From Bacteroidota bacterium (GTDB lineage Bacteria > Bacteroidota > Bacteroidia > AKYH767-A > JABDAW01): a DNA stretch of 43,268 nt. The notes under the pieces are model-generated. The model did not search any database, had not been told where the DNA came from, and saw nothing but the letters and a program-made list of their open reading frames with translations. Both the position numbers and the translations under genes were made by a program. Every line of letters starts with the position of its first letter. The first letter of the stretch is position 1. Positions 1-43,268 of this stretch are shown here, piece after piece. Location of the stretch: positions 1 through 43,268 of the forward strand of contig JABDAW010000005.1 in assembly GCA_013288905.1 (NCBI GenBank), read 5' to 3'.

Positions 1-526
1 GAAGACACCTCTCCTTTCTTCCATCGTCATAATTATCTTAGTGTCGTTACTTGTCATTCCCTTTAATGCCTGCAAAAACCCGGGATGCACGGATATGAAT
101 GCCTTGAATTATAACAGTACTGCCGATGAGGACGATGGCACTTGTATTTCTTGCCAGACAAAATCTACAGAGGAGCCTAAAAGTAACGGACTTATTGGGG
201 ATAATAATTATAATGGTGGCACCAATCCTTATTATGATTCCATAATCGTCCAATATTCTATGTACACCTATTTCATAAGCTATAATAGTCCGAAATGCGG
301 AACCAGCAATTGCTCCGTTACTGTGGTGGCTCATAATTTAGTTGGTAAGACGATCACCTTTAGTGGTAATTTCGCCAGTGGATTGAAAGATACCTTTTTC
401 AATTCCATTACTATCCCACCTTATGGGGAAGCTAATCTGGGTGTTCTTTTTTCTATTCCCAGTACCACTGCATGCAGTAATACTTTTATTAACTTTAATC
501 AATTAGGTTATTTCACCTATCATTAA
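1..526 (+). CDS. Cys-rich lipoprotein, tandem paralogue 1 (5'-partial; ATG probably just off the window)
   Basis: Frame is open from base 2 (KTPLLSSIVIIILVSLLVIPFNA-C). It has a lipobox-like FNAC and the motif GCTDMNALNYNSTADEDDGTC shared with the downstream paralogues. Confidence 0.85.
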   Translation, partial: KTPLLSSIVIIILVSLLVIPFNACKNPGCTDMNALNYNSTADEDDGTCISCQTKSTEEPKSNGLIGDNNYNGGTNPYYDSIIVQYSMYTYFISYNSPKCGTSNCSVTVVAHNLVGKTITFSGNFASGLKDTFFNSITIPPYGEANLGVLFSIPSTTACSNTFINFNQLGYFTYH

Positions 527-544
527 ATCCTGTTTCCAAACCCA

Positions 545-1072
545 ATGAAGACACCTGCCTGTTCCTTAATCCCTGCTATTCTTCTAATGTCGTTAGCAGG
601 TCTTCTTTCTGTTGGTTGCAAACAAAAGGGATATGCAGATAACAGTGTCTTAAATAATACCAGCAGCATCGAGGCGAGTGATGACTCCTCGCAGAATTGC
701 CCGACAAGATCCATCAAAGGAGATTCAACTGCAAATTTTTTAATAGATAATAACTATGCCAATGGTACCAATCCTTATTATAAAAAAGATGTCGCCATGA
801 TCTATTATACCACTAACTTTATTAGTTATAATAATCCGAAATGCGGCAGCAACTTCTGCACTGTTTCTTTAATGATTCAAAACCTGATTGGCAAGACATT
901 TTCATTCAGCGCCAATTTCAATTATGGCGGCAATGATACGACTATCAAAACCATTACAGTAGAGCCAAACGGGAATACTGACCTCGGAAAAATCTTCGCC
1001 ATTCATTCCATGTCCAGTTGCGAATCTCCCTTTGTCAGCCTTAATCTCCAGGGCACTATCTCTTATCATTAA
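545..1072 (+). CDS. Cys-rich lipoprotein, tandem paralogue 2 (degenerate GCTD motif)
   Basis: Signal peptide plus SVG-C lipobox. Shares NPYY, FISYNNPKCG, IQNLIGKT and C-terminal YH with its neighbours. Confidence 0.85.
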   Translation: MKTPACSLIPAILLMSLAGLLSVGCKQKGYADNSVLNNTSSIEASDDSSQNCPTRSIKGDSTANFLIDNNYANGTNPYYKKDVAMIYYTTNFISYNNPKCGSNFCTVSLMIQNLIGKTFSFSANFNYGGNDTTIKTITVEPNGNTDLGKIFAIHSMSSCESPFVSLNLQGTISYH

Positions 1073-1090
1073 TAAATTAATACACTTACC

Positions 1091-1618
1091 ATGAAGCCAC
1101 CTCTCTCCACCGCCCTCCTCACGATTTTTTCAATTATACTATTAACTATTTCCTTATCCGGCTGCAAACAAAAGGGATGTACAGATAAGAATGCTTTGAA
1201 TTATAATAGTGTCGCGGGGGAGGATGATGGGAGTTGTTTGTATTGCCAAACACAAGTAACCAAGGCTGATACAAATGAATATAGTTTTTTAGATGGTAAT
1301 TATGATAATGGTAATAATCCTTATTACAATAATTACATCGGTAAAGTTTATTCAGTAACAAGATTTATTAGTTATAATGATATTAAATGTGGAAATAATC
1401 TTTGTACTACTTCAGTAATAATTCAAAACTTAATAGGCAGAACATTTTCTTTTAGTGCACGTTTCCAGTTATACGGAATAGACACATTAATCAATAATAT
1501 TTCAGTGCCTGCCTTTGGGAATATTAATATTGGTAAAACCTTTTCTTTGCCTTCATTAACTAATTGTGGTGCTAATAATGTTGATTTTTTTATATCAGGG
1601 ACATTTATTTATCATTAA
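1091..1618 (+). CDS. Cys-rich lipoprotein, tandem paralogue 3
   Basis: LSG-C lipobox; KQKGCTDKNALNYNSVAGEDDGSC motif. Confidence 0.9.
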   Translation: MKPPLSTALLTIFSIILLTISLSGCKQKGCTDKNALNYNSVAGEDDGSCLYCQTQVTKADTNEYSFLDGNYDNGNNPYYNNYIGKVYSVTRFISYNDIKCGNNLCTTSVIIQNLIGRTFSFSARFQLYGIDTLINNISVPAFGNINIGKTFSLPSLTNCGANNVDFFISGTFIYH

Positions 1619-1636
1619 TTTATTATACAACTTACC

Positions 1637-2161
1637 ATGAAACCACCACTCTCCACGTCCCTCCTCACCATTACCTTCCTGCTTCTTACTGTCCTTATTC
1701 CAAGTGGCTGCAAACAAAAGGGATGTACGGATAAGAATGCTTTGAATTATGATAATGCTGCCGTAGAGAATGACGGGAGTTGTATTTATTGTGAGACCCA
1801 GGTAACGACGTTACTTTATTTCAGAACAGATATTTATGATAATAATAGTAACAGTCAATATTATAATGTAGAAATTGTTAGTGCTGCTTTTTCATCAGAT
1901 AATCTTAGCTACAATTATAAAACATGTGGTACAGATACTTGCCGGGCTTATTTAACAATGGAGAATTTTATTAATAAGACTATTGATTTTGATTGCGAAA
2001 TCCATTTAGATAGTCCGATGTATTATACTTATACCACACATATTACGATTCCTCCTAATAGTACGCTAAACTTAGGAGAGATTAATTCGGTTCAATCACC
2101 TATAAATTGTGGTGCACCGAGTGGATACATTGCGTTAAGAGATACTATTACCTATCATTAA
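1637..2161 (+). CDS. Cys-rich lipoprotein, tandem paralogue 4
   Basis: PSG-C lipobox; KQKGCTDKNALNYDNAAVENDGSC motif. Confidence 0.9.
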   Translation: MKPPLSTSLLTITFLLLTVLIPSGCKQKGCTDKNALNYDNAAVENDGSCIYCETQVTTLLYFRTDIYDNNSNSQYYNVEIVSAAFSSDNLSYNYKTCGTDTCRAYLTMENFINKTIDFDCEIHLDSPMYYTYTTHITIPPNSTLNLGEINSVQSPINCGAPSGYIALRDTITYH

Positions 2162-2182
2162 TCAAATTATAATATCCTTACG

Positions 2183-2716
2183 ATGAAGCCACTCCATACC
2201 GCCGCCCTCCTTGCCATTGCCATAATGACCTTACTTGCCCTGCTCTGCGGAAGCTGCAAACAAAAGGGATGTACAGATAAGAATGCCTATAATTATAATA
2301 GCACGGCTGACGAGGATGACGGGACTTGCTTATATTGCAAGACGACTTCTACCCCTTGGGGCTCGACAGAAGAAACTCTTAATGATATGAATTATGATAA
2401 TGGTAATAATCCTTTTTATAATGACAGTATAGTCCGACTGACTTTTGTTATAACTTCTACAACTTTTAACGACCCACAATGTGGAATTAATTCTCACAAT
2501 ACTTCTTTAATAATTCAAAATTTAACTGCCAAAACCGTTTCTTTTAATGCTGCATTCTCACTAGCGGGTTGCGGTTATGGCTCAAAAATTTATGCAATAT
2601 CTGTACCACCGAATGGGAGTATTAATCTTGGTTTAATTATTTCAGTTCCAACATCAATATATTGCGGTCCGCCAACAGTAGATTCTACAGTTCCTATAAA
2701 TTTCACTTACAATTAA
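2183..2716 (+). CDS. Cys-rich lipoprotein, tandem paralogue 5
   Basis: CGS-C lipobox; KQKGCTDKNAYNYNSTADEDDGTC motif. Confidence 0.9.
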   Translation: MKPLHTAALLAIAIMTLLALLCGSCKQKGCTDKNAYNYNSTADEDDGTCLYCKTTSTPWGSTEETLNDMNYDNGNNPFYNDSIVRLTFVITSTTFNDPQCGINSHNTSLIIQNLTAKTVSFNAAFSLAGCGYGSKIYAISVPPNGSINLGLIISVPTSIYCGPPTVDSTVPINFTYN

Positions 2717-2728
2717 TCAAACCTTACC

Positions 2729-3253
2729 ATGAAGCCACCCTTCTCCACCGCCCTCCTCGCCATTACCCTCCTGCTTCTTACTATCCTTATTGCAAGTGGC
2801 TGCAAACAAAAGGGATGTACGGATAAGAATGCTTTGAATTATAATAGTGCTGTCAATGAAGATGATGGGAGTTGTGTGTATTGCCATACAGAATCAATAT
2901 TTGAAGGAAATCAATCTTATAATTCGAAAGATTACAATACTTCAAGTCAATATTATAATATGAATGTTGTAAAGTTTACATATACCAATTACTACATATC
3001 CTTTAATATTAAACAATGTGGATCTGATTTTTGCAAGACTTCCGTAATTATTCAAAATTTAACAAGTAAAACAATTAATTTTTCTTGTGAATTTAATTTA
3101 GTGCCAACTCAGATAGTTACAACTCATAATAATATTACAATATCTCCAAATGAATCAATAAATTTTGGTGTAATTTTTTCCATTCTTTCAACTTCAATTT
3201 GTGGTGCGCCTCAAGTTGAAGCCTTTATACTTGGGACTTTCTCTTACCATTAA
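2729..3253 (+). CDS. Cys-rich lipoprotein, tandem paralogue 6
   Basis: ASG-C lipobox; KQKGCTDKNALNYNSAVNEDDGSC motif. Confidence 0.9.
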   Translation: MKPPFSTALLAITLLLLTILIASGCKQKGCTDKNALNYNSAVNEDDGSCVYCHTESIFEGNQSYNSKDYNTSSQYYNMNVVKFTYTNYYISFNIKQCGSDFCKTSVIIQNLTSKTINFSCEFNLVPTQIVTTHNNITISPNESINFGVIFSILSTSICGAPQVEAFILGTFSYH

Positions 3254-3354
3254 TCAATCCTTATTCCAAACCCCATGAAGCCACCTCAAACTCCCCATGA
3301 AAAACCTCCTTTCCCCAACTCCTTATATTATAGCATCGAAAAAAAGGAAAAAAG

Positions 3355-3441
3355 AAATATTGAATATTGAACAAGGAATTCTAAATGTTGAAGTTGCGCA
3401 GCCTTCAGTATTCAGAATTCCTTGTTCAATATTCATTATTC
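3355..3441. repeat. Inverted pair of heptamer-based repeats (REP-like)
   Basis: AATATTGAATATTGAACAAGGAATTCTAAATGTTGAAG ... CTTCAGTATTCAGAATTCCTTGTTCAATATTCATTATT. Confidence 0.75.
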
Positions 3442-3453
3442 CTTTTACTTATT

Positions 3454-3620
3454 TGGACCTCCTTCCATTCTTCAAAAAACAGGGCAAGTTCCAACTGGCA
3501 CTGCCGATATTCTTCAAAAAACAGGGCAAGTGTCACCTGGAAGTACGACTGTTTTTGGAAATACACAGGTACCTCCAGGTGGAAGTACGGCAGTTTTCCA
3601 AAAAACTGCCGTACTTTAGT
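3454..3620. repeat. 42-bp-period array, 4 units, last unit a near-perfect palindrome
   Basis: TGG recurs at 3454/3496/3538/3580 and TTCTTCAAAAAACAGGGCAAG at 3468 and 3510. AAGTACGGCAGTTTT..AAAACTGCCGTACTT spans 3583-3616. Confidence 0.8.
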
Positions 3621-3763
3621 CGGTGTTTTTCAGTGAGTTACGTTTTTGGAGGCAAAAAGGGGTTCTTTTTTAACATTTATTTTGCATCAGGGGCAATATA
3701 ACATGAGACAACAGAGTTATGGCAGTATATATTCAAATAAATAAATCTTATAAATAAATTAGT

Positions 3764-4732
3764 ATGCAAAGAAAACCACCGGTATCAGATCAGGAAATTT
3801 CGGACGGCTTGACAGAGTCGATAGCCCAACAATTTATCACTCCTGCTCTTGAGAAATTCCTGAAAGTATTAACCGAAGCTAACATGAATACCTACGGAGT
3901 AAACTTCCCCGCGAAAATCGTCTTGAGAAATAATGCCGAATCTGCCCAGACGAATGCCGTCACTGCCTCCGATATCGCTGAAGCGAAATTAGTGAAACGT
4001 ATGTCTCATTATTTTGATGTTTTGAATGGTCATATCGAAGATGGAGATTATCTTCCCGGCACCCGTTCGCTCTTCGGTCTGGACATCGCCACCGGCAATC
4101 ATCCTGTTATGGACACGACCACGAAAGCGATTGCCGTGGCAGGAAGAATAGCCTCCGGAGATGCTCAAATGGTAACGGAAGGAATGACGCAGATAGTAGA
4201 TTTTTCCGCTGCCAGCATAGCAGCTTTATTGGTAATATTGAATGATAAGATTGGCATTAAGAACCTCGCCAAAAGCGCGCACAATGATGCACTCGGCGTG
4301 GTGAATATTATGCGCCCTCTTGCGCTTGCGGCGCTACTTCAGGTTCAGCTGGAAGTAGAAAATAATTATAACCATCTTCCTTTACCTGCCATGCACACCT
4401 ATACCGTGCTGTGGGGTCTGAAATATGAAACCGCAAAAGAAGAAACAGAAATAAAAGTTATTTGCCTGTTGCCAGGCGGAATATTGAGAGCAGCAGGAGC
4501 AGACCTTCGCCTCGGTCCTATTTTGACAGCAGAAGGAAAACCTTCCAAGGAAGGCGTGAAAGGCACGGCAGATGCGGAAGGTGAAGATATTCTCAAGACC
4601 ACCCAGAAAGATACTCAATATATCAATGCCCGTATTTTGGGTTGCGCCGATGCAGCAGTTCCTGTAATTATTGTTCCTGGAATAGCACAGACCATTACGG
4701 TGAATTTTGTAGCCGGGACTTCGAGTTTGTAA
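3764..4732 (+). CDS. Uncharacterised protein: Ala/Leu-rich helical region plus a C-terminal beta-sandwich (carboxypeptidase-regulatory-like) domain; no signal peptide
   Basis: 322-aa ORF after an AT-rich leader and before a terminator. Motifs SHYFDVLN..FGL..EVE..WGLKY resemble a Bacteroidota hypothetical family (from memory). Confidence 0.75.
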   Translation: MQRKPPVSDQEISDGLTESIAQQFITPALEKFLKVLTEANMNTYGVNFPAKIVLRNNAESAQTNAVTASDIAEAKLVKRMSHYFDVLNGHIEDGDYLPGTRSLFGLDIATGNHPVMDTTTKAIAVAGRIASGDAQMVTEGMTQIVDFSAASIAALLVILNDKIGIKNLAKSAHNDALGVVNIMRPLALAALLQVQLEVENNYNHLPLPAMHTYTVLWGLKYETAKEETEIKVICLLPGGILRAAGADLRLGPILTAEGKPSKEGVKGTADAEGEDILKTTQKDTQYINARILGCADAAVPVIIVPGIAQTITVNFVAGTSSL

Positions 4733-4765
4733 TTTTTTTTGATTATATTAAACTATTTTAGAAAG

Positions 4766-4796
4766 GCTCTCCAATGGAAACATTGGGGAGTTTTTT
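4766..4796 (+). terminator. Rho-independent terminator
   Basis: CTCTCCAATG-GAAA-CATTGGGGAG followed by TTTTTT. Confidence 0.75.
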
Positions 4797-4829
4797 ATTA
4801 CCCAAACTATTTTTAATTTTGAATCCTCT

Positions 4830-5186
4830 ATGGAAAATAAAACACCGTCAGAACTTAATGTAAAATGGAAGCAGCTCCTGGTCTCCCTTGAAGCGCAATT
4901 CGGCGAAGAGCCGGACTTACAGACCATACTATTCCTTATCGGCGTGAATGAATTGGGCAAAGGGGCGATGGAATTCACCAAAGGACAGAAGATGGATTTG
5001 ATGCACATCGCCACCTGTAGTTTGTTGAGCCAATACGGGTATTATCTCTACGAAGGACTTGATACCGACGGCTGGCCCCACTACACCCTGGTCGAGAAAC
5101 TCCCTCCCCTGAAAATAGGGCAGCAAGAAGACCTGCTGCGCGAGGCTATCCTGAGTTATTTCGATGTATCAGATATAAAGGAATAG
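4830..5186 (+). CDS. Conserved Bacteroidota hypothetical protein
   Basis: 118-aa ORF with PDLQTILFLIGVNELG..QKMDLMHIATC..DGWPHY motifs. Confidence 0.8.
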   Translation: MENKTPSELNVKWKQLLVSLEAQFGEEPDLQTILFLIGVNELGKGAMEFTKGQKMDLMHIATCSLLSQYGYYLYEGLDTDGWPHYTLVEKLPPLKIGQQEDLLREAILSYFDVSDIKE

Positions 5187-5260
5187 GGTATAAAGATATA
5201 AAGAATAAAGGTGTGATGTTCCTTATGCCTTTATACCTTTATACCCTATTCCTTTATACC
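5172..5260. repeat. Inverted low-complexity octamer repeats ((G/A)(G/A)TATAAA versus TTTATACC); related copy near 5728-5782
   Basis: GATATAAAGGAATAGGGTATAAAG...CCTTTATACCCTATTCCTTTATACC between convergent genes. Confidence 0.65.
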
Positions 5261-5271
5261 CTTGTCAACGA

Positions 5272-5634
5272 TTAATTCACCCTTACGGTCTGCTCAATAG
5301 TTTGACCCACCTGAAGGCTTATTTCGCCCTTGCCGGATTTACCAGTAGTCGTAGCCGAAATGTCAAGCACAGCAGGCAATGGAAAGGTAAAATTGGCTGT
5401 TCCAGAACCATCAGAAGTTTGTGTTTGAGAAACATTGGCAGTTACCTGATTATAATTCGTAATGTTTTCTTTGAATAGCGTAACAGTGGCCCCTGCAACA
5501 GGGTTTCCAGTCTCATCTATCACATGAATGACAGCTAAACAATCTGTACGCTTTTGACAAGAAGGCATTAAAAGAATCGTGAAGGCTACCAAGGCTACCA
5601 TGATACTTGCGGTTTTGAAGATTTTCTTATTCAT
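5272..5634 (-). CDS. Small lipoprotein with carboxypeptidase-regulatory-like/Ig domain (paralogue A)
   Basis: MPS-C lipobox; VIDETGNPVAGATVTL motif. Confidence 0.85.
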   Translation of the reverse strand: MNKKIFKTASIMVALVAFTILLMPSCQKRTDCLAVIHVIDETGNPVAGATVTLFKENITNYNQVTANVSQTQTSDGSGTANFTFPLPAVLDISATTTGKSGKGEISLQVGQTIEQTVRVN

Positions 5635-5800
5635 ACTCTGAATTTTTTGTTAATATGATTCAATAAACTGAACTTTGAGTTACAAAGTTACAAAAAATTT
5701 TATTAACAACCAAATTCTATAAAATGCGAATAGGGTATAAGGGAATATGGAAAATTCATCCATGAACCCTTATACCCTATTTCAAGGATACGATTTAAGT

Positions 5801-6166
5801 TTAATAAACCCTCACGGTCTGTTCGGTAGTTTGACCCACCTGGAGACTGATCTCACCTTTGCCTGATTTGGTAGTCGTCTTGGCTGTAATGTCCAGCACG
5901 GCAGGCAAAGCAAAAGTGTAAGTACACGTTCCTGAACCATCGGAAACCTGCGTCTGGGTGACGTTTGCAGTTACCCCATTATACTGAGTAACGTTGGTTT
6001 TGAAGAGCACCACCGTAGCCCCGGCAACAGGATTTCCCGCTGTATCAATCACATGAACCACTGCAACGCAATCGGTATTTTTACTACAGGAAGGAGTCAG
6101 GATTACGGTTACAAAAAGACCTATGACCATTAGGCTTAGGAAAGATTTTACTACATACTTTTTCAT
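5801..6166 (-). CDS. Small lipoprotein with carboxypeptidase-regulatory-like/Ig domain (paralogue B)
   Basis: TPS-C lipobox; VIDTAGNPVAGATVVL; mature part highly similar to 5272-5634. Confidence 0.85.
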   Translation of the reverse strand: MKKYVVKSFLSLMVIGLFVTVILTPSCSKNTDCVAVVHVIDTAGNPVAGATVVLFKTNVTQYNGVTANVTQTQVSDGSGTCTYTFALPAVLDITAKTTTKSGKGEISLQVGQTTEQTVRVY

Positions 6167-6259
6167 TATTCTAAGATATTTGTTAATATTGCGACCTGAT
6201 AATAATATTTCAAGTCCACAAAATTAAGAAAAATTTCGTAAATCAAAAAAGTATTCAAA

Positions 6260-6949
6260 ATGAAAAGTGTAAAATTAATTGTAATTGTAATGATTGTAAT
6301 CGCCATGAGCCATGTATCTACAGGACAGACTGCGCCTGGAAAACCTAATGCTGCCGCAGCATCAAAAGATCGTTTTGTAATGATCACAACTGACTATGGA
6401 AATATCAAAGTAAAGTTGTATAGCGAAACCCCGAAACACAGTGATAACTTTTATGCACTGGCACAAAAAGGGTTTTATGACGGAACTCTTTTCCACCGAG
6501 TCATCAAAGGATTTATGATTCAAGGTGGCGACCCGACATCAAAAGGTGCTGCTGCAGGGGTATCCCTTGGCAGTGGTGGTGGAGAATTGGCAAGAATACC
6601 AGCCGAGTTTAATCCAAAGTATTTCCACAAGAAAGGAGCTCTTGCTGCTGCTCGTGATGGAAATCCAGAAAAGGCATCAAGCGGTTGTCAGTTTTATATT
6701 GTTCAGGGAAAAGTCTATACCGATGCAGAATTAGACGGTATGGAAAAACAAATGGGACATCCATTTTCAGCAGAACAAAGGAAGGCTTATACCACCCTTG
6801 GCGGAACACCTTTCCTTGATATGGGTTATACAGTTTTTGGTGAAGTGGTTGAAGGTTTGGATGTATTGGATAAGATAGCAGCAGCCCAAACAGCACCTGG
6901 CGACAGACCTGTAAAGGATATTAAGATGACAGTAAAAGTTGTTAATTAG
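6260..6949 (+). CDS. Exported cyclophilin-type peptidyl-prolyl cis-trans isomerase
   Basis: FYDGTLFHRVIKGFMIQGGDP, QFYIV and YTVFGEVVEG motifs; N-terminal signal peptide. Confidence 0.95.
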   Translation: MKSVKLIVIVMIVIAMSHVSTGQTAPGKPNAAAASKDRFVMITTDYGNIKVKLYSETPKHSDNFYALAQKGFYDGTLFHRVIKGFMIQGGDPTSKGAAAGVSLGSGGGELARIPAEFNPKYFHKKGALAAARDGNPEKASSGCQFYIVQGKVYTDAELDGMEKQMGHPFSAEQRKAYTTLGGTPFLDMGYTVFGEVVEGLDVLDKIAAAQTAPGDRPVKDIKMTVKVVN

Positions 6950-6983
6950 TAAACCAATTAACGATTAACCGTTTCCCTACAAG

Positions 6984-8003
6984 ATGCAGGAAAAAATTAA
7001 GAATCTGATTCATGATGTTGAAGGGTTTATTCCTTCGACCGAAGAACAACTGGAAGAATTCCGCTTAAAATACCTAAGTAAAAAAGGAATTCTTTCAGAC
7101 TTGTTTCTGGAGATGAAAGAAGCCAGCCCCGAACAGAAAAAGGACTTAGGCAAGATTCTTAATGAATTAAAAAATAAAGCGGAAGAGAAGTATGCTTCCT
7201 TCAAAGAAAGTTTAGAAGGGAGTAAGTTAGAGGTGGCGACTGACATGGATTTGACCTTACCTTCAAGCTCTTATTTAGGATCACGACATCCCATATCTAT
7301 TGTCAGGAATGAGATAGTAGAAATCTTCTCAAGGATAGGATTCACCGTCTCTGAAGGACCGGAAATAGAGGATGACTGGCATAATTTCTCTGCACTGAAT
7401 TTCCCCGAAGAACATCCCGCCAGAGATATGCAGGATACTTTCTTCATCCAAAAGGATCCTGACATTGCTTTAAGGACACATACCTCCTCAGTTCAGGTCA
7501 GGGTGATGGAATCTTCACAGCCTCCCATCAGGACTATTTCTCCCGGAAGAGTTTTCAGGAATGAAGCCATCTCTGCACGTGCTCATTGTATATTTCACCA
7601 GGTAGAAGGACTCTGCATTGATGAAGATATTTCTTTTGCCGACCTAAAGCAGACTTTGCTTTATTTTGCAAGAGAAATGTTTGGCGAGGATACCAAGATT
7701 CGATTGCGCCCATCTTATTTTCCTTTTACCGAGCCTTCGGCTGAGATGGATATTTCATGTACTCTATGTGGCGGCAAGGGCTGCAACATCTGTAAATATA
7801 CCGGCTGGACAGAGATCATGGGCTGCGGAATGGTTGACCCGAATGTATTGAAGAATTGCCACATCAATCCCTTAATATATACCGGTTTTGCCTTTGGAAT
7901 GGGAATCGAAAGAATCACAATGTTGAAATATCAGATTAATGACTTGAGAATATATTTTGAGAATGATATACGATTCTTGAGACAATTTTCTGGTATGATT
8001 TAG
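6984..8003 (+). CDS. pheS: Phenylalanine--tRNA ligase alpha subunit
   Basis: [33 protein letters not shown] and [11 protein letters not shown] motifs. Confidence 0.98.
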
Positions 8004-8059
8004 GATAAGGAAAAAAATAATTAATCAAATATATTTAAATAAACTTAATATTAAAAAAA

Positions 8060-8473
8060 ATGAAAAATTTAGTAATCTTAATGGCAGCCATAGTGTTGTT
8101 CGCATCATGTGGAAAAGATGGTGCCCCAGGTGCTCAAGGACCTCCTGGAAATGCAAATGTAAACTCTTATGTTTATGATGTAAATTCATGGGTTACAACA
8201 GTCAGTCCTCCTTATGAGTGCTATACTGACTTATCGGTACCAGAAATTACAGGTAGTGTTATTTCCGGAGGTACTGTGCAGGTATTTGAAGGGAATGCTT
8301 CATCAGGAAGTTCTATCTGGTATGCAATGCCTTATTCATTCCAAGGTACAGAAGTATCTTTTGACATTTCTATTGGAGGTGTTAGAATTTATCGAACTTA
8401 TGACAGTGGCAACCCTATTACCCCCCCATCAGTTATCGTGGAGTATAAAGTAGTAGTAATTCCTCCAGTTTAG
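8060..8473 (+). CDS. Lipoprotein with a short collagen-like Gly-X-Y linker
   Basis: FAS-C lipobox followed by GKDGAPGAQGPPG. Confidence 0.8.
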   Translation: MKNLVILMAAIVLFASCGKDGAPGAQGPPGNANVNSYVYDVNSWVTTVSPPYECYTDLSVPEITGSVISGGTVQVFEGNASSGSSIWYAMPYSFQGTEVSFDISIGGVRIYRTYDSGNPITPPSVIVEYKVVVIPPV

Positions 8474-8499
8474 TATTCAATAAAATTAAGCAATAGAGA

Positions 8500-8769
8500 A
8501 TGGACAAGAACGATCAGTTATTAGCTCAATTATTATACATCTTTCAATCTTCGGCAATGCAGGGAATGGGAAAGATGAAGAATCCCATGACCGATAAAAT
8601 CGAAAGAAATATGGAGCAGGCTCAACAATCTATTGATATGCTGGAGATGATTAAGGAAAAGACGAAGGGTAATATTTCTCCTGAATTGGCAAGGATCATG
8701 GATAATTTCCTTACCGAATTAAGGCTGAATTATGTTGATGAATTGAACAAAGATAAAATTAATCCCTAA
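8500..8769 (+). CDS. DUF1844-family protein
   Basis: AMQGMGKMKNP..AQQSIDMLEMIKEKTKGN..ELRLNYV pattern. Confidence 0.8.
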   Translation: MDKNDQLLAQLLYIFQSSAMQGMGKMKNPMTDKIERNMEQAQQSIDMLEMIKEKTKGNISPELARIMDNFLTELRLNYVDELNKDKINP

Positions 8770-8810
8770 ACGCAGGGTCAATAATTAAATTAATAAAAAT
8801 ACTAAACTAA

Positions 8811-9719
8811 ATGGAAACGAATCATAAATCCAACAATGGAAGAAAGGTAGTTATTATAATTATAATAGCTATTCTGCTTGCCGCAAATGGTATCTTGTTG
8901 TGGCAATTCTTTACACAAAAAGAACAAATCACAACAATTACGACCGAGAAAAAGACCGTCATTATGGAGCGTGATGAATTGCAGAAACAAAAGGCTGATT
9001 TGCAAATGCAACTCGATTCATTAGTGGCAATGAATTCTGAACTTACCGGCAAATTAAAGATCAGTGAGGACTCTCTCGCTGTATTGCAGGCAAGGATAAA
9101 CAGCCTGCAATATGTTCAAAGTCAATACTCAGATATGAAGTCTCAATTAGAAAAATTGAAAGCCGAGATGAGTTCTAAGATGGGCGAAATGGCAACTTTA
9201 CAGAAGGAAAATGACGCCTTAAAATCTGATAAGTCTGATCTTACAAATAATCTTAATGACGAAAAATCCAAGGAACAGAAATTAGCTCAAGATAAAGATG
9301 CCCTTGCAAGTAAAGTTGCATTGGGATCTGTGATGCGGGCTGATAATTTCAAAGTTTCTGCTGTGAAGTTTTCTAAGAGCGGCAAGGAATCAGCAGTTAC
9401 CAGTGCCAAGTCCACACAGAAGTTGAAGGTTTGTTTTACTGTGGAAGATAATATGATTGTGGATAAAGGATCCAAAACCATCTATGTCAGAGTGATGGGT
9501 CCCGATAACAAATGTATTACCAATAACAGCCAGACCTTTCAATCCGGCAGCCAGAATCTTCCATACAGCACCAACCAGGATATTAATTATTCGAATCAAA
9601 AGATTGACCAGTGTATCTATTGGGCAAAAGGCTCTACCTACAAGGCTGGTAAGTATTATTGTGAAGTTTATATTGATGGAAATTTGATTGGCAAAAGCAG
9701 TTCAATTGTATTGAAATAA
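8811..9719 (+). CDS. Membrane-anchored coiled-coil protein with C-terminal beta domain
   Basis: N-terminal TM helix, long heptad region, and KLKVCFT..IYVRVMGPD..GKYYCEVY C-domain. Confidence 0.8.
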   Translation: METNHKSNNGRKVVIIIIIAILLAANGILLWQFFTQKEQITTITTEKKTVIMERDELQKQKADLQMQLDSLVAMNSELTGKLKISEDSLAVLQARINSLQYVQSQYSDMKSQLEKLKAEMSSKMGEMATLQKENDALKSDKSDLTNNLNDEKSKEQKLAQDKDALASKVALGSVMRADNFKVSAVKFSKSGKESAVTSAKSTQKLKVCFTVEDNMIVDKGSKTIYVRVMGPDNKCITNNSQTFQSGSQNLPYSTNQDINYSNQKIDQCIYWAKGSTYKAGKYYCEVYIDGNLIGKSSSIVLK

Positions 9720-9740
9720 ACATCAGAAAATACCATTAAC

Positions 9741-9774
9741 AAAAAAGCCGCTCCAGAAATGAAGCGGCTTTTTT
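9741..9774. terminator. Bidirectional Rho-independent terminator
   Basis: AAAAAAGCCGCT-CCAGAAATGA-AGCGGCTTTTTT between convergent genes. Confidence 0.85.
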
Positions 9775-9800
9775 ATTGCCAATGAGGATAAACTATAAAC

Positions 9801-11381
9801 TTATGCTTTATACTTAGGTGTCAATTCCCCAGCTACCTTTTCCAAAATAGCAGCAATTTCATCTGACCATTTTCCTTGTTGAAGTGCCGATAAAGTATCC
9901 TTGTATTTCGCTTCGAGGAAAGCTAAATATTCTACTTCAAATTCTTTTACTCTCTTCAAAGGAACATCTTTCAATAAACCTTTCGTTCCACAATAAAGAA
10001 TCGCAATTTGTCTTTCAACAGTCATTGGAGAGAACTGTGCTTGCTTCAGGATTTCAACGTTACGAGAACCCTTGTCAAGAACTGATTTTGTTGCTGCATC
10101 CAAGTCAGAACCGAACTTAGAGAATGCCTCTAATTCACGGTATTGAGCTTGATCTAACTTCAAAGTTCCGGCAACTTTCTTCATGGATTTAATCTGTGCA
10201 TTACCACCAACCCGTGATACAGAAATACCAACATTAATAGCTGGACGAACCCCTGAATTAAACAAGTTTGTTTCCAAGAATATCTGACCGTCAGTGATAG
10301 AAATTACATTCGTTGGGATGTATGCAGAAACGTCTCCAGCCTGTGTTTCAATAATTGGAAGAGCCGTCAAAGACCCGCCTCCCTTTACAATCGAACGAAT
10401 ACTTTCCGGAATATCATTCATCATCTGGGCAATCTTATCATTGTTATTCACCTTGGCAGCACGCTCCAAAAGACGGCTGTGAAGATAAAATACATCTCCC
10501 GGATAAGCCTCACGACCTGGCGGACGACGCAACAAAAGCGACACCTCACGATAAGCCACCGCTTGCTTCGATAAATCATCATAAACAATCAAAGCCGGTC
10601 GACCGGTATCACGAAAGAATTCCCCAATAGCAGCACCTGCAAGCGGCGCATAAAACTGCATCGGAGAAGGATCAGATGCAGAAGCCGCAAGCACCACAGT
10701 ATAAGGCATTGCGCCATTCTCATCAAGGGTCTTTACGATCTGCGCGATGGTCGAACTCTTCTGTCCGATACCGACATAAATACAGAACACAGGTTGTCCT
10801 TTTTCAAAGAATTCTTTCTGATTGATGATGGTATCAATCGCAACGGCAGTTTTACCCGTCTGACGGTCGCCAATGATCAATTCCCGTTGTCCGCGACCAA
10901 TCGGAATCATCGCATCAATAGCCTTGATTCCAGTCTGCAAAGGTTCATTCACAGGCTGACGATAGATTACTCCGGGAGCCTTCCTTTCGATAGGCATCTC
11001 ATACGTTTTGCCAGTTATAGGTCCCTTCCCGTCAATCGGAGTGCCCAAGGTGTCAATAACCCTTCCCAGCATGCCTTCGCCCACGTTGATGGAAGCGATT
11101 TTGCCGGTACGTTTCACCACATCGCCTTCTTTAATATCATTGGAACTCCCCAATAATACGGCTCCTACATTGTCTTCTTCAAGGTTCAGGGCGATACCTT
11201 TCAAGCCGTTTTCAAATTCAATTAATTCGCCGGATTCCACCTTCGACAAGCCATAGATACGGGCGATTCCGTCACCCACCTGCAGCACCGTCCCCACTTC
11301 TTCCAGTTGGGCTTCGGTCTTAAATCCTGATAATTGTTCTCGAAGTATTGCCGATACTTCATCGGGTCTTATTTCTGCCAT
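9801..11381 (-). CDS. atpA: F1Fo ATP synthase subunit alpha
   Basis: [10 protein letters not shown], Walker [33 protein letters not shown]. Confidence 0.99.
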
Positions 11382-11421
11382 TTGTTATATATATATTATG
11401 ATTATTTGTTATCTTTTCGGG

Positions 11422-11432
11422 GTGCAAATATA
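11422..11432 (-). promoter_or_regulatory. Bacteroidota sigma-A -7 box upstream of atpA
   Basis: Minus strand TATATTTGCAC matches TAnnTTTG, about 40 nt before the ATG. Confidence 0.65.
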
Positions 11433-11484
11433 GAAAAATAGTTTAAGGTTTAAAGTTATTGCTGGACCTCAAACTTTAAACCTA

Positions 11485-11540
11485 TTGATCCTTTTATTGC
11501 TGCACACCTGAAAATGTGAATGCGGTCATAAAGGATGAAA
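11485..11540. repeat. TCATC...GATGAAA hairpin element, degenerate copy
   Basis: ATCCTTTTATTGCTGCAC..GAAAA..ATGC..TCATAAAGGATGAAA, similar to 17746-17800. Confidence 0.75.
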
Positions 11541-11544
11541 TAAA

Positions 11545-11609
11545 AAAATAAATGAAACCCTCCGATGATACCGATATATCGGGTATCATCGGAGGGTTTC
11601 ATTTATTTT
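11545..11609. repeat. 65-bp near-perfect palindrome
   Basis: AAAATAAATGAAACCCTCCGATGATACCGATA|TATCGG(G)TATCATCGGAGGGTTTCATTTATTTT; one bulged base. Confidence 0.9.
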
Positions 11610-11700
11610 AAAAACATTCAAAAATACTATTGAGGGAATTCCTTTTCAATGATTCTCTTTAATTCAAAATATTGATAGTTATTTATATAATCGAGTAGCT

Positions 11701-11892
11701 TTATTCCTTAAACCTCAAATAATTCAAAGGGTCATTTATCTCCCTTAAAGTCCGGCTATGATTTTGTTGCCTGGTAAGGAGGATTCCTTTTTCATAACAA
11801 ACAATCGCTTCCTATTTCATATTTAATTTCTTGCTGTGCGAATAAGACGTGTAAGTCATTCTTATCGTATTGGAGAGGGTTTTCAAAGAGGT
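11701..11892 (-). pseudogene. Degenerate duplicate of the 3' half of the TPR gene at 13011-13334
   Basis: Translates as *EAIVCYEKGILLTRQQNHSRTLREINDPLNYLRFKE*, versus intact EAIACYEKGILLSKKQNHSRTLREINEALNSLRFEV*. Confidence 0.85.
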
Positions 11893-11917
11893 ATAATTCT
11901 TATCCGAATATGATTCA

Positions 11918-11970
11918 TCATCGTCTTGTTGCCCCGCCGCAAAAGCGGACGGCATCACAAGACGATGAAA
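11918..11970. repeat. TCATC...GATGAAA hairpin element
   Basis: TCATCGTCTTGT-TGCC..CCGC-AAAA-GCGG..GGCA-TC-ACAAGACGATGA. Confidence 0.75.
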
Positions 11971-12030
11971 GAAAAAAATTCCGAATTTGAAACTTTAAAC
12001 TTCAATTGAAATTTAGAAATCATATCGGGG

Positions 12031-12195
12031 AAGCTTTCGGCAAAAACTCAAAAATAGGTAAATGTTTCCAATAAGCTTCCTCCAAACCGCCAGATATACA
12101 TCAATGTACACAATTAGCTTTGGTCAATACCTCAAAAAAAGGTCGATGTTTCGAGGAAGCTTCGCCCAGAAAAACGTTTTTTTGGGCGAAGCTAA
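12031..12195. repeat. 42-bp-period degenerate array, 4 units, last unit palindromic
   Basis: (A/T)AGCTT at 12031/12073/12115/12157. The last unit reads AGCTTCGCCCAGAAAAAC-GTTTTTTTGGGCGAAGCT. CATCTATTCATGT at 12271 and 12313 is also 42 bp apart. Confidence 0.7.
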
Positions 12196-12505
12196 CTCGA
12201 AATTGGGTTTATATTTATTTCGAATTCCGATAGAGACATGCATAAATAGTTTATCAAATAAATAATAAACCATCTATTCATGTGTATATATTTATTTTTT
12301 AAATCAACAAAACATCTATTCATGTATATATGGAATAATCGCCTATTTTCTGACTAAGCCCTCCAAAATCTGTTGGGAATATTTTTTCATTTCCAAGAAA
12401 CCTTCCTATATATGTTGTCTATATTTTATCCCACCCAAATCCCATTTCCCCACCCTTTCCTACTTTTGCCACAAAAAAAATGAAGATGGTTAATGATTAT
12501 TTGGG

Positions 12506-13000
12506 ATGAAAAAAGATAAAGCAGAAGTTACGGACTTCAAAATCTATGTGAAGGATAACTATAAAGCAATGGTTCAGAAAATTGAAGAATTTGAACCTTC
12601 TTTAACAATCGAAACTTGGAAAGGGAACTCTTTTAAACATTCAAAGTTTAATGAATCAGAATTCAATACATATTTATCGGAATTAATACAAAAGAACTTT
12701 AAAGGATTGTATGCATACTTCGTAGAAGGCACTTGTATTTATATTGGCAAATCAAAAGATATAAAAGGACGGTTATTGAAGCATTATCAAGCTTCCCAAA
12801 ATCCTAAAAATTGGACAAGAGGAGAAAAACATATAGAATTATTTAGCAAGCATTACGAGGATACATTAACTGTTTATTGGATTCCTTTAGATGATGAAAA
12901 GGAAGAGCTAGGTGAAGAACTAAGAAAGTATCTTGAAAATATTTTACACCTAATATACAAACCGACTTTTATTTTAATAAAAAAGGTTAAGCACGAATGA
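12506..13000 (+). CDS. GIY-YIG nuclease family protein
   Basis: GLY..x9..YIGKS..I.GRL..H and a C-terminal helix with a catalytic-type Glu (YLEN). TACTTTTG -7 box at 12461. Confidence 0.85.
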   Translation: MKKDKAEVTDFKIYVKDNYKAMVQKIEEFEPSLTIETWKGNSFKHSKFNESEFNTYLSELIQKNFKGLYAYFVEGTCIYIGKSKDIKGRLLKHYQASQNPKNWTRGEKHIELFSKHYEDTLTVYWIPLDDEKEELGEELRKYLENILHLIYKPTFILIKKVKHE

Positions 13001-13010
13001 ACCTTAAACC

Positions 13011-13334
13011 TTAGACTTCAAACCTTAAACTGTTGAGTGCCTCATTAATCTCCCTCAAAGTCCGGCTATGATTTTGTTTCTTAGAAAGGAGGATTCCTTT
13101 TTCATAACAGGCAATCGCTTCCTCTTTCTTGATTAATTTCTCATATAATTTCCCGCAATGGTAATAGGTAGGGAGGTAATCCTCATGGTCATGCAGGAGG
13201 TTTTCAAAGATGGTTAAGGCATCCGAATCTTGTTCCATTTTAAGATATTCCAATGCCAGGGAATACTGTAGGAATGGGTCATTTGGCTCCTCTTTGAGGA
13301 AAGATTTCAGTTGCTCGATACGGTCAGTATTCAT
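13011..13334 (-). CDS. Small tetratricopeptide repeat protein
   Basis: PNDPFLQYSLALEY..YLPTYYHCGKLYE..AIACYEKGI. Confidence 0.9.
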   Translation of the reverse strand: MNTDRIEQLKSFLKEEPNDPFLQYSLALEYLKMEQDSDALTIFENLLHDHEDYLPTYYHCGKLYEKLIKKEEAIACYEKGILLSKKQNHSRTLREINEALNSLRFEV

Positions 13335-13345
13335 AATATAAAATA

Positions 13346-13437
13346 GGAACGCAGATAACGCAGATTATTATGATTAGGTATGATTTCATCAAGAAAAAAT
13401 CATACCTTTTCATAACAATCTGCGTCATCTGCGTTCC
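13346..13437. repeat. MITE/REP-like inverted-repeat element (GGAACGCAGAT...ATCTGCGTTCC); second copy at 40736-40826
   Basis: Long terminal inverted repeats GGAACGCAGATAACGCAGATT / AATCTGCGTCATCTGCGTTCC. Confidence 0.8.
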
Positions 13438-13519
13438 CATCAATCAGTATCATTTTTTATTTATTAGTATTTAATTAAATTTGCGCACCCTAAAGAAAAA
13501 TAAGAGGGGCAAAATTACG

Positions 13520-14257
13520 ATGAAAATTTTAGTTTGTATAAGCCACGTTCCTGATACGACCACAAAAATCAGTTTTATAGAGAATAATTCCAAGTTCAAT
13601 GCCGCAGGAGTGCAGTTTATTATCAATCCTTACGATGAAATTGCCCTTGCCCGCGCCCTTGAATTAATTGAAGGTACTGAAGGCACCGTGACCGTGATTA
13701 ATGTTGGCGATATTTCCACAGAACCCACTATTCGTAAGGCTTTGGCAATAGGTGCTACCGATGCCATTCGTGTCAATGCTGCACCAAGGGATGGATATTT
13801 TGTTGCCACGCAAATAGCTGCTATTGCTAAGGAAATGAACTTCGATTTTATCCTTGCAGGCAGAGAATCTATTGACTATAATGGCGGACAAGTTCCTGCT
13901 ATGATCGCTGAATTATTGGGCATTCCATCCGTTTCGATAGCAAAGAAATTAACAATAGAAGGCACCACCGCAACCATTGACAGAGAGATAGAAGGAGGCA
14001 AGGAAATTGTTTCGATTCCATTTCCATTTGTTGCCGGAGCCAGCGAAGGAATGGCGGAACCCAAGATTCCGAACATGCGCGGCATCATGTCTGCCCGCAC
14101 AAAACCTTTGGTTGTGAAGGAAGCAGTGGCAGTTGATTTATTGCAAGAGATTAAGAGTTATGACACCCCAAAACCTCGTGGCCAGGTGAAGTTGATTTCT
14201 CCTGATAATGCAGGTGAATTGATAGAGTTGTTGCACTCCGAAGCGAAGGTTATTTAA
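13520..14257 (+). CDS. etfB: Electron transfer flavoprotein subunit beta
   Basis: MKILVCISHVPDT, INPYDEIAL, ALAIGA, GRESID motifs. ATG at 13520 is preferred; TAAATTTG promoter box at about 13477. Confidence 0.96.
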   Translation: MKILVCISHVPDTTTKISFIENNSKFNAAGVQFIINPYDEIALARALELIEGTEGTVTVINVGDISTEPTIRKALAIGATDAIRVNAAPRDGYFVATQIAAIAKEMNFDFILAGRESIDYNGGQVPAMIAELLGIPSVSIAKKLTIEGTTATIDREIEGGKEIVSIPFPFVAGASEGMAEPKIPNMRGIMSARTKPLVVKEAVAVDLLQEIKSYDTPKPRGQVKLISPDNAGELIELLHSEAKVI

Positions 14258-14278
14258 TTACAAATAAAGAAAAAGAAT

Positions 14279-15256
14279 ATGTCAGTTTTAGTTTATGCAG
14301 AGAATACCGGAGGACAATTTAAGAAGTCTGTCTATGAATTAATCTCTTATGGAAAAGCCATTGCCGATCTTTTGAAGACGAATCTTTCGGTGGTTTCCAT
14401 CGGGAATGTGAGCGATGTAGACCTTGCCGCTCTTGGGAAATATGGTGCTACCAAAGTTTTGAATTGTGGGAATGAGAAGTTCAAGGATTTTAATTCACAA
14501 GCCTTTGCCTCCATTATCAGTAATGCCGCAACTACTGAAAATGCTGATGTTGTTCTTATCTCGAATTCCTTTGCTGGCAAGGGATTAGCACCACGTGTTG
14601 CTATCAAGTTGAAAGCTTCATTTGCTTCTGGTGCTATTGAATTACCAGAGATAGGTGAAAGTTTTATTGTTAAGACAGGAGCTTACTCTGGAAAGGCTTT
14701 TGCTCATATTGAATTAAAGTCGGATGTGAAAGTTATTTCTTTAAATCCAAACTCTTACAAGGTAATTGAAACAGGAGGAACAGCCGAAGTAGTTAAGGTT
14801 GAATCCTATACAGGCGATGAACATTTCAAATGTGTAGTAAAGGAAATAGTCAGAGCAACTGATAAGATTTCTTTGCCCGATGCAGAGCTTGTCGTCTCTG
14901 GAGGAAGAGGTTTAAAAGGACCGGAGAATTGGGGAATGATTGAAGAGATGGCGAACCTCCTCGGTGCTGCAACTGCCTGTTCTAAGCCAGTTTCGGATGC
15001 TGACTGGAGACCTCATTCAGAACATGTTGGTCAGACTGGAATTGCTATCAGTCCTAATCTTTATCTTGCCGTTGGAATCTCTGGTGCCATTCAGCATTTA
15101 GCTGGCGTAAGTTCTTCCAAGTGTATTGTTGTTATTAATAAGGATGCTGAAGCTCCTTTCTTTAAAGCCGCTGATTACGGCATTGTTGGAGATGCTTTTG
15201 AAGTTGTGCCGAAGTTAATTGAAGCCTTGAAGAAGTTTAAAGCAGCACATAACTAA
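14279..15256 (+). CDS. etfA: Electron transfer flavoprotein subunit alpha
   Basis: VVSGGRG, VGQTG, YLAVGISGAIQH, INKDAEAPFF motifs. Confidence 0.97.
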   Translation: MSVLVYAENTGGQFKKSVYELISYGKAIADLLKTNLSVVSIGNVSDVDLAALGKYGATKVLNCGNEKFKDFNSQAFASIISNAATTENADVVLISNSFAGKGLAPRVAIKLKASFASGAIELPEIGESFIVKTGAYSGKAFAHIELKSDVKVISLNPNSYKVIETGGTAEVVKVESYTGDEHFKCVVKEIVRATDKISLPDAELVVSGGRGLKGPENWGMIEEMANLLGAATACSKPVSDADWRPHSEHVGQTGIAISPNLYLAVGISGAIQHLAGVSSSKCIVVINKDAEAPFFKAADYGIVGDAFEVVPKLIEALKKFKAAHN

Positions 15257-15266
15257 TTTTATCTAA

Positions 15267-15869
15267 ATGAAGAAAGTAAGGTTAGAAGTCGTTGGTTTAT
15301 CTTATAGTCAGACACAATCCGGGGCGTATGCTCTGGTGCTTGGGGAGAAAGGTGGAAAGAGAAGACTTCCCATTATTATCGGGGGCTTTGAAGCACAAGC
15401 AATAGCTATAGAGATTGAGAAGATGACTCCTACAAGACCTTTAACTCATGACTTATTCAAAACCTTTGCTAATTCTTATAATATCGAAATCACCGAGATC
15501 ATAATCTATAACTTGGTGGAAGGCGTTTTCTTTGCCAAATTGGTTTGTAATCGGGAAGGAAAAGAAACCGAGATTGATGCGAGAACCTCTGATGCCATTG
15601 CCATTGCAGTGCGTTTTGATTGTCCGATATATACCTATGAATTCATCCTTAAAGATGCCGGTGTTGTACTCGATGAAGGTGCTGCTGAAGAAGATGAATT
15701 TGCTGAAAAACCATTGAAATTAGATAAGCCTCAATATATCGAGGGCGACCTCACAACCTATACTACTGCTGAACTTAATGAACTTTTGAATAATGCCATC
15801 GAAGAAGAAAATTATGAGAAGGCATCGAAGATTCATGAGGAATTGAATAAGAGAACTAAGTCTCAATAA
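15267..15869 (+). CDS. Bifunctional nuclease family (DUF151) protein with C-terminal UvrB/C motif
   Basis: LPIIIGGFEAQAI, RPLTHDL, IDARTSDAIAIA; AIEEENYEKASKI. Confidence 0.93.
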   Translation: MKKVRLEVVGLSYSQTQSGAYALVLGEKGGKRRLPIIIGGFEAQAIAIEIEKMTPTRPLTHDLFKTFANSYNIEITEIIIYNLVEGVFFAKLVCNREGKETEIDARTSDAIAIAVRFDCPIYTYEFILKDAGVVLDEGAAEEDEFAEKPLKLDKPQYIEGDLTTYTTAELNELLNNAIEEENYEKASKIHEELNKRTKSQ

Positions 15870-15896
15870 GTGTTTTTAAACCCTTAATTTATTACT

Positions 15897-17105
15897 ATGA
15901 ATTCTACATACATCATTGATGGAATCCGCACCCCTGTGGGCAAGCATACCGGTTCCTTATCAAGCATCCGAACAGATGATATGGCGGCACTTGTCATCAA
16001 GGAATTATTGAAGAGAAATCCTAATGTCAATCCTGCAGAGATCAATGAAGTATTTCTTGGTTGTGCCAATCAAGCCGGTGAAGATAATCGTGATGTGGCT
16101 CGCATGGCTTTGCTGCTGGCGGGCATTCCAACCAATGTTGCTGGGGAGACTGTTAATATTTTATGTGCATCCGGAATGGCTGCTGTTATCAATGCTTCCG
16201 GGGCTATTGCTTTGGGGAATGGTGAGCTGATGATTGCCGGTGGCCTGGAGAGCATGACTCGTGCGCCTTTCGCTTTATCGAAGAGTTCACAGGCATTCGG
16301 AAGGAATGTTGAGATATTCGATACAAGTATTGGATGGAGGTTTGTGAATCCTAAGATGAAGAAAATGTATGGCACCGATTCTATGGGAGAAACCGCCGAG
16401 AACGTTGCCGAATTGTATAAAATTAATCGTGAAGATCAGGATATATTTGCATTCAACTCTCATAAGAAAGCAACCGTAGCAATGAACAATGGTCGCTTCA
16501 AAAAAGAGATAATTGCAGTGGAAATTATTCAAGGAAAGAAAGCCCCTGTGGTCTTTGACCATGATGAATTCATCAAGCCGGATACTACTCTTGAAACCTT
16601 ATCAAAACTGAAACCTGCCTTCAGAGAAAATGGAAGCGTTACTGCTGGGAATTCTTCCGGTATTAATGATGGAAGTGCCGCTCTGCTATTGGCTTCTGAA
16701 GAAGGTATTAAGAAAAATAATCTCAAGCCATTGGCAAGAATTGTTTCATCGGCAGTGGTGGGAGTGGAGCCAAGAATCATGGGAATCGGTCCTGTAAGTG
16801 CTTCTAATCTTGCATTGAAAAGAGCGGGTTTGACATTCGCTGATATTAATATTATTGAACTCAATGAAGCCTTCGCAGCACAAAGTCTTGCCTGCATTCG
16901 TGAATGGAAATTAGAAGATAATGACCCTCGCATTAACCCTAATGGCGGGGCAATTGCTATCGGGCATCCGCTTGGAATGTCTGGTTCGAGATTGATTCTT
17001 ACTGCTGCTTTAGAGCTTCGGGAACGTAATGAGAAATATGCTCTCTGCACCATGTGTGTCGGTGTGGGACAAGGCTATGCAGTCATTATCGAGAATGTAA
17101 ATTAG
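15897..17105 (+). CDS. pcaF: Acetyl-CoA C-acyltransferase / 3-oxoadipyl-CoA thiolase (PcaF/PaaJ-like)
   Basis: GCANQAGEDNR, LCASG, NEAFAAQ, GHPLG, CVGVGQG motifs. Confidence 0.85.
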   Translation: MNSTYIIDGIRTPVGKHTGSLSSIRTDDMAALVIKELLKRNPNVNPAEINEVFLGCANQAGEDNRDVARMALLLAGIPTNVAGETVNILCASGMAAVINASGAIALGNGELMIAGGLESMTRAPFALSKSSQAFGRNVEIFDTSIGWRFVNPKMKKMYGTDSMGETAENVAELYKINREDQDIFAFNSHKKATVAMNNGRFKKEIIAVEIIQGKKAPVVFDHDEFIKPDTTLETLSKLKPAFRENGSVTAGNSSGINDGSAALLLASEEGIKKNNLKPLARIVSSAVVGVEPRIMGIGPVSASNLALKRAGLTFADINIIELNEAFAAQSLACIREWKLEDNDPRINPNGGAIAIGHPLGMSGSRLILTAALELRERNEKYALCTMCVGVGQGYAVIIENVN

Positions 17106-17720
17106 ATGGCAAACATCTTTGAATTCAAGGGCATCAAGCCTGTCATTCATCCCTCGGCTTTTATTCATCCTAATGCTGCCGTTACCGGAAATGTCGTTAT
17201 CGGAAAGGATGTGTACATAGGTCCTGGTGCGGCATTGCGGGGTGATTGGGGAAGGATAATTATTGAAGATGGCTGCAATGTACAGGAGAACTGCACGGTT
17301 CACATGTTTCCTGGCTTGACTGTTACTTTGAAAGAGGGTGCTCACATCGGGCATGGTGCGGTAATTCATGGTTCTACGATAGGCAAGAATGTTTTGGTGG
17401 GCATCAATGCAGTGATTATGGATCATGTCGTTATTGGTGATAATTGCATCATCGGAGCCTTGACTTTTATTCCGGAAGGAGCTATTATTCCAGAAAGAAA
17501 AGTGGTGGTGGGCAATCCTTATAAAATCATTAAAGATGTCAGCGATGATATGCTTGAATGGAAAACCAATGGCACTGCATTATACCAAGCCCTTCCAAAA
17601 GATTGCCATGAGACCTTGAAGCCTTGCAAACCACTTCGTTCCATTCCAAAAGATAAGGATGGGATTACAAATCCAGTCCATCCTGATTACAAGACTTGGA
17701 AGGAAGCCAAGAAGAAATAG
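17106..17720 (+). CDS. paaY: PaaY/CaiE-like gamma-carbonic-anhydrase-family hexapeptide-repeat protein
   Basis: LRGDWG, NVQENC.VH, HIGHGAVIHG motifs; follows a PaaJ-like thiolase. Confidence 0.8.
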   Translation: MANIFEFKGIKPVIHPSAFIHPNAAVTGNVVIGKDVYIGPGAALRGDWGRIIIEDGCNVQENCTVHMFPGLTVTLKEGAHIGHGAVIHGSTIGKNVLVGINAVIMDHVVIGDNCIIGALTFIPEGAIIPERKVVVGNPYKIIKDVSDDMLEWKTNGTALYQALPKDCHETLKPCKPLRSIPKDKDGITNPVHPDYKTWKEAKKK

Positions 17721-17745
17721 AAATAATTTATTCCGTTAATCTTTC

Positions 17746-17800
17746 TTCATCCTTTTATTGCTGCACCCCGAAAAGGGGCATGCAATCATAAAAGGATGAA
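17746..17800. repeat. TTCATC...GATGAA hairpin element
   Basis: 13-bp stem TTCATCCTTTTAT/ATAAAAGGATGAA enclosing TGCA-CCCC-GAAAA-GGGG-CA-TGCA. Confidence 0.8.
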
Positions 17801-17911
17801 AGAAACGATTCCCATGTCACATCCCTGACAGGTGGGAAAATTTCACTACCGTGAATGGCAGTACGACAGCAGCAGGGATTTATTCCCTTTCCTAAACATC
17901 CCACATTCACT

Positions 17912-17951
17912 TTTACCCCTCTCCCCTTTGGAGAGGGGCAAGGGGTGAGGC
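17912..17951. repeat. BoxC/REP-like element; second copy at 37968-38006
   Basis: TTTACCCCTCTCCC(C)TTTGGAGAGGGGCAAGG(G/A)GTGAGGC present twice. Confidence 0.85.
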
Positions 17952-17991
17952 TTCTTCCCGAAATCTTCCAAGGTTTCGGGATTTTCTTTTT

Positions 17992-18244
17992 AGGTCTATG
18001 ACGAATCATGAAACGTCCGATAGCAATCATGAAAGGTTTTACCCGAATCATGATACGTTTTTAAAAGTTTCAAAAAACGTCCCCGACCTTTCCCTATTCG
18101 TATCCGACCTCTCACAACACGTCACCCACCGTTTCCAATACATACACAACCTCTCCAAAGACATACTCCACCAAAAAAAAGACGTCCTGCACGTCTCCTA
18201 AGACGTTCCCCAAGAAAAAAAAGACGTGTACGACGAATCATCAT
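17992..18244. repeat. 21-bp-period degenerate array, about 12 units
   Basis: AATCATGA three times at 21-bp spacing. ACGT/ACAT/TCGT cores at 18077, 18098, 18119, 18140, 18161, 18182, 18203 and 18224. Confidence 0.7.
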
Positions 18245-18359
18245 TCCTATAAAACCTTTGATTCTTCGTAGATACACGTCTTACGATACATCTAAAACAC
18301 CTCAATTATCATAGTTTACCGCCTATAAATCAATGCTTTACGCTCAATTCAATAAATCC

Positions 18360-18413
18360 AAACTTTACTAAAGTTTTTCACTTTGGTAAAACTCCAAATC
18401 CACTTCAATAAAA
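18360..18413. repeat. Left direct repeat (AACTTTACTAAAGTT palindromes) flanking the YhcG-like gene
   Basis: AAACTTTACTAAAGTTTTT..ACTTT.GTAAA..CACTT.AATAAAA matches 19633-19687. Confidence 0.8.
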
Positions 18414-18483
18414 TGAAGAGGATTTTTTGTTGAAAGAATATCGAAATCGTTTTAGTAGTTTCGCACCTTAATAAAATTGCAAC

Positions 18484-19584
18484 ATGAATGAACTGATTCC
18501 AGATAAAAATCTTTACTCAAAAATTGTTGAATTGCTCGCTGCGGCAAGGCAAAACGTTGTAAGAACAGTGAACCAGACTATGGTCTATACCTACTATGAA
18601 ATCGGGCGGATGATAGTAGAAGATGAGCAGCATGGCAAGGAACGCGCTGAATATGGGAAGCAGGTTTTGAAAGAACTTTCCAAACGGCTTTCCAATGAAT
18701 TTGGGAAGGGTTTTTCTAAAAGAAATTTAGAACAGATGCGTCTGTTTTACCTAACCTACTCAATTGCGCAGACGACTTCTGCGCAATTGGAGAAGGTGAA
18801 AAATAATGATAGTTCAATTCAGCAGACGGCTTCTGCTGAATTGGAAAATGATAAAAATATTGATTTAAAGATTTACGAGAAGCCGTCTCGTAAATTTATT
18901 CTCTCGTGGTCGCATTATCTTAAACTGATGCGTATTGAAAACCTTAATGAACGAAGCTTTTATGAGATAGAATGTGCATCAAATAATTGGTCTCTTAAAG
19001 AATTAGAACGCCAATTCAACAGTGCGCTTTATGAACGTTTGGTTTTGAGCCGCAATAAAGAAGGTGTGAAGCAGCTTGCAGAAAAAGGACAGGTGATTGA
19101 AAAACCATTGGATTTTCTTAAAGACCCATACATTTTAGAATTCTTGAATCTTTCGGAACACAAAGAATATTCCGAGAATGATTTGGAATCGGAAATCATA
19201 GATAAACTTGAACATTTTCTCTTGGAATTAGGCAAAGGTTTTACTTTTGCCGGAAGGCAGGTTCGGCTCACATTTGATGAAAGCCACTTCAAAGCCGATT
19301 TGGTATTTTATAACCGCCTCTTGAAATGCTTCGTAATAATAGACCTTAAAATCGGCAAACTCACCCACCAGGACATCGGGCAAATGCAGATGTATGTCAA
19401 CTATTACGACCGCATCATAAAGCTGCCCGAAGAAAACAAAACCATCGGCATCATCCTCTGCAAAGACAAAAGCAAAACCCTTGTAGAATTTACTTTACTC
19501 CAAGATAACGACAGCATCTTCGCAAGCAAATACCAAACTATATTGCCCGATAAACAAGACTTTATCAACCTGCTAAATCAGTGA
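18484..19584 (+). CDS. YhcG/DUF1016 family PD-(D/E)xK nuclease domain protein
   Basis: YYEIGRMIVEDEQ.G..RAEYG, LSWSHY, KDPYILEFL, ELGKGFTF, DLVFYNRLL..IDLK, GQMQMYVNYYD. Confidence 0.95.
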   Translation: MNELIPDKNLYSKIVELLAAARQNVVRTVNQTMVYTYYEIGRMIVEDEQHGKERAEYGKQVLKELSKRLSNEFGKGFSKRNLEQMRLFYLTYSIAQTTSAQLEKVKNNDSSIQQTASAELENDKNIDLKIYEKPSRKFILSWSHYLKLMRIENLNERSFYEIECASNNWSLKELERQFNSALYERLVLSRNKEGVKQLAEKGQVIEKPLDFLKDPYILEFLNLSEHKEYSENDLESEIIDKLEHFLLELGKGFTFAGRQVRLTFDESHFKADLVFYNRLLKCFVIIDLKIGKLTHQDIGQMQMYVNYYDRIIKLPEENKTIGIILCKDKSKTLVEFTLLQDNDSIFASKYQTILPDKQDFINLLNQ

Positions 19585-19632
19585 GGATAAAACTTACGGC
19601 TGCCCACTGCTGCCGTAGGGTTTCATTCCTCT

Positions 19633-19687
19633 AAACTTTACTAAAGTTTTTTCAACTTTAGTAAAGTTGCAGGTCACTTTAATAAAA
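19633..19687. repeat. Right direct repeat flanking the YhcG-like gene; solo palindrome also at 40615-40636
   Basis: AAACTTTACTAAAGTTTTTTCAACTTTAGTAAAGTTG..CACTTTAATAAAA. Confidence 0.8.
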
Positions 19688-19788
19688 CTCATTCCCTTCC
19701 TTATTATATGCATCTATTTTTCCTCCCCCTTGCATGAATGATTCCTATTTTCCTAATTTTGCTTCTTAATAATAAAAACTTGTTCGTT

Positions 19789-21387
19789 ATGAAAAGAGTA
19801 AAATTTTTAATAATTGTAATGGCATTCGCACTGATGGGCTTGAGTGCAAGGGGGCAAATAACATTTCAGAAGGCATTTAGGCTTTGCAACTCTTATGAAT
19901 ATATTCAAAGAACAGTAAGTCAGACATCTGATGGAGGCTATATAATATCAGGAACTACAGATAATTTTGGTGCTGGTAATACTGACTTATATTTGATTAA
20001 AACAAATGAAAATGGTGATACGCTATGGACACGTACATTTGGAGGAAGCGGAGATGACTTTGGATACTGTGTCAAACAAATAAATGGTGGCGGATATCTC
20101 ATGACTGGAGTATCCTATGATTTTGGCTTTGGTGCTGGAGATGTTTATTTAATAAGGCTCGATATTAATGGAGATACGCTGTGGACCAAGACTTATGGAG
20201 GTACTCAAGAAGATTGTGGAATATCAATATTAGAATCGAGTGATGATAGTGGATTTGTTATCGCTGGATATACATGGAGTTTTGGTGCTGGTGCAGAAGA
20301 TTACTATTTAATTAAGATTGATGGAAATGGAAATATTCTATGGACAAAAAGTTATGGTGGAGACCAGATTGATAATCTCCTATCCGCTGACCGAACAAGT
20401 GATGGAGGGTATATTTTGATTGGGGATACTTATAGTTTTGGAACTAATAGTGATAGAGACGTATATTTAGTAAAAACAAATTCTATTGGAGATACCTTAT
20501 GGACAAGAATTTATTCTGGAATAGGAAATGATGATGCTTGGTCAGTTAAACAAACTCCTGATGGAGGATATATTATTGCAGGAGGAACTAACAGTTTTGA
20601 TGCATCAGGATTTTATGATTTTTTTCTGATTAAAACTGATTCTTTAGGAGATACTTTATGGGCAAAAACATACGGAGGAGCCAATGATGATTATGCAGAA
20701 TCTTTAGAGATAACATCCGATGGTGGATATATTATCATTGGCAAAACAGATAGTTATGGTGCCGGAGCTAATGATATTTATCTTATTAAAACAAATGTAA
20801 ATGGAGATATTTTATGGACAAAGACTTATGGAGGGTTATATGATGATGTTGGAAATTCAGTAAAACAAACTGATGATGGAGGATATATTATTACAGGATC
20901 TACGGAAAGTTTCGGTTCAGGTATTTATGATATTTATTTAATAAAGACCGACTCCTCTGGGAATAGTGGTTGTAATCAGAGTAATACGGCAACTGTTGTT
21001 GGTCACGCACCATTTAATATTAAACGACCCCCTACAATTGTTTCATCCGGAGGGGTTGCATTATCACCACATACAATAGCTAATCGTGGCAGTGATGAAA
21101 CATCAATTTGTACTACTGCTGGAATAACCGAAATAAAAAATAATAATTATCTTCTCCTCTCCCCCAATCCCTTCACCACCACTACAACTCTCACCCTTCA
21201 AGGGACCTGTCATAACCCCTCCTTATTCATCTACAACCTTCTTGGTCAGGAAGTAAGAAGCATACCCATTGGCTCGAATACCCAATTAACCATTAACCGG
21301 GACCATCTCGCCTCCGGCATGTATTTCTATAAACTCATTGATGAGAATAAAGAAGTCATAGGAATTGGGAAGATGATTGTGGAATAA
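19789..21387 (+). CDS. T9SS type A sorting-domain protein with about 7 beta-propeller repeats
   Basis: Signal peptide from MKRVKF; repeats QTSDGGYII.G.T.SFGAG..D.YLIKTD.NGDTLW.KTYGG; CTD LSPNPF..IYNLLGQ..GMYFY..KMIVE. Confidence 0.92.
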   Translation: MKRVKFLIIVMAFALMGLSARGQITFQKAFRLCNSYEYIQRTVSQTSDGGYIISGTTDNFGAGNTDLYLIKTNENGDTLWTRTFGGSGDDFGYCVKQINGGGYLMTGVSYDFGFGAGDVYLIRLDINGDTLWTKTYGGTQEDCGISILESSDDSGFVIAGYTWSFGAGAEDYYLIKIDGNGNILWTKSYGGDQIDNLLSADRTSDGGYILIGDTYSFGTNSDRDVYLVKTNSIGDTLWTRIYSGIGNDDAWSVKQTPDGGYIIAGGTNSFDASGFYDFFLIKTDSLGDTLWAKTYGGANDDYAESLEITSDGGYIIIGKTDSYGAGANDIYLIKTNVNGDILWTKTYGGLYDDVGNSVKQTDDGGYIITGSTESFGSGIYDIYLIKTDSSGNSGCNQSNTATVVGHAPFNIKRPPTIVSSGGVALSPHTIANRGSDETSICTTAGITEIKNNNYLLLSPNPFTTTTTLTLQGTCHNPSLFIYNLLGQEVRSIPIGSNTQLTINRDHLASGMYFYKLIDENKEVIGIGKMIVE

Positions 21388-21415
21388 TCACTCTTTCAAA
21401 AATAAATTTGGAACC

Positions 21416-21461
21416 AAAACCAAATTTCACTAACTTTGTTAAGTGAAATTTGGTTTTTTTT
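21416..21461. terminator. Hairpin/terminator between convergent genes
   Basis: AAAACCAAATTTCACT..AGTGAAATTTGGTTTTTTTT. Confidence 0.65.
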
Positions 21462-21533
21462 CATTTTGTTGGGAAACGGCTCCACGAAAGTGGGGCTGTT
21501 CTTTTATATACCAATGAAAGATTATCTAATCCC

Positions 21534-22466
21534 TTATTCCGAGACCTTTCCAGCAAGAAGATACAATACCGCCATGCGGATAGCGACACCGTTTTCGACC
21601 TGGTCAAGAATGACGGATTGGGAAGAATCAGCTACATCACTCGTGATTTCCACGCCCCTGTTTATCGGACCGGGATGGAGGACGATAATTTTTTTATCTA
21701 ATGAATCAAGGATGCTTTTATTCAAGCCAAATTGCATGATGTATTCACGAAGGGAAGGGAAATATTTGATGTCCTGCCGCTCCAACTGGATACGCAACAT
21801 ATTAGCTACATCGCACCAGTTGAGGACTTCGCGAAGGTTATGACTGACCTTCACACCAAGAGAGGAAATATATTTTGGAATCAAAGTCGTAGGTCCGCAA
21901 ACCATCACCTCGGCACCTAATTTTTTAAGACAAAAGATATTCGACAATGCCACGCGAGAGTGCATGATATCACCTATGATAGCAATCTTTTTTCCTTGAA
22001 TATTGCCCAACTTTTCTTTGATGGTAAAGGCATCAAGAAGGGCTTGGGTGGGATGCTCATGAGTGCCATCGCCGGCATTGATGATATTGGCAGAAATATG
22101 TTTGGAAAGGAAGACCGCAGCCCCGGGATTTGGGTGACGCATGACCAGCATATCCACCTTCATGGAGAGAATATTATTGACTGTATCAACAAGCGTTTCG
22201 CCCTTGCTGACGGAGGAACTGGAAGCCGAGAAATTCAAGACATCCGCCGAAAGCCGACGCTCGGCAAGTTCAAAAGAAAGACGAGTACGTGTAGAGTTTT
22301 CGTAGAATAAATTGGCAATGGTAATGTCCCGAAGCGAAGGCACTTTCTTGATGGGGCGATTGATGATTTCTTTGAAGTTTTCGGCAGTCTCGAATATGAG
22401 ATTAATATCATCCGCATTGATATTTTTAATCCCCAATAAATGCTTTACGCTAAGTCCTTTTGCCAT
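21534..22466 (-). CDS. pyrB: Aspartate carbamoyltransferase catalytic subunit
   Basis: FYENSTRTRLSFE, NAGDG.HEHPTQALLD, GDI.HSRVA, HPGP. Confidence 0.98.
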   Translation of the reverse strand: MAKGLSVKHLLGIKNINADDINLIFETAENFKEIINRPIKKVPSLRDITIANLFYENSTRTRLSFELAERRLSADVLNFSASSSSVSKGETLVDTVNNILSMKVDMLVMRHPNPGAAVFLSKHISANIINAGDGTHEHPTQALLDAFTIKEKLGNIQGKKIAIIGDIMHSRVALSNIFCLKKLGAEVMVCGPTTLIPKYISSLGVKVSHNLREVLNWCDVANMLRIQLERQDIKYFPSLREYIMQFGLNKSILDSLDKKIIVLHPGPINRGVEITSDVADSSQSVILDQVENGVAIRMAVLYLLAGKVSE

Positions 22467-22472
22467 CTTCTT

Positions 22473-23012
22473 TTATTCTTTAGTCTGTAGCCATACTTGA
22501 TCTTTTCCATCTGTTTCCACCCATTCCACTTTTACTTTTTCGGAAGCAATGGTATCCACCGTCTTGCCGATATAGTCAGGTTCTATAGGCAATTGACGAC
22601 TATATCTTCTATCAATCAAAACCAATAATTCAACCTTCTGTGGTCTGCCAAACGCCAGGATAGCATCCAAACCAGACCGAATGGTTCTTCCGGTAAATAA
22701 TACATCATCAACTAAAATTACTTTTTTATTCTCAATGATAAAATCTATTTCAGTAGCACTTGGAATGTGAATCTTCTCCGACCTCCTGAAATCATCTCGA
22801 TAAAAAGTAACATCCAGATTACCACAAAGAATTGTATGACCAAGTATTTCAGAGAGATGATTCTTTAATCTCTTAGCTAAGAAAATACCCCGAGGCTGAA
22901 GACCAATAATCACGGAATGTTCAAAGTTATTATGATTCTCTATCAACTGATAACATAGCCTGTTTATCGTGATGTCGAATTGTCCGTCATTAAGTAATAA
23001 TCTTTGTTGCAT
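22473..23012 (-). CDS. pyrR: Bifunctional pyrimidine regulatory protein / uracil phosphoribosyltransferase
   Basis: LDVTFYRDD, VILVDDVLFTGRTIR, LIDR..R.LPI.PDYIG; directly upstream of pyrB. Confidence 0.96.
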   Translation of the reverse strand: MQQRLLLNDGQFDITINRLCYQLIENHNNFEHSVIIGLQPRGIFLAKRLKNHLSEILGHTILCGNLDVTFYRDDFRRSEKIHIPSATEIDFIIENKKVILVDDVLFTGRTIRSGLDAILAFGRPQKVELLVLIDRRYSRQLPIEPDYIGKTVDTIASEKVKVEWVETDGKDQVWLQTKE

Positions 23013-23114
23013 CCTGTTTTTATTGAATCAAATATTCTCTGTTTCTAACCATGCGAATTTAAATCTTCTTTGGGTAATGAAATCATAGCCCTCATTTTTG
23101 AAAAAGTATTAGTC

Positions 23115-23144
23115 AAAAAAAAGCCTCCCGATTGGAAGGCTTTT
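23115..23144 (-). terminator. Rho-independent terminator of rpsA
   Basis: AAAAAAAAGCCT-CCCGATTGGA-AGGCTTTT just after the rpsA stop. Confidence 0.8.
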
Positions 23145-23153
23145 CTAATTTTA

Positions 23154-25352
23154 TTATTCAGCATTTGGTTTATCATCATCTGCTTTGAGTTCTTCATTTG
23201 CAGGTATATCGGAAGGAGTTTCTGCATGGGTTGAATTTTCAGCAACCGGAGTTTCGCCATCCTCAACTTTCTTCTTAGGACGACCCCTCTTAGAAGGTTT
23301 CTTTTCTTCACCTTCAACATGATTTTCACCTTCATCATTTGCAGGAACTTCAGCAGGAATATTTGATTCAACTTTAGCCTTAGTTGCTGCTTCAGAAGTT
23401 TCTAATTCATTTTTAAGATCAGACAATGCAGAAATATCACCCATTGTAGATTTCTCTATAGAGCCTTGAATCTTCTCAACTGTCTTTGCATTTTCAACAT
23501 CTTCAGCAGACATCTTTTCACCTTCTTTGGCAGAAGCCGCGTGATGCTTGTCTTCTACTAACCTAGAATGAGAAACAAAAATTCTTTTTTGGTCTTTATT
23601 AAATTCCAAAACTTTGAATTCTAATTTTTCATCGAGTTTAGCAGGCATCCTGTTTTCCTTGATTAAATGTTTCATCGGTGCAAAACCTTCAACACCATAA
23701 GGAAGCGTAATTAAAGCCCCTGAATCAATTATCTTTGCAACTACTCCCTCATGAACAGAACCAACAGTGAATACCGTTTCATAAATATCCCAAGGATTTT
23801 CCTCTAATTGTTTAACACCCAAAGCTAATCTTTTATTTGCCTCATCAACCTCAAGAACTATAACATTAAGGACATCCCCTAATTTAGCAAATTCATTGGG
23901 GTGTCTGATCCTTTTCGACCAGGACAAATCAGAAATATGAATCAAGCCATCAACACCTTCTTCCAATTCCACAAATACTCCCCAATTGGTGAGGTTTCTG
24001 ATAATTGCCGAATGTTTAGATCCAACAGGATATCTTTCCATAACATTAGCCCAAGGATTGCCTTTCAATTGTTTCATGCCAAGAGACAATTTACGTTCTT
24101 CTGGATTGATACTGATAATTGCAGCTTCTACCTCATCACCAACTTTAAGGAAATCACTTGCACTTCGCAAATGAAGACTCCATGACATTTCTGAAACATG
24201 GATCAATCCTTCAATGCCAGGAGCAATTTCCATGAATGCACCATAATCAGCAATGGAAGTAACTCTTCCCTTAACTGTATCACCAACTTTCAATGGGGGA
24301 TTCATAACCTCCCAAGGATGAGGAGTTAATTGTTTCAAGCCTAACGCGATTCTCTTTTTCTCATGATCGAATTCAAGAATAACAACACGAACAGTCTGGT
24401 CAACTTTCAGAATTTCTTCGGGATGATTAATCCTTCCCCAAGCCATATCAGTTATATGAAGCAATCCATCCACGCCGCCCAAATCAAGGAAAGCACCATA
24501 ACTCGTAATGCCCTTTACTACTCCTTCAATAATTTGACCTTTCTCTAATTTTGACATGATTTCGGCTCTTTGGGATTCCATTTCATGTTCTATCAAAGCT
24601 TTATGAGAAACGATGACATTCTTAAAATCTTCATTGATCTTGATGACTTTAAACTCCATTGTTTTTCCCAAAAACACATCGAAATCTTTTATAGGCTTAA
24701 AATCAATTTGAGAGCCAGGAAGAAAAGCTTCCAAACCAAATAAATCAACTATTAAACCTCCCTTAGTTTTACCTTTAATATATCCATGAACAACTTCTCC
24801 TGATGCCAATAATTCATGAACCCTGTCCCAGGAACGTAATGCTAAAGCTCTTTTATGGGAAAGAACTAACTGACCATTTTTATCTTCCTGCGTTTCAACG
24901 AAAACATCCACTTTATCGCCTATTTTAAGATTTGGCATATCCCTGAATTCAGAAGCAGGAACTAATCCATCTGATTTGAAGCCAATATTAACAACAACTT
25001 CCCTATCGTTTATCAGAACAACTGTCCCTTTAACCACATCAAAGGTCGCTATCGAGTTTATGGTCTTAGCATATTTTTGTTCCAATACTTCCCGTTCTTC
25101 AGATTTATATAAATTGCCTCCTTTTGCAATTGAATCCCAATCGAAATTGGCATCAGGTTTAGGTGGCACTCCAGGAGCAGCTTTAATTTTTACAGGCATT
25201 TCTTCAACAGCATTTTCTGTTGCCGTTTGTTTTTCTGTCTCTGCATTTAGGGATTCAGTGGAATTTTCAGCCACAACACTTGTAGTTTCTTGAGAAGATA
25301 CTACCTCCTCGTTTGTCGCGGATGTGTTTTCTAATTCTTCGTTTTCTGTCAT
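23154..25352 (-). CDS. rpsA: 30S ribosomal protein S1 with acidic N- and C-terminal extensions
   Basis: Six S1 repeats (YGAFLDLGGVDGLLHITDM.W etc.); adjacent to ispH. Confidence 0.97.
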   Translation of the reverse strand: MTENEELENTSATNEEVVSSQETTSVVAENSTESLNAETEKQTATENAVEEMPVKIKAAPGVPPKPDANFDWDSIAKGGNLYKSEEREVLEQKYAKTINSIATFDVVKGTVVLINDREVVVNIGFKSDGLVPASEFRDMPNLKIGDKVDVFVETQEDKNGQLVLSHKRALALRSWDRVHELLASGEVVHGYIKGKTKGGLIVDLFGLEAFLPGSQIDFKPIKDFDVFLGKTMEFKVIKINEDFKNVIVSHKALIEHEMESQRAEIMSKLEKGQIIEGVVKGITSYGAFLDLGGVDGLLHITDMAWGRINHPEEILKVDQTVRVVILEFDHEKKRIALGLKQLTPHPWEVMNPPLKVGDTVKGRVTSIADYGAFMEIAPGIEGLIHVSEMSWSLHLRSASDFLKVGDEVEAAIISINPEERKLSLGMKQLKGNPWANVMERYPVGSKHSAIIRNLTNWGVFVELEEGVDGLIHISDLSWSKRIRHPNEFAKLGDVLNVIVLEVDEANKRLALGVKQLEENPWDIYETVFTVGSVHEGVVAKIIDSGALITLPYGVEGFAPMKHLIKENRMPAKLDEKLEFKVLEFNKDQKRIFVSHSRLVEDKHHAASAKEGEKMSAEDVENAKTVEKIQGSIEKSTMGDISALSDLKNELETSEAATKAKVESNIPAEVPANDEGENHVEGEEKKPSKRGRPKKKVEDGETPVAENSTHAETPSDIPANEELKADDDKPNAE

Positions 25353-25491
25353 TTAATTTTATTTATTTAATACTGTTATTATTTTGTAAAGGGTTGCAAA
25401 TTTATTAAAAATATCTGACATGCCAAGAAATTACATAAATTTAATTCCTTACATTTCGGAATAATTGCAGGGTGAAAAGATATTTCTTAAT

Positions 25492-26382
25492 TCAAATTAA
25501 TGCCGTTTCCCTTGATTTCAGTGCATTTGCAACTTCCTCCATCAGCCACATCGGGGTAGAAGTGGCACCACAAATACCCACAGATATTATTCCATTAAAG
25601 TTAATTTCACCTATCTCTTCGGTTTCAGATATGAAATAAGTTCTTTCATTTTCCTCTTTACAAACCCCGAATAACGCCTTACCATTAGAACTTTTTTTGC
25701 CGCTTACAAAGAGTATTATTTCATGTTCTTTGGCAAATTTTCTTAATTGTGGTTCTCTATTAGAAACTTGTCGGCAAACAGTATCATTAGAAATAAAATT
25801 ATCTGAATCAACTTCTCCTTGTATTACCTTTAATCTTTCTTCTATCAAATGTTGCATCCGATTAAATCCATCGGTACTTTTTGTTGTTTGAGAAAAGAAA
25901 TAAACCGGCTTGTTGAAATCTATTTTCTCTAAATCTTCCTCTTTGCTCACAATTATGGCATCACCATTTGTCTGTCCAACCAGACCTTCCACTTCTGCAT
26001 GACCTACTTCCCCGTAAATGACAATTTGCCCGCCATCATTTTCCAATCCATCAAAACTCGTCCGAACTCGGTTTTGCAATTTCAAAACCACAGGGCAGGA
26101 AGCATCTATTAATTCAATATTATTATTTATTGCCATTTGGTATGTCTCTGGTGGCTCGCCATGTGCCCGAATCAAAACTTTACAATCATGCAAAGATTTT
26201 AAATCCTCATGATTAATAATTTTTAAGCCTTTAGCCTTCAATCGTTCAATCTCCTTATTATTATGCACAATATCTCCTAAGCAATACAAAGTGCCCGACT
26301 GCTCTAATTCATCTTCTGCCATTTGAATGGCGAATACAACTCCAAAACAAAACCCTGAATGCGGATCAATTGTAACTTTCAT
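25492..26382 (-). CDS. ispH: 4-hydroxy-3-methylbut-2-enyl diphosphate reductase
   Basis: GFCFGV, IVHN, RAHG, DASCPVV, DTVC, SSN, GATSTP. Confidence 0.97.
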   Translation of the reverse strand: MKVTIDPHSGFCFGVVFAIQMAEDELEQSGTLYCLGDIVHNNKEIERLKAKGLKIINHEDLKSLHDCKVLIRAHGEPPETYQMAINNNIELIDASCPVVLKLQNRVRTSFDGLENDGGQIVIYGEVGHAEVEGLVGQTNGDAIIVSKEEDLEKIDFNKPVYFFSQTTKSTDGFNRMQHLIEERLKVIQGEVDSDNFISNDTVCRQVSNREPQLRKFAKEHEIILFVSGKKSSNGKALFGVCKEENERTYFISETEEIGEINFNGIISVGICGATSTPMWLMEEVANALKSRETALI

Positions 26383-26394
26383 GCTGCAAAAATA
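26383..26394 (-). promoter_or_regulatory. -7 box abutting the ispH start codon (candidate leaderless transcript)
   Basis: Minus strand TATTTTTG-CAGC-ATG. Confidence 0.6.
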
Positions 26395-26453
26395 CGAAAT
26401 TTGGGATAAATTCCAGAATCTGCACCATCAATGATACCGACCTTGTATCTAAA

Positions 26454-27230
26454 TCAATTTCTAATCCGTCCTAAATAAAACGTTATCCCGATAGTTAATC
26501 CATAGCTTTCAAAGGAATTTGAGGGTGCCAATTGCTGACTTGGTTGAGCGGGATTGACGTATATAGTTGGGAATTGAAGATAATCAATTTGTTTCTGGGC
26601 AATGGTGAAATTAGCAAGATTAACGCCGCCCGTAGCTTCCGTAACCTCGGAATGGGTAGGAGTCCAATGAATTCCTGTATAATTCAACTCAATAAAAGCA
26701 GACACAGAGGGAATCAACTTGTAATTATATCCTACGCCAGCCTTAATTCCATAGGCATAATTTCCTTGTGTGATGGAGGTAGTATAATGAATATCGGGTG
26801 TGTTGGCATTTGGAGTTTGAGGGATGGTGTCAAAGACCGCATAAATCCTGTCCTGCTCCCTGATTCCGGGAAAATCAATGACGATGCCGAACCTTGCATA
26901 GAGCGAAAATTTAGTCTGTCCGAAATAGACTTTTACCGCAGGAATCAATTCCGAACGATTAATGGAATATTCGCCAATAGAATTGCCGTTGCCTTGTTTG
27001 AAACCGCTTGAAAGATGCGAATATTCCAATTCCAGATTGATCTTTTGCTTATAAACCGGTACTCCGAGGAGCAGAGAAAAAGCAGTTCCTGAATTACTGC
27101 CATTCGGGTTGCTGAAAGTCATAGGACCATTGAATTGATCAAAGCCAAACATCCCGCTGAAGTATAGACTTTGGGCAAAGCCATTGGTAGCAAAAAGAAG
27201 AATGATAAACGTCGTTTTTAATGGTCTCAT
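26454..27230 (-). CDS. Outer-membrane beta-barrel protein
   Basis: Signal peptide; alternating aromatic strands (YGIKAGVGYNYKL, FIELNY, YGLTIGITFYL). Confidence 0.8.
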   Translation of the reverse strand: MRPLKTTFIILLFATNGFAQSLYFSGMFGFDQFNGPMTFSNPNGSNSGTAFSLLLGVPVYKQKINLELEYSHLSSGFKQGNGNSIGEYSINRSELIPAVKVYFGQTKFSLYARFGIVIDFPGIREQDRIYAVFDTIPQTPNANTPDIHYTTSITQGNYAYGIKAGVGYNYKLIPSVSAFIELNYTGIHWTPTHSEVTEATGGVNLANFTIAQKQIDYLQFPTIYVNPAQPSQQLAPSNSFESYGLTIGITFYLGRIRN

Positions 27231-27233
27231 AAA

Positions 27234-27326
27234 TTATTCTGCAATCATTTTCCTGATGCCTAAGACTTCTTTATTCTCGTCAATGCGAAGTACATTCAGA
27301 TTATCGCCGTAAAAAAGTTTATTCAT
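27234..27326 (-). pseudogene. 30-codon chimeric scar: DNA-methyltransferase N-terminus fused to a T9SS-CTD C-terminus
   Basis: MNKLFYGDNLNVLR + IDENKEVLGIRKMIAE*; the second half matches IDENKEVIGIGKMIVE* of 19789-21387. Confidence 0.7.
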
Positions 27327-27336
27327 GTCTTATAAA

Positions 27337-27609
27337 TTAATTCAATTCATAGTTTTCACAATATGGATCTAATGGGTCATCCACCTCAACCAATTGAATT
27401 TTCATACTCTCAAAAAAATCTCCTACTGTTTGACTGCATCCTTCCTTTATAATATCGTCTAATCCTATTCTACCAAATTGGAAGTCTTCACAAAGTTTCA
27501 ACATTGCTTCTATCGTTTCATCGCTGTAACTTGCAAAGAATTGGTTGTAGAAATACCATTCCAAAGTATCGTAATAATCTATCTTTAATCTTCTTTCTTT
27601 CTTTATCAT
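27337..27609 (-). CDS. Hypothetical acidic protein
   Basis: 90-aa ORF with a TACTTTTG -7 box about 15 nt upstream. Confidence 0.55.
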   Translation of the reverse strand: MIKKERRLKIDYYDTLEWYFYNQFFASYSDETIEAMLKLCEDFQFGRIGLDDIIKEGCSQTVGDFFESMKIQLVEVDDPLDPYCENYELN

Positions 27610-27794
27610 ATTTATATTTAAGGATGCAAAAGTAGGAATCTGTCATCAATCAAATTCTTTCCTGTCATATCATCTACTTTTAAATTAGGAAAAAAGCAAA
27701 ATTAGGAAAAAAGAATATCATTTACGATTTCAAATCTGAAATCGTACATCGTAAATTCTCATTAAAACCGCCTTTTTACACCTGAAAAAAACCG

Positions 27795-28083
27795 CGATGG
27801 ACATTCATCGCCTGTGAATATACATAGAATCCGTTGGAATGTACATTCGCTCGGTTTGAATGTATATTCACTCTTTTGGAATATACATTCACACTCTTTG
27901 AATATACATTACATGGCATGGTAATATACATTCACTCGCTTTGAATATACATTACCTACCCTTGTAATATACATTCATACTCCTTGAATGTATATCCGCT
28001 CGCCTTTAATATACATTCGCTCACTTTGAATATACATTAGCTATGCTTGTAATGTACATTCACACGGCTTGAATGTATATTCA
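27795..28083. repeat. Repeat-spacer array: 14 palindromic cores (G/T)AATRTAYATT(C/A) with 13 different short spacers, period 21-22 bp
   Basis: Cores start at 27795, 27816, 27837, 27858, 27879, 27900, 27922, 27943, 27965, 27986, 28007, 28028, 28050 and 28071. Confidence 0.92.
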
Positions 28084-28134
28084 GACGCGTTTTTCGTCTG
28101 TTCATAGTATTTTGATTGATGGCATGAATAAAAG

Positions 28135-28174
28135 AAGCCCCCGAGTGCCATATAATTTGTGGCATCGGGGGCTT
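28135..28174 (-). terminator. Terminator-like hairpin downstream of 28191-29045
   Basis: AAGCCCCCGA(G)TGCCA..TGGCATCGGGGGCTT with a T-rich tail on the minus strand. Confidence 0.75.
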
Positions 28175-28190
28175 AAAATTCTTGTCTGAA

Positions 28191-29045
28191 TTAAACAATA
28201 GGAGCTACACGAACTCTGATTGCAGGATGAAAACCTTCGGGTCCATGAGCATCGCATAACTGATAACGCACCCAGACATAATTGCCCGGAATCAAGCCTG
28301 TCAAAGTAGCATGGTTATAAATAGTAGGGTCCATTCTTATCCAATTAATATTATCAACACTATACCAGTTATCGTAGCAACAAGTTCCTACGCCGGTGAT
28401 GAAAGTCATATCAACTTCGCCCGGCAGTTTTCCAGATGCAGCATCCCAGGTAGAAGCATGATTTCCGCCTACACCTTTTACGTGAAACCCGCCTGACTGT
28501 ATGATCACAATGCTATTTGCCTTGTTTGCCGGGAGGTCGGCAAAGGCTTGGAATTTCGCCATAAAAACTTCGAGAGCCGCCACCGCAAGATCAAGAGTTA
28601 CCTTACGTGCTGCACCATGCGCTTTGTTATAATTTTCTATCAAATCGCTGGCAGCATCGAGGTCAATAACCAAGAGAGAAACATACTCGTTTCCGGTGCA
28701 TTTCGTAACGATTCCATTCATCAAAACCACCGCTTTGCCGTGATTGTGAGGAATGACCAGATAGGCTTCCACGCTGGCATTAGGATTCGGGAGGATTGAC
28801 AAGATAACGGGCATTCCACGCTCGATTTTCAGTCCCTTTCCACGACCGAAATCGAGGATGATAGTAACCATTTCGAAGCCGGGGGTACGTCTCAATTTAG
28901 CAGCAGCCTTTCTGCCCTGCCAAGTGTTCGGGAATCTAAATTTCGGCTGTTTTACTTTCACAACAGCTCCTTTTTTGGCAACCACTTCTGTCCACTCAAG
29001 GAGGAAGCTCAATACAACGATTACAAGGGTTACAATTTTTTTCAT
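28191..29045 (-). CDS. Uncharacterised protein: helical domain plus C-terminal fibronectin-type-III-like domain
   Basis: C-terminal Y..WYS.D..NW..TLTGLIPG.YVWVRY..GPEGF Fn3 pattern; homologous to the 34197-34726 relic. Confidence 0.8.
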   Translation of the reverse strand: MKKIVTLVIVVLSFLLEWTEVVAKKGAVVKVKQPKFRFPNTWQGRKAAAKLRRTPGFEMVTIILDFGRGKGLKIERGMPVILSILPNPNASVEAYLVIPHNHGKAVVLMNGIVTKCTGNEYVSLLVIDLDAASDLIENYNKAHGAARKVTLDLAVAALEVFMAKFQAFADLPANKANSIVIIQSGGFHVKGVGGNHASTWDAASGKLPGEVDMTFITGVGTCCYDNWYSVDNINWIRMDPTIYNHATLTGLIPGNYVWVRYQLCDAHGPEGFHPAIRVRVAPIV

Positions 29046-29217
29046 TTTTTTTTAAATTTTAAATTATTAATATTATTTCTCGGGATTTATAAACTCGGAT
29101 TGCATTCAGTAGGAGTCCCATTCGCACTTACCAGTTTACCAAACCGCAGGAGGAAGTATCAAATAATTTGATGGGACAAAATTAGAAAACTAATTGGAAT
29201 AAAAGAATCGAAAGATT

Positions 29218-29272
29218 TTTCATCATCTTGAGATACCGTCCTCTTCGGAGGCGGTGTATCAAGATGATGAAA
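29218..29272. repeat. TTTCATC...GATGAAA hairpin element
   Basis: TTTCATCATCTTGA..TACCG(T)CCTC-TTCG-GAGGCGGTG..TCAAGATGATGAAA. Confidence 0.75.
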
Positions 29273-29274
29273 CC

Positions 29275-29338
29275 AATTAGGAATTACGAATTAGGAATTA
29301 GGAACATACCACGCACCCTAATTCCTAATTCCTAATTT
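29275..29338. repeat. Inverted heptamer repeats (AATTAGG)n...(CCTAATT)n
   Basis: AATTAGGAATTACGAATTAGGAATTAGG ... CCTAATTCCTAATTCCTAATT. Confidence 0.75.
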
Positions 29339-29425
29339 TTAATTGATTTTATGGAATCCTTTTCCCTTTTGCATCTTACTGTCAAAACGTAGATAATCCA
29401 AACAGTAATTTAATAATTTAAGAAA

Positions 29426-32400
29426 ATGAAAAAGAAAAATGTAATCCGTAATGTGTTCAGTATTGCCTTCGTAATGGCAATGGTATTTGGCGTAATGAGC
29501 CTCATCAAAGCTGGTGGTTATTTCCAGCAGGAAGTGGAGAATGACTTCATCAAGAAAGCGAGAAGTAAATTTGATTCCGCCCTCCTCAAACATCCCGAAG
29601 ACCGCGTGTACATGCAGTTTGACAAGCCTTTCTACAAACCCGGCGAGACCATCTGGTTTGCTGCCTACGTCAGAAATGGAAAAGATTTTACGCCCTCCGA
29701 AAAGAGCGACATTCTTCATGTCCAATTGATAGGTCCGAAAGGAAATGTCGAGAAAGAAATCAAGTTGATTGGCAAGAATGGAAAGACCATCGGCGACTTC
29801 ACCATTGCAGCCGAATCTCCGGGCGGGCTGTACAAAGTCAAAGCCTTTACCAACTGGCAAAAGAATGAAACGGATACCGTTTTCTTTGAAAAAGAATTGA
29901 CTGTGCAGGATGTTGTCTTGCCAAATCTCAAGATGAAATTAGACTTCGAGCGCAAAGCCTTTGGTCCCGGCGATGAAGTCATTGCCAAGCTCGAATTAAA
30001 CACCAACGAAAACCAACCTCTGGCGAATTATAATTTCAAATATGTCGCTAATCTTGAAGGAAAGAAATTGCTTGAAAGCACTTCTGTCACAGGGAATGAC
30101 GGCATCATGTATATTCATTTCAAGCTCCCTGAAAACCTCAAGACCAATGATGGCTTGGTGAATGTTCTGATAGATTATCAAGGTCAGACGGAATCTGTTT
30201 CTCGTTCTATTCCAATCGTATTAAACAACATCAATTTCTCGATGTATCCTGAAGGCGGCGACCTCGTGAATGACTTGGAAAGTCGGGTGGCATTTCGTGC
30301 CTTGAATGAGTTTGGAAAGCCCGCCGATGTGGAAGGAGATGTCTTTGATTCGAATAATAAATTAATAACTCATTTCTCCAGCTATCACCAGGGAATGGGT
30401 GCTTTCAACATCAAGCCAGAAGGAGGCAAAAGATACTTTGTCAAGATCACAAAACCAGAGAATATCAGAGAGAAATTTGATCTCCCAGAACCGATGCCAA
30501 GAGGCTATGTTTTAAGCACCGACAATGTCAATCACAATGAATTGGTCTTGAATGTGAAGTCCACAGAGACCGAAGAATTAAACATCATTGCCCAGACCAG
30601 GGGGAAGATTTGTTATGCCACTTCCTTTGCTGCAAATGCCGGGAATAATAAACTCATTCTTCCTGCTAATCAATTCCCAATAGGTGTCTCTCAAATCACT
30701 TTATTCGATTCAAAAGGTATAGAAAGAGCAGAGCGTTTGGTCTTCTTGAATAAGAATAAACAACTCTCCATTGCTATAGAAACGGATAAAGAAAAATACC
30801 TTCCAAGAGAGAAAGTAAAGATGACTGTTACTGTAAGAGATGATCGTGGAATGCCAATGCCTGCAAGCCTTTCAATGGCAGTGGTCAATGACCAGTTACT
30901 TTCCTTTGCTGATGATAAGTCCGGGAATATTCTTTCTAAATTACTTCTGGAGAATGATATTAAAGGTAAAGTTGAAGAGCCTGCATTCTACTTCAATACC
31001 AAAGAACCAAAGGCTGATGTTGCATTAGATTACCTGCTGATGACGGCAGGTTGGAGACGTTTCACCTGGAAGAAGATTTTGGAAAATGATCTTCCAAATA
31101 TTGCCTATCAAGGCGAGCGCGCTATTCTATCAGGGACTATTATTGACCAGAATGCTTCGAAGCCTATTTCATCGGCAAAGATTAAAGTTAATGGGACCGA
31201 AAGAACTATTTCTGTTAATGAAAAAGGAGAATTCTTTCTTGATAAATTAGATCTTTCCAATCCTACAAATATTAATGTTGATGCCGAAGGATACATACCT
31301 CAAACCATTGCTGTGTATGATTATAAGGAGGGTATTAAATATTATTTAACAGATAAAAATCAAGTGGTTTATGAAAGGTCGGAAGTAGTTATTCAGGGGG
31401 CCAATATGGATAGACAGAATCTAATGGCTGCACCCAATAATGTATTTATGGATATGGGTGCTGTTGCTGTTAAGCCTCAAAAGATGCCGAAAGTAAATAA
31501 AGCTCCAGCACCAAAGGCTATGCCTGCTCCTGCTAATGTTGATATCGTTGCTAAAATGGATAAAGATATAATGGTTGCAGACCAAGCTGAATTAAATGCC
31601 TTCAGAGGAATGCAATGGCAAGCAAATGCTAAAGAGGAAGTTGAACAAGTAAATAATGGATTTGTTCCTGCTAATAACAATATGAAGATGATGGCTCGAA
31701 GGATAAAGCCTGTTAATCCTAATGCCTCAACACCGCCTGCAATTGGTTATTATCGTGCCAAGGAATTCCCTATGATTAACTATCCTATAGTTCAAGAAAA
31801 TGTAGTGCGTAACGACTTTCGTTCAACGATTTATTGGAATGGAAATGTAGCTATTGACAGAACAGGAACGGGTGTTGTGGAGTTTTATAATTCTGATGAC
31901 ATAAGTTCTTTCCGAGCAACTGTCGAAGGCATTTCTGCTGATGGAATGGTTGGTAGAACAGAGAAGACTTACTTCACTCAATTGCCTTTCGCAATGACTG
32001 TGAAAGCCCCGGTAGAAGTGGCAACTGAAGACAAAGTCTCTATTCCATTAACCCTTAAAAACAATACTAATTCCTCCATAACAGGAACATTGAATTTTAA
32101 GGCTCCAGCAGGCTTCAAAGAAATTATTCCAGTGGAAACTACCCAAACATTATCTGCGGGTCAGGTGAAGGTTATTTACCTGGATTATCATGTAATGAAT
32201 ACTATAGGTGATGGCGATTTGGATGTATCTTTCAACAGCTCTGGTTTGAATGATGCCTTCACTCAAAAGATGAAGATTGTAGCGAAGGGATTCCCTGTAA
32301 CTATCTCCTTCTCCGGTAAGGAAGCAACTAAGGAATATGAGATTAATATTCAGAATATTGTTGATGGTTCGCTCACAGCTCAACTGACTGCATTCCCTTC

Positions 32401-33880
32401 TGTGGTAAGCGATCTGACTAAGGGTGTGGAAGGCATCTTACGTGAACCCAATGGTTGTTTTGAGCAGACTTCCATGAGTTCTTATCCCAATGTCATGGTC
32501 ATGAATTATCTTAAAGAAACAGATAATAAGGATGAGAAGTTATTGGCATCTGCAAGTGGTTTTGTTGACAGGGGTTATAAGAGACTGACTACCTTCGAAA
32601 CCAAGGATAAAGGTTATGAATGGTTTGGTGGCGCACCTGCCCATGAAGCCCTTACAGCTTATGGTTTGATGCAATTCAATGACATGAAGGCTGTGGATAA
32701 TAATGTGGATCAAAAGATGATTGATCGCACTGCCGAATGGTTGATGAGCCGAAAGAATGGCAATGGCGGATTCCAGCGCAATCCAAGGGCTTTGGATAAC
32801 TTCGGTGGTGCTCCAGAAGACATTACCAATGCCTATATCGTCTATGCTTTGACCGAAGCGGGATACAATGATTTGGATAAAGAAATTGATCTTGTTCAGA
32901 AGAAAGCTGTAGATAATAAAGACCCATATCAACTGGCTTTATTGGCGAATACATTATACAAAAGAAAAGAAATCGCCAAGGCTGATAAAGTTCTTGCAGA
33001 GTTATTAACGAAGCAAAACGTTGATGGCAGTTGGACTGGTACTACTTCTTCCATCACTCGTTCGGGAGGGAAATCATTGACTATTGAAACCACTTCATTA
33101 GCCATCCTTGCTATCATAAGAAGTACCGGAAATAACATTCAGGCATTAAACAAAGCCGTTCAATATATTGTCGGAGAACGCAGTGGATACGGGGCTTTCG
33201 GCTCTACTCAAGGAACTATCCTTGCTCTTAAAGCCTTGACCGAATATGCCAGATTCTCCAAGCATACCAGCGAAGACGGCACCATAGAATTCTATGTTGA
33301 TGGAAGGAAAGTTGCCGAGAAATCATACAAGGCAGGGGATAAGGATGCCATCGTTATTGATGGTCTGGATAAATATATCAAGACGGGAAAGCATGACTTG
33401 AAAGTAAGGTATGTAGGAGTCAAGAACCCGCTCCCATACAGCATTGCGGTATCATACAACACTTTCCTTCCGAACAGTTCCAAGGATTGCAAGGTGAGTA
33501 TCGAGACGAAGTTATTCAGCAATAACATCAAGACCGGCGAGACTGTTCGATTGTCTGCAACCCTTACCAATACTACTAAAGAAGGACTTCCAAGCACAAT
33601 GGCTATTATTGGAATTCCGGCAGGACTATCTCCACAGCCTTGGCAATTAAAGGAGATGCAAGAGAAACATGTCTTCGATTATTATGAAATCAAGGGCAAT
33701 TCGGTCATCTGTTATTACAGACAGATGGCTCCTTCAGAAGTCAAGAATATCAACTTCGATTTGAAAGCAGATGTGCCTGGAAGCTATGATTCACCTGCAT
33801 CTTCGGCATATCTTTATTATACCAATGAATACAAGTGCTGGACTTCGACGGGGAATGTTATTATCAGGAAGATGATGTAA
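29426..33880 (+). CDS. Alpha-2-macroglobulin family thioester protein
   Basis: MG domains (DKPFYKPGETI, TDKEKYLPREKV), DFRSTIYW, thioester PNGCFEQT, FGSTQGT, Pro/Ala/Met-rich bait-like segment, N-terminal membrane/signal helix. Confidence 0.93.
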   Translation: MKKKNVIRNVFSIAFVMAMVFGVMSLIKAGGYFQQEVENDFIKKARSKFDSALLKHPEDRVYMQFDKPFYKPGETIWFAAYVRNGKDFTPSEKSDILHVQLIGPKGNVEKEIKLIGKNGKTIGDFTIAAESPGGLYKVKAFTNWQKNETDTVFFEKELTVQDVVLPNLKMKLDFERKAFGPGDEVIAKLELNTNENQPLANYNFKYVANLEGKKLLESTSVTGNDGIMYIHFKLPENLKTNDGLVNVLIDYQGQTESVSRSIPIVLNNINFSMYPEGGDLVNDLESRVAFRALNEFGKPADVEGDVFDSNNKLITHFSSYHQGMGAFNIKPEGGKRYFVKITKPENIREKFDLPEPMPRGYVLSTDNVNHNELVLNVKSTETEELNIIAQTRGKICYATSFAANAGNNKLILPANQFPIGVSQITLFDSKGIERAERLVFLNKNKQLSIAIETDKEKYLPREKVKMTVTVRDDRGMPMPASLSMAVVNDQLLSFADDKSGNILSKLLLENDIKGKVEEPAFYFNTKEPKADVALDYLLMTAGWRRFTWKKILENDLPNIAYQGERAILSGTIIDQNASKPISSAKIKVNGTERTISVNEKGEFFLDKLDLSNPTNINVDAEGYIPQTIAVYDYKEGIKYYLTDKNQVVYERSEVVIQGANMDRQNLMAAPNNVFMDMGAVAVKPQKMPKVNKAPAPKAMPAPANVDIVAKMDKDIMVADQAELNAFRGMQWQANAKEEVEQVNNGFVPANNNMKMMARRIKPVNPNASTPPAIGYYRAKEFPMINYPIVQENVVRNDFRSTIYWNGNVAIDRTGTGVVEFYNSDDISSFRATVEGISADGMVGRTEKTYFTQLPFAMTVKAPVEVATEDKVSIPLTLKNNTNSSITGTLNFKAPAGFKEIIPVETTQTLSAGQVKVIYLDYHVMNTIGDGDLDVSFNSSGLNDAFTQKMKIVAKGFPVTISFSGKEATKEYEINIQNIVDGSLTAQLTAFPSVVSDLTKGVEGILREPNGCFEQTSMSSYPNVMVMNYLKETDNKDEKLLASASGFVDRGYKRLTTFETKDKGYEWFGGAPAHEALTAYGLMQFNDMKAVDNNVDQKMIDRTAEWLMSRKNGNGGFQRNPRALDNFGGAPEDITNAYIVYALTEAGYNDLDKEIDLVQKKAVDNKDPYQLALLANTLYKRKEIAKADKVLAELLTKQNVDGSWTGTTSSITRSGGKSLTIETTSLAILAIIRSTGNNIQALNKAVQYIVGERSGYGAFGSTQGTILALKALTEYARFSKHTSEDGTIEFYVDGRKVAEKSYKAGDKDAIVIDGLDKYIKTGKHDLKVRYVGVKNPLPYSIAVSYNTFLPNSSKDCKVSIETKLFSNNIKTGETVRLSATLTNTTKEGLPSTMAIIGIPAGLSPQPWQLKEMQEKHVFDYYEIKGNSVICYYRQMAPSEVKNINFDLKADVPGSYDSPASSAYLYYTNEYKCWTSTGNVIIRKMM

Positions 33881-33896
33881 GAGGGAAGATGGTGAG

Positions 33897-33946
33897 AAGC
33901 CACGAATTTCACGAATTATAATTCTAATTCGTGAAATTCGTGGCTT
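33897..33946. repeat. 50-bp palindrome (REP-like or terminator)
   Basis: AAGCCACGAATTTCACGAATTA..TAATTCGTGAAATTCGTGGCTT. Confidence 0.85.
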
Positions 33947-34140
33947 AATTGTTGGTTAAAGCCCTGTGTTAAACAAATAACCAGTATGTCAAATTCCAAA
34001 TTCAGGTTCAATTCTTAAATCAAATAATCATTGTGAAATAGGACAACAATAGTTGCTCATACAGTAATAAATAGAAAAAAATCATATCCAGCTTTTGTGC
34101 CAAAAATATAAAAATCATCTACCATCTCATTTTTGATACA

Positions 34141-34170
34141 AAGCCCCCGAATGTTGCCATCCGGAGGCTT
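34141..34170 (-). terminator. Terminator-like hairpin downstream of the Fn3 relic
   Basis: AAGCCCCCGAATG..CATCCGGAGGCTT; same AAGCCCCCGA arm as 28135-28174. Confidence 0.65.
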
Positions 34171-34196
34171 AATTTCATCAAATCTTTTATAAAGAC

Positions 34197-34726
34197 CTAT
34201 TGACAGATGCAATATGCACTGTAAATCCATGCGCCGGGACCATTACTATCATTCATCCTGAATCGAAACCAATATTTGGTGAGCTGAGTCAAGCCACTGA
34301 CCAGGATTTTCGCCCTGTTAGTGGTGCCGCAGCCTATCCAGGCAATGTTATCTGTAGTAAGTTGATATTCATAAGCTTTTCTTGGTCCTTAAAGATTTCC
34401 CGATTACTTTAATCGTTCCGGTCAATTTTCCCCAGGTAGCTGCTAAAGGCGCTTTAGGCGTCCTTGTATGAACAATAACTTTAAAATTCGAACTTACGAT
34501 AATAGCTTCAGCAATTTCCACTGTTAATGCAGCGTTTGCAAGTCCCTGAACCCAGGCTAATAAGGCTATCAAATCCAATTCTACCTGGTTCATGGCACCA
34601 TCGCGAAGTTTAGTAGCTCCTTTTTCATCATTATTCGCTTTTGTTTGCAATTTTCCAAGGGCTATAAGGTCAGTATTTAATCCCGCAAGACCGCTCCATA
34701 CAGGTGTAAAGTAAAAAAAAGCACCT
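34197..34726 (-). pseudogene. 5'-truncated, frameshifted paralogue of the helical+Fn3 protein at 28191-29045
   Basis: Reads YFTPVWSGLAGLNTDLIALGKLQTKA...GKSLRTK, then after a frameshift near 34378 KAYEYQLTTDNIAWIGCGTTNRAKILVSGLTQLTKYWFRFRMNDSNGPGAWIYSAYCICQ*. There is no ATG before the upstream in-frame TAA. Confidence 0.8.
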
Positions 34727-34934
34727 TAATTACCTTCTGAATTCAACCTTCAAAAACCTCCCTTTTTCCGTGTCAAAAAACAGGCTGCTTTTTACTACCT
34801 TATTCAGCATGATAATTTGCTGCTTTTTGCTACTGTTTGCTCCCCTGAAAACGCCCTTAAAAGAGCATTAAAACTGGATGGTTTTACTATGATTTCTGCC
34901 GCTTTTCCAGTGAATTCCGTTCCTAATATGGTCA

Positions 34935-35333
34935 AAAAACAACCGTTTCGACTACAATCCGAACCGTCTGAACTATAAACCCTTCGTCGTAAGCTATAAA
35001 CCGAACCGCGTACGCCATAGCGCGCTCCGCGTTAGCTATAAACCGAACCGCGTGCATTATACGCCGAACCCGCTATACCATAAGCCGAACCCGCTATACC
35101 ATAAGCCGAACCGCGTGTACTATACACCGAACCCGCTACACCAGAAACCGAACCGTCTGCATCATCCGGCGAACCCGCTACACCATAAACCGAACCCGCT
35201 ACACCACAAAATGAACCCTCTGAACCCCAAACCGAACCCGCTCACCTACAAACCGAATGGTATTGCTTACAACCCGAACAGATTCAGCATGAAACCGAAC
35301 CGCCTCGACCTCAGGATGAACCGACTCGCTACT
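34935..35333. repeat. 21-bp-period array, 19 units, consensus AAACCGAACC(CG/GC)CTNCAC(C/T)AT
   Basis: Units in exact phase from 34935 to 35313, with a conserved CCGAACC half and a variable half. Confidence 0.92.
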
Positions 35334-35488
35334 CTCTTTTTATTTTAGCATATTATTTTTTGGAATAAATAGTAATAGAATGGATCAATACTACCTATAA
35401 TAGTGGTATAATTATATTCGCCATCAACAAAATCTTTCTATAATCACATAGTCGAACAATAGGTTAATTTGTGTTAATATACCTATGA

Positions 35489-35692
35489 TGGGTGTACGAC
35501 AAATTTCAAAATTATAGTATCTTATATTCATTGCCGTTGGCTTTAGCCAACGGTATAAAAGGGATTAAGTAATTGGCTTGAGCCAAATTGTTATTGGTGG
35601 TTTGGCTAAAGCCAAATTGTTATTAATCCATTATCCGTTGGCTAAAGCCAACGGCAATGAATGATGAATTTGGGAAATTTGTCGTACACCCT
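35489..35692. mobile_element. MITE-like element with 18-bp TIRs and nested REP doublet
   Basis: GGGTGTACGACAAATTTC (35490-35507) and GAAATTTGTCGTACACCC (35674-35691). Flanking direct repeat CTATGA at 35483 and 35693. Internal GCCGTTGGCTTTAGCCAACGG and its inverse. Confidence 0.85.
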
Positions 35693-35968
35693 CTATGATT
35701 TCAGGGATTTTAGTGGCAACAATCGGACAGGTTAATTTTAATCTGTGAATCTGTGGCTTCTTGTTTTGGTAATAACTTTTGGTGAAGGACAAGGAAAGTT
35801 TTTATCGGATTATTTGTTTCCTATCCTTATTCTACATATCTTTGCATCCCCAAATACATTCAAACCTACTTATTAATGACATCAGTTTTCCTAATTATTA
35901 TCCTTCTTCTCCCCCTGCTTTTAGCGAAAGCACTGCATGAAACGCCACGTCCCGCAGGTATTTCGACG

Positions 35969-36035
35969 CTGTTCACTATTCACTATTCACTATTCACTAT
36001 TCACTGTTCACTATTCACTATTCACTATTCACTGT
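35969..36035. repeat. Heptamer tandem repeat (TTCACTA/G) x about 9
   Basis: CTGTTCACTATTCACTATTCACTATT... Confidence 0.9.
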
Positions 36036-36265
36036 AAGTTCTTCACGACTTCAGGATATTTCATTTCTGCTCATCTCAAGATGGCTTTCCTCCCGCTGGC
36101 GAAAGTCGGATCATGGTCACGAATGAAGCCGACTTTAAATTAAACAAGTAGTGGATTCCGAACTACCATAGGTTTATTACATTCAACGTATTAGTGATAA
36201 TCGCAAGCAGGAAGAAAGGTTGGCGAGAGGGATAAAACAAGAATTCAAACAAAAATTTAATAATA

Positions 36266-37945
36266 ATGAAAGAGATTAATAAATCAATTGCAGCGATGAT
36301 AGCATCTATGCTTATGCTGCTGGCTCCGGCTCTTTTGCTGTTGAGCCTTTCGAATAAATGTTCTGCACAAGCTAATTTTCTTGTTCCATCTATATATTCA
36401 GATGTTTCTGCTGGTGGTCCAGGAGGGCATACAAATTGTGACGTTAAACAAGATTACATTGGGGATACTGTTTTGGCGTGGGTAAGTCCTGATCATCTCA
36501 ACTGGGCATATAATGGATATACTGGTTCAACTGGATTTCAACATGCAGGTTCAAATTATTTCTCTGATGTAGCAATTTCAATTGATGCAAGTTCTAATCA
36601 TAATGTTTGGATCATGGTTGTTTACTATTCTCACCCTGATTATTATTTGGAAACCTATGAATGGAATTCCATATCACACATGTTCAATTATAACGCAACA
36701 CTAACGCTTGAATCAACAATTGTCAGATCCCTATTAAGATCAACAATTAATATTGATGAAGAATATGGTAATTTCGTAATTGTATGGCCAGATTCAGTAC
36801 ATCTTAATGCTTGGACTGGTGTCAACGGATCGGCTGGACCAGTTCTTACGGGAAGTTATCAACCACTATACACAAGTATTTCCAGTTCAGATAGTTTTCA
36901 GTATAGATTACCAGACGTTGCTATATACTCAATTTCAACATCTTCACCAGATGTCTATATTAGTTATATTGATAGTGTTAATAATCTTCTTGATGTTGAT
37001 GAATATACATTTTCATCGTCTTCAGGGTTGAGTCTGAATGGTAACATATTTAATACTTCTATCAATGGCATTGCACCTCCTCGAATTGCTTGTGCTCCAA
37101 GACTTAACAGTATACCTGCGAAAAATGAAGATTGGACCGTAGTATGGGCAGATCCTACTACAGATATTATTTATGGCGAAACATATAACATGTATACAAA
37201 TACAGGTTATTCCAATATTTATACAGATTTATGCACCACAGATATTGACTTGGCAACAGAGCAAAATTTTGATCCTGTGGTTACTTATTCATCAAGCTAT
37301 AATATAACTGGAAGTGGTGCAGGAGGAATAATGGTTGCCTGGATTACTTATGGCATAGATCCTTCTAAAGTTTGGCAACCTTTTCCATATTTCTATGGCA
37401 GAGTACCATTAGCAGAAAAATGTGATGTAACTGGTGCTGAAGTAACAAATTGTAATTATCTGGTTATCCCTACAAATCAGAATACAGATTGGTTGGATTA
37501 TCAAATTGCTATTTCGCTCGCAGGCAGAGATTATCCCTGGGTAGCATCCAGCAATGATGATATTTTTTATGTATGGGATGCCGGAGTTGTCAATAGTACA
37601 TTGGTTGAATCTCTTGAAAGAAAAGAAATAACATATTCTGGTGGTAACAGCAGCAGTGACTGGCGAAAGCAAAATAATATGCAAACAAATCAAATTCTAA
37701 ATGGTGTATATCCTAATCCAAGCACTGGTACTTTTAATCTGAATGTTCAATCAGAAATTGGAGAGACGATAAAGATTGAAATCTTTAATTCACTGGATCA
37801 GGAAGTGTATTCTTCTGAAGAAGAATCAAGATCAACATTCTATACAAAAGCTATTGCATTAAAGAACTATAGTGAAGGTATTTATTTTATAAGAGAAACA
37901 GGCAGCACTACTACAAACAACTGGAAAATTGCAATAACAAATTAA
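36266..37945 (+). CDS. T9SS type A sorting-domain protein, unknown beta-rich passenger
   Basis: Signal peptide ending CSA-Q; CTD VYPNPSTG.F..IFNSLDQ..GIYFI..KIAITN. Confidence 0.9.
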   Translation: MKEINKSIAAMIASMLMLLAPALLLLSLSNKCSAQANFLVPSIYSDVSAGGPGGHTNCDVKQDYIGDTVLAWVSPDHLNWAYNGYTGSTGFQHAGSNYFSDVAISIDASSNHNVWIMVVYYSHPDYYLETYEWNSISHMFNYNATLTLESTIVRSLLRSTINIDEEYGNFVIVWPDSVHLNAWTGVNGSAGPVLTGSYQPLYTSISSSDSFQYRLPDVAIYSISTSSPDVYISYIDSVNNLLDVDEYTFSSSSGLSLNGNIFNTSINGIAPPRIACAPRLNSIPAKNEDWTVVWADPTTDIIYGETYNMYTNTGYSNIYTDLCTTDIDLATEQNFDPVVTYSSSYNITGSGAGGIMVAWITYGIDPSKVWQPFPYFYGRVPLAEKCDVTGAEVTNCNYLVIPTNQNTDWLDYQIAISLAGRDYPWVASSNDDIFYVWDAGVVNSTLVESLERKEITYSGGNSSSDWRKQNNMQTNQILNGVYPNPSTGTFNLNVQSEIGETIKIEIFNSLDQEVYSSEEESRSTFYTKAIALKNYSEGIYFIRETGSTTTNNWKIAITN

Positions 37946-38020
37946 ATTCACATTAACCATCTCATTCTTTACCCCTCTCCCTTTGGAGAGGGGCAAGGAG
38001 TGAGGCAAAAATAAACAATC

Positions 38021-40540
38021 ATGAAAAAAATAATTATATTTCTAATTACAATCATAATAACATTTGGCTTTAATAAATCAAGAGCCCAATATCTTTGGGG
38101 AATGGCTGCTAGTCAAAATAGCAATAATATTGGAAGCAATATTTTTAAAATTAATGAAGACGGTACCAATTTTCAAGCAGTCCATGTATTTGATTCTGCA
38201 ACAGGATATATTGCTATTGGCACCCTTTTATTTGCAAACAATAAATTTTATGGTCTAACTTGTTATGGAGGCTCACATGATGACGGTGTAATTTTTAGTT
38301 ATGATTCCACCACATATACTTACACCGATTTATATGATTTTACTGGAATTGATGGAAAAAATCCCAATGGGAGCCTTATTAAAGTAAATAATGGCTTGTT
38401 ATATGGAATGACAAATCAAGGTGGCACTACCAATGATGGCGTGATCTTTAGTTATAACATAATAACTAATACCCTGACAGATTTATACAACTTTGATGGA
38501 ACTCATGGAAAACGACCTGATGGAAATTTGTTTTTAGCATCAAATGGATGCTTCTATGGAATGACTTATAGCGGAGGATTATATAATGCTGGAGTTGCTT
38601 TCAAATATGATACTTCCTCACATGCCTATACAGATATTCATGATTTTCACAACCCATCAGATGGTCATCAGCCTTATGGTTCTTTAATGCAAGCAAGCAA
38701 TGGATTAATATATGGAATGACTTCATTAGGTGGAGGCGGGACAAGTACTGGAATTTTATTTAGTATAAATCCTATAATTAATGATACTTTTATTTTAGTT
38801 CATAACTTTATAATTTCAACTGGTGATCAACCCCATGGCTCACTAATACAAGCAAGTAACGGTTTATTATATGGTATGACCTATGTCGGTGGAATAAATA
38901 ATGAAGGAGTTATTTTTAGCTTTAATACTTCAAATAATGTATATGCTGATTTAGCTGCTTTTAATAATACAATAAATGGTTCTGGACCTCAAGGAGATTT
39001 ACTTGAAGGAAGAAATGGGAAATTATATGGTTTGGTAACCTTTGGTGGTTCTGGTGGTTCTGAAGGAACGATCATAAGTTTTGATACTAATACCAATATA
39101 GTTACGAACATGCACACATTTACAGGTTCAGATGGAAGCGAACCATGGGGAAACCTCATAGAGCCACCATCATGTATTATACCAGTATTATTAACTAATA
39201 ACAATCAAAACTTATGTGTTGGAAGTAGTATCACGCTTACTGTTAGTGGTGCGAGTTCATATAGTTGGCAGACTAATAATAGCACAGATAGCGCAATAAC
39301 AGTTTCCCCCATATCAACAACAACTTATATAGTTACAGGTTCTAATGGTGGTTGCAGTAAGACAGATAGTATAACTGTTACTGTTCTTCCTTCCCCAACC
39401 CCCGTCATTACCCCCAATGGTCCCACCACCTTCTGCCAGGGAGGTTCTGTCCTTCTTACCACAGGTTCCTTTGCTACCTATCTTTGGAATAATGGCATCA
39501 CCACACAAAGCATCAATGCCACGGCTTCCGGCAATTACAGCATCACCGTCACCAATAGCGGCGGCTGCACAGGCATAGCATCTGAGACAGTGTCTGTCAC
39601 TGCAAATCCCGTCCCTGTCATCGCTCCCACAAGCCCCATCAATCTCTGCGAAGGAGAAAATGTGACGCTTCACGCCAGCAATGGCATCCTCTACAACTGG
39701 AGCAATGGCGCCACCACACAATACCTTGATGTTTCAACCTCAGGGACATATAGTGTTACCGTTACCTATGGTGTCAATTGCAGCAATACATCCGCCCCCA
39801 CTGATGTCATCGTCCATCCCCTCCCCTTAGCCACGATAGCAGCCCTCCCCGAGAACCTGGAATTCTGCATCGGCGACAGCATCCTGCTCACAGCAAACAG
39901 CAGCACTTCACCAATAACTTATCTATGGAATCAAGGATCCACCACCCAAAGCATAGAAGCCACGCAGTCCGGCGACTTCACGGTAATAGTTACCGACACC
40001 ATAGGGTGCCATAGCAGCAGCTCCATCAACCTGACAAGCTATCTCTATCCGGTAGCGAACTTCACCTACTCGATATTCCTGAATACCACGACTTTCACCA
40101 ACACCTCCACTAATGGCACGGCATATCAATGGTACTTTGGCGATGGCAATGTCTCCACCCTCATGAACCCCACCCACACCTATTCTCATGACAGCACCTA
40201 CACCATCACCCTGATAGTTACCAATCCCTGTGGTGCCGACACGGTAAGATATACCATAACCCTAACAGGCATCAATGAAATCAATGTATCCAATAGTTTT
40301 TATATCTTCCCTAACCCCGCAAACAATCAAGTGAAAATATCTTTCTCGTCAGATAGAGAGGAATCTTATAATGTGCGTTTAATAGACGTTACAGGCAGAA
40401 CAATCATCACAGACAATCAAATAGCTGTATCGGGCGATGATCATTATCTTATGGATGTATCAACTATCGCCAGGGGTGTTTATATAGTTTCCCTTCAAAA
40501 GCGAGATGCTGTTTTGAAATCTAAATTAGTTATACAATAA
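38021..40540 (+). CDS. T9SS protein: beta-propeller repeats (P.G.L.QASNGLLYGMT..GG; GloVer-like), Ig-like domains, PKD domain and CTD
   Basis: Repeats visible; PKD WYFGDG..NPTHTY; CTD IFPNPA..GVYIV..KLVIQ. Confidence 0.92.
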   Translation: MKKIIIFLITIIITFGFNKSRAQYLWGMAASQNSNNIGSNIFKINEDGTNFQAVHVFDSATGYIAIGTLLFANNKFYGLTCYGGSHDDGVIFSYDSTTYTYTDLYDFTGIDGKNPNGSLIKVNNGLLYGMTNQGGTTNDGVIFSYNIITNTLTDLYNFDGTHGKRPDGNLFLASNGCFYGMTYSGGLYNAGVAFKYDTSSHAYTDIHDFHNPSDGHQPYGSLMQASNGLIYGMTSLGGGGTSTGILFSINPIINDTFILVHNFIISTGDQPHGSLIQASNGLLYGMTYVGGINNEGVIFSFNTSNNVYADLAAFNNTINGSGPQGDLLEGRNGKLYGLVTFGGSGGSEGTIISFDTNTNIVTNMHTFTGSDGSEPWGNLIEPPSCIIPVLLTNNNQNLCVGSSITLTVSGASSYSWQTNNSTDSAITVSPISTTTYIVTGSNGGCSKTDSITVTVLPSPTPVITPNGPTTFCQGGSVLLTTGSFATYLWNNGITTQSINATASGNYSITVTNSGGCTGIASETVSVTANPVPVIAPTSPINLCEGENVTLHASNGILYNWSNGATTQYLDVSTSGTYSVTVTYGVNCSNTSAPTDVIVHPLPLATIAALPENLEFCIGDSILLTANSSTSPITYLWNQGSTTQSIEATQSGDFTVIVTDTIGCHSSSSINLTSYLYPVANFTYSIFLNTTTFTNTSTNGTAYQWYFGDGNVSTLMNPTHTYSHDSTYTITLIVTNPCGADTVRYTITLTGINEINVSNSFYIFPNPANNQVKISFSSDREESYNVRLIDVTGRTIITDNQIAVSGDDHYLMDVSTIARGVYIVSLQKRDAVLKSKLVIQ

Positions 40541-40560
40541 ACCTTACCTTTTTCATATAA

Positions 40561-40591
40561 AAAGACCTCTTCAATGCGAAGGGGTCTTTTT
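40561..40591 (+). terminator. Rho-independent terminator
   Basis: AAAAGACCTCTTC-AATGC-GAAGGGGTCTTTT. Confidence 0.75.
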
Positions 40592-40735
40592 GTTTTATGT
40601 CAAATTATTAAAGATTGAAACTTTAGTAAAGTTCAATCCCATTCATCCAAACATAATACCTTTGATACTTTAGGTTTACATCTGATGCCGAATTTTGCGG
40701 CGTCGAATAAATAACACCATGAAGGAAAAACAAAT

Positions 40736-40826
40736 GGGAACGCAGATAAAAATGATGGCTTATGAAAAGAGCGGAATCTTAAAAGATCTTATTTTTTCAT
40801 AAACAATCTGGGGCATCTGTGTTCCC
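40736..40826. repeat. Degenerate copy of the GGAACGCAGAT...ATCTGCGTTCC element
   Basis: GGGAACGCAGATAA...TTTTCATAAACAATCTGGGGCATCTGTGTTCCC. Confidence 0.7.
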
Positions 40827-40954
40827 TTTTTTATAAAGGAATTTACATTAAATTGATTAAATGATAATATACTCTTTACACTCACTTTACATAGGAAATG
40901 AAACTTTGCAGCGTTGATAAAATGACTATTCCAAAACTAAAATAAACTAATATA

Positions 40955-43268
40955 ATGATAAAAAACTTAAAGATTATTGCCGTAATTTCTGCCCTCCTTT
41001 TCATAGGAGTAATTCCTTTGAAAGCCCAATTCACCCCAGGAAATATTGTTATTGAACGATTAGGTGATGCTGTATATCCTTCAGGTACTTCAAATGCAGT
41101 TCCAATATATTTGGATGAATATACTACTACTGGAACTTATGTTCAAACTGTTGCTTTACCTACAACCACAGCAAATGGTAATTATATGATTACTGAAAAT
41201 GGTTCTGCTGCAAAGTCTGCACTCATGTCTCGCTCTGCAAATGGACAATATATCTGTATTTCAGGATACATGGATACTATTAATGCTGTGAACGTTTCTA
41301 ACACATCAACAGGAGGACCGGATTTTATTCCAAGGAATGTGGCTACAGTAGATTATAATGGAAATATTAACAGTACAACTTTAATCTATGATACTTATAG
41401 TGGAGGGAAAATTCGTAGTGTTGCATCTGTTGATGGTACTCATTTTTGGACATCCGGAAATTCAGGAGCTATTCGGTATATGGCTTTGGGAAGTATTGGG
41501 AATACTACTCCTATTACCACAGCTCCTACTAATTCAAATGCTTTAGATATTTTCAATGGACAATTATATAACAGTGGTGACCATTCTCCGACAATTGGTC
41601 TAAGTAAAGTAGGTGTTGGTTACCCCACAACTACGATTGGTGGCAGTGGTCACGATACAACCTTAATGGCTGATACAAATTCAACATCTCCATTTCAATT
41701 TGTATGGTTAGTTCTTTCTCCTGGTGATACCGTGTGTTATGTTGCAAATCAACTATCCGGTGGTTTAGTAAAATATTCCTGGCGTAATGATTCGCTTATT
41801 AAATGTGGAGGAATTAATGGAGTTTATGTTGGAGTAACAGGTACTGTTAATTGTGCTGGAAATGTTGAACTTTTTTATTCTACATCTTCTTCAACAAGTT
41901 CTAATTCTGTCCTTAAATATATTGATTCAACAGGCTACATGGGACGTATGCATACCTTTTCTCAGCCTGCATTTATTTGGGGTATTACGAATTACTTTTT
42001 TAAAGGAATTAAGTTTTGTCCCTATCAAGACCTAACCATCACAAGCTCCCAAACCATTGCTGCAGGCTCCTATAATAACATTACCATCAGCAGTGGCGGG
42101 GTAGCTACGCTGTCAGGGAATATCAAGATAGTAGGCACTCTTACTGTCAATAGTGGCGGCACTTTGATTTGCGGGGCGCATAATGTCGTTGGGAATTCTG
42201 ATTTCCAGAATGCTTTTGTATTGAATTCAGGAGCTACCCTGGAGATGGGTTCTGCCGCAGGTATCACTGCCAGTGCAGCCTCCGGCAATATTCAGACCTG
42301 TGCCAGAGTCTATAGCACCGGCGCAAATTATATCTATAATGGCACCGTAAACCAGGTTACCGGCAACGGGCTTCCTGCTACCGTGAATAACCTCACCATC
42401 GCTAATACAGGTTCGGCAGGAAACGATACCGTTCACCTCACTGCCGGAGTTACCGTTACCAATGACCTCACCATAACCTCCGGCGTTCTTGATGTTTCCT
42501 CAAACAATTATTCCATCACGGTGGACAGTAGTTTCTATAACAATGCCAGCTTCAGCGCAGAAGCAGGTACAGTAACTTTCAATGGAAGCGTTGCCGAGAA
42601 TTTCCTCCCTGGTTCTTCCAGCTATTACAATGTCGTGATCAACAATACCGGCAATAGTTCAGTCTATCTGGAATCTGCCCTTACTGCCGCCAATAACATC
42701 ACTATCAGTAATGGTACTTTGGATGTAACTACCAGCAATTATCCCATCAATGTAGCAGGAAACTTTACCAACAACTCTGCATTCGCATCTGAATCAGGAA
42801 CTGTGACATTCAATGGAAGCGGCTCTCAATCCTTTACCCCAGGCTCATCAAACTATTACAATACTACCATAAACACAACTGGCGGCGGCACCGTTACCTT
42901 AGCCGGCAACCTGACCAATCTCCATGATATTACCATCACTACAGGTACTCTGGATGTTTCTTCCAGCAACTATTCCATCACTGTCAAAGGCAGTTTCTAT
43001 AACAACGCCACCTTCAATGCCGAATACGCTCCCCTGACATTCAATGGAACTGCCAATGAGAACTTCCTTCCCGGTTCATCCAATTTCTATGCTGTGGTCG
43101 TAAACAATACCGGCAGTGACACGGTGAAGTTGCAATCGAATCTTACCGTAAACAATAACCTCACCATCACCAGTGGCACCTTCGATGTAAGCACCAACGA
43201 TTACTCGGTGAATGTTGCCGGAAACCTTACCAATGGTGCACACTTCGATGCTGAGACTGGTACGGTGA
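40955..43268 (+). CDS. Large secreted adhesin-like protein (3'-partial, absent from the ORF track) with 77-aa beta-solenoid-like repeats
   Basis: ATG at 40955 (MIKNLKIIAVISALLFIGVIPLKA-QFTPGNIV); frame appears open to the window end. The (L/F)DV motif recurs every 231 bp (42491, 42722, 42953, 43184). Confidence 0.88.
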   Translation, partial: MIKNLKIIAVISALLFIGVIPLKAQFTPGNIVIERLGDAVYPSGTSNAVPIYLDEYTTTGTYVQTVALPTTTANGNYMITENGSAAKSALMSRSANGQYICISGYMDTINAVNVSNTSTGGPDFIPRNVATVDYNGNINSTTLIYDTYSGGKIRSVASVDGTHFWTSGNSGAIRYMALGSIGNTTPITTAPTNSNALDIFNGQLYNSGDHSPTIGLSKVGVGYPTTTIGGSGHDTTLMADTNSTSPFQFVWLVLSPGDTVCYVANQLSGGLVKYSWRNDSLIKCGGINGVYVGVTGTVNCAGNVELFYSTSSSTSSNSVLKYIDSTGYMGRMHTFSQPAFIWGITNYFFKGIKFCPYQDLTITSSQTIAAGSYNNITISSGGVATLSGNIKIVGTLTVNSGGTLICGAHNVVGNSDFQNAFVLNSGATLEMGSAAGITASAASGNIQTCARVYSTGANYIYNGTVNQVTGNGLPATVNNLTIANTGSAGNDTVHLTAGVTVTNDLTITSGVLDVSSNNYSITVDSSFYNNASFSAEAGTVTFNGSVAENFLPGSSSYYNVVINNTGNSSVYLESALTAANNITISNGTLDVTTSNYPINVAGNFTNNSAFASESGTVTFNGSGSQSFTPGSSNYYNTTINTTGGGTVTLAGNLTNLHDITITTGTLDVSSSNYSITVKGSFYNNATFNAEYAPLTFNGTANENFLPGSSNFYAVVVNNTGSDTVKLQSNLTVNNNLTITSGTFDVSTNDYSVNVAGNLTNGAHFDAETGTV

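Follow-up and report, generated by a model that had tools for sequence, protein, structure and literature searches.

Introduction

Plasmid systems such as parC/ParR and the Rep iterons consist of whole-turn direct repeats, present in about a dozen copies and built around an inverted-repeat core, next to the gene encoding their binding protein. Depending on the system, centromere and iteron arrays of this kind lie downstream or upstream of that gene, sopC being located downstream of sopB. The sopC centromere is described as 12 repeats of 43 bp, each with a 16-bp inverted repeat and bound by SopB (PMC3177203). A different arrangement is reported for type III toxin-antitoxin (TA) loci, where a tandem array (repeats of 31-62 nt in 1.9-5.6 copies) is followed by a short palindrome or terminator and then by the gene, with one case in which the repeats are downstream of the toxin (PMC3401426).

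Tandem repeats have also been described as genomic elements in their own right. The BrickBuilt element of Porphyromonas gingivalis, reported in 19 intergenic copies that amount to 0.44% of the genome, has 1-22.8 copies of a 23-nt tandem repeat between a leader and a tail, and within the unit a conserved half is distinct from a variable one (PMC4596501). Extrachromosomal elements of Methanoperedens known as Borgs carry tandem repeats that are portrayed as pervasive, locus-unique, rapidly arising, intergenic and specific to one genome type; the repeats are perfect and A-rich, half of them are in ORFs, and the intergenic unit lengths are not quantised, 14-38% being divisible by three (PMC9879509). 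Finally, characteristic array periods of 60-79, 18 and 5 nt are given for CRISPR, TIGR and VIPR, respectively (bioRxiv 10.64898/2026.10.21.760802).

Here we show that five arrays within a 43,268-nt stretch of DNA from a Bacteroidota bacterium (contig JABDAW010000005.1, hereafter the window) belong to a genus-wide class of non-coding tandem arrays whose period is strictly a multiple of 21 bp (21n), and that many such arrays are one half of a fixed-polarity module, the other half being a lineage-specific orphan gene for a cytoplasmic protein with helical and beta-sandwich parts. This combination, for which no described counterpart was found, suggests a type of gene-plus-array module that has not been described before.

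Results

Periodic arrays in the window and across the genus

To assess periodicity, 500 mononucleotide shuffles were made, the highest match fraction over lags 6-90 was taken from each, and the 99th percentile of these maxima was compared with the match fraction at the best lags. For each array of the window (Table 1) the autocorrelation peaks at lag 21, 42 or 84 and exceeds every shuffle, confirming that the five arrays located by the first-pass annotation are present and periodic beyond chance. Tandem Repeats Finder (minimum score 30) detects only arrays 4 and 5; arrays 1-3 are degenerate and require the autocorrelation test. The arrays sit amid housekeeping genes (pheS, atpA, pyrB, rpsA, ispH) in regions syntenic with relatives.

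Table 1. Features of the window; match fractions at the given lags are compared with the 99th percentile of the shuffle maxima
Feature	Position	Strand	Description
Array 1	3454-3620	+	42 bp x 4, degenerate; lag 42 = 0.63 vs 0.40; 5' of gene 3764-4732
fam15 gene	3764-4732	+	orphan, 322 aa; long helical hairpins and C-terminal transthyretin/CarboxypepD_reg-like beta-sandwich
Array 2	12031-12195	+	42 bp x 4; lag 84 = 0.57, lag 42 = 0.49 vs 0.42
Hairpin at end of array 2	~12157-12193		
Gene-end relic	17805-17890	+	last ~22-28 codons; paralogue of G000 C25 669-1343(-), truncated on 5' side
Array 3	17992-18244	+	21 bp x ~12, degenerate; lag 42 = 0.55, lag 21 = 0.54 vs 0.39
Conserved flank ('trailer' in gene orientation)	27764-27811	-	small GC hairpin and T-run 27811-27794, then CACCTGAAAA-type motif
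Array 4	27795-28083	-	21-22 bp x ~13; lag 21 = 0.59 vs 0.39; unit: 12-bp palindromic core (GAATRTAYATTC) and variable 9-10 bp spacer; 3' of gene 28191-29045
Intrinsic-terminator-like hairpin	28137-28175	-	GC-rich, with T-run; between fam5 stop and array; read directly
fam5 gene	28191-29045	-	orphan, 284 aa; variable N-terminal ~90 aa, four-helix bundle, C-terminal FN3 domain
Gene relic	34197-34726	-	degraded, of fam5/fam26 kind; only FN3 at 34236-34373 recognisable
Array 5	34935-35333	+	21 bp x 19; lags 21/42/63 = 0.64/0.63/0.62 vs 0.37; unit: conserved ~10-bp core (AAACCGAACC) and variable half; 5' side of relic 34197-34726

The 2.64-Mb, partial genome to which the window belongs contains 382 periodic regions, 292 of which have a period of 21 (147 regions), 42 (114), 63 (22) or 84 bp (9), and none of the 382 has a period of 10, 11, 20, 22, 31 or 32. 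The same series accounts for 13 of 13 and 37 of 39 regions in two genomes of the same genus; beyond the genus, only two weak cases came from a sample of ~570 kb that covered 15 further genomes of the order. Unit consensus sequences are mostly unrelated from one array to another, with only a few small families, and many 42-bp units are composed of two unrelated halves. With a typical assembled length of 100-300 bp and a GC content above the genome mean, the arrays cover up to 3-4% of the partial genome and make up roughly a fifth of all its non-coding DNA. They lie mostly between genes, long ORFs containing just 16 of the 292 regions, and the presence of stops in all six frames in 246 of them marks these sequences as non-coding. 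Intergenic regions of this genome are also rich in other small repeats.

An ORF that amounts to little beyond the array covers 201 of the 292 regions. Since tandem repetition of 21 bp almost always leaves some frame open, arrays create spurious ORFs, a source of error of which annotation practice should be aware.

Arrays are coupled to orphan gene families on a fixed side

Three mutually unrelated orphan families are linked to arrays in the three genomes G000-G002, the opposite side of each gene serving as internal control. In the helical and FN3 family (fam5) the array is on the 3' side in 15 of 15 cases and on the 5' side in none of 15; in the helical and transthyretin-like family (fam15) it is on the 5' side in 17 of 20 and on the 3' side in none of 23; and in the third family the corresponding counts are 26 of 27 (5') and 1 of 29 (3'). 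Paralogues that are just 15-40% identical retain an array in the corresponding position, although its sequence differs. The order of elements is gene, terminator, array and conserved flank in one family, and array followed by gene in the other two, in one of which the array ends in a hairpin. According to crude gene calls, ~250 of the 292 regions in the window genome adjoin no family examined.

The first-pass annotation had proposed modules of gene and phased array in which period is kept rather than sequence, and had held that arrays spread genome-wide with no enrichment next to these protein families would speak against it. Arrays are indeed widespread, at 292 regions, yet they are strongly enriched beside the families; the proposal is strongly supported and extends, in more general form, to three families with a fixed side in three genomes.

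Arrays 2 and 3 are orphaned or truncated module copies

Positions 12146-12274 match C2 61653-61781 at 79% identity, a stretch immediately upstream of a fam15 gene (C2 60651-61616), and on this match array 2 is an orphaned upstream array of fam15 type whose gene is missing here. Positions 17700-18330 of the window align with C25 900-230 at a mean column identity of 88%, the segment with array 3 matches C25 with 92% identity over 301 bp (blastn), and the relic next to it is 87.5% identical over 24 aa (tblastn). To judge from these alignments, array 3 is the 3' array of a truncated gene relic, within a gene-end-plus-array segment duplicated with contig C25, and is not tied to YhcG.

A pairing of arrays 2 and 3 with solitary GIY-YIG and YhcG nucleases, as initially suggested, is not supported, the arrays matching the C2 and C25 module segments. 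Of the nuclease assignments themselves, YhcG is secure (PF06250, 3.8e-56) and GIY-YIG is weak (E 2.8e-4; 21.6 bits, under the Pfam cut-off of 22.6).

fam15 loci and a possible RNA module

The fam15 protein, with 23 matches in G000-G002, has an AF2 model with a pLDDT of 85.4, whose sandwich (residues 228-318) gives a VIA match with Z 11.6 and an rmsd of 1.8 over 80 aligned residues. No Pfam, PHROG, NCBIfam or PADLOC family matches the protein at E<=0.01, and there is no nuclease among the VIA matches listed, a list that does not exclude one. At ~3582-3616 the last unit of array 1 and an inverted partial copy form a hairpin with a 15-bp stem, to which a T-run is not directly adjacent; the single-stranded DNA fold reaches -34.9 kcal/mol (z -5.5), a value equalled by none of 200 shuffles. 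Other fam15 loci contain arrays of 42 nt x 3-5, with terminal hairpins alike in four, and the general layout is a long hairpin made from the last unit and then the gene, ~100-150 bp further on. Promoter-like boxes, read by eye, are located upstream of the array in three loci, and terminator-like hairpins are found at the gene-direction end of arrays.

These features are what would be expected if the array were transcribed with or beside the gene up to the hairpin, in the manner of type III TA, with the repeat RNA binding, sequestering or scaffolding the neighbouring protein. The fam15 loci agree with the type III locus criteria as published (PMC3401426), and in fam5 loci the array is followed, in the direction of the gene, by a small GC hairpin and a T-run. 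However, a strict 21n period across unrelated protein families and gene-less arrays has no RNA rationale, arrays of 10-19 units far exceed known antitoxin arrays, and all Rfam matches are below the family gathering score; moreover, proteins of 280-330 aa with a helical and sandwich architecture, zero Pfam match and no nuclease-like fold among the structural matches listed are not what such a module would lead one to expect. An RNA module is considered unlikely.

fam5 loci, conserved flanks and unit anatomy

In G000-G002 there are 41 matches to fam5; 28 further genomes from the order have none. Its protein model (AF2, pLDDT 75.7) contains an FN3 domain matched by both Foldseek and VIA (Z 12.0, rmsd 1.8, 84 aligned). 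Terminator, array and flank are present in four of four metagenome orthologues (70-75% identical), and a core related to that of array 4 is kept in two of the four (arrays L180/L181). Arrays related to array 4 (~70%) are also found on contigs C194 and C17, where no fam5-type gene adjoins them. In the relic beside array 5, whose sole remaining ORF encodes 93 aa, the FN3 segment (minus strand) matches the corresponding part of two paralogue families (tblastn E 1.4e-4 for fam5 and 6.6e-5 for fam26). Of the three helical and beta-sandwich genes initially placed beside arrays, 3764-4732 and 28191-29045 are thus borne out by fold models, and the relic is a doubtful third (E ~1e-4).

A consensus scan identifies the flank hairpin at 27811-27794(-) as a terminator-like site, but misses the one at 28137-28175, whose loop exceeds the permitted length. 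The other fam5 loci read, like the metagenome orthologues, also have the flank element after the array. Of the 29 genome-wide copies of CTTTYYACAC, 11 are no more than 150 bp away from an array, and every one of these is oriented towards it, where 1.0 would be expected; for a looser C/T-tract form, 114 copies near arrays compare with an expected 50, without a preferred orientation. Altogether 11 to 19 of the 292 arrays have a conserved one-sided flank (two motifs; nine nhmmer matches), and three loci that were checked beyond the opposite end of the gene had no matching inverted copy of the flank there. An A/T-tract motif previously taken as a common lead-in did not hold up in this role, as only one of its three cited copies (~27764-27790) fits the supported motif.

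Within units, perfect inverted repeats of at least 5 bp are found in 34% of 21-bp units (8% of shuffles), and inverted repeats of at least 6 bp in 35% of 42-bp units (8% of shuffles), so that an inverted-repeat core holds for a subset of arrays. A core of clustered conserved positions is seen at p<=0.05 in 19 of 121 arrays, where chance would give 6.1, and 120 of the 292 arrays have a self-match of at least 80% at one unit's distance, which makes them arrays without spacers.

These observations bear on the possibility that the arrays are selfish or neutral minisatellites within BrickBuilt-like MITE cassettes. They would arise through slippage or unequal exchange that favours 21 bp in this lineage, be carried along with small gene cassettes and be devoid of host function. 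BrickBuilt provides a precedent in Bacteroidota (PMC4596501), a subset of arrays is bordered by a conserved flank, and other small repeats abound between genes. In addition, at two identical junctions (PheS|next gene and S1|PyrR) G002 has an array that the window lacks; block-wise unit variants suggest local duplication; and an inverted unit copy at one end of 37 of 202 arrays, as opposed to 0.6% of controls, hints at a replicative origin. On the other hand, neutral arrays are expected to decay, whereas the divergent paralogues described above nearly all retain an array on the same side; a 21-bp ruler for slippage is not known, and many 42-bp units are made of unrelated halves; the conservation pattern of core and spacer and the enrichment of palindromes also speak against it; and the lack of relationship between units does not resemble a single MITE family. 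This origin seems unlikely.

DNA curvature alone does not account for the period series

A further explanation is that any two-turn repeat is strongly curved or easily wrapped, so that the arrays would be insulators, promoter-upstream elements or nucleoid-protein sites that act independently of sequence and have no cognate protein. The unrelated unit sequences suit this idea, as does the presence of arrays in 23% of divergent intergenic regions versus 7.6% of tandem and 9.4% of convergent ones. In a wedge model, random units repeated over 252 bp have an end-to-end/contour ratio of 0.64 at period 21, compared with 0.92 at 20 and 0.87 at 22. However, the same model gives 0.69 for period 32 and 0.76 for period 11, which are predicted to work and yet are absent; because these periods curve nearly as well as 21, curvature alone does not explain the series. 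Array units are, furthermore, no more bent than shuffled ones (0.604 vs 0.626), and the family-specific gene side and the palindromic or conserved cores are left without explanation, making purely structural DNA improbable.

An assembly or binning artefact, which a 59%-complete assembly in 209 contigs with 10 of 292 arrays at contig ends might bring to mind, can be dismissed as very remote, given that the array class recurs in two other genomes of the genus and four unrelated metagenome contigs, that arrays are embedded between conserved single-copy genes, and that three further DNA runs (two of which may be the source) contain 0.34-1.00 of the words of 26400-29400.

Discussion

At 10.5 bp per turn, only multiples of 21 bp combine whole base pairs with whole turns, so that every unit of a long 21n array faces the same side of the helix. 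The reading that we favour, tentatively and short of calling it probable, is that the arrays act as DNA, each forming a helically phased platform for the protein encoded next to it. An array would then present a phased series of binding sites, often with a palindromic or conserved core and a free spacer. Cooperative loading of the adjacent protein or of a shared factor, comparable to that of centromere-binding proteins at sopC or parC, would build a nucleoprotein complex that controls or marks the cassette, and orphan arrays would be remnants after gene loss. In favour of this reading are the period series and its recurrence in the two congeners, the non-coding nature of the arrays, the fixed gene side kept by divergent paralogues, the layout shared by the metagenome orthologues, the palindromic and conserved cores, and the precedent that sopC sets for such an anatomy. 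Several observations run counter to this DNA-platform reading: hundreds of unit sequences would need many specificities, most regions are away from the families examined, the array-4 core occurs on C194 and C17 without the gene, array units are no more bent than shuffled ones in the wedge model, and the terminal hairpins and promoter-like boxes of some loci fit transcription of the array. Neither protein model includes a recognised DNA-binding fold; only the sandwich domains have matches and the helical parts resemble nothing specific.

A bolder version, which we regard as unlikely, is that of a protein with a private address. Dozens of fast-diversifying helical and sandwich proteins would each recognise, through their variable N-terminal part, their own phased 21-bp array together with its gene-less copies, thereby forming combinatorial, sequence-specific nucleoprotein landmarks; protein-DNA recognition of this programmable type would form a class of its own, with no relationship to Par, Rep, TALE or RNA-guided systems.

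If the coupling does reflect recognition, the genus would offer dozens of natural pairs, each matching a small protein to its own repeated sequence. Such a data set could be used to learn a DNA (or RNA) recognition code of a new kind and might supply orthogonal binding modules. Even if the arrays had no function, a period series restricted to whole-base-pair, whole-turn values over ~290 unrelated sequences is worth noting, and reads as an in vivo trace of the 10.5-bp helical repeat on genome evolution.

Comparison with known systems

The arrays resemble plasmid centromeres and iterons (sopC/SopB, parC/ParR, Rep) in being phased direct repeats of whole turns in about a dozen copies, adjacent to a gene on one side or the other and, in a subset, with an inverted-repeat core. 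Unlike plasmid centromeres, they are chromosomal, number hundreds per genome and lie among housekeeping genes; no ParA/ParM/TubZ, ParB, RHH or Rep gene was detected near them by Pfam among 39 window ORFs, and, in contrast to Par loci, the modules consist of single genes, whose helical and sandwich products are the putative partners.

With type III TA (toxIN, cptIN, tenpIN) the fam15 loci share the order of repeats, palindrome and gene, and 42 nt x 3-5 falls within the range quoted in the published account. They differ in that the fam15 protein shows no relation to ToxN, CptN or TenpN in the searches run; most arrays have 10-19 units of 21 nt and another family has its array after gene and terminator.

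The arrays also call to mind CRISPR, TIGR and VIPR: they are periodic, some of them alternate a conserved core with a variable segment and have a conserved flank at one end, and a gene of matching distribution adjoins them. However, the period differs from those given for these systems and most arrays consist of near-identical units without spacers; within the window, neither cas genes nor a Cas or Nop Pfam domain was detected. Like the Borg repeats as described, the arrays are pervasive, locus-unique, rapidly arising, intergenic and specific to one genome type; unlike them, they have a fixed period, a GC content above the genome mean and ties to gene families.

BrickBuilt, as far as its description goes, shares with these arrays the phylum, an intergenic location, spacer-less repeats of ~20 nt in 1-23 copies, units with conserved and variable halves, for a subset of arrays a conserved flank on one side, and many neighbours that are T9SS cargo genes. 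Unlike BrickBuilt, described as one 23-nt family, the arrays reported here comprise ~290 regions of mostly unrelated sequence, all 21n in period and coupled to specific gene families with fixed polarity.

Arrays with periods in multiples of 21 bp across the genome

The five periodic arrays of the window proposed by the first-pass annotation hold up, each having a top autocorrelation lag of 21, 42 or 84 whose match (0.54-0.64) exceeds what the best lag attains in 99% of 500 shuffles (0.37-0.42). Tandem Repeats Finder detects only 27801-28083 and 34996-35257, the other three arrays being too degenerate; a 21-bp x 2 repeat that it calls at 3404-3444 is not an array and belongs to an inverted-repeat element of which the genome has more than 20 copies.

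The whole source genome (G000; 2,635,816 bases in 209 contigs, 58.67% complete) was scanned with a sliding 168-bp window, keeping the best lag of 5-100 at a match fraction of at least 0.52. Among the resulting 382 periodic regions, 292 repeat at 21 bp or a multiple of it (21n), a count that is approximate because neighbouring regions may belong to one array. It was claimed that the period is conserved and the sequence is not, and this is what the scan returns: consensus units are mostly unrelated, with a few small families. The best self-match reaches 0.9 or more in 49 of the 292 regions and 0.8-0.9 in 71; it is 0.65-0.8 in a further 82 and falls below that in the other 90. The median array core is 189 bp long.

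Periods of the regions found in the source genome
Period (bp)	Regions
21	147
42	114
63	22
84	9
10, 11, 20, 22, 31, 32	0 each
41 / 43	3 / 2
7	17 (second class of periodic regions in the genome)
51	14

The period-51 regions form a separate class, which may be coding (17 aa) and which also occurs outside the genus; it is seen at loci L060 (congener G001), L203 (G004) and L215 (G020).

A coding origin is rejected for all but 16 of the 292 regions; these 16, mostly period-63 leucine-rich-repeat-like genes, sit in an ORF reaching at least 450 bases past them, and stops occur in all six frames, margins included, in 246 of the 292. GC content is 42.7% in array units, 33.1% in other intergenic DNA and 38.5% in coding DNA. 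Units carry fewer stop trinucleotides than composition-matched shuffles, with 4.41 open frames of six versus 3.89 in mononucleotide shuffles for 21-bp units and 3.63 versus 2.63 for 42-bp units, and have more open frames than other intergenic DNA too; their higher GC and a dinucleotide bias may be the causes. Together with 60-bp margins, arrays cover 86,865 bases; the rest of the non-coding DNA amounts to 332,677 bases. With genes called crudely from ORFs, an array is present in 172 of the 429 intergenic regions that measure at least 250 bp; by orientation of the flanking genes, the figures are 60/259 (divergent), 89/1178 (tandem) and 27/286 (convergent).

Taxonomic range and turnover

When the identical periodicity scan was run on sampled DNA of relatives, the array class proved to be restricted, among the genomes sampled, to one genus.

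Periodic regions in sampled DNA of relatives
Source	Bases	Periodic regions	Multiples of 21
G001 (same genus)	79,033	13	13
G002 (same genus)	171,799	39	37
G003 (same family, other genus), first sample	65,222	1	0
G009, G005, G007	200,000	7	0
12 genomes of the order, including 75,778 more bases of G003	303,909	9	2 (weak: 0.57, 0.52)

The core proteins of G002, a sister species, are ~90% identical to those of the source genome, and an array adjoins ispH in both congeners. G002 also has arrays at the junctions of pheS with the next gene (L057 2931-3225) and of rpsA with pyrR (L058 17859-18299), which in the window are array-free and measure 57 and 142 bp, indicating that arrays come and go at fixed junctions. 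No insertion scars are visible at these junctions, whose flanks are too diverged to show any. The unit of the G002 rpsA|pyrR array is a small stem-loop, CTACC-N7-GGTAG.

Coupling of arrays to orphan gene families

The scan for 21/42-bp peaks with a test for neighbour enrichment, as suggested by the first-pass annotation, finds arrays that are spread genome-wide yet enriched beside orphan families, on a constant side. With crude gene calls clustered and scored for adjacency to arrays, enrichment is seen for a 111-member cluster of T9SS cargo (40 adjacent) and for two small orphan families (7/9 and 7/11 adjacent), within each of which the array side is constant.

Sidedness was then scored as the presence of a 21n-type array within 700 bp of the 5' or 3' end of family-profile matches in the source genome and its two congeners, where the locus was returned. 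The array is 3' in 15/15 and 5' in 0/15 loci of fam5, the helical+FN3 family (15 loci examined, of 41 matches listed); 5' in 17/20 testable and 3' in 0/23 loci of fam15, the helical+transthyretin-like family (23/23 matches examined); and 5' in 26/27 and 3' in 1/29 loci of a third family, fam7 (30/34 matches examined). Within families, paralogues can be as little as 15-36% identical to the first row of the alignment, and unit sequences differ between loci.

Five further arrays of the source genome (C6 22054-30429, C38 245-676 and C28 23223-23485), three of them within 9 kb on contig C6, have different palindromic units and in common a conserved left flank of ~90 bp, which resembles the end of a multi-copy gene and may mark a further module family.

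Anatomy of the modules

Direct reading of the loci shows that in fam5 modules, in gene orientation, a GC-rich hairpin and its T-run come after the stop codon and precede an array of 10-13 units of 21 bp. After the array come a second, small GC hairpin, again with a T-run, and then a conserved stretch with TTATAACGG- and CACCTGAAAA-type motifs, beyond which lies the promoter region of a next gene that varies by locus. The same layout is found in 4/4 metagenome orthologues (70-75% identity; search with a single protein), and in two of these the core is still related to GAATGTATATTC of the window. No terminal inverted repeats were found around the fam5 cassette at 3 loci. Fam15 modules consist of 3-5 units of 42 bp, the last of which folds into a long hairpin together with a partial, inverted copy; about 100-150 AT-rich bases and the start codon come next.

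Genome-wide, an inverted unit copy (at least 10 nt, exact) lies within 90 bp of one array end in 37/202 cases versus 0.6% of permuted controls, and perfect inverted repeats are present in 34% of 21-bp units (at least 5 bp) and 35% of 42-bp units (at least 6 bp) versus 8% of shuffles. Of the 121 arrays with enough variation, 19 have their conserved columns gathered in a single uninterrupted block (p<=0.05; 6.1 expected). Of 29 genome copies of CTTTYYACAC, 11 are near arrays (1.0 expected), all oriented toward the array; GGAGACAT has 19 copies near arrays (2.3 expected), 16 of them so oriented. A 16-base flank pattern tried as a wider marker gave chance matches, with arrays at 0 of at least 118 contig loci.

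Arrays and neighbouring elements of the window

Arrays 1 and 4 are parts of intact modules, in agreement with the proposed association of arrays with helical+sandwich genes, and array 5 adjoins a putative decayed gene, similar to fam5 and its relative fam26. The suggested pairing of two arrays with GIY-YIG and YhcG nucleases is not sustained. Region 12146-12274, at array 2, is 79% identical to C2 61653-61781, an array upstream of a fam15 gene on contig C2, and no gene follows array 2 in the window. Array 3 lies within a copy of C25 about 230-720 (92% over 301 bp, blastn), and this segment opens on the final codons of gene C25 669-1343, which identifies it as the 3' array of a truncated gene. 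With both arrays traced to other gene modules, the two nuclease genes are bystanders.

Coordinates of arrays and other features of the window
Feature	Position	Remarks
Tandem paralogues	2-3253	six, ~175 aa; seventh elsewhere in genome; no solid family; weak matches only: DUF5588 at E 0.0096, type II restriction enzyme model at E 0.0024
Inverted-repeat element	3351-3445	AATATTGAACAAGGAATTC-type arms; >20 genome copies, often inverted pairs ~60 bp apart
Array 1	3454-3620	
fam15 gene	3764-4732 (+)	
REP-like hairpin elements	11487-11540, 17745-17800 and 11917-11970	3' of genes; types ATCCTTTTAT...ATAAAAGGAT and TCATCGTCTTGT...ACAAGACGATGA, both also found in array flanks genome-wide
Array 2	12031-12195	
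Array 3	17992-18244	
YhcG/DUF1016 PD-(D/E)xK nuclease gene	18484-19584	matches PADLOC candidate defence family PDC-S02 (E 1e-140)
Repeat within YhcG gene	18760-18864	54 bp x 1.9
Array 4	27795-28083	
fam5 gene	28191-29045 (-)	
Heptamer arrays	35972-36033; 29275-29304 and 29317-29337	TTCACTA x 8.9, also on contig C146; AATTAGG x 4.3 and CCTAATT x 3 face each other in the divergent region between the fam5 and alpha-2-macroglobulin genes
Array 5	34935-35333	
MITE-like element	35486-35695	~210 bp; long terminal inverted repeats; internal 'GCCGTTGGCTAAAGCCAACGG' hairpins; parts reappear beside other arrays

The window, which is contig C5 in full, carries ordinary chromosomal genes (pheS, atpA, etfAB, thiolase, pyrB, pyrR, rpsA and ispH/lytB) and also encodes several proteins with type-IX-secretion sorting domains and one alpha-2-macroglobulin. 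Over its whole length, Rfam at gathering scores returned no known RNA and ARAGORN no tRNA; permissive Rfam scans of two array regions gave sub-threshold hairpin look-alikes only, and a look-up for 26400-29400 listed no RNA run.

Module proteins

The fam5 model comprises a low-confidence N-terminal stretch of ~90 residues, which differs between paralogues, then a four-helix bundle and finally an FN3 domain, and homodimer prediction for the protein scored 0.06, classed as 'no answer'. The fam15 model combines two helical hairpins of ~50 residues with a transthyretin/CarboxypepD_reg-like sandwich; fam7 has Atlas neighbours of equal size in Bacteroidota, including one cluster of which 60% of members carry CarboxypepD_reg. 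Profile comparison relates fam5 to fam26 (95.8% probability) and fam12 (84%), and gives no similarity between fam15 and fam7 or between the C25 gene and fam5.

No match to the module families was obtained in Pfam (fam5 and fam15 only), PHROGs, NCBIfam, PADLOC or phage genomes (tblastn), and Atlas look-ups led only to nameless Bacteroidota/Myxococcota clusters. Near relatives number only 9 for fam5, all hypothetical, and 2 for fam15. At E<=1e-3 the fam5 profile collects 1291 representative clusters, which shows that its helical+FN3 core is common. This core is also unannotated, no informative Pfam domain being present in 20 matches sampled from 150 listed, and 300 other genomes sampled from the phylum gave 0 matches at 1e-8.

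How the arrays may work

The strongest clue to mechanism is the period series. The helical repeat of DNA is 10.5 bp per turn, and at this pitch 21, 42, 63 and 84 are exactly the lengths whole in both base pairs and turns, as 10, 11, 31, 32, 52 and 53, which are absent as periods, are not. Such a series is consistent with double-stranded DNA being under selection, or measured by a ruler, in a way that brings every unit onto one helix face, a requirement for cooperative binding along the array.

The arrays may be phased DNA platforms bound by the neighbouring protein, a possibility that we favour, tentatively, because the whole-turn periods are accompanied by centromere- and iteron-like features: the coupling to diverged genes on a constant side, the private unit sequences, the palindromic or conserved cores and the core copies without a gene on contigs C194 and C17 all resemble arrays such as sopC (PMC3177203). 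Counting against a platform, no DNA-binding fold is seen in the module proteins and most arrays lack such a module neighbour.

A rather unlikely alternative, that the arrays act as type III toxin-antitoxin-like repeat RNA, stays alive through the hairpins that lie where arrays end in the direction of the gene, and through the fam15 loci, which fit exactly the published type III locus criteria (PMC3401426). That the arrays are a selfish minisatellite like BrickBuilt (PMC4596501) is unlikely. Simple intrinsic curvature is insufficient, the units being no more bent than shuffled units and periods 32 and 11 curving nearly as well as 21 (wedge model).

Comparison with known systems

Searches of the open-access literature turned up neither bacterial arrays with 21-bp quantisation nor gene-array modules of this kind. 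A recent survey of periodic intergenic arrays gives bands of 60-79, 18, 5 and 10 nt only, and the survey's filter dropped some periods divisible by three (bioRxiv 10.64898/2026.10.21.760802). None of the known families compared with the 21n gene-array class agrees with it in every defining feature. Borg repeats are pervasive and locus-unique like these arrays, but their period is not quantised (PMC9879509).

Follow-up and report, generated by a model that had tools for sequence, protein, structure and literature searches.

Genes of a basic helical+Fn3 protein family adjoin 21-nt tandem arrays in two bacterial phyla

CRISPR loci alternate repeats of about 23–55 nt with unique spacers of similar length and have cas genes nearby, and TIGR-Tas systems pair a Nop-domain Tas protein with guide units in an interspaced tandem arrangement. 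Plasmid iterons and partition centromeres lie next to the gene of their binder, as in parC-ParR of R1, sopC-SopB of F and the omega heptad arrays of pSM19035, where ParR binds parC and the omega protein binds the heptad arrays. REP elements, which stand alone or as pairs, are numerous within a genome and belong there to a single palindromic family, with RAYT being an HUH Y1 transposase-like protein, while bacterial minisatellites or VNTRs such as MIRU are intergenic tandem repeats that gain and lose units and undergo homogenisation. LytTR-type sites, finally, are 9-bp direct repeats 12 bp apart, and thus of 21-bp period, present in two or three copies with a conserved consensus.

The locus described here lies in the window, by which we mean the whole 43,268-nt stretch of Bacteroidota DNA that was analysed (contig JABDAW010000005.1), and consists of a 21-nt tandem array beside the gene of a protein with a helical domain and an Fn3-like C terminus. 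The initial annotation had matched it to no known system, and the CRISPR and TIGR features that we looked for are indeed absent; a full-text literature search, with subscription journals and supplements outside its reach, returned no description of 21-nt arrays or of the helical+Fn3 family. The features on which the argument draws are listed by coordinate.

27337..27609, minus strand: ORF P0002, downstream of the array, 90 aa, no family match
27627-27634 and 27697-27704, minus strand: two TAnnTTTG boxes before the next ORF
27764..27811, minus strand: tail beyond the array, made up of a weak hairpin that coincides with the degenerate last unit, of a U7 run and of the T-tract unit caggtgtaaaaaggcggtttt
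27795..28083, no strand assigned: tandem array of 14 units (13 clear and one degenerate), period 21 nt with three 22-nt units; the unit, read on the gene strand, is TGAATGTATATTCAAAGCGAG-like
28084..28134, minus strand: 51-nt gap between the gene's terminator and the array, with no TAnnTTTG box and no significant fold
28135..28172, minus strand: intrinsic-terminator-like hairpin of the family gene, then UUCUUUUAUU; -27.9 kcal/mol, z -6.7
28191..29045, minus strand: family gene P0001, 284 aa, pI 9.28, encoding an N-terminal hydrophobic helix, a K/R-rich stretch, a four-helix region and a C-terminal Fn3 domain
29177..29184, minus strand: TAnnTTTG box upstream of P0001, a putative promoter element
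34200..34725, minus strand: frameshifted family-gene remnant, HMM positions 85-174 and 175-228 in two frames
34996..35257, no strand assigned: another member of the array class, 10.6 copies of the unit ATAAACCGAACCGCGTACACC at period 21

For 27801–28083, TRF gives period 21 (13.3 copies, 68% matches) as well as 43 and 85, and both of the latter score higher than 21. A pattern scan recovers 13 cores of the GAATRTAYATTC type between 27816 and 28071, spaced nine times at 21 nt and three times at 22 nt, together with a degenerate core at 27795 that is in register and matches at 8 of 12 core positions; the 14 palindromic cores of period 21/22 counted in the initial annotation are accordingly 13 clear ones and a degenerate fourteenth, and the ATTA(C/G)-N8-GTAAT junctions that it placed after cores 6, 8 and 12 are found exactly there, as the 22-nt junctions. 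The covariation of the arms that it described is real as well, though it needs a qualification: units 5, 7 and 11 are one another's closest kin (edit distance 3–5, against 5–10 to the other ten units), which together with the higher TRF scores at 43 and 85 marks the covarying junctions as copies of a 43-nt double unit, a few events duplicated within a higher-order repeat and not three independent ones. Nor do 13 different spacers separate the cores. The 9–10-nt stretches in question are diverged versions of a single RCTCGCTTT-like consensus, and the window array is therefore not a repeat-spacer array. Its unit sequence has no second occurrence in the genome.

The array was correctly placed just past the terminator of the 284-aa gene, with the hairpin and a U-run following it standing between gene and array. 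On its far side lies the tail, which is conserved across the paralogues in this genus, and the two TAnnTTTG boxes (which we take to be the Bacteroidetes -7 consensus) precede the next ORF, so that the array lies upstream of that promoter region. Pfam identifies LytB, S1, A2M, PRTase, OTCase and Por_Secre_tail among 10 neighbouring proteins of the window, housekeeping genes are present, and neither Rfam at its gathering threshold nor a tRNA/tmRNA search finds a match in the window. The second array, on the 5' side of the broken family gene at 34200..34725, and that remnant itself had both gone unmentioned.

The structure model of P0001 (pLDDT 85.9) agrees with the helical+Fn3 description, with a four-helix region followed by a C-terminal seven-stranded beta-sandwich that structure comparison identifies as Fn3 (PF00041; Foldseek E 2.3e-5, TMt 0.62; VIA Z 12.1, rmsd 1.9, 85 residues aligned), whereas by sequence the Pfam fn3 model rises above its cut-off solely in P0069 (28.7 vs 25 bits). 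Structure searches with P0001 return Fn3 only, and the protein has no Pfam hit; searches of Pfam, PHROG and NCBIfam matched it to no family, a catalytic domain is not recognisable in this protein family, Pfam, NCBIfam and PDB profile searches detected neither RHH nor HTH, and no nucleic-acid-binding fold or motif was found in the protein. Its helical domain gives weak, generic four-helix-bundle matches (best VIA Z 7.6, talin, rmsd 3.0, 89 residues), and phage proteins of ~260 aa in BFVD align over ~230 columns at an unconvincing TM of 0.27. Fn3 domains are usually extracellular, and P0001 and several paralogues have at their N terminus a hydrophobic helix, possibly a signal sequence or an anchor in the membrane. 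Members span a core form of ~205 aa and the 277–337 aa of this genus, and they are basic (median pI 9.0 vs 6.7 for other genes; 9.0–10.6 in all 28 short-type proteins); every named one is annotated 'hypothetical protein'. The family was found neither in viral contigs by alignment search nor in plasmid and phage collections queried with P0118, and PADLOC reports nothing. No recombinase or transposase is conserved beside the gene-array modules and no ParA/ParM-type partner was seen among the neighbours; sigma-like genes stand beside family genes in G031 and in Polyangiaceae, unlike in the genome of the window, where none does. Against other gene clusters at array flanks, hhalign gives the family probabilities of no more than 1%, save for one three-member cluster at 65.6%.

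The genome itself, from a soil bacterium, is assembled to 2.6 Mb and 58.7% complete. TRF, filtered for at least 4 copies and a period of at least 9, yields 212 arrays of period 21, 30 of 42, five of 22, three of 41 and two of 43, with 37 arrays at all other periods together; after merging, the 21-class comprises 264 arrays covering 51.9 kb. The array of the window is thus one of 264, a context that the initial annotation had missed. A single period accounts for >85% of arrays in two phyla, at 37% and ~70% G+C. Array lengths have quartiles of 147, 198 and 232 bp, or about 7–11 units, homogenised within arrays to as much as 95–99% matches, and nearly every unit is unique to its locus, since a comparison of 207 units (at least 16 of 21 positions) produced clusters of 2–6 members only. 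Of 218 arrays, 115 are more dyad-symmetric than any of 20 permuted controls.

As for placement, divergent genes flank 73 of 223 arrays but 281 of 1966 background intergenic regions (OR 2.9, p 8e-11), the gap from array to ATG has a median of 229 nt and holds a TAnnTTTG box in 145 of 272 cases, and T9SS cargo genes adjoin arrays more often (37/137 vs 240/2038). Contig ends hold 31 of the 264 arrays. Around the 264 there is no universal flank motif; GTCTCC occurs near 32, where a hand estimate expects ~15. Single-copy matches to array units elsewhere in the genome number 189, vs 38 for shuffles, but this count includes (TTCACTA)n, the heptamer repeat from which most of the first 40 matches listed derive, and no clear target set was seen in this genome. 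Autocorrelation of A/T at lags 10 and 11 within units gives no half-period signal, and classical curvature or wrapping signals are therefore absent.

The proposal that array and helical+Fn3 gene belong together is borne out across loci. A 21/42-nt array, with a different unit each time, lies 16–292 nt past the stop codon in 24 of 30 homologous loci of the genus and its relatives and upstream instead in two more, so that homologues without arrays, the observation which the initial annotation had named as fatal to its view, are the minority. Arrays also occur at six of eight loci from other families of the class and at all four from metagenomic relatives, and of 49 genome-contig loci, most from Polyangiaceae and the others from further Bacteroidota, 37 have their best lag at 21. 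Within the genome of the window, 22 of 27 family genes touch an array vs 420 of 2148 other genes (OR 18, p 1e-11), and 26 of the 264 arrays, vs none of 264 random sites, have a family-like fragment no farther than 1.2 kb away; the remaining ~90% of arrays lack any family gene or remnant in their vicinity, arrays outnumbering the 28 family genes or fragments by ~9:1. With few exceptions, long-type genes, such as that of the window, carry the array directly at their 3' end, and short-type genes at their 5' end, ahead of their own promoter. The long-type order of gene, array, promoter and next gene recurs in 14 of 19 extended loci; in the other five the gene after the array is oppositely oriented, and no promoter follows the array there. 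Arrays persist beside family genes diverged to 20–30% identity, and this strong link suggests that, in two phyla, a DNA element and a protein form a pair not described before.

Unit sequences follow the proteins in part. L018, L012 and L026, which encode closely related proteins, share TCGTTAT-like cores, and L235 and L237 retain the window core ATGTATAT, but L236 and L238, protein relatives with identities of 74% and 70%, carry unrelated units. L018 and L026 have homologous arrays in opposite orientations, with their tails oriented alike, the paralogues L006 and L014 have only their first ~270 nt in common, and at L016, L020, L022 and L028 the array is bracketed by long inverted repeats and a T-run.

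Array and family also co-occur across genomes: random samples contain 21/42-nt arrays in eight of nine genomes with clear family matches and in none of 11 profile-negative genomes (0 in 470 kb), for a hand-computed hypergeometric p of 7e-5 that rests on small samples of genomes related to each other. G003 counts as family-positive by the profile search, which also gave a weak partial match in G030; G003 has four family matches and no array in its 41-kb random sample, although arrays are present at two of these four loci. G002 has a syntenic locus at which A2M, the flanking gene, is 78–81% identical, the array and most of the family gene are replaced and the arrays that follow A2M in the two genomes are unrelated; homology with the G002 orthologue stops ~22 codons into the gene, and the remainder differs together with the array.

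The reading that we prefer, with a confidence a little short of even, is that the window array belongs to a genome-wide class of non-coding, helically phased DNA elements coupled to the basic helical+Fn3 family. The 21-nt arrays have a fixed period, are non-coding, show no strand preference and lie upstream of promoters, and they adjoin family genes and co-occur with the family. They would act as double-stranded DNA whose repeat length (21 bp, two helical turns) is fixed while the unit sequence is specific to the locus; a protein binding one helix face at every 21-bp step would then build a nucleoprotein scaffold of about ten units, which could affect the neighbouring promoter or local DNA structure. 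The helical+Fn3 proteins would be the best candidates for binding or maintaining the arrays, with the array beside each family gene perhaps serving as its own cognate or autoregulatory site. That some protein binds the arrays, that the family is this protein and that transcription is the process affected is what we infer. Among the three mechanisms offered in the initial annotation, the phased multi-operator scaffold at two helical turns fits best.

Several observations weigh against the preferred reading. Its candidate binder is a generic bundle joined to a usually extracellular domain type, devoid of a detected nucleic-acid-binding fold or motif and in P0001 and several paralogues possibly exported or anchored, and the units lack a classical curvature or wrapping signal. 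The ~9:1 ratio of arrays to family genes and the near-uniqueness of the units make one cognate protein per array impossible, whereas a sequence-independent binder leaves the dyad symmetry unexplained. The unrelated units of L236 and L238, the five extended loci that lack a promoter after the array and the arrayless sample of family-positive G003 add to these difficulties. The broadest form of the same idea is a two-part system, patchy in Bacteroidota and Myxococcota, in which the family reads, builds or maintains the arrays as sequence-independent scaffolds, a 'satellite chromatin' that would stand upstream of roughly one gene in eight, notably of secreted-protein genes; we regard this as possible, though on balance unlikely.

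It is unlikely, in our estimation, that the arrays are instead selfish or neutral minisatellites, seeded and expanded in dispensable intergenic DNA of fast turnover by a mutational process peculiar to the lineage (replication slippage promoted by hairpins, for instance, or a factor that works in 21-nt steps), the family being the agent of this process or a passenger in those islands. Units unique to each locus and homogenised within it are what concerted evolution would produce, and the 43/85-nt higher-order structure, the turnover at the G002 locus and after A2M, the arrays at contig ends and the lack of a common motif or target all suit such an origin; the dominance of one period in two phyla of 37% and ~70% G+C, the narrow length around 200 bp, the enrichment upstream of genes and beside T9SS cargo and the persistence beside strongly diverged family genes point, on the contrary, to constraint on the arrays. 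Locus-specific operators, with each paralogue binding as a dimer to the dyad units of its own array and controlling the adjacent promoter, would account for the dyads in about half of the arrays, the related units of some related proteins, the basic family proteins and the placement ahead of promoters in both gene types, and could invoke the ParR and omega precedents, but are improbable given how few arrays have a family gene nearby, the lack of regulon-sized unit groups, the discordant units of L236 and L238 and the absence of a detected HTH or RHH fold.

Quite improbable, too, is a transcript of ~13 hairpins (7-bp stems, 7–8-nt loops) that would be processed to small RNAs of ~21 nt or scaffold copies of the neighbouring protein. 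The gene strand of the window array does fold better than the opposite one (-105.1 vs -80.6 kcal/mol; z -14.5 vs -7.8), because A-C mismatches of the plus strand correspond to G-U pairs in it, the array is followed by a U7 run and four other arrays are bracketed by inverted repeats and a T-run. Against this, the better-folding strand is the sense strand in only 12 of 26 family arrays and, among 105 co-directional contexts, in 43 (antisense in 61), the gene strand of L007, L015 and L026 does no better than shuffles, and neither strand does in L007, L015 and L013; homologous arrays face opposite ways with respect to the gene, the usual place of an array is upstream of a promoter or between divergent genes, Rfam has no match, and a strong terminator precedes the window array with no -7 box between the two. 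The small-RNA interpretation raised in the initial annotation is not supported, on the same strand, inversion and promoter evidence. Recombination or boundary sites of exchangeable cassettes, resembling integron attC sites in function, which would swap the 3' part of a gene together with its array, could explain the abrupt end of homology in G002, the shared start of L006 and L014, the inverted arrays and units that, as had been pointed out, look like inverted arms around a short centre; we hold this to be very improbable in view of the ~10 units per array in place of single sites, the missing recombinase or transposase and the non-universal flanks. We give almost no credence to a guide array akin to CRISPR, TIGR or VIPR, or to a heptad-repeat coding sequence in decay, despite the regular period, the adjacent uncharacterised gene and the equivalence of 21 nt to seven codons: the arrays have neither unique spacers nor a cas or Nop-type partner. 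A decayed heptad-repeat gene was rejected, as 22-nt units break every frame, ORFs over arrays overrun them by a median of 121 nt only, and the variability of 104 arrays lacks 3-nt periodicity (0.474 vs a null of 0.502).

Were the coupling functional, ~2% of the DNA would consist of cis elements defined by length and not by sequence, in two phyla, with a dedicated protein family that carries no annotation anywhere; bacteria would thereby have a new principle by which the region upstream of promoters, or the chromosome, is organised, and the Fn3 fold a new use associated with DNA or repeats. Even as products of a special mutational process, the arrays would by their fixed 21-bp step point to an unknown molecular ruler. 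Since every array differs in sequence, searches by sequence clustering cannot find such elements, and a periodicity-based survey of other genomes could thus reveal many more; complete family-positive genomes exist (G227, G139), which makes the question directly testable.

Compared with the systems introduced above, the 21-nt arrays share with CRISPR, TIGR and VIPR loci a strictly periodic non-coding array beside an initially uncharacterised gene, but differ in lacking unique spacers, a leader or promoter and a strand bias, and in flipping orientation. The window unit measures 21–22 nt in total, with its 'spacers' being diverged copies, and no Cas family appears among the 10 neighbouring proteins (Pfam) or in PADLOC; P0001, where TIGR-Tas has a Nop-domain protein, is Fn3 by structure search with no Pfam match. 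In the accessible portion of a 2026 survey of periodic intergenic clusters, 96.1% fall at the CRISPR/TIGR/VIPR-class periods of 60–79, 18 or 5 nt, the 18 nt being given for TIGR-Tas, and 21 goes unmentioned there. As with REP/RAYT, intergenic and often palindromic repeats across the genome track one gene family, which they flank; here, however, each locus has its own unit, repeated about ten times at exactly 21 bp and shared by 2–6 loci at most, and the helical+Fn3 family has no recognisable catalytic domain. Unlike MIRU-type VNTRs, the arrays have one period that dominates the genome and are linked to one protein family in two phyla, and while they share the 21-bp centre-to-centre spacing of LytTR sites, they do so in ~10 copies and with no common consensus. 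From iterons and partition centromeres they differ in number (264 arrays in 2.6 Mb of chromosome-like contigs vs one or a few per replicon), probably in the adjacent protein, a four-helix bundle plus Fn3 with no RHH or HTH detected where one of these is typical, and in having no ParA/ParM-type neighbour and a family unmatched in plasmid and phage collections; what they have in common with them is a set of ~7–12 short, helically phased and often dyad-symmetric units beside the gene of a small basic protein, an architecture that is kept while the unit sequence varies from one system to the next.

Over positions 27801-28083 of the window TRF finds a period of 21 with 13.3 copies and 68% matches, calling periods of 43 and 85 as well, and a pattern scan places 13 cores of the GAATRTAYATTC type in this array, spaced nine times by 21 nt and three times by 22 nt, with a degenerate 14th copy in register at 27795. 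The array observation is confirmed, and the three 22-nt junctions read ATTA(C/G)-N8-GTAAT as first described. Other parts of the initial annotation require revision: the core is not strictly palindromic, the array mixing GAATATACATTC with its reverse complement GAATGTATATTC; what were taken for different spacers vary around a single consensus and are not unrelated to one another; and of the covarying arms the junction pattern stands but three independent compensations do not, because the 22-nt units are each other's nearest relatives (edit distance 3-5) and a copied 43-nt double unit therefore accounts for the covariation. The sequence separating the family gene from the array holds a strong hairpin (-27.9 kcal/mol, z -6.7) with a U-run behind it. 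The relevant features of the window are as follows.

2-3253: six ORFs in tandem and in one orientation, 174-177 aa long, filling the window start
28191-29045, minus strand: family ORF of 284 aa (P0001)
28978 and 33858: ends of synteny with contig C54 of genome G002; the homology comprises only the A2M gene, the ~22 first codons of the family gene and the 5' UTR
29275-29337: (AATTAGG) x 4.3 with inverted (CCTAATT) x 3, a hairpin in the gap that separates the family gene from the divergent A2M gene
34200-35257: second module of the same kind, its family gene reduced to a frameshifted minus-strand remnant
35972-36033: heptamer array (TTCACTA) x 8.9, upstream of a T9SS-tailed gene (36266-37945)

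The second module's array comprises 10.6 copies of the unit ATAAACCGAACCGCGTACACC on the 5' side of the remnant. Exact (TTCACTA) runs of at least three copies number 29 in the window's own genome, three heptamers making 21 nt, and the AATTAGG motif forms 7 runs there and ~40 short matches in the sister genome; the six-ORF run looks like a tandem paralogue cluster.

P0001 has no family in Pfam, NCBIfam, PHROG or PADLOC. Its AlphaFold2 model (pLDDT 85.9, 38 aligned relatives) has a helix at the N-terminus, then a region of four helices (residues 102-184) and lastly an Fn3 sandwich (residues 188-279); both Foldseek (E 2e-5) and VIA (Z 12.1, rmsd 1.9, 85 residues) confirm the Fn3 assignment. Modelled alone (pLDDT 83.4), the helical domain matches only generic bundles, the best being talin (Z 7.6, rmsd 3.0, 89 residues), under the tool's meaningful level for helical proteins. 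The family is basic, with a median pI of 9.0 vs. 6.7 in other genes (p 0.002) and values of 9.0-10.6 in all 28 short-type proteins of family alignment A2; this charge is compatible with nucleic-acid binding, for which the fold itself offers no evidence. In some members the N-terminus is a hydrophobic helix, which might serve as a signal or anchor the protein in the membrane. When 1.84 billion representatives were searched by profile, 1752 proteins passed E<=1e-10 and 318 passed E<=1e-30; many have 205-212 aa, the length of the core helical and Fn3 form, and every named member looked up is annotated "hypothetical protein".

The family is multi-copy: searching with P0001 across 60 relatives gave 11 matches in its own genome, 15 in each of two same-genus genomes, and 5 and 1 in two other genomes of the order, with no match to this single-protein query in the remaining 56. 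That gene and array belong together is borne out by the 30 fetched homologous loci, 24 of which have a 21/42-period array 16-292 nt past the stop codon, with two more upstream and none found by TRF at four; the unit sequence differs in every array. All four metagenomic relatives (70-75% identity) likewise have a downstream period-21/22 array, the window's ATGTATAT core being kept in two and the units unrelated in the other two. Among 400 sampled other genomes of the phylum four contain the family, and at 6/8 of their loci a 21/42-nt array lies upstream of the gene. A GTDB contig scan with family alignment A3 yielded 60 loci, mostly in MAGs of Polyangiaceae or other Myxococcota, where a genome holds several copies (two Polyangiaceae genomes have 19 and 17 family matches), and TRF found 21/42/63-nt arrays within ~700 nt at 24 of the 60. 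Autocorrelation was applied to 49 of these loci, after dropping five partial contig-end and six weak Fn3-only matches, and at 37 of them lag 21 outscored every other lag from 12 to 33, usually at 60-500 nt on the gene's upstream side. The gene-array partnership is thus real and spans two phyla.

To compare genomes, 14-140 kb of each was drawn at random; these samples contained 3 arrays in 34 kb, 19 in 80, 2 in 100, 2 in 100, 2 in 80, 1 in 93, 2 in 140 and 1 in 140 kb for eight profile-positive genomes, and none in 470 kb for eleven profile-negative ones; samples from three Polyangiaceae genomes held 2 arrays in 140 kb, 3 in 140 kb and 0 in 120 kb. Genome G003, with four family matches by profile, has 42/43-nt arrays at two of the four family loci and none in a 41-kb random sample, and G030, with a single weak partial match, has none in 40 kb. 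The random samples thus contain arrays in 8/9 family-positive vs. 0/11 family-negative genomes (hand-computed hypergeometric p 7e-5, or 2e-4 with G030 counted positive), a co-occurrence that is suggestive rather than conclusive, given the kinship of the genomes and the small size of the samples.

The 21-bp array is not special to the P0001 gene. TRF over the entire own genome (209 contigs, 2.64 Mb in all, completeness 58.7%) found, at four or more copies and a period of at least 9, 212 arrays of period 21, 30 of 42, five of 22, two of 43 and three of 41, with 37 for all other periods combined; merging gives 264 arrays covering 51.9 kb, or about one per 10 kb, with length quartiles of 147/198/232 bp and 31 at contig ends. 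An iterated family HMM recovers 28 members or fragments in this genome: 11 of the long type, whose array is 3' of the gene, 11 of the short type, whose array is 5', and six without one. An array touches 22/27 kept family genes vs. 420/2148 other genes (OR 18, p 1e-11), and a family-like fragment lies within 1.2 kb of 26/264 arrays vs. 0/264 random sites, so that about nine in ten arrays are solitary. Five further places in this genome carry a separate repeat family, two short 21-nt arrays ~150 nt apart with the common flank gatgtctccc aaatttttgg...:

C1:4280-4603, multi-copy element
C1:26306-26601, multi-copy element
C1:39445-39781, multi-copy element
C119:5867-6166, multi-copy element
C23:19733-20082, multi-copy element

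Arrays are enriched between divergent genes (73/223 vs. 281/1966, OR 2.9), with a depletion between convergent genes that is not significant, and are faced by 297 5' vs. 190 3' gene ends. The array-to-ATG gap has a median of 229 nt and in 145/272 cases contains a TAnnTTTG box (the Bacteroidetes -7 consensus), the last box standing ~37 nt ahead of the ATG; arrays therefore lie upstream of promoters, and at a short-type locus the array likewise precedes the gene's own -7 box. A 5' array accompanies 37/137 genes with a T9SS C-terminal domain vs. 240/2038 other genes. In the window's genus the tail behind the array, in which T-tract units are followed by a -7 box before the next gene, is better conserved than the coding sequence (86-89% vs. 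72-76% identity).

That next gene is co-oriented in 14/19 extended loci, and ten downstream proteins scanned are diverse: four T9SS cargo proteins, with an OMP barrel, AAA_21-type ATPases, a TPR protein, a CapR/DUF4379 protein and one without a family. In genome G031 and Polyangiaceae an ECF-like sigma gene or sigma-54 activator often precedes array and gene (ECF-like sigma-70, Sigma70_r2/r4, ahead of short-type modules, or a divergent sigma-54 activator: L013 and L017 in G031; L049, L063 and L064 in Polyangiaceae), and a HEAT-repeat gene lies upstream at several loci. In the long subfamily (300-337 aa) the array is followed by a conserved Cys/His-rich protein of 105-120 aa (motif CxCGN..HWK..C..GC...IIPLC..H), which has no match in Pfam or PADLOC and may bind zinc and nucleic acid:

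L016, L020, L023, L029 and L034: Cys/His-rich protein on the array's downstream side
C25:17216-17542, own genome: Cys/His-rich protein
C3:14110-14472, own genome: Cys/His-rich protein
C1:45023-45343, own genome: Cys/His-rich protein

Neighbouring genes vary by lineage, and neither the sigma/activator gene nor the Cys/His-rich protein is universal.

The modules themselves turn over. At the positional orthologue in G002 the A2M neighbour is 78-81% identical and the 5' UTR with ~22 family-gene codons 81%, the rest of the family gene falls to 36% amino-acid identity, and the array is unrelated; unrelated arrays also lie downstream of A2M in both genomes, and beyond the synteny ends the G002 content is replaced, with ispH on a different contig. 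Homology among family paralogues is likewise restricted to 5' parts, and the modules therefore sit in fast-changing mosaic regions.

What the arrays are was weighed against several readings. Coding arrays were rejected, as ORFs spanning them overhang by a median of just 121 nt, 22-nt units break the frame, and unit variability has no 3-nt periodicity (0.474 vs. null 0.502; 104 arrays). Strand-specific RNA structures were rejected, and the small-RNA reading proposed initially is not supported: the gene strand gives the more stable RNA in 12/26 family arrays, several of which fold no better than shuffles, the sense strand is better folded in 43 and the antisense in 61 of 105 co-directional contexts, and the paralogous loci L018 and L026 have homologous yet inverted arrays before a conserved tail in the same orientation. 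A regulon was rejected since 207 units cluster only in groups of 2-6; nor do single-copy sites elsewhere in the own genome stand out clearly as targets of the units. Classical bent or wrapped DNA was rejected on the absence of an A/T half-period within units. Dyad symmetry exceeds all 20 permuted controls in about half of the arrays (115/218). The main rival, in which the repeats expand by a special process and have little or no function, strikes us as rather unlikely; tentatively, and at somewhat short of even chances, we take the arrays for elements of the DNA level that are phased with the helix and coupled to a novel family of basic helical and Fn3 proteins. Full-text searches of the openly accessible literature gave no prior description. 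As to known systems, a CRISPR-like reading of the repeat-spacer pattern is not supported: the "spacers" are variants of one consensus.
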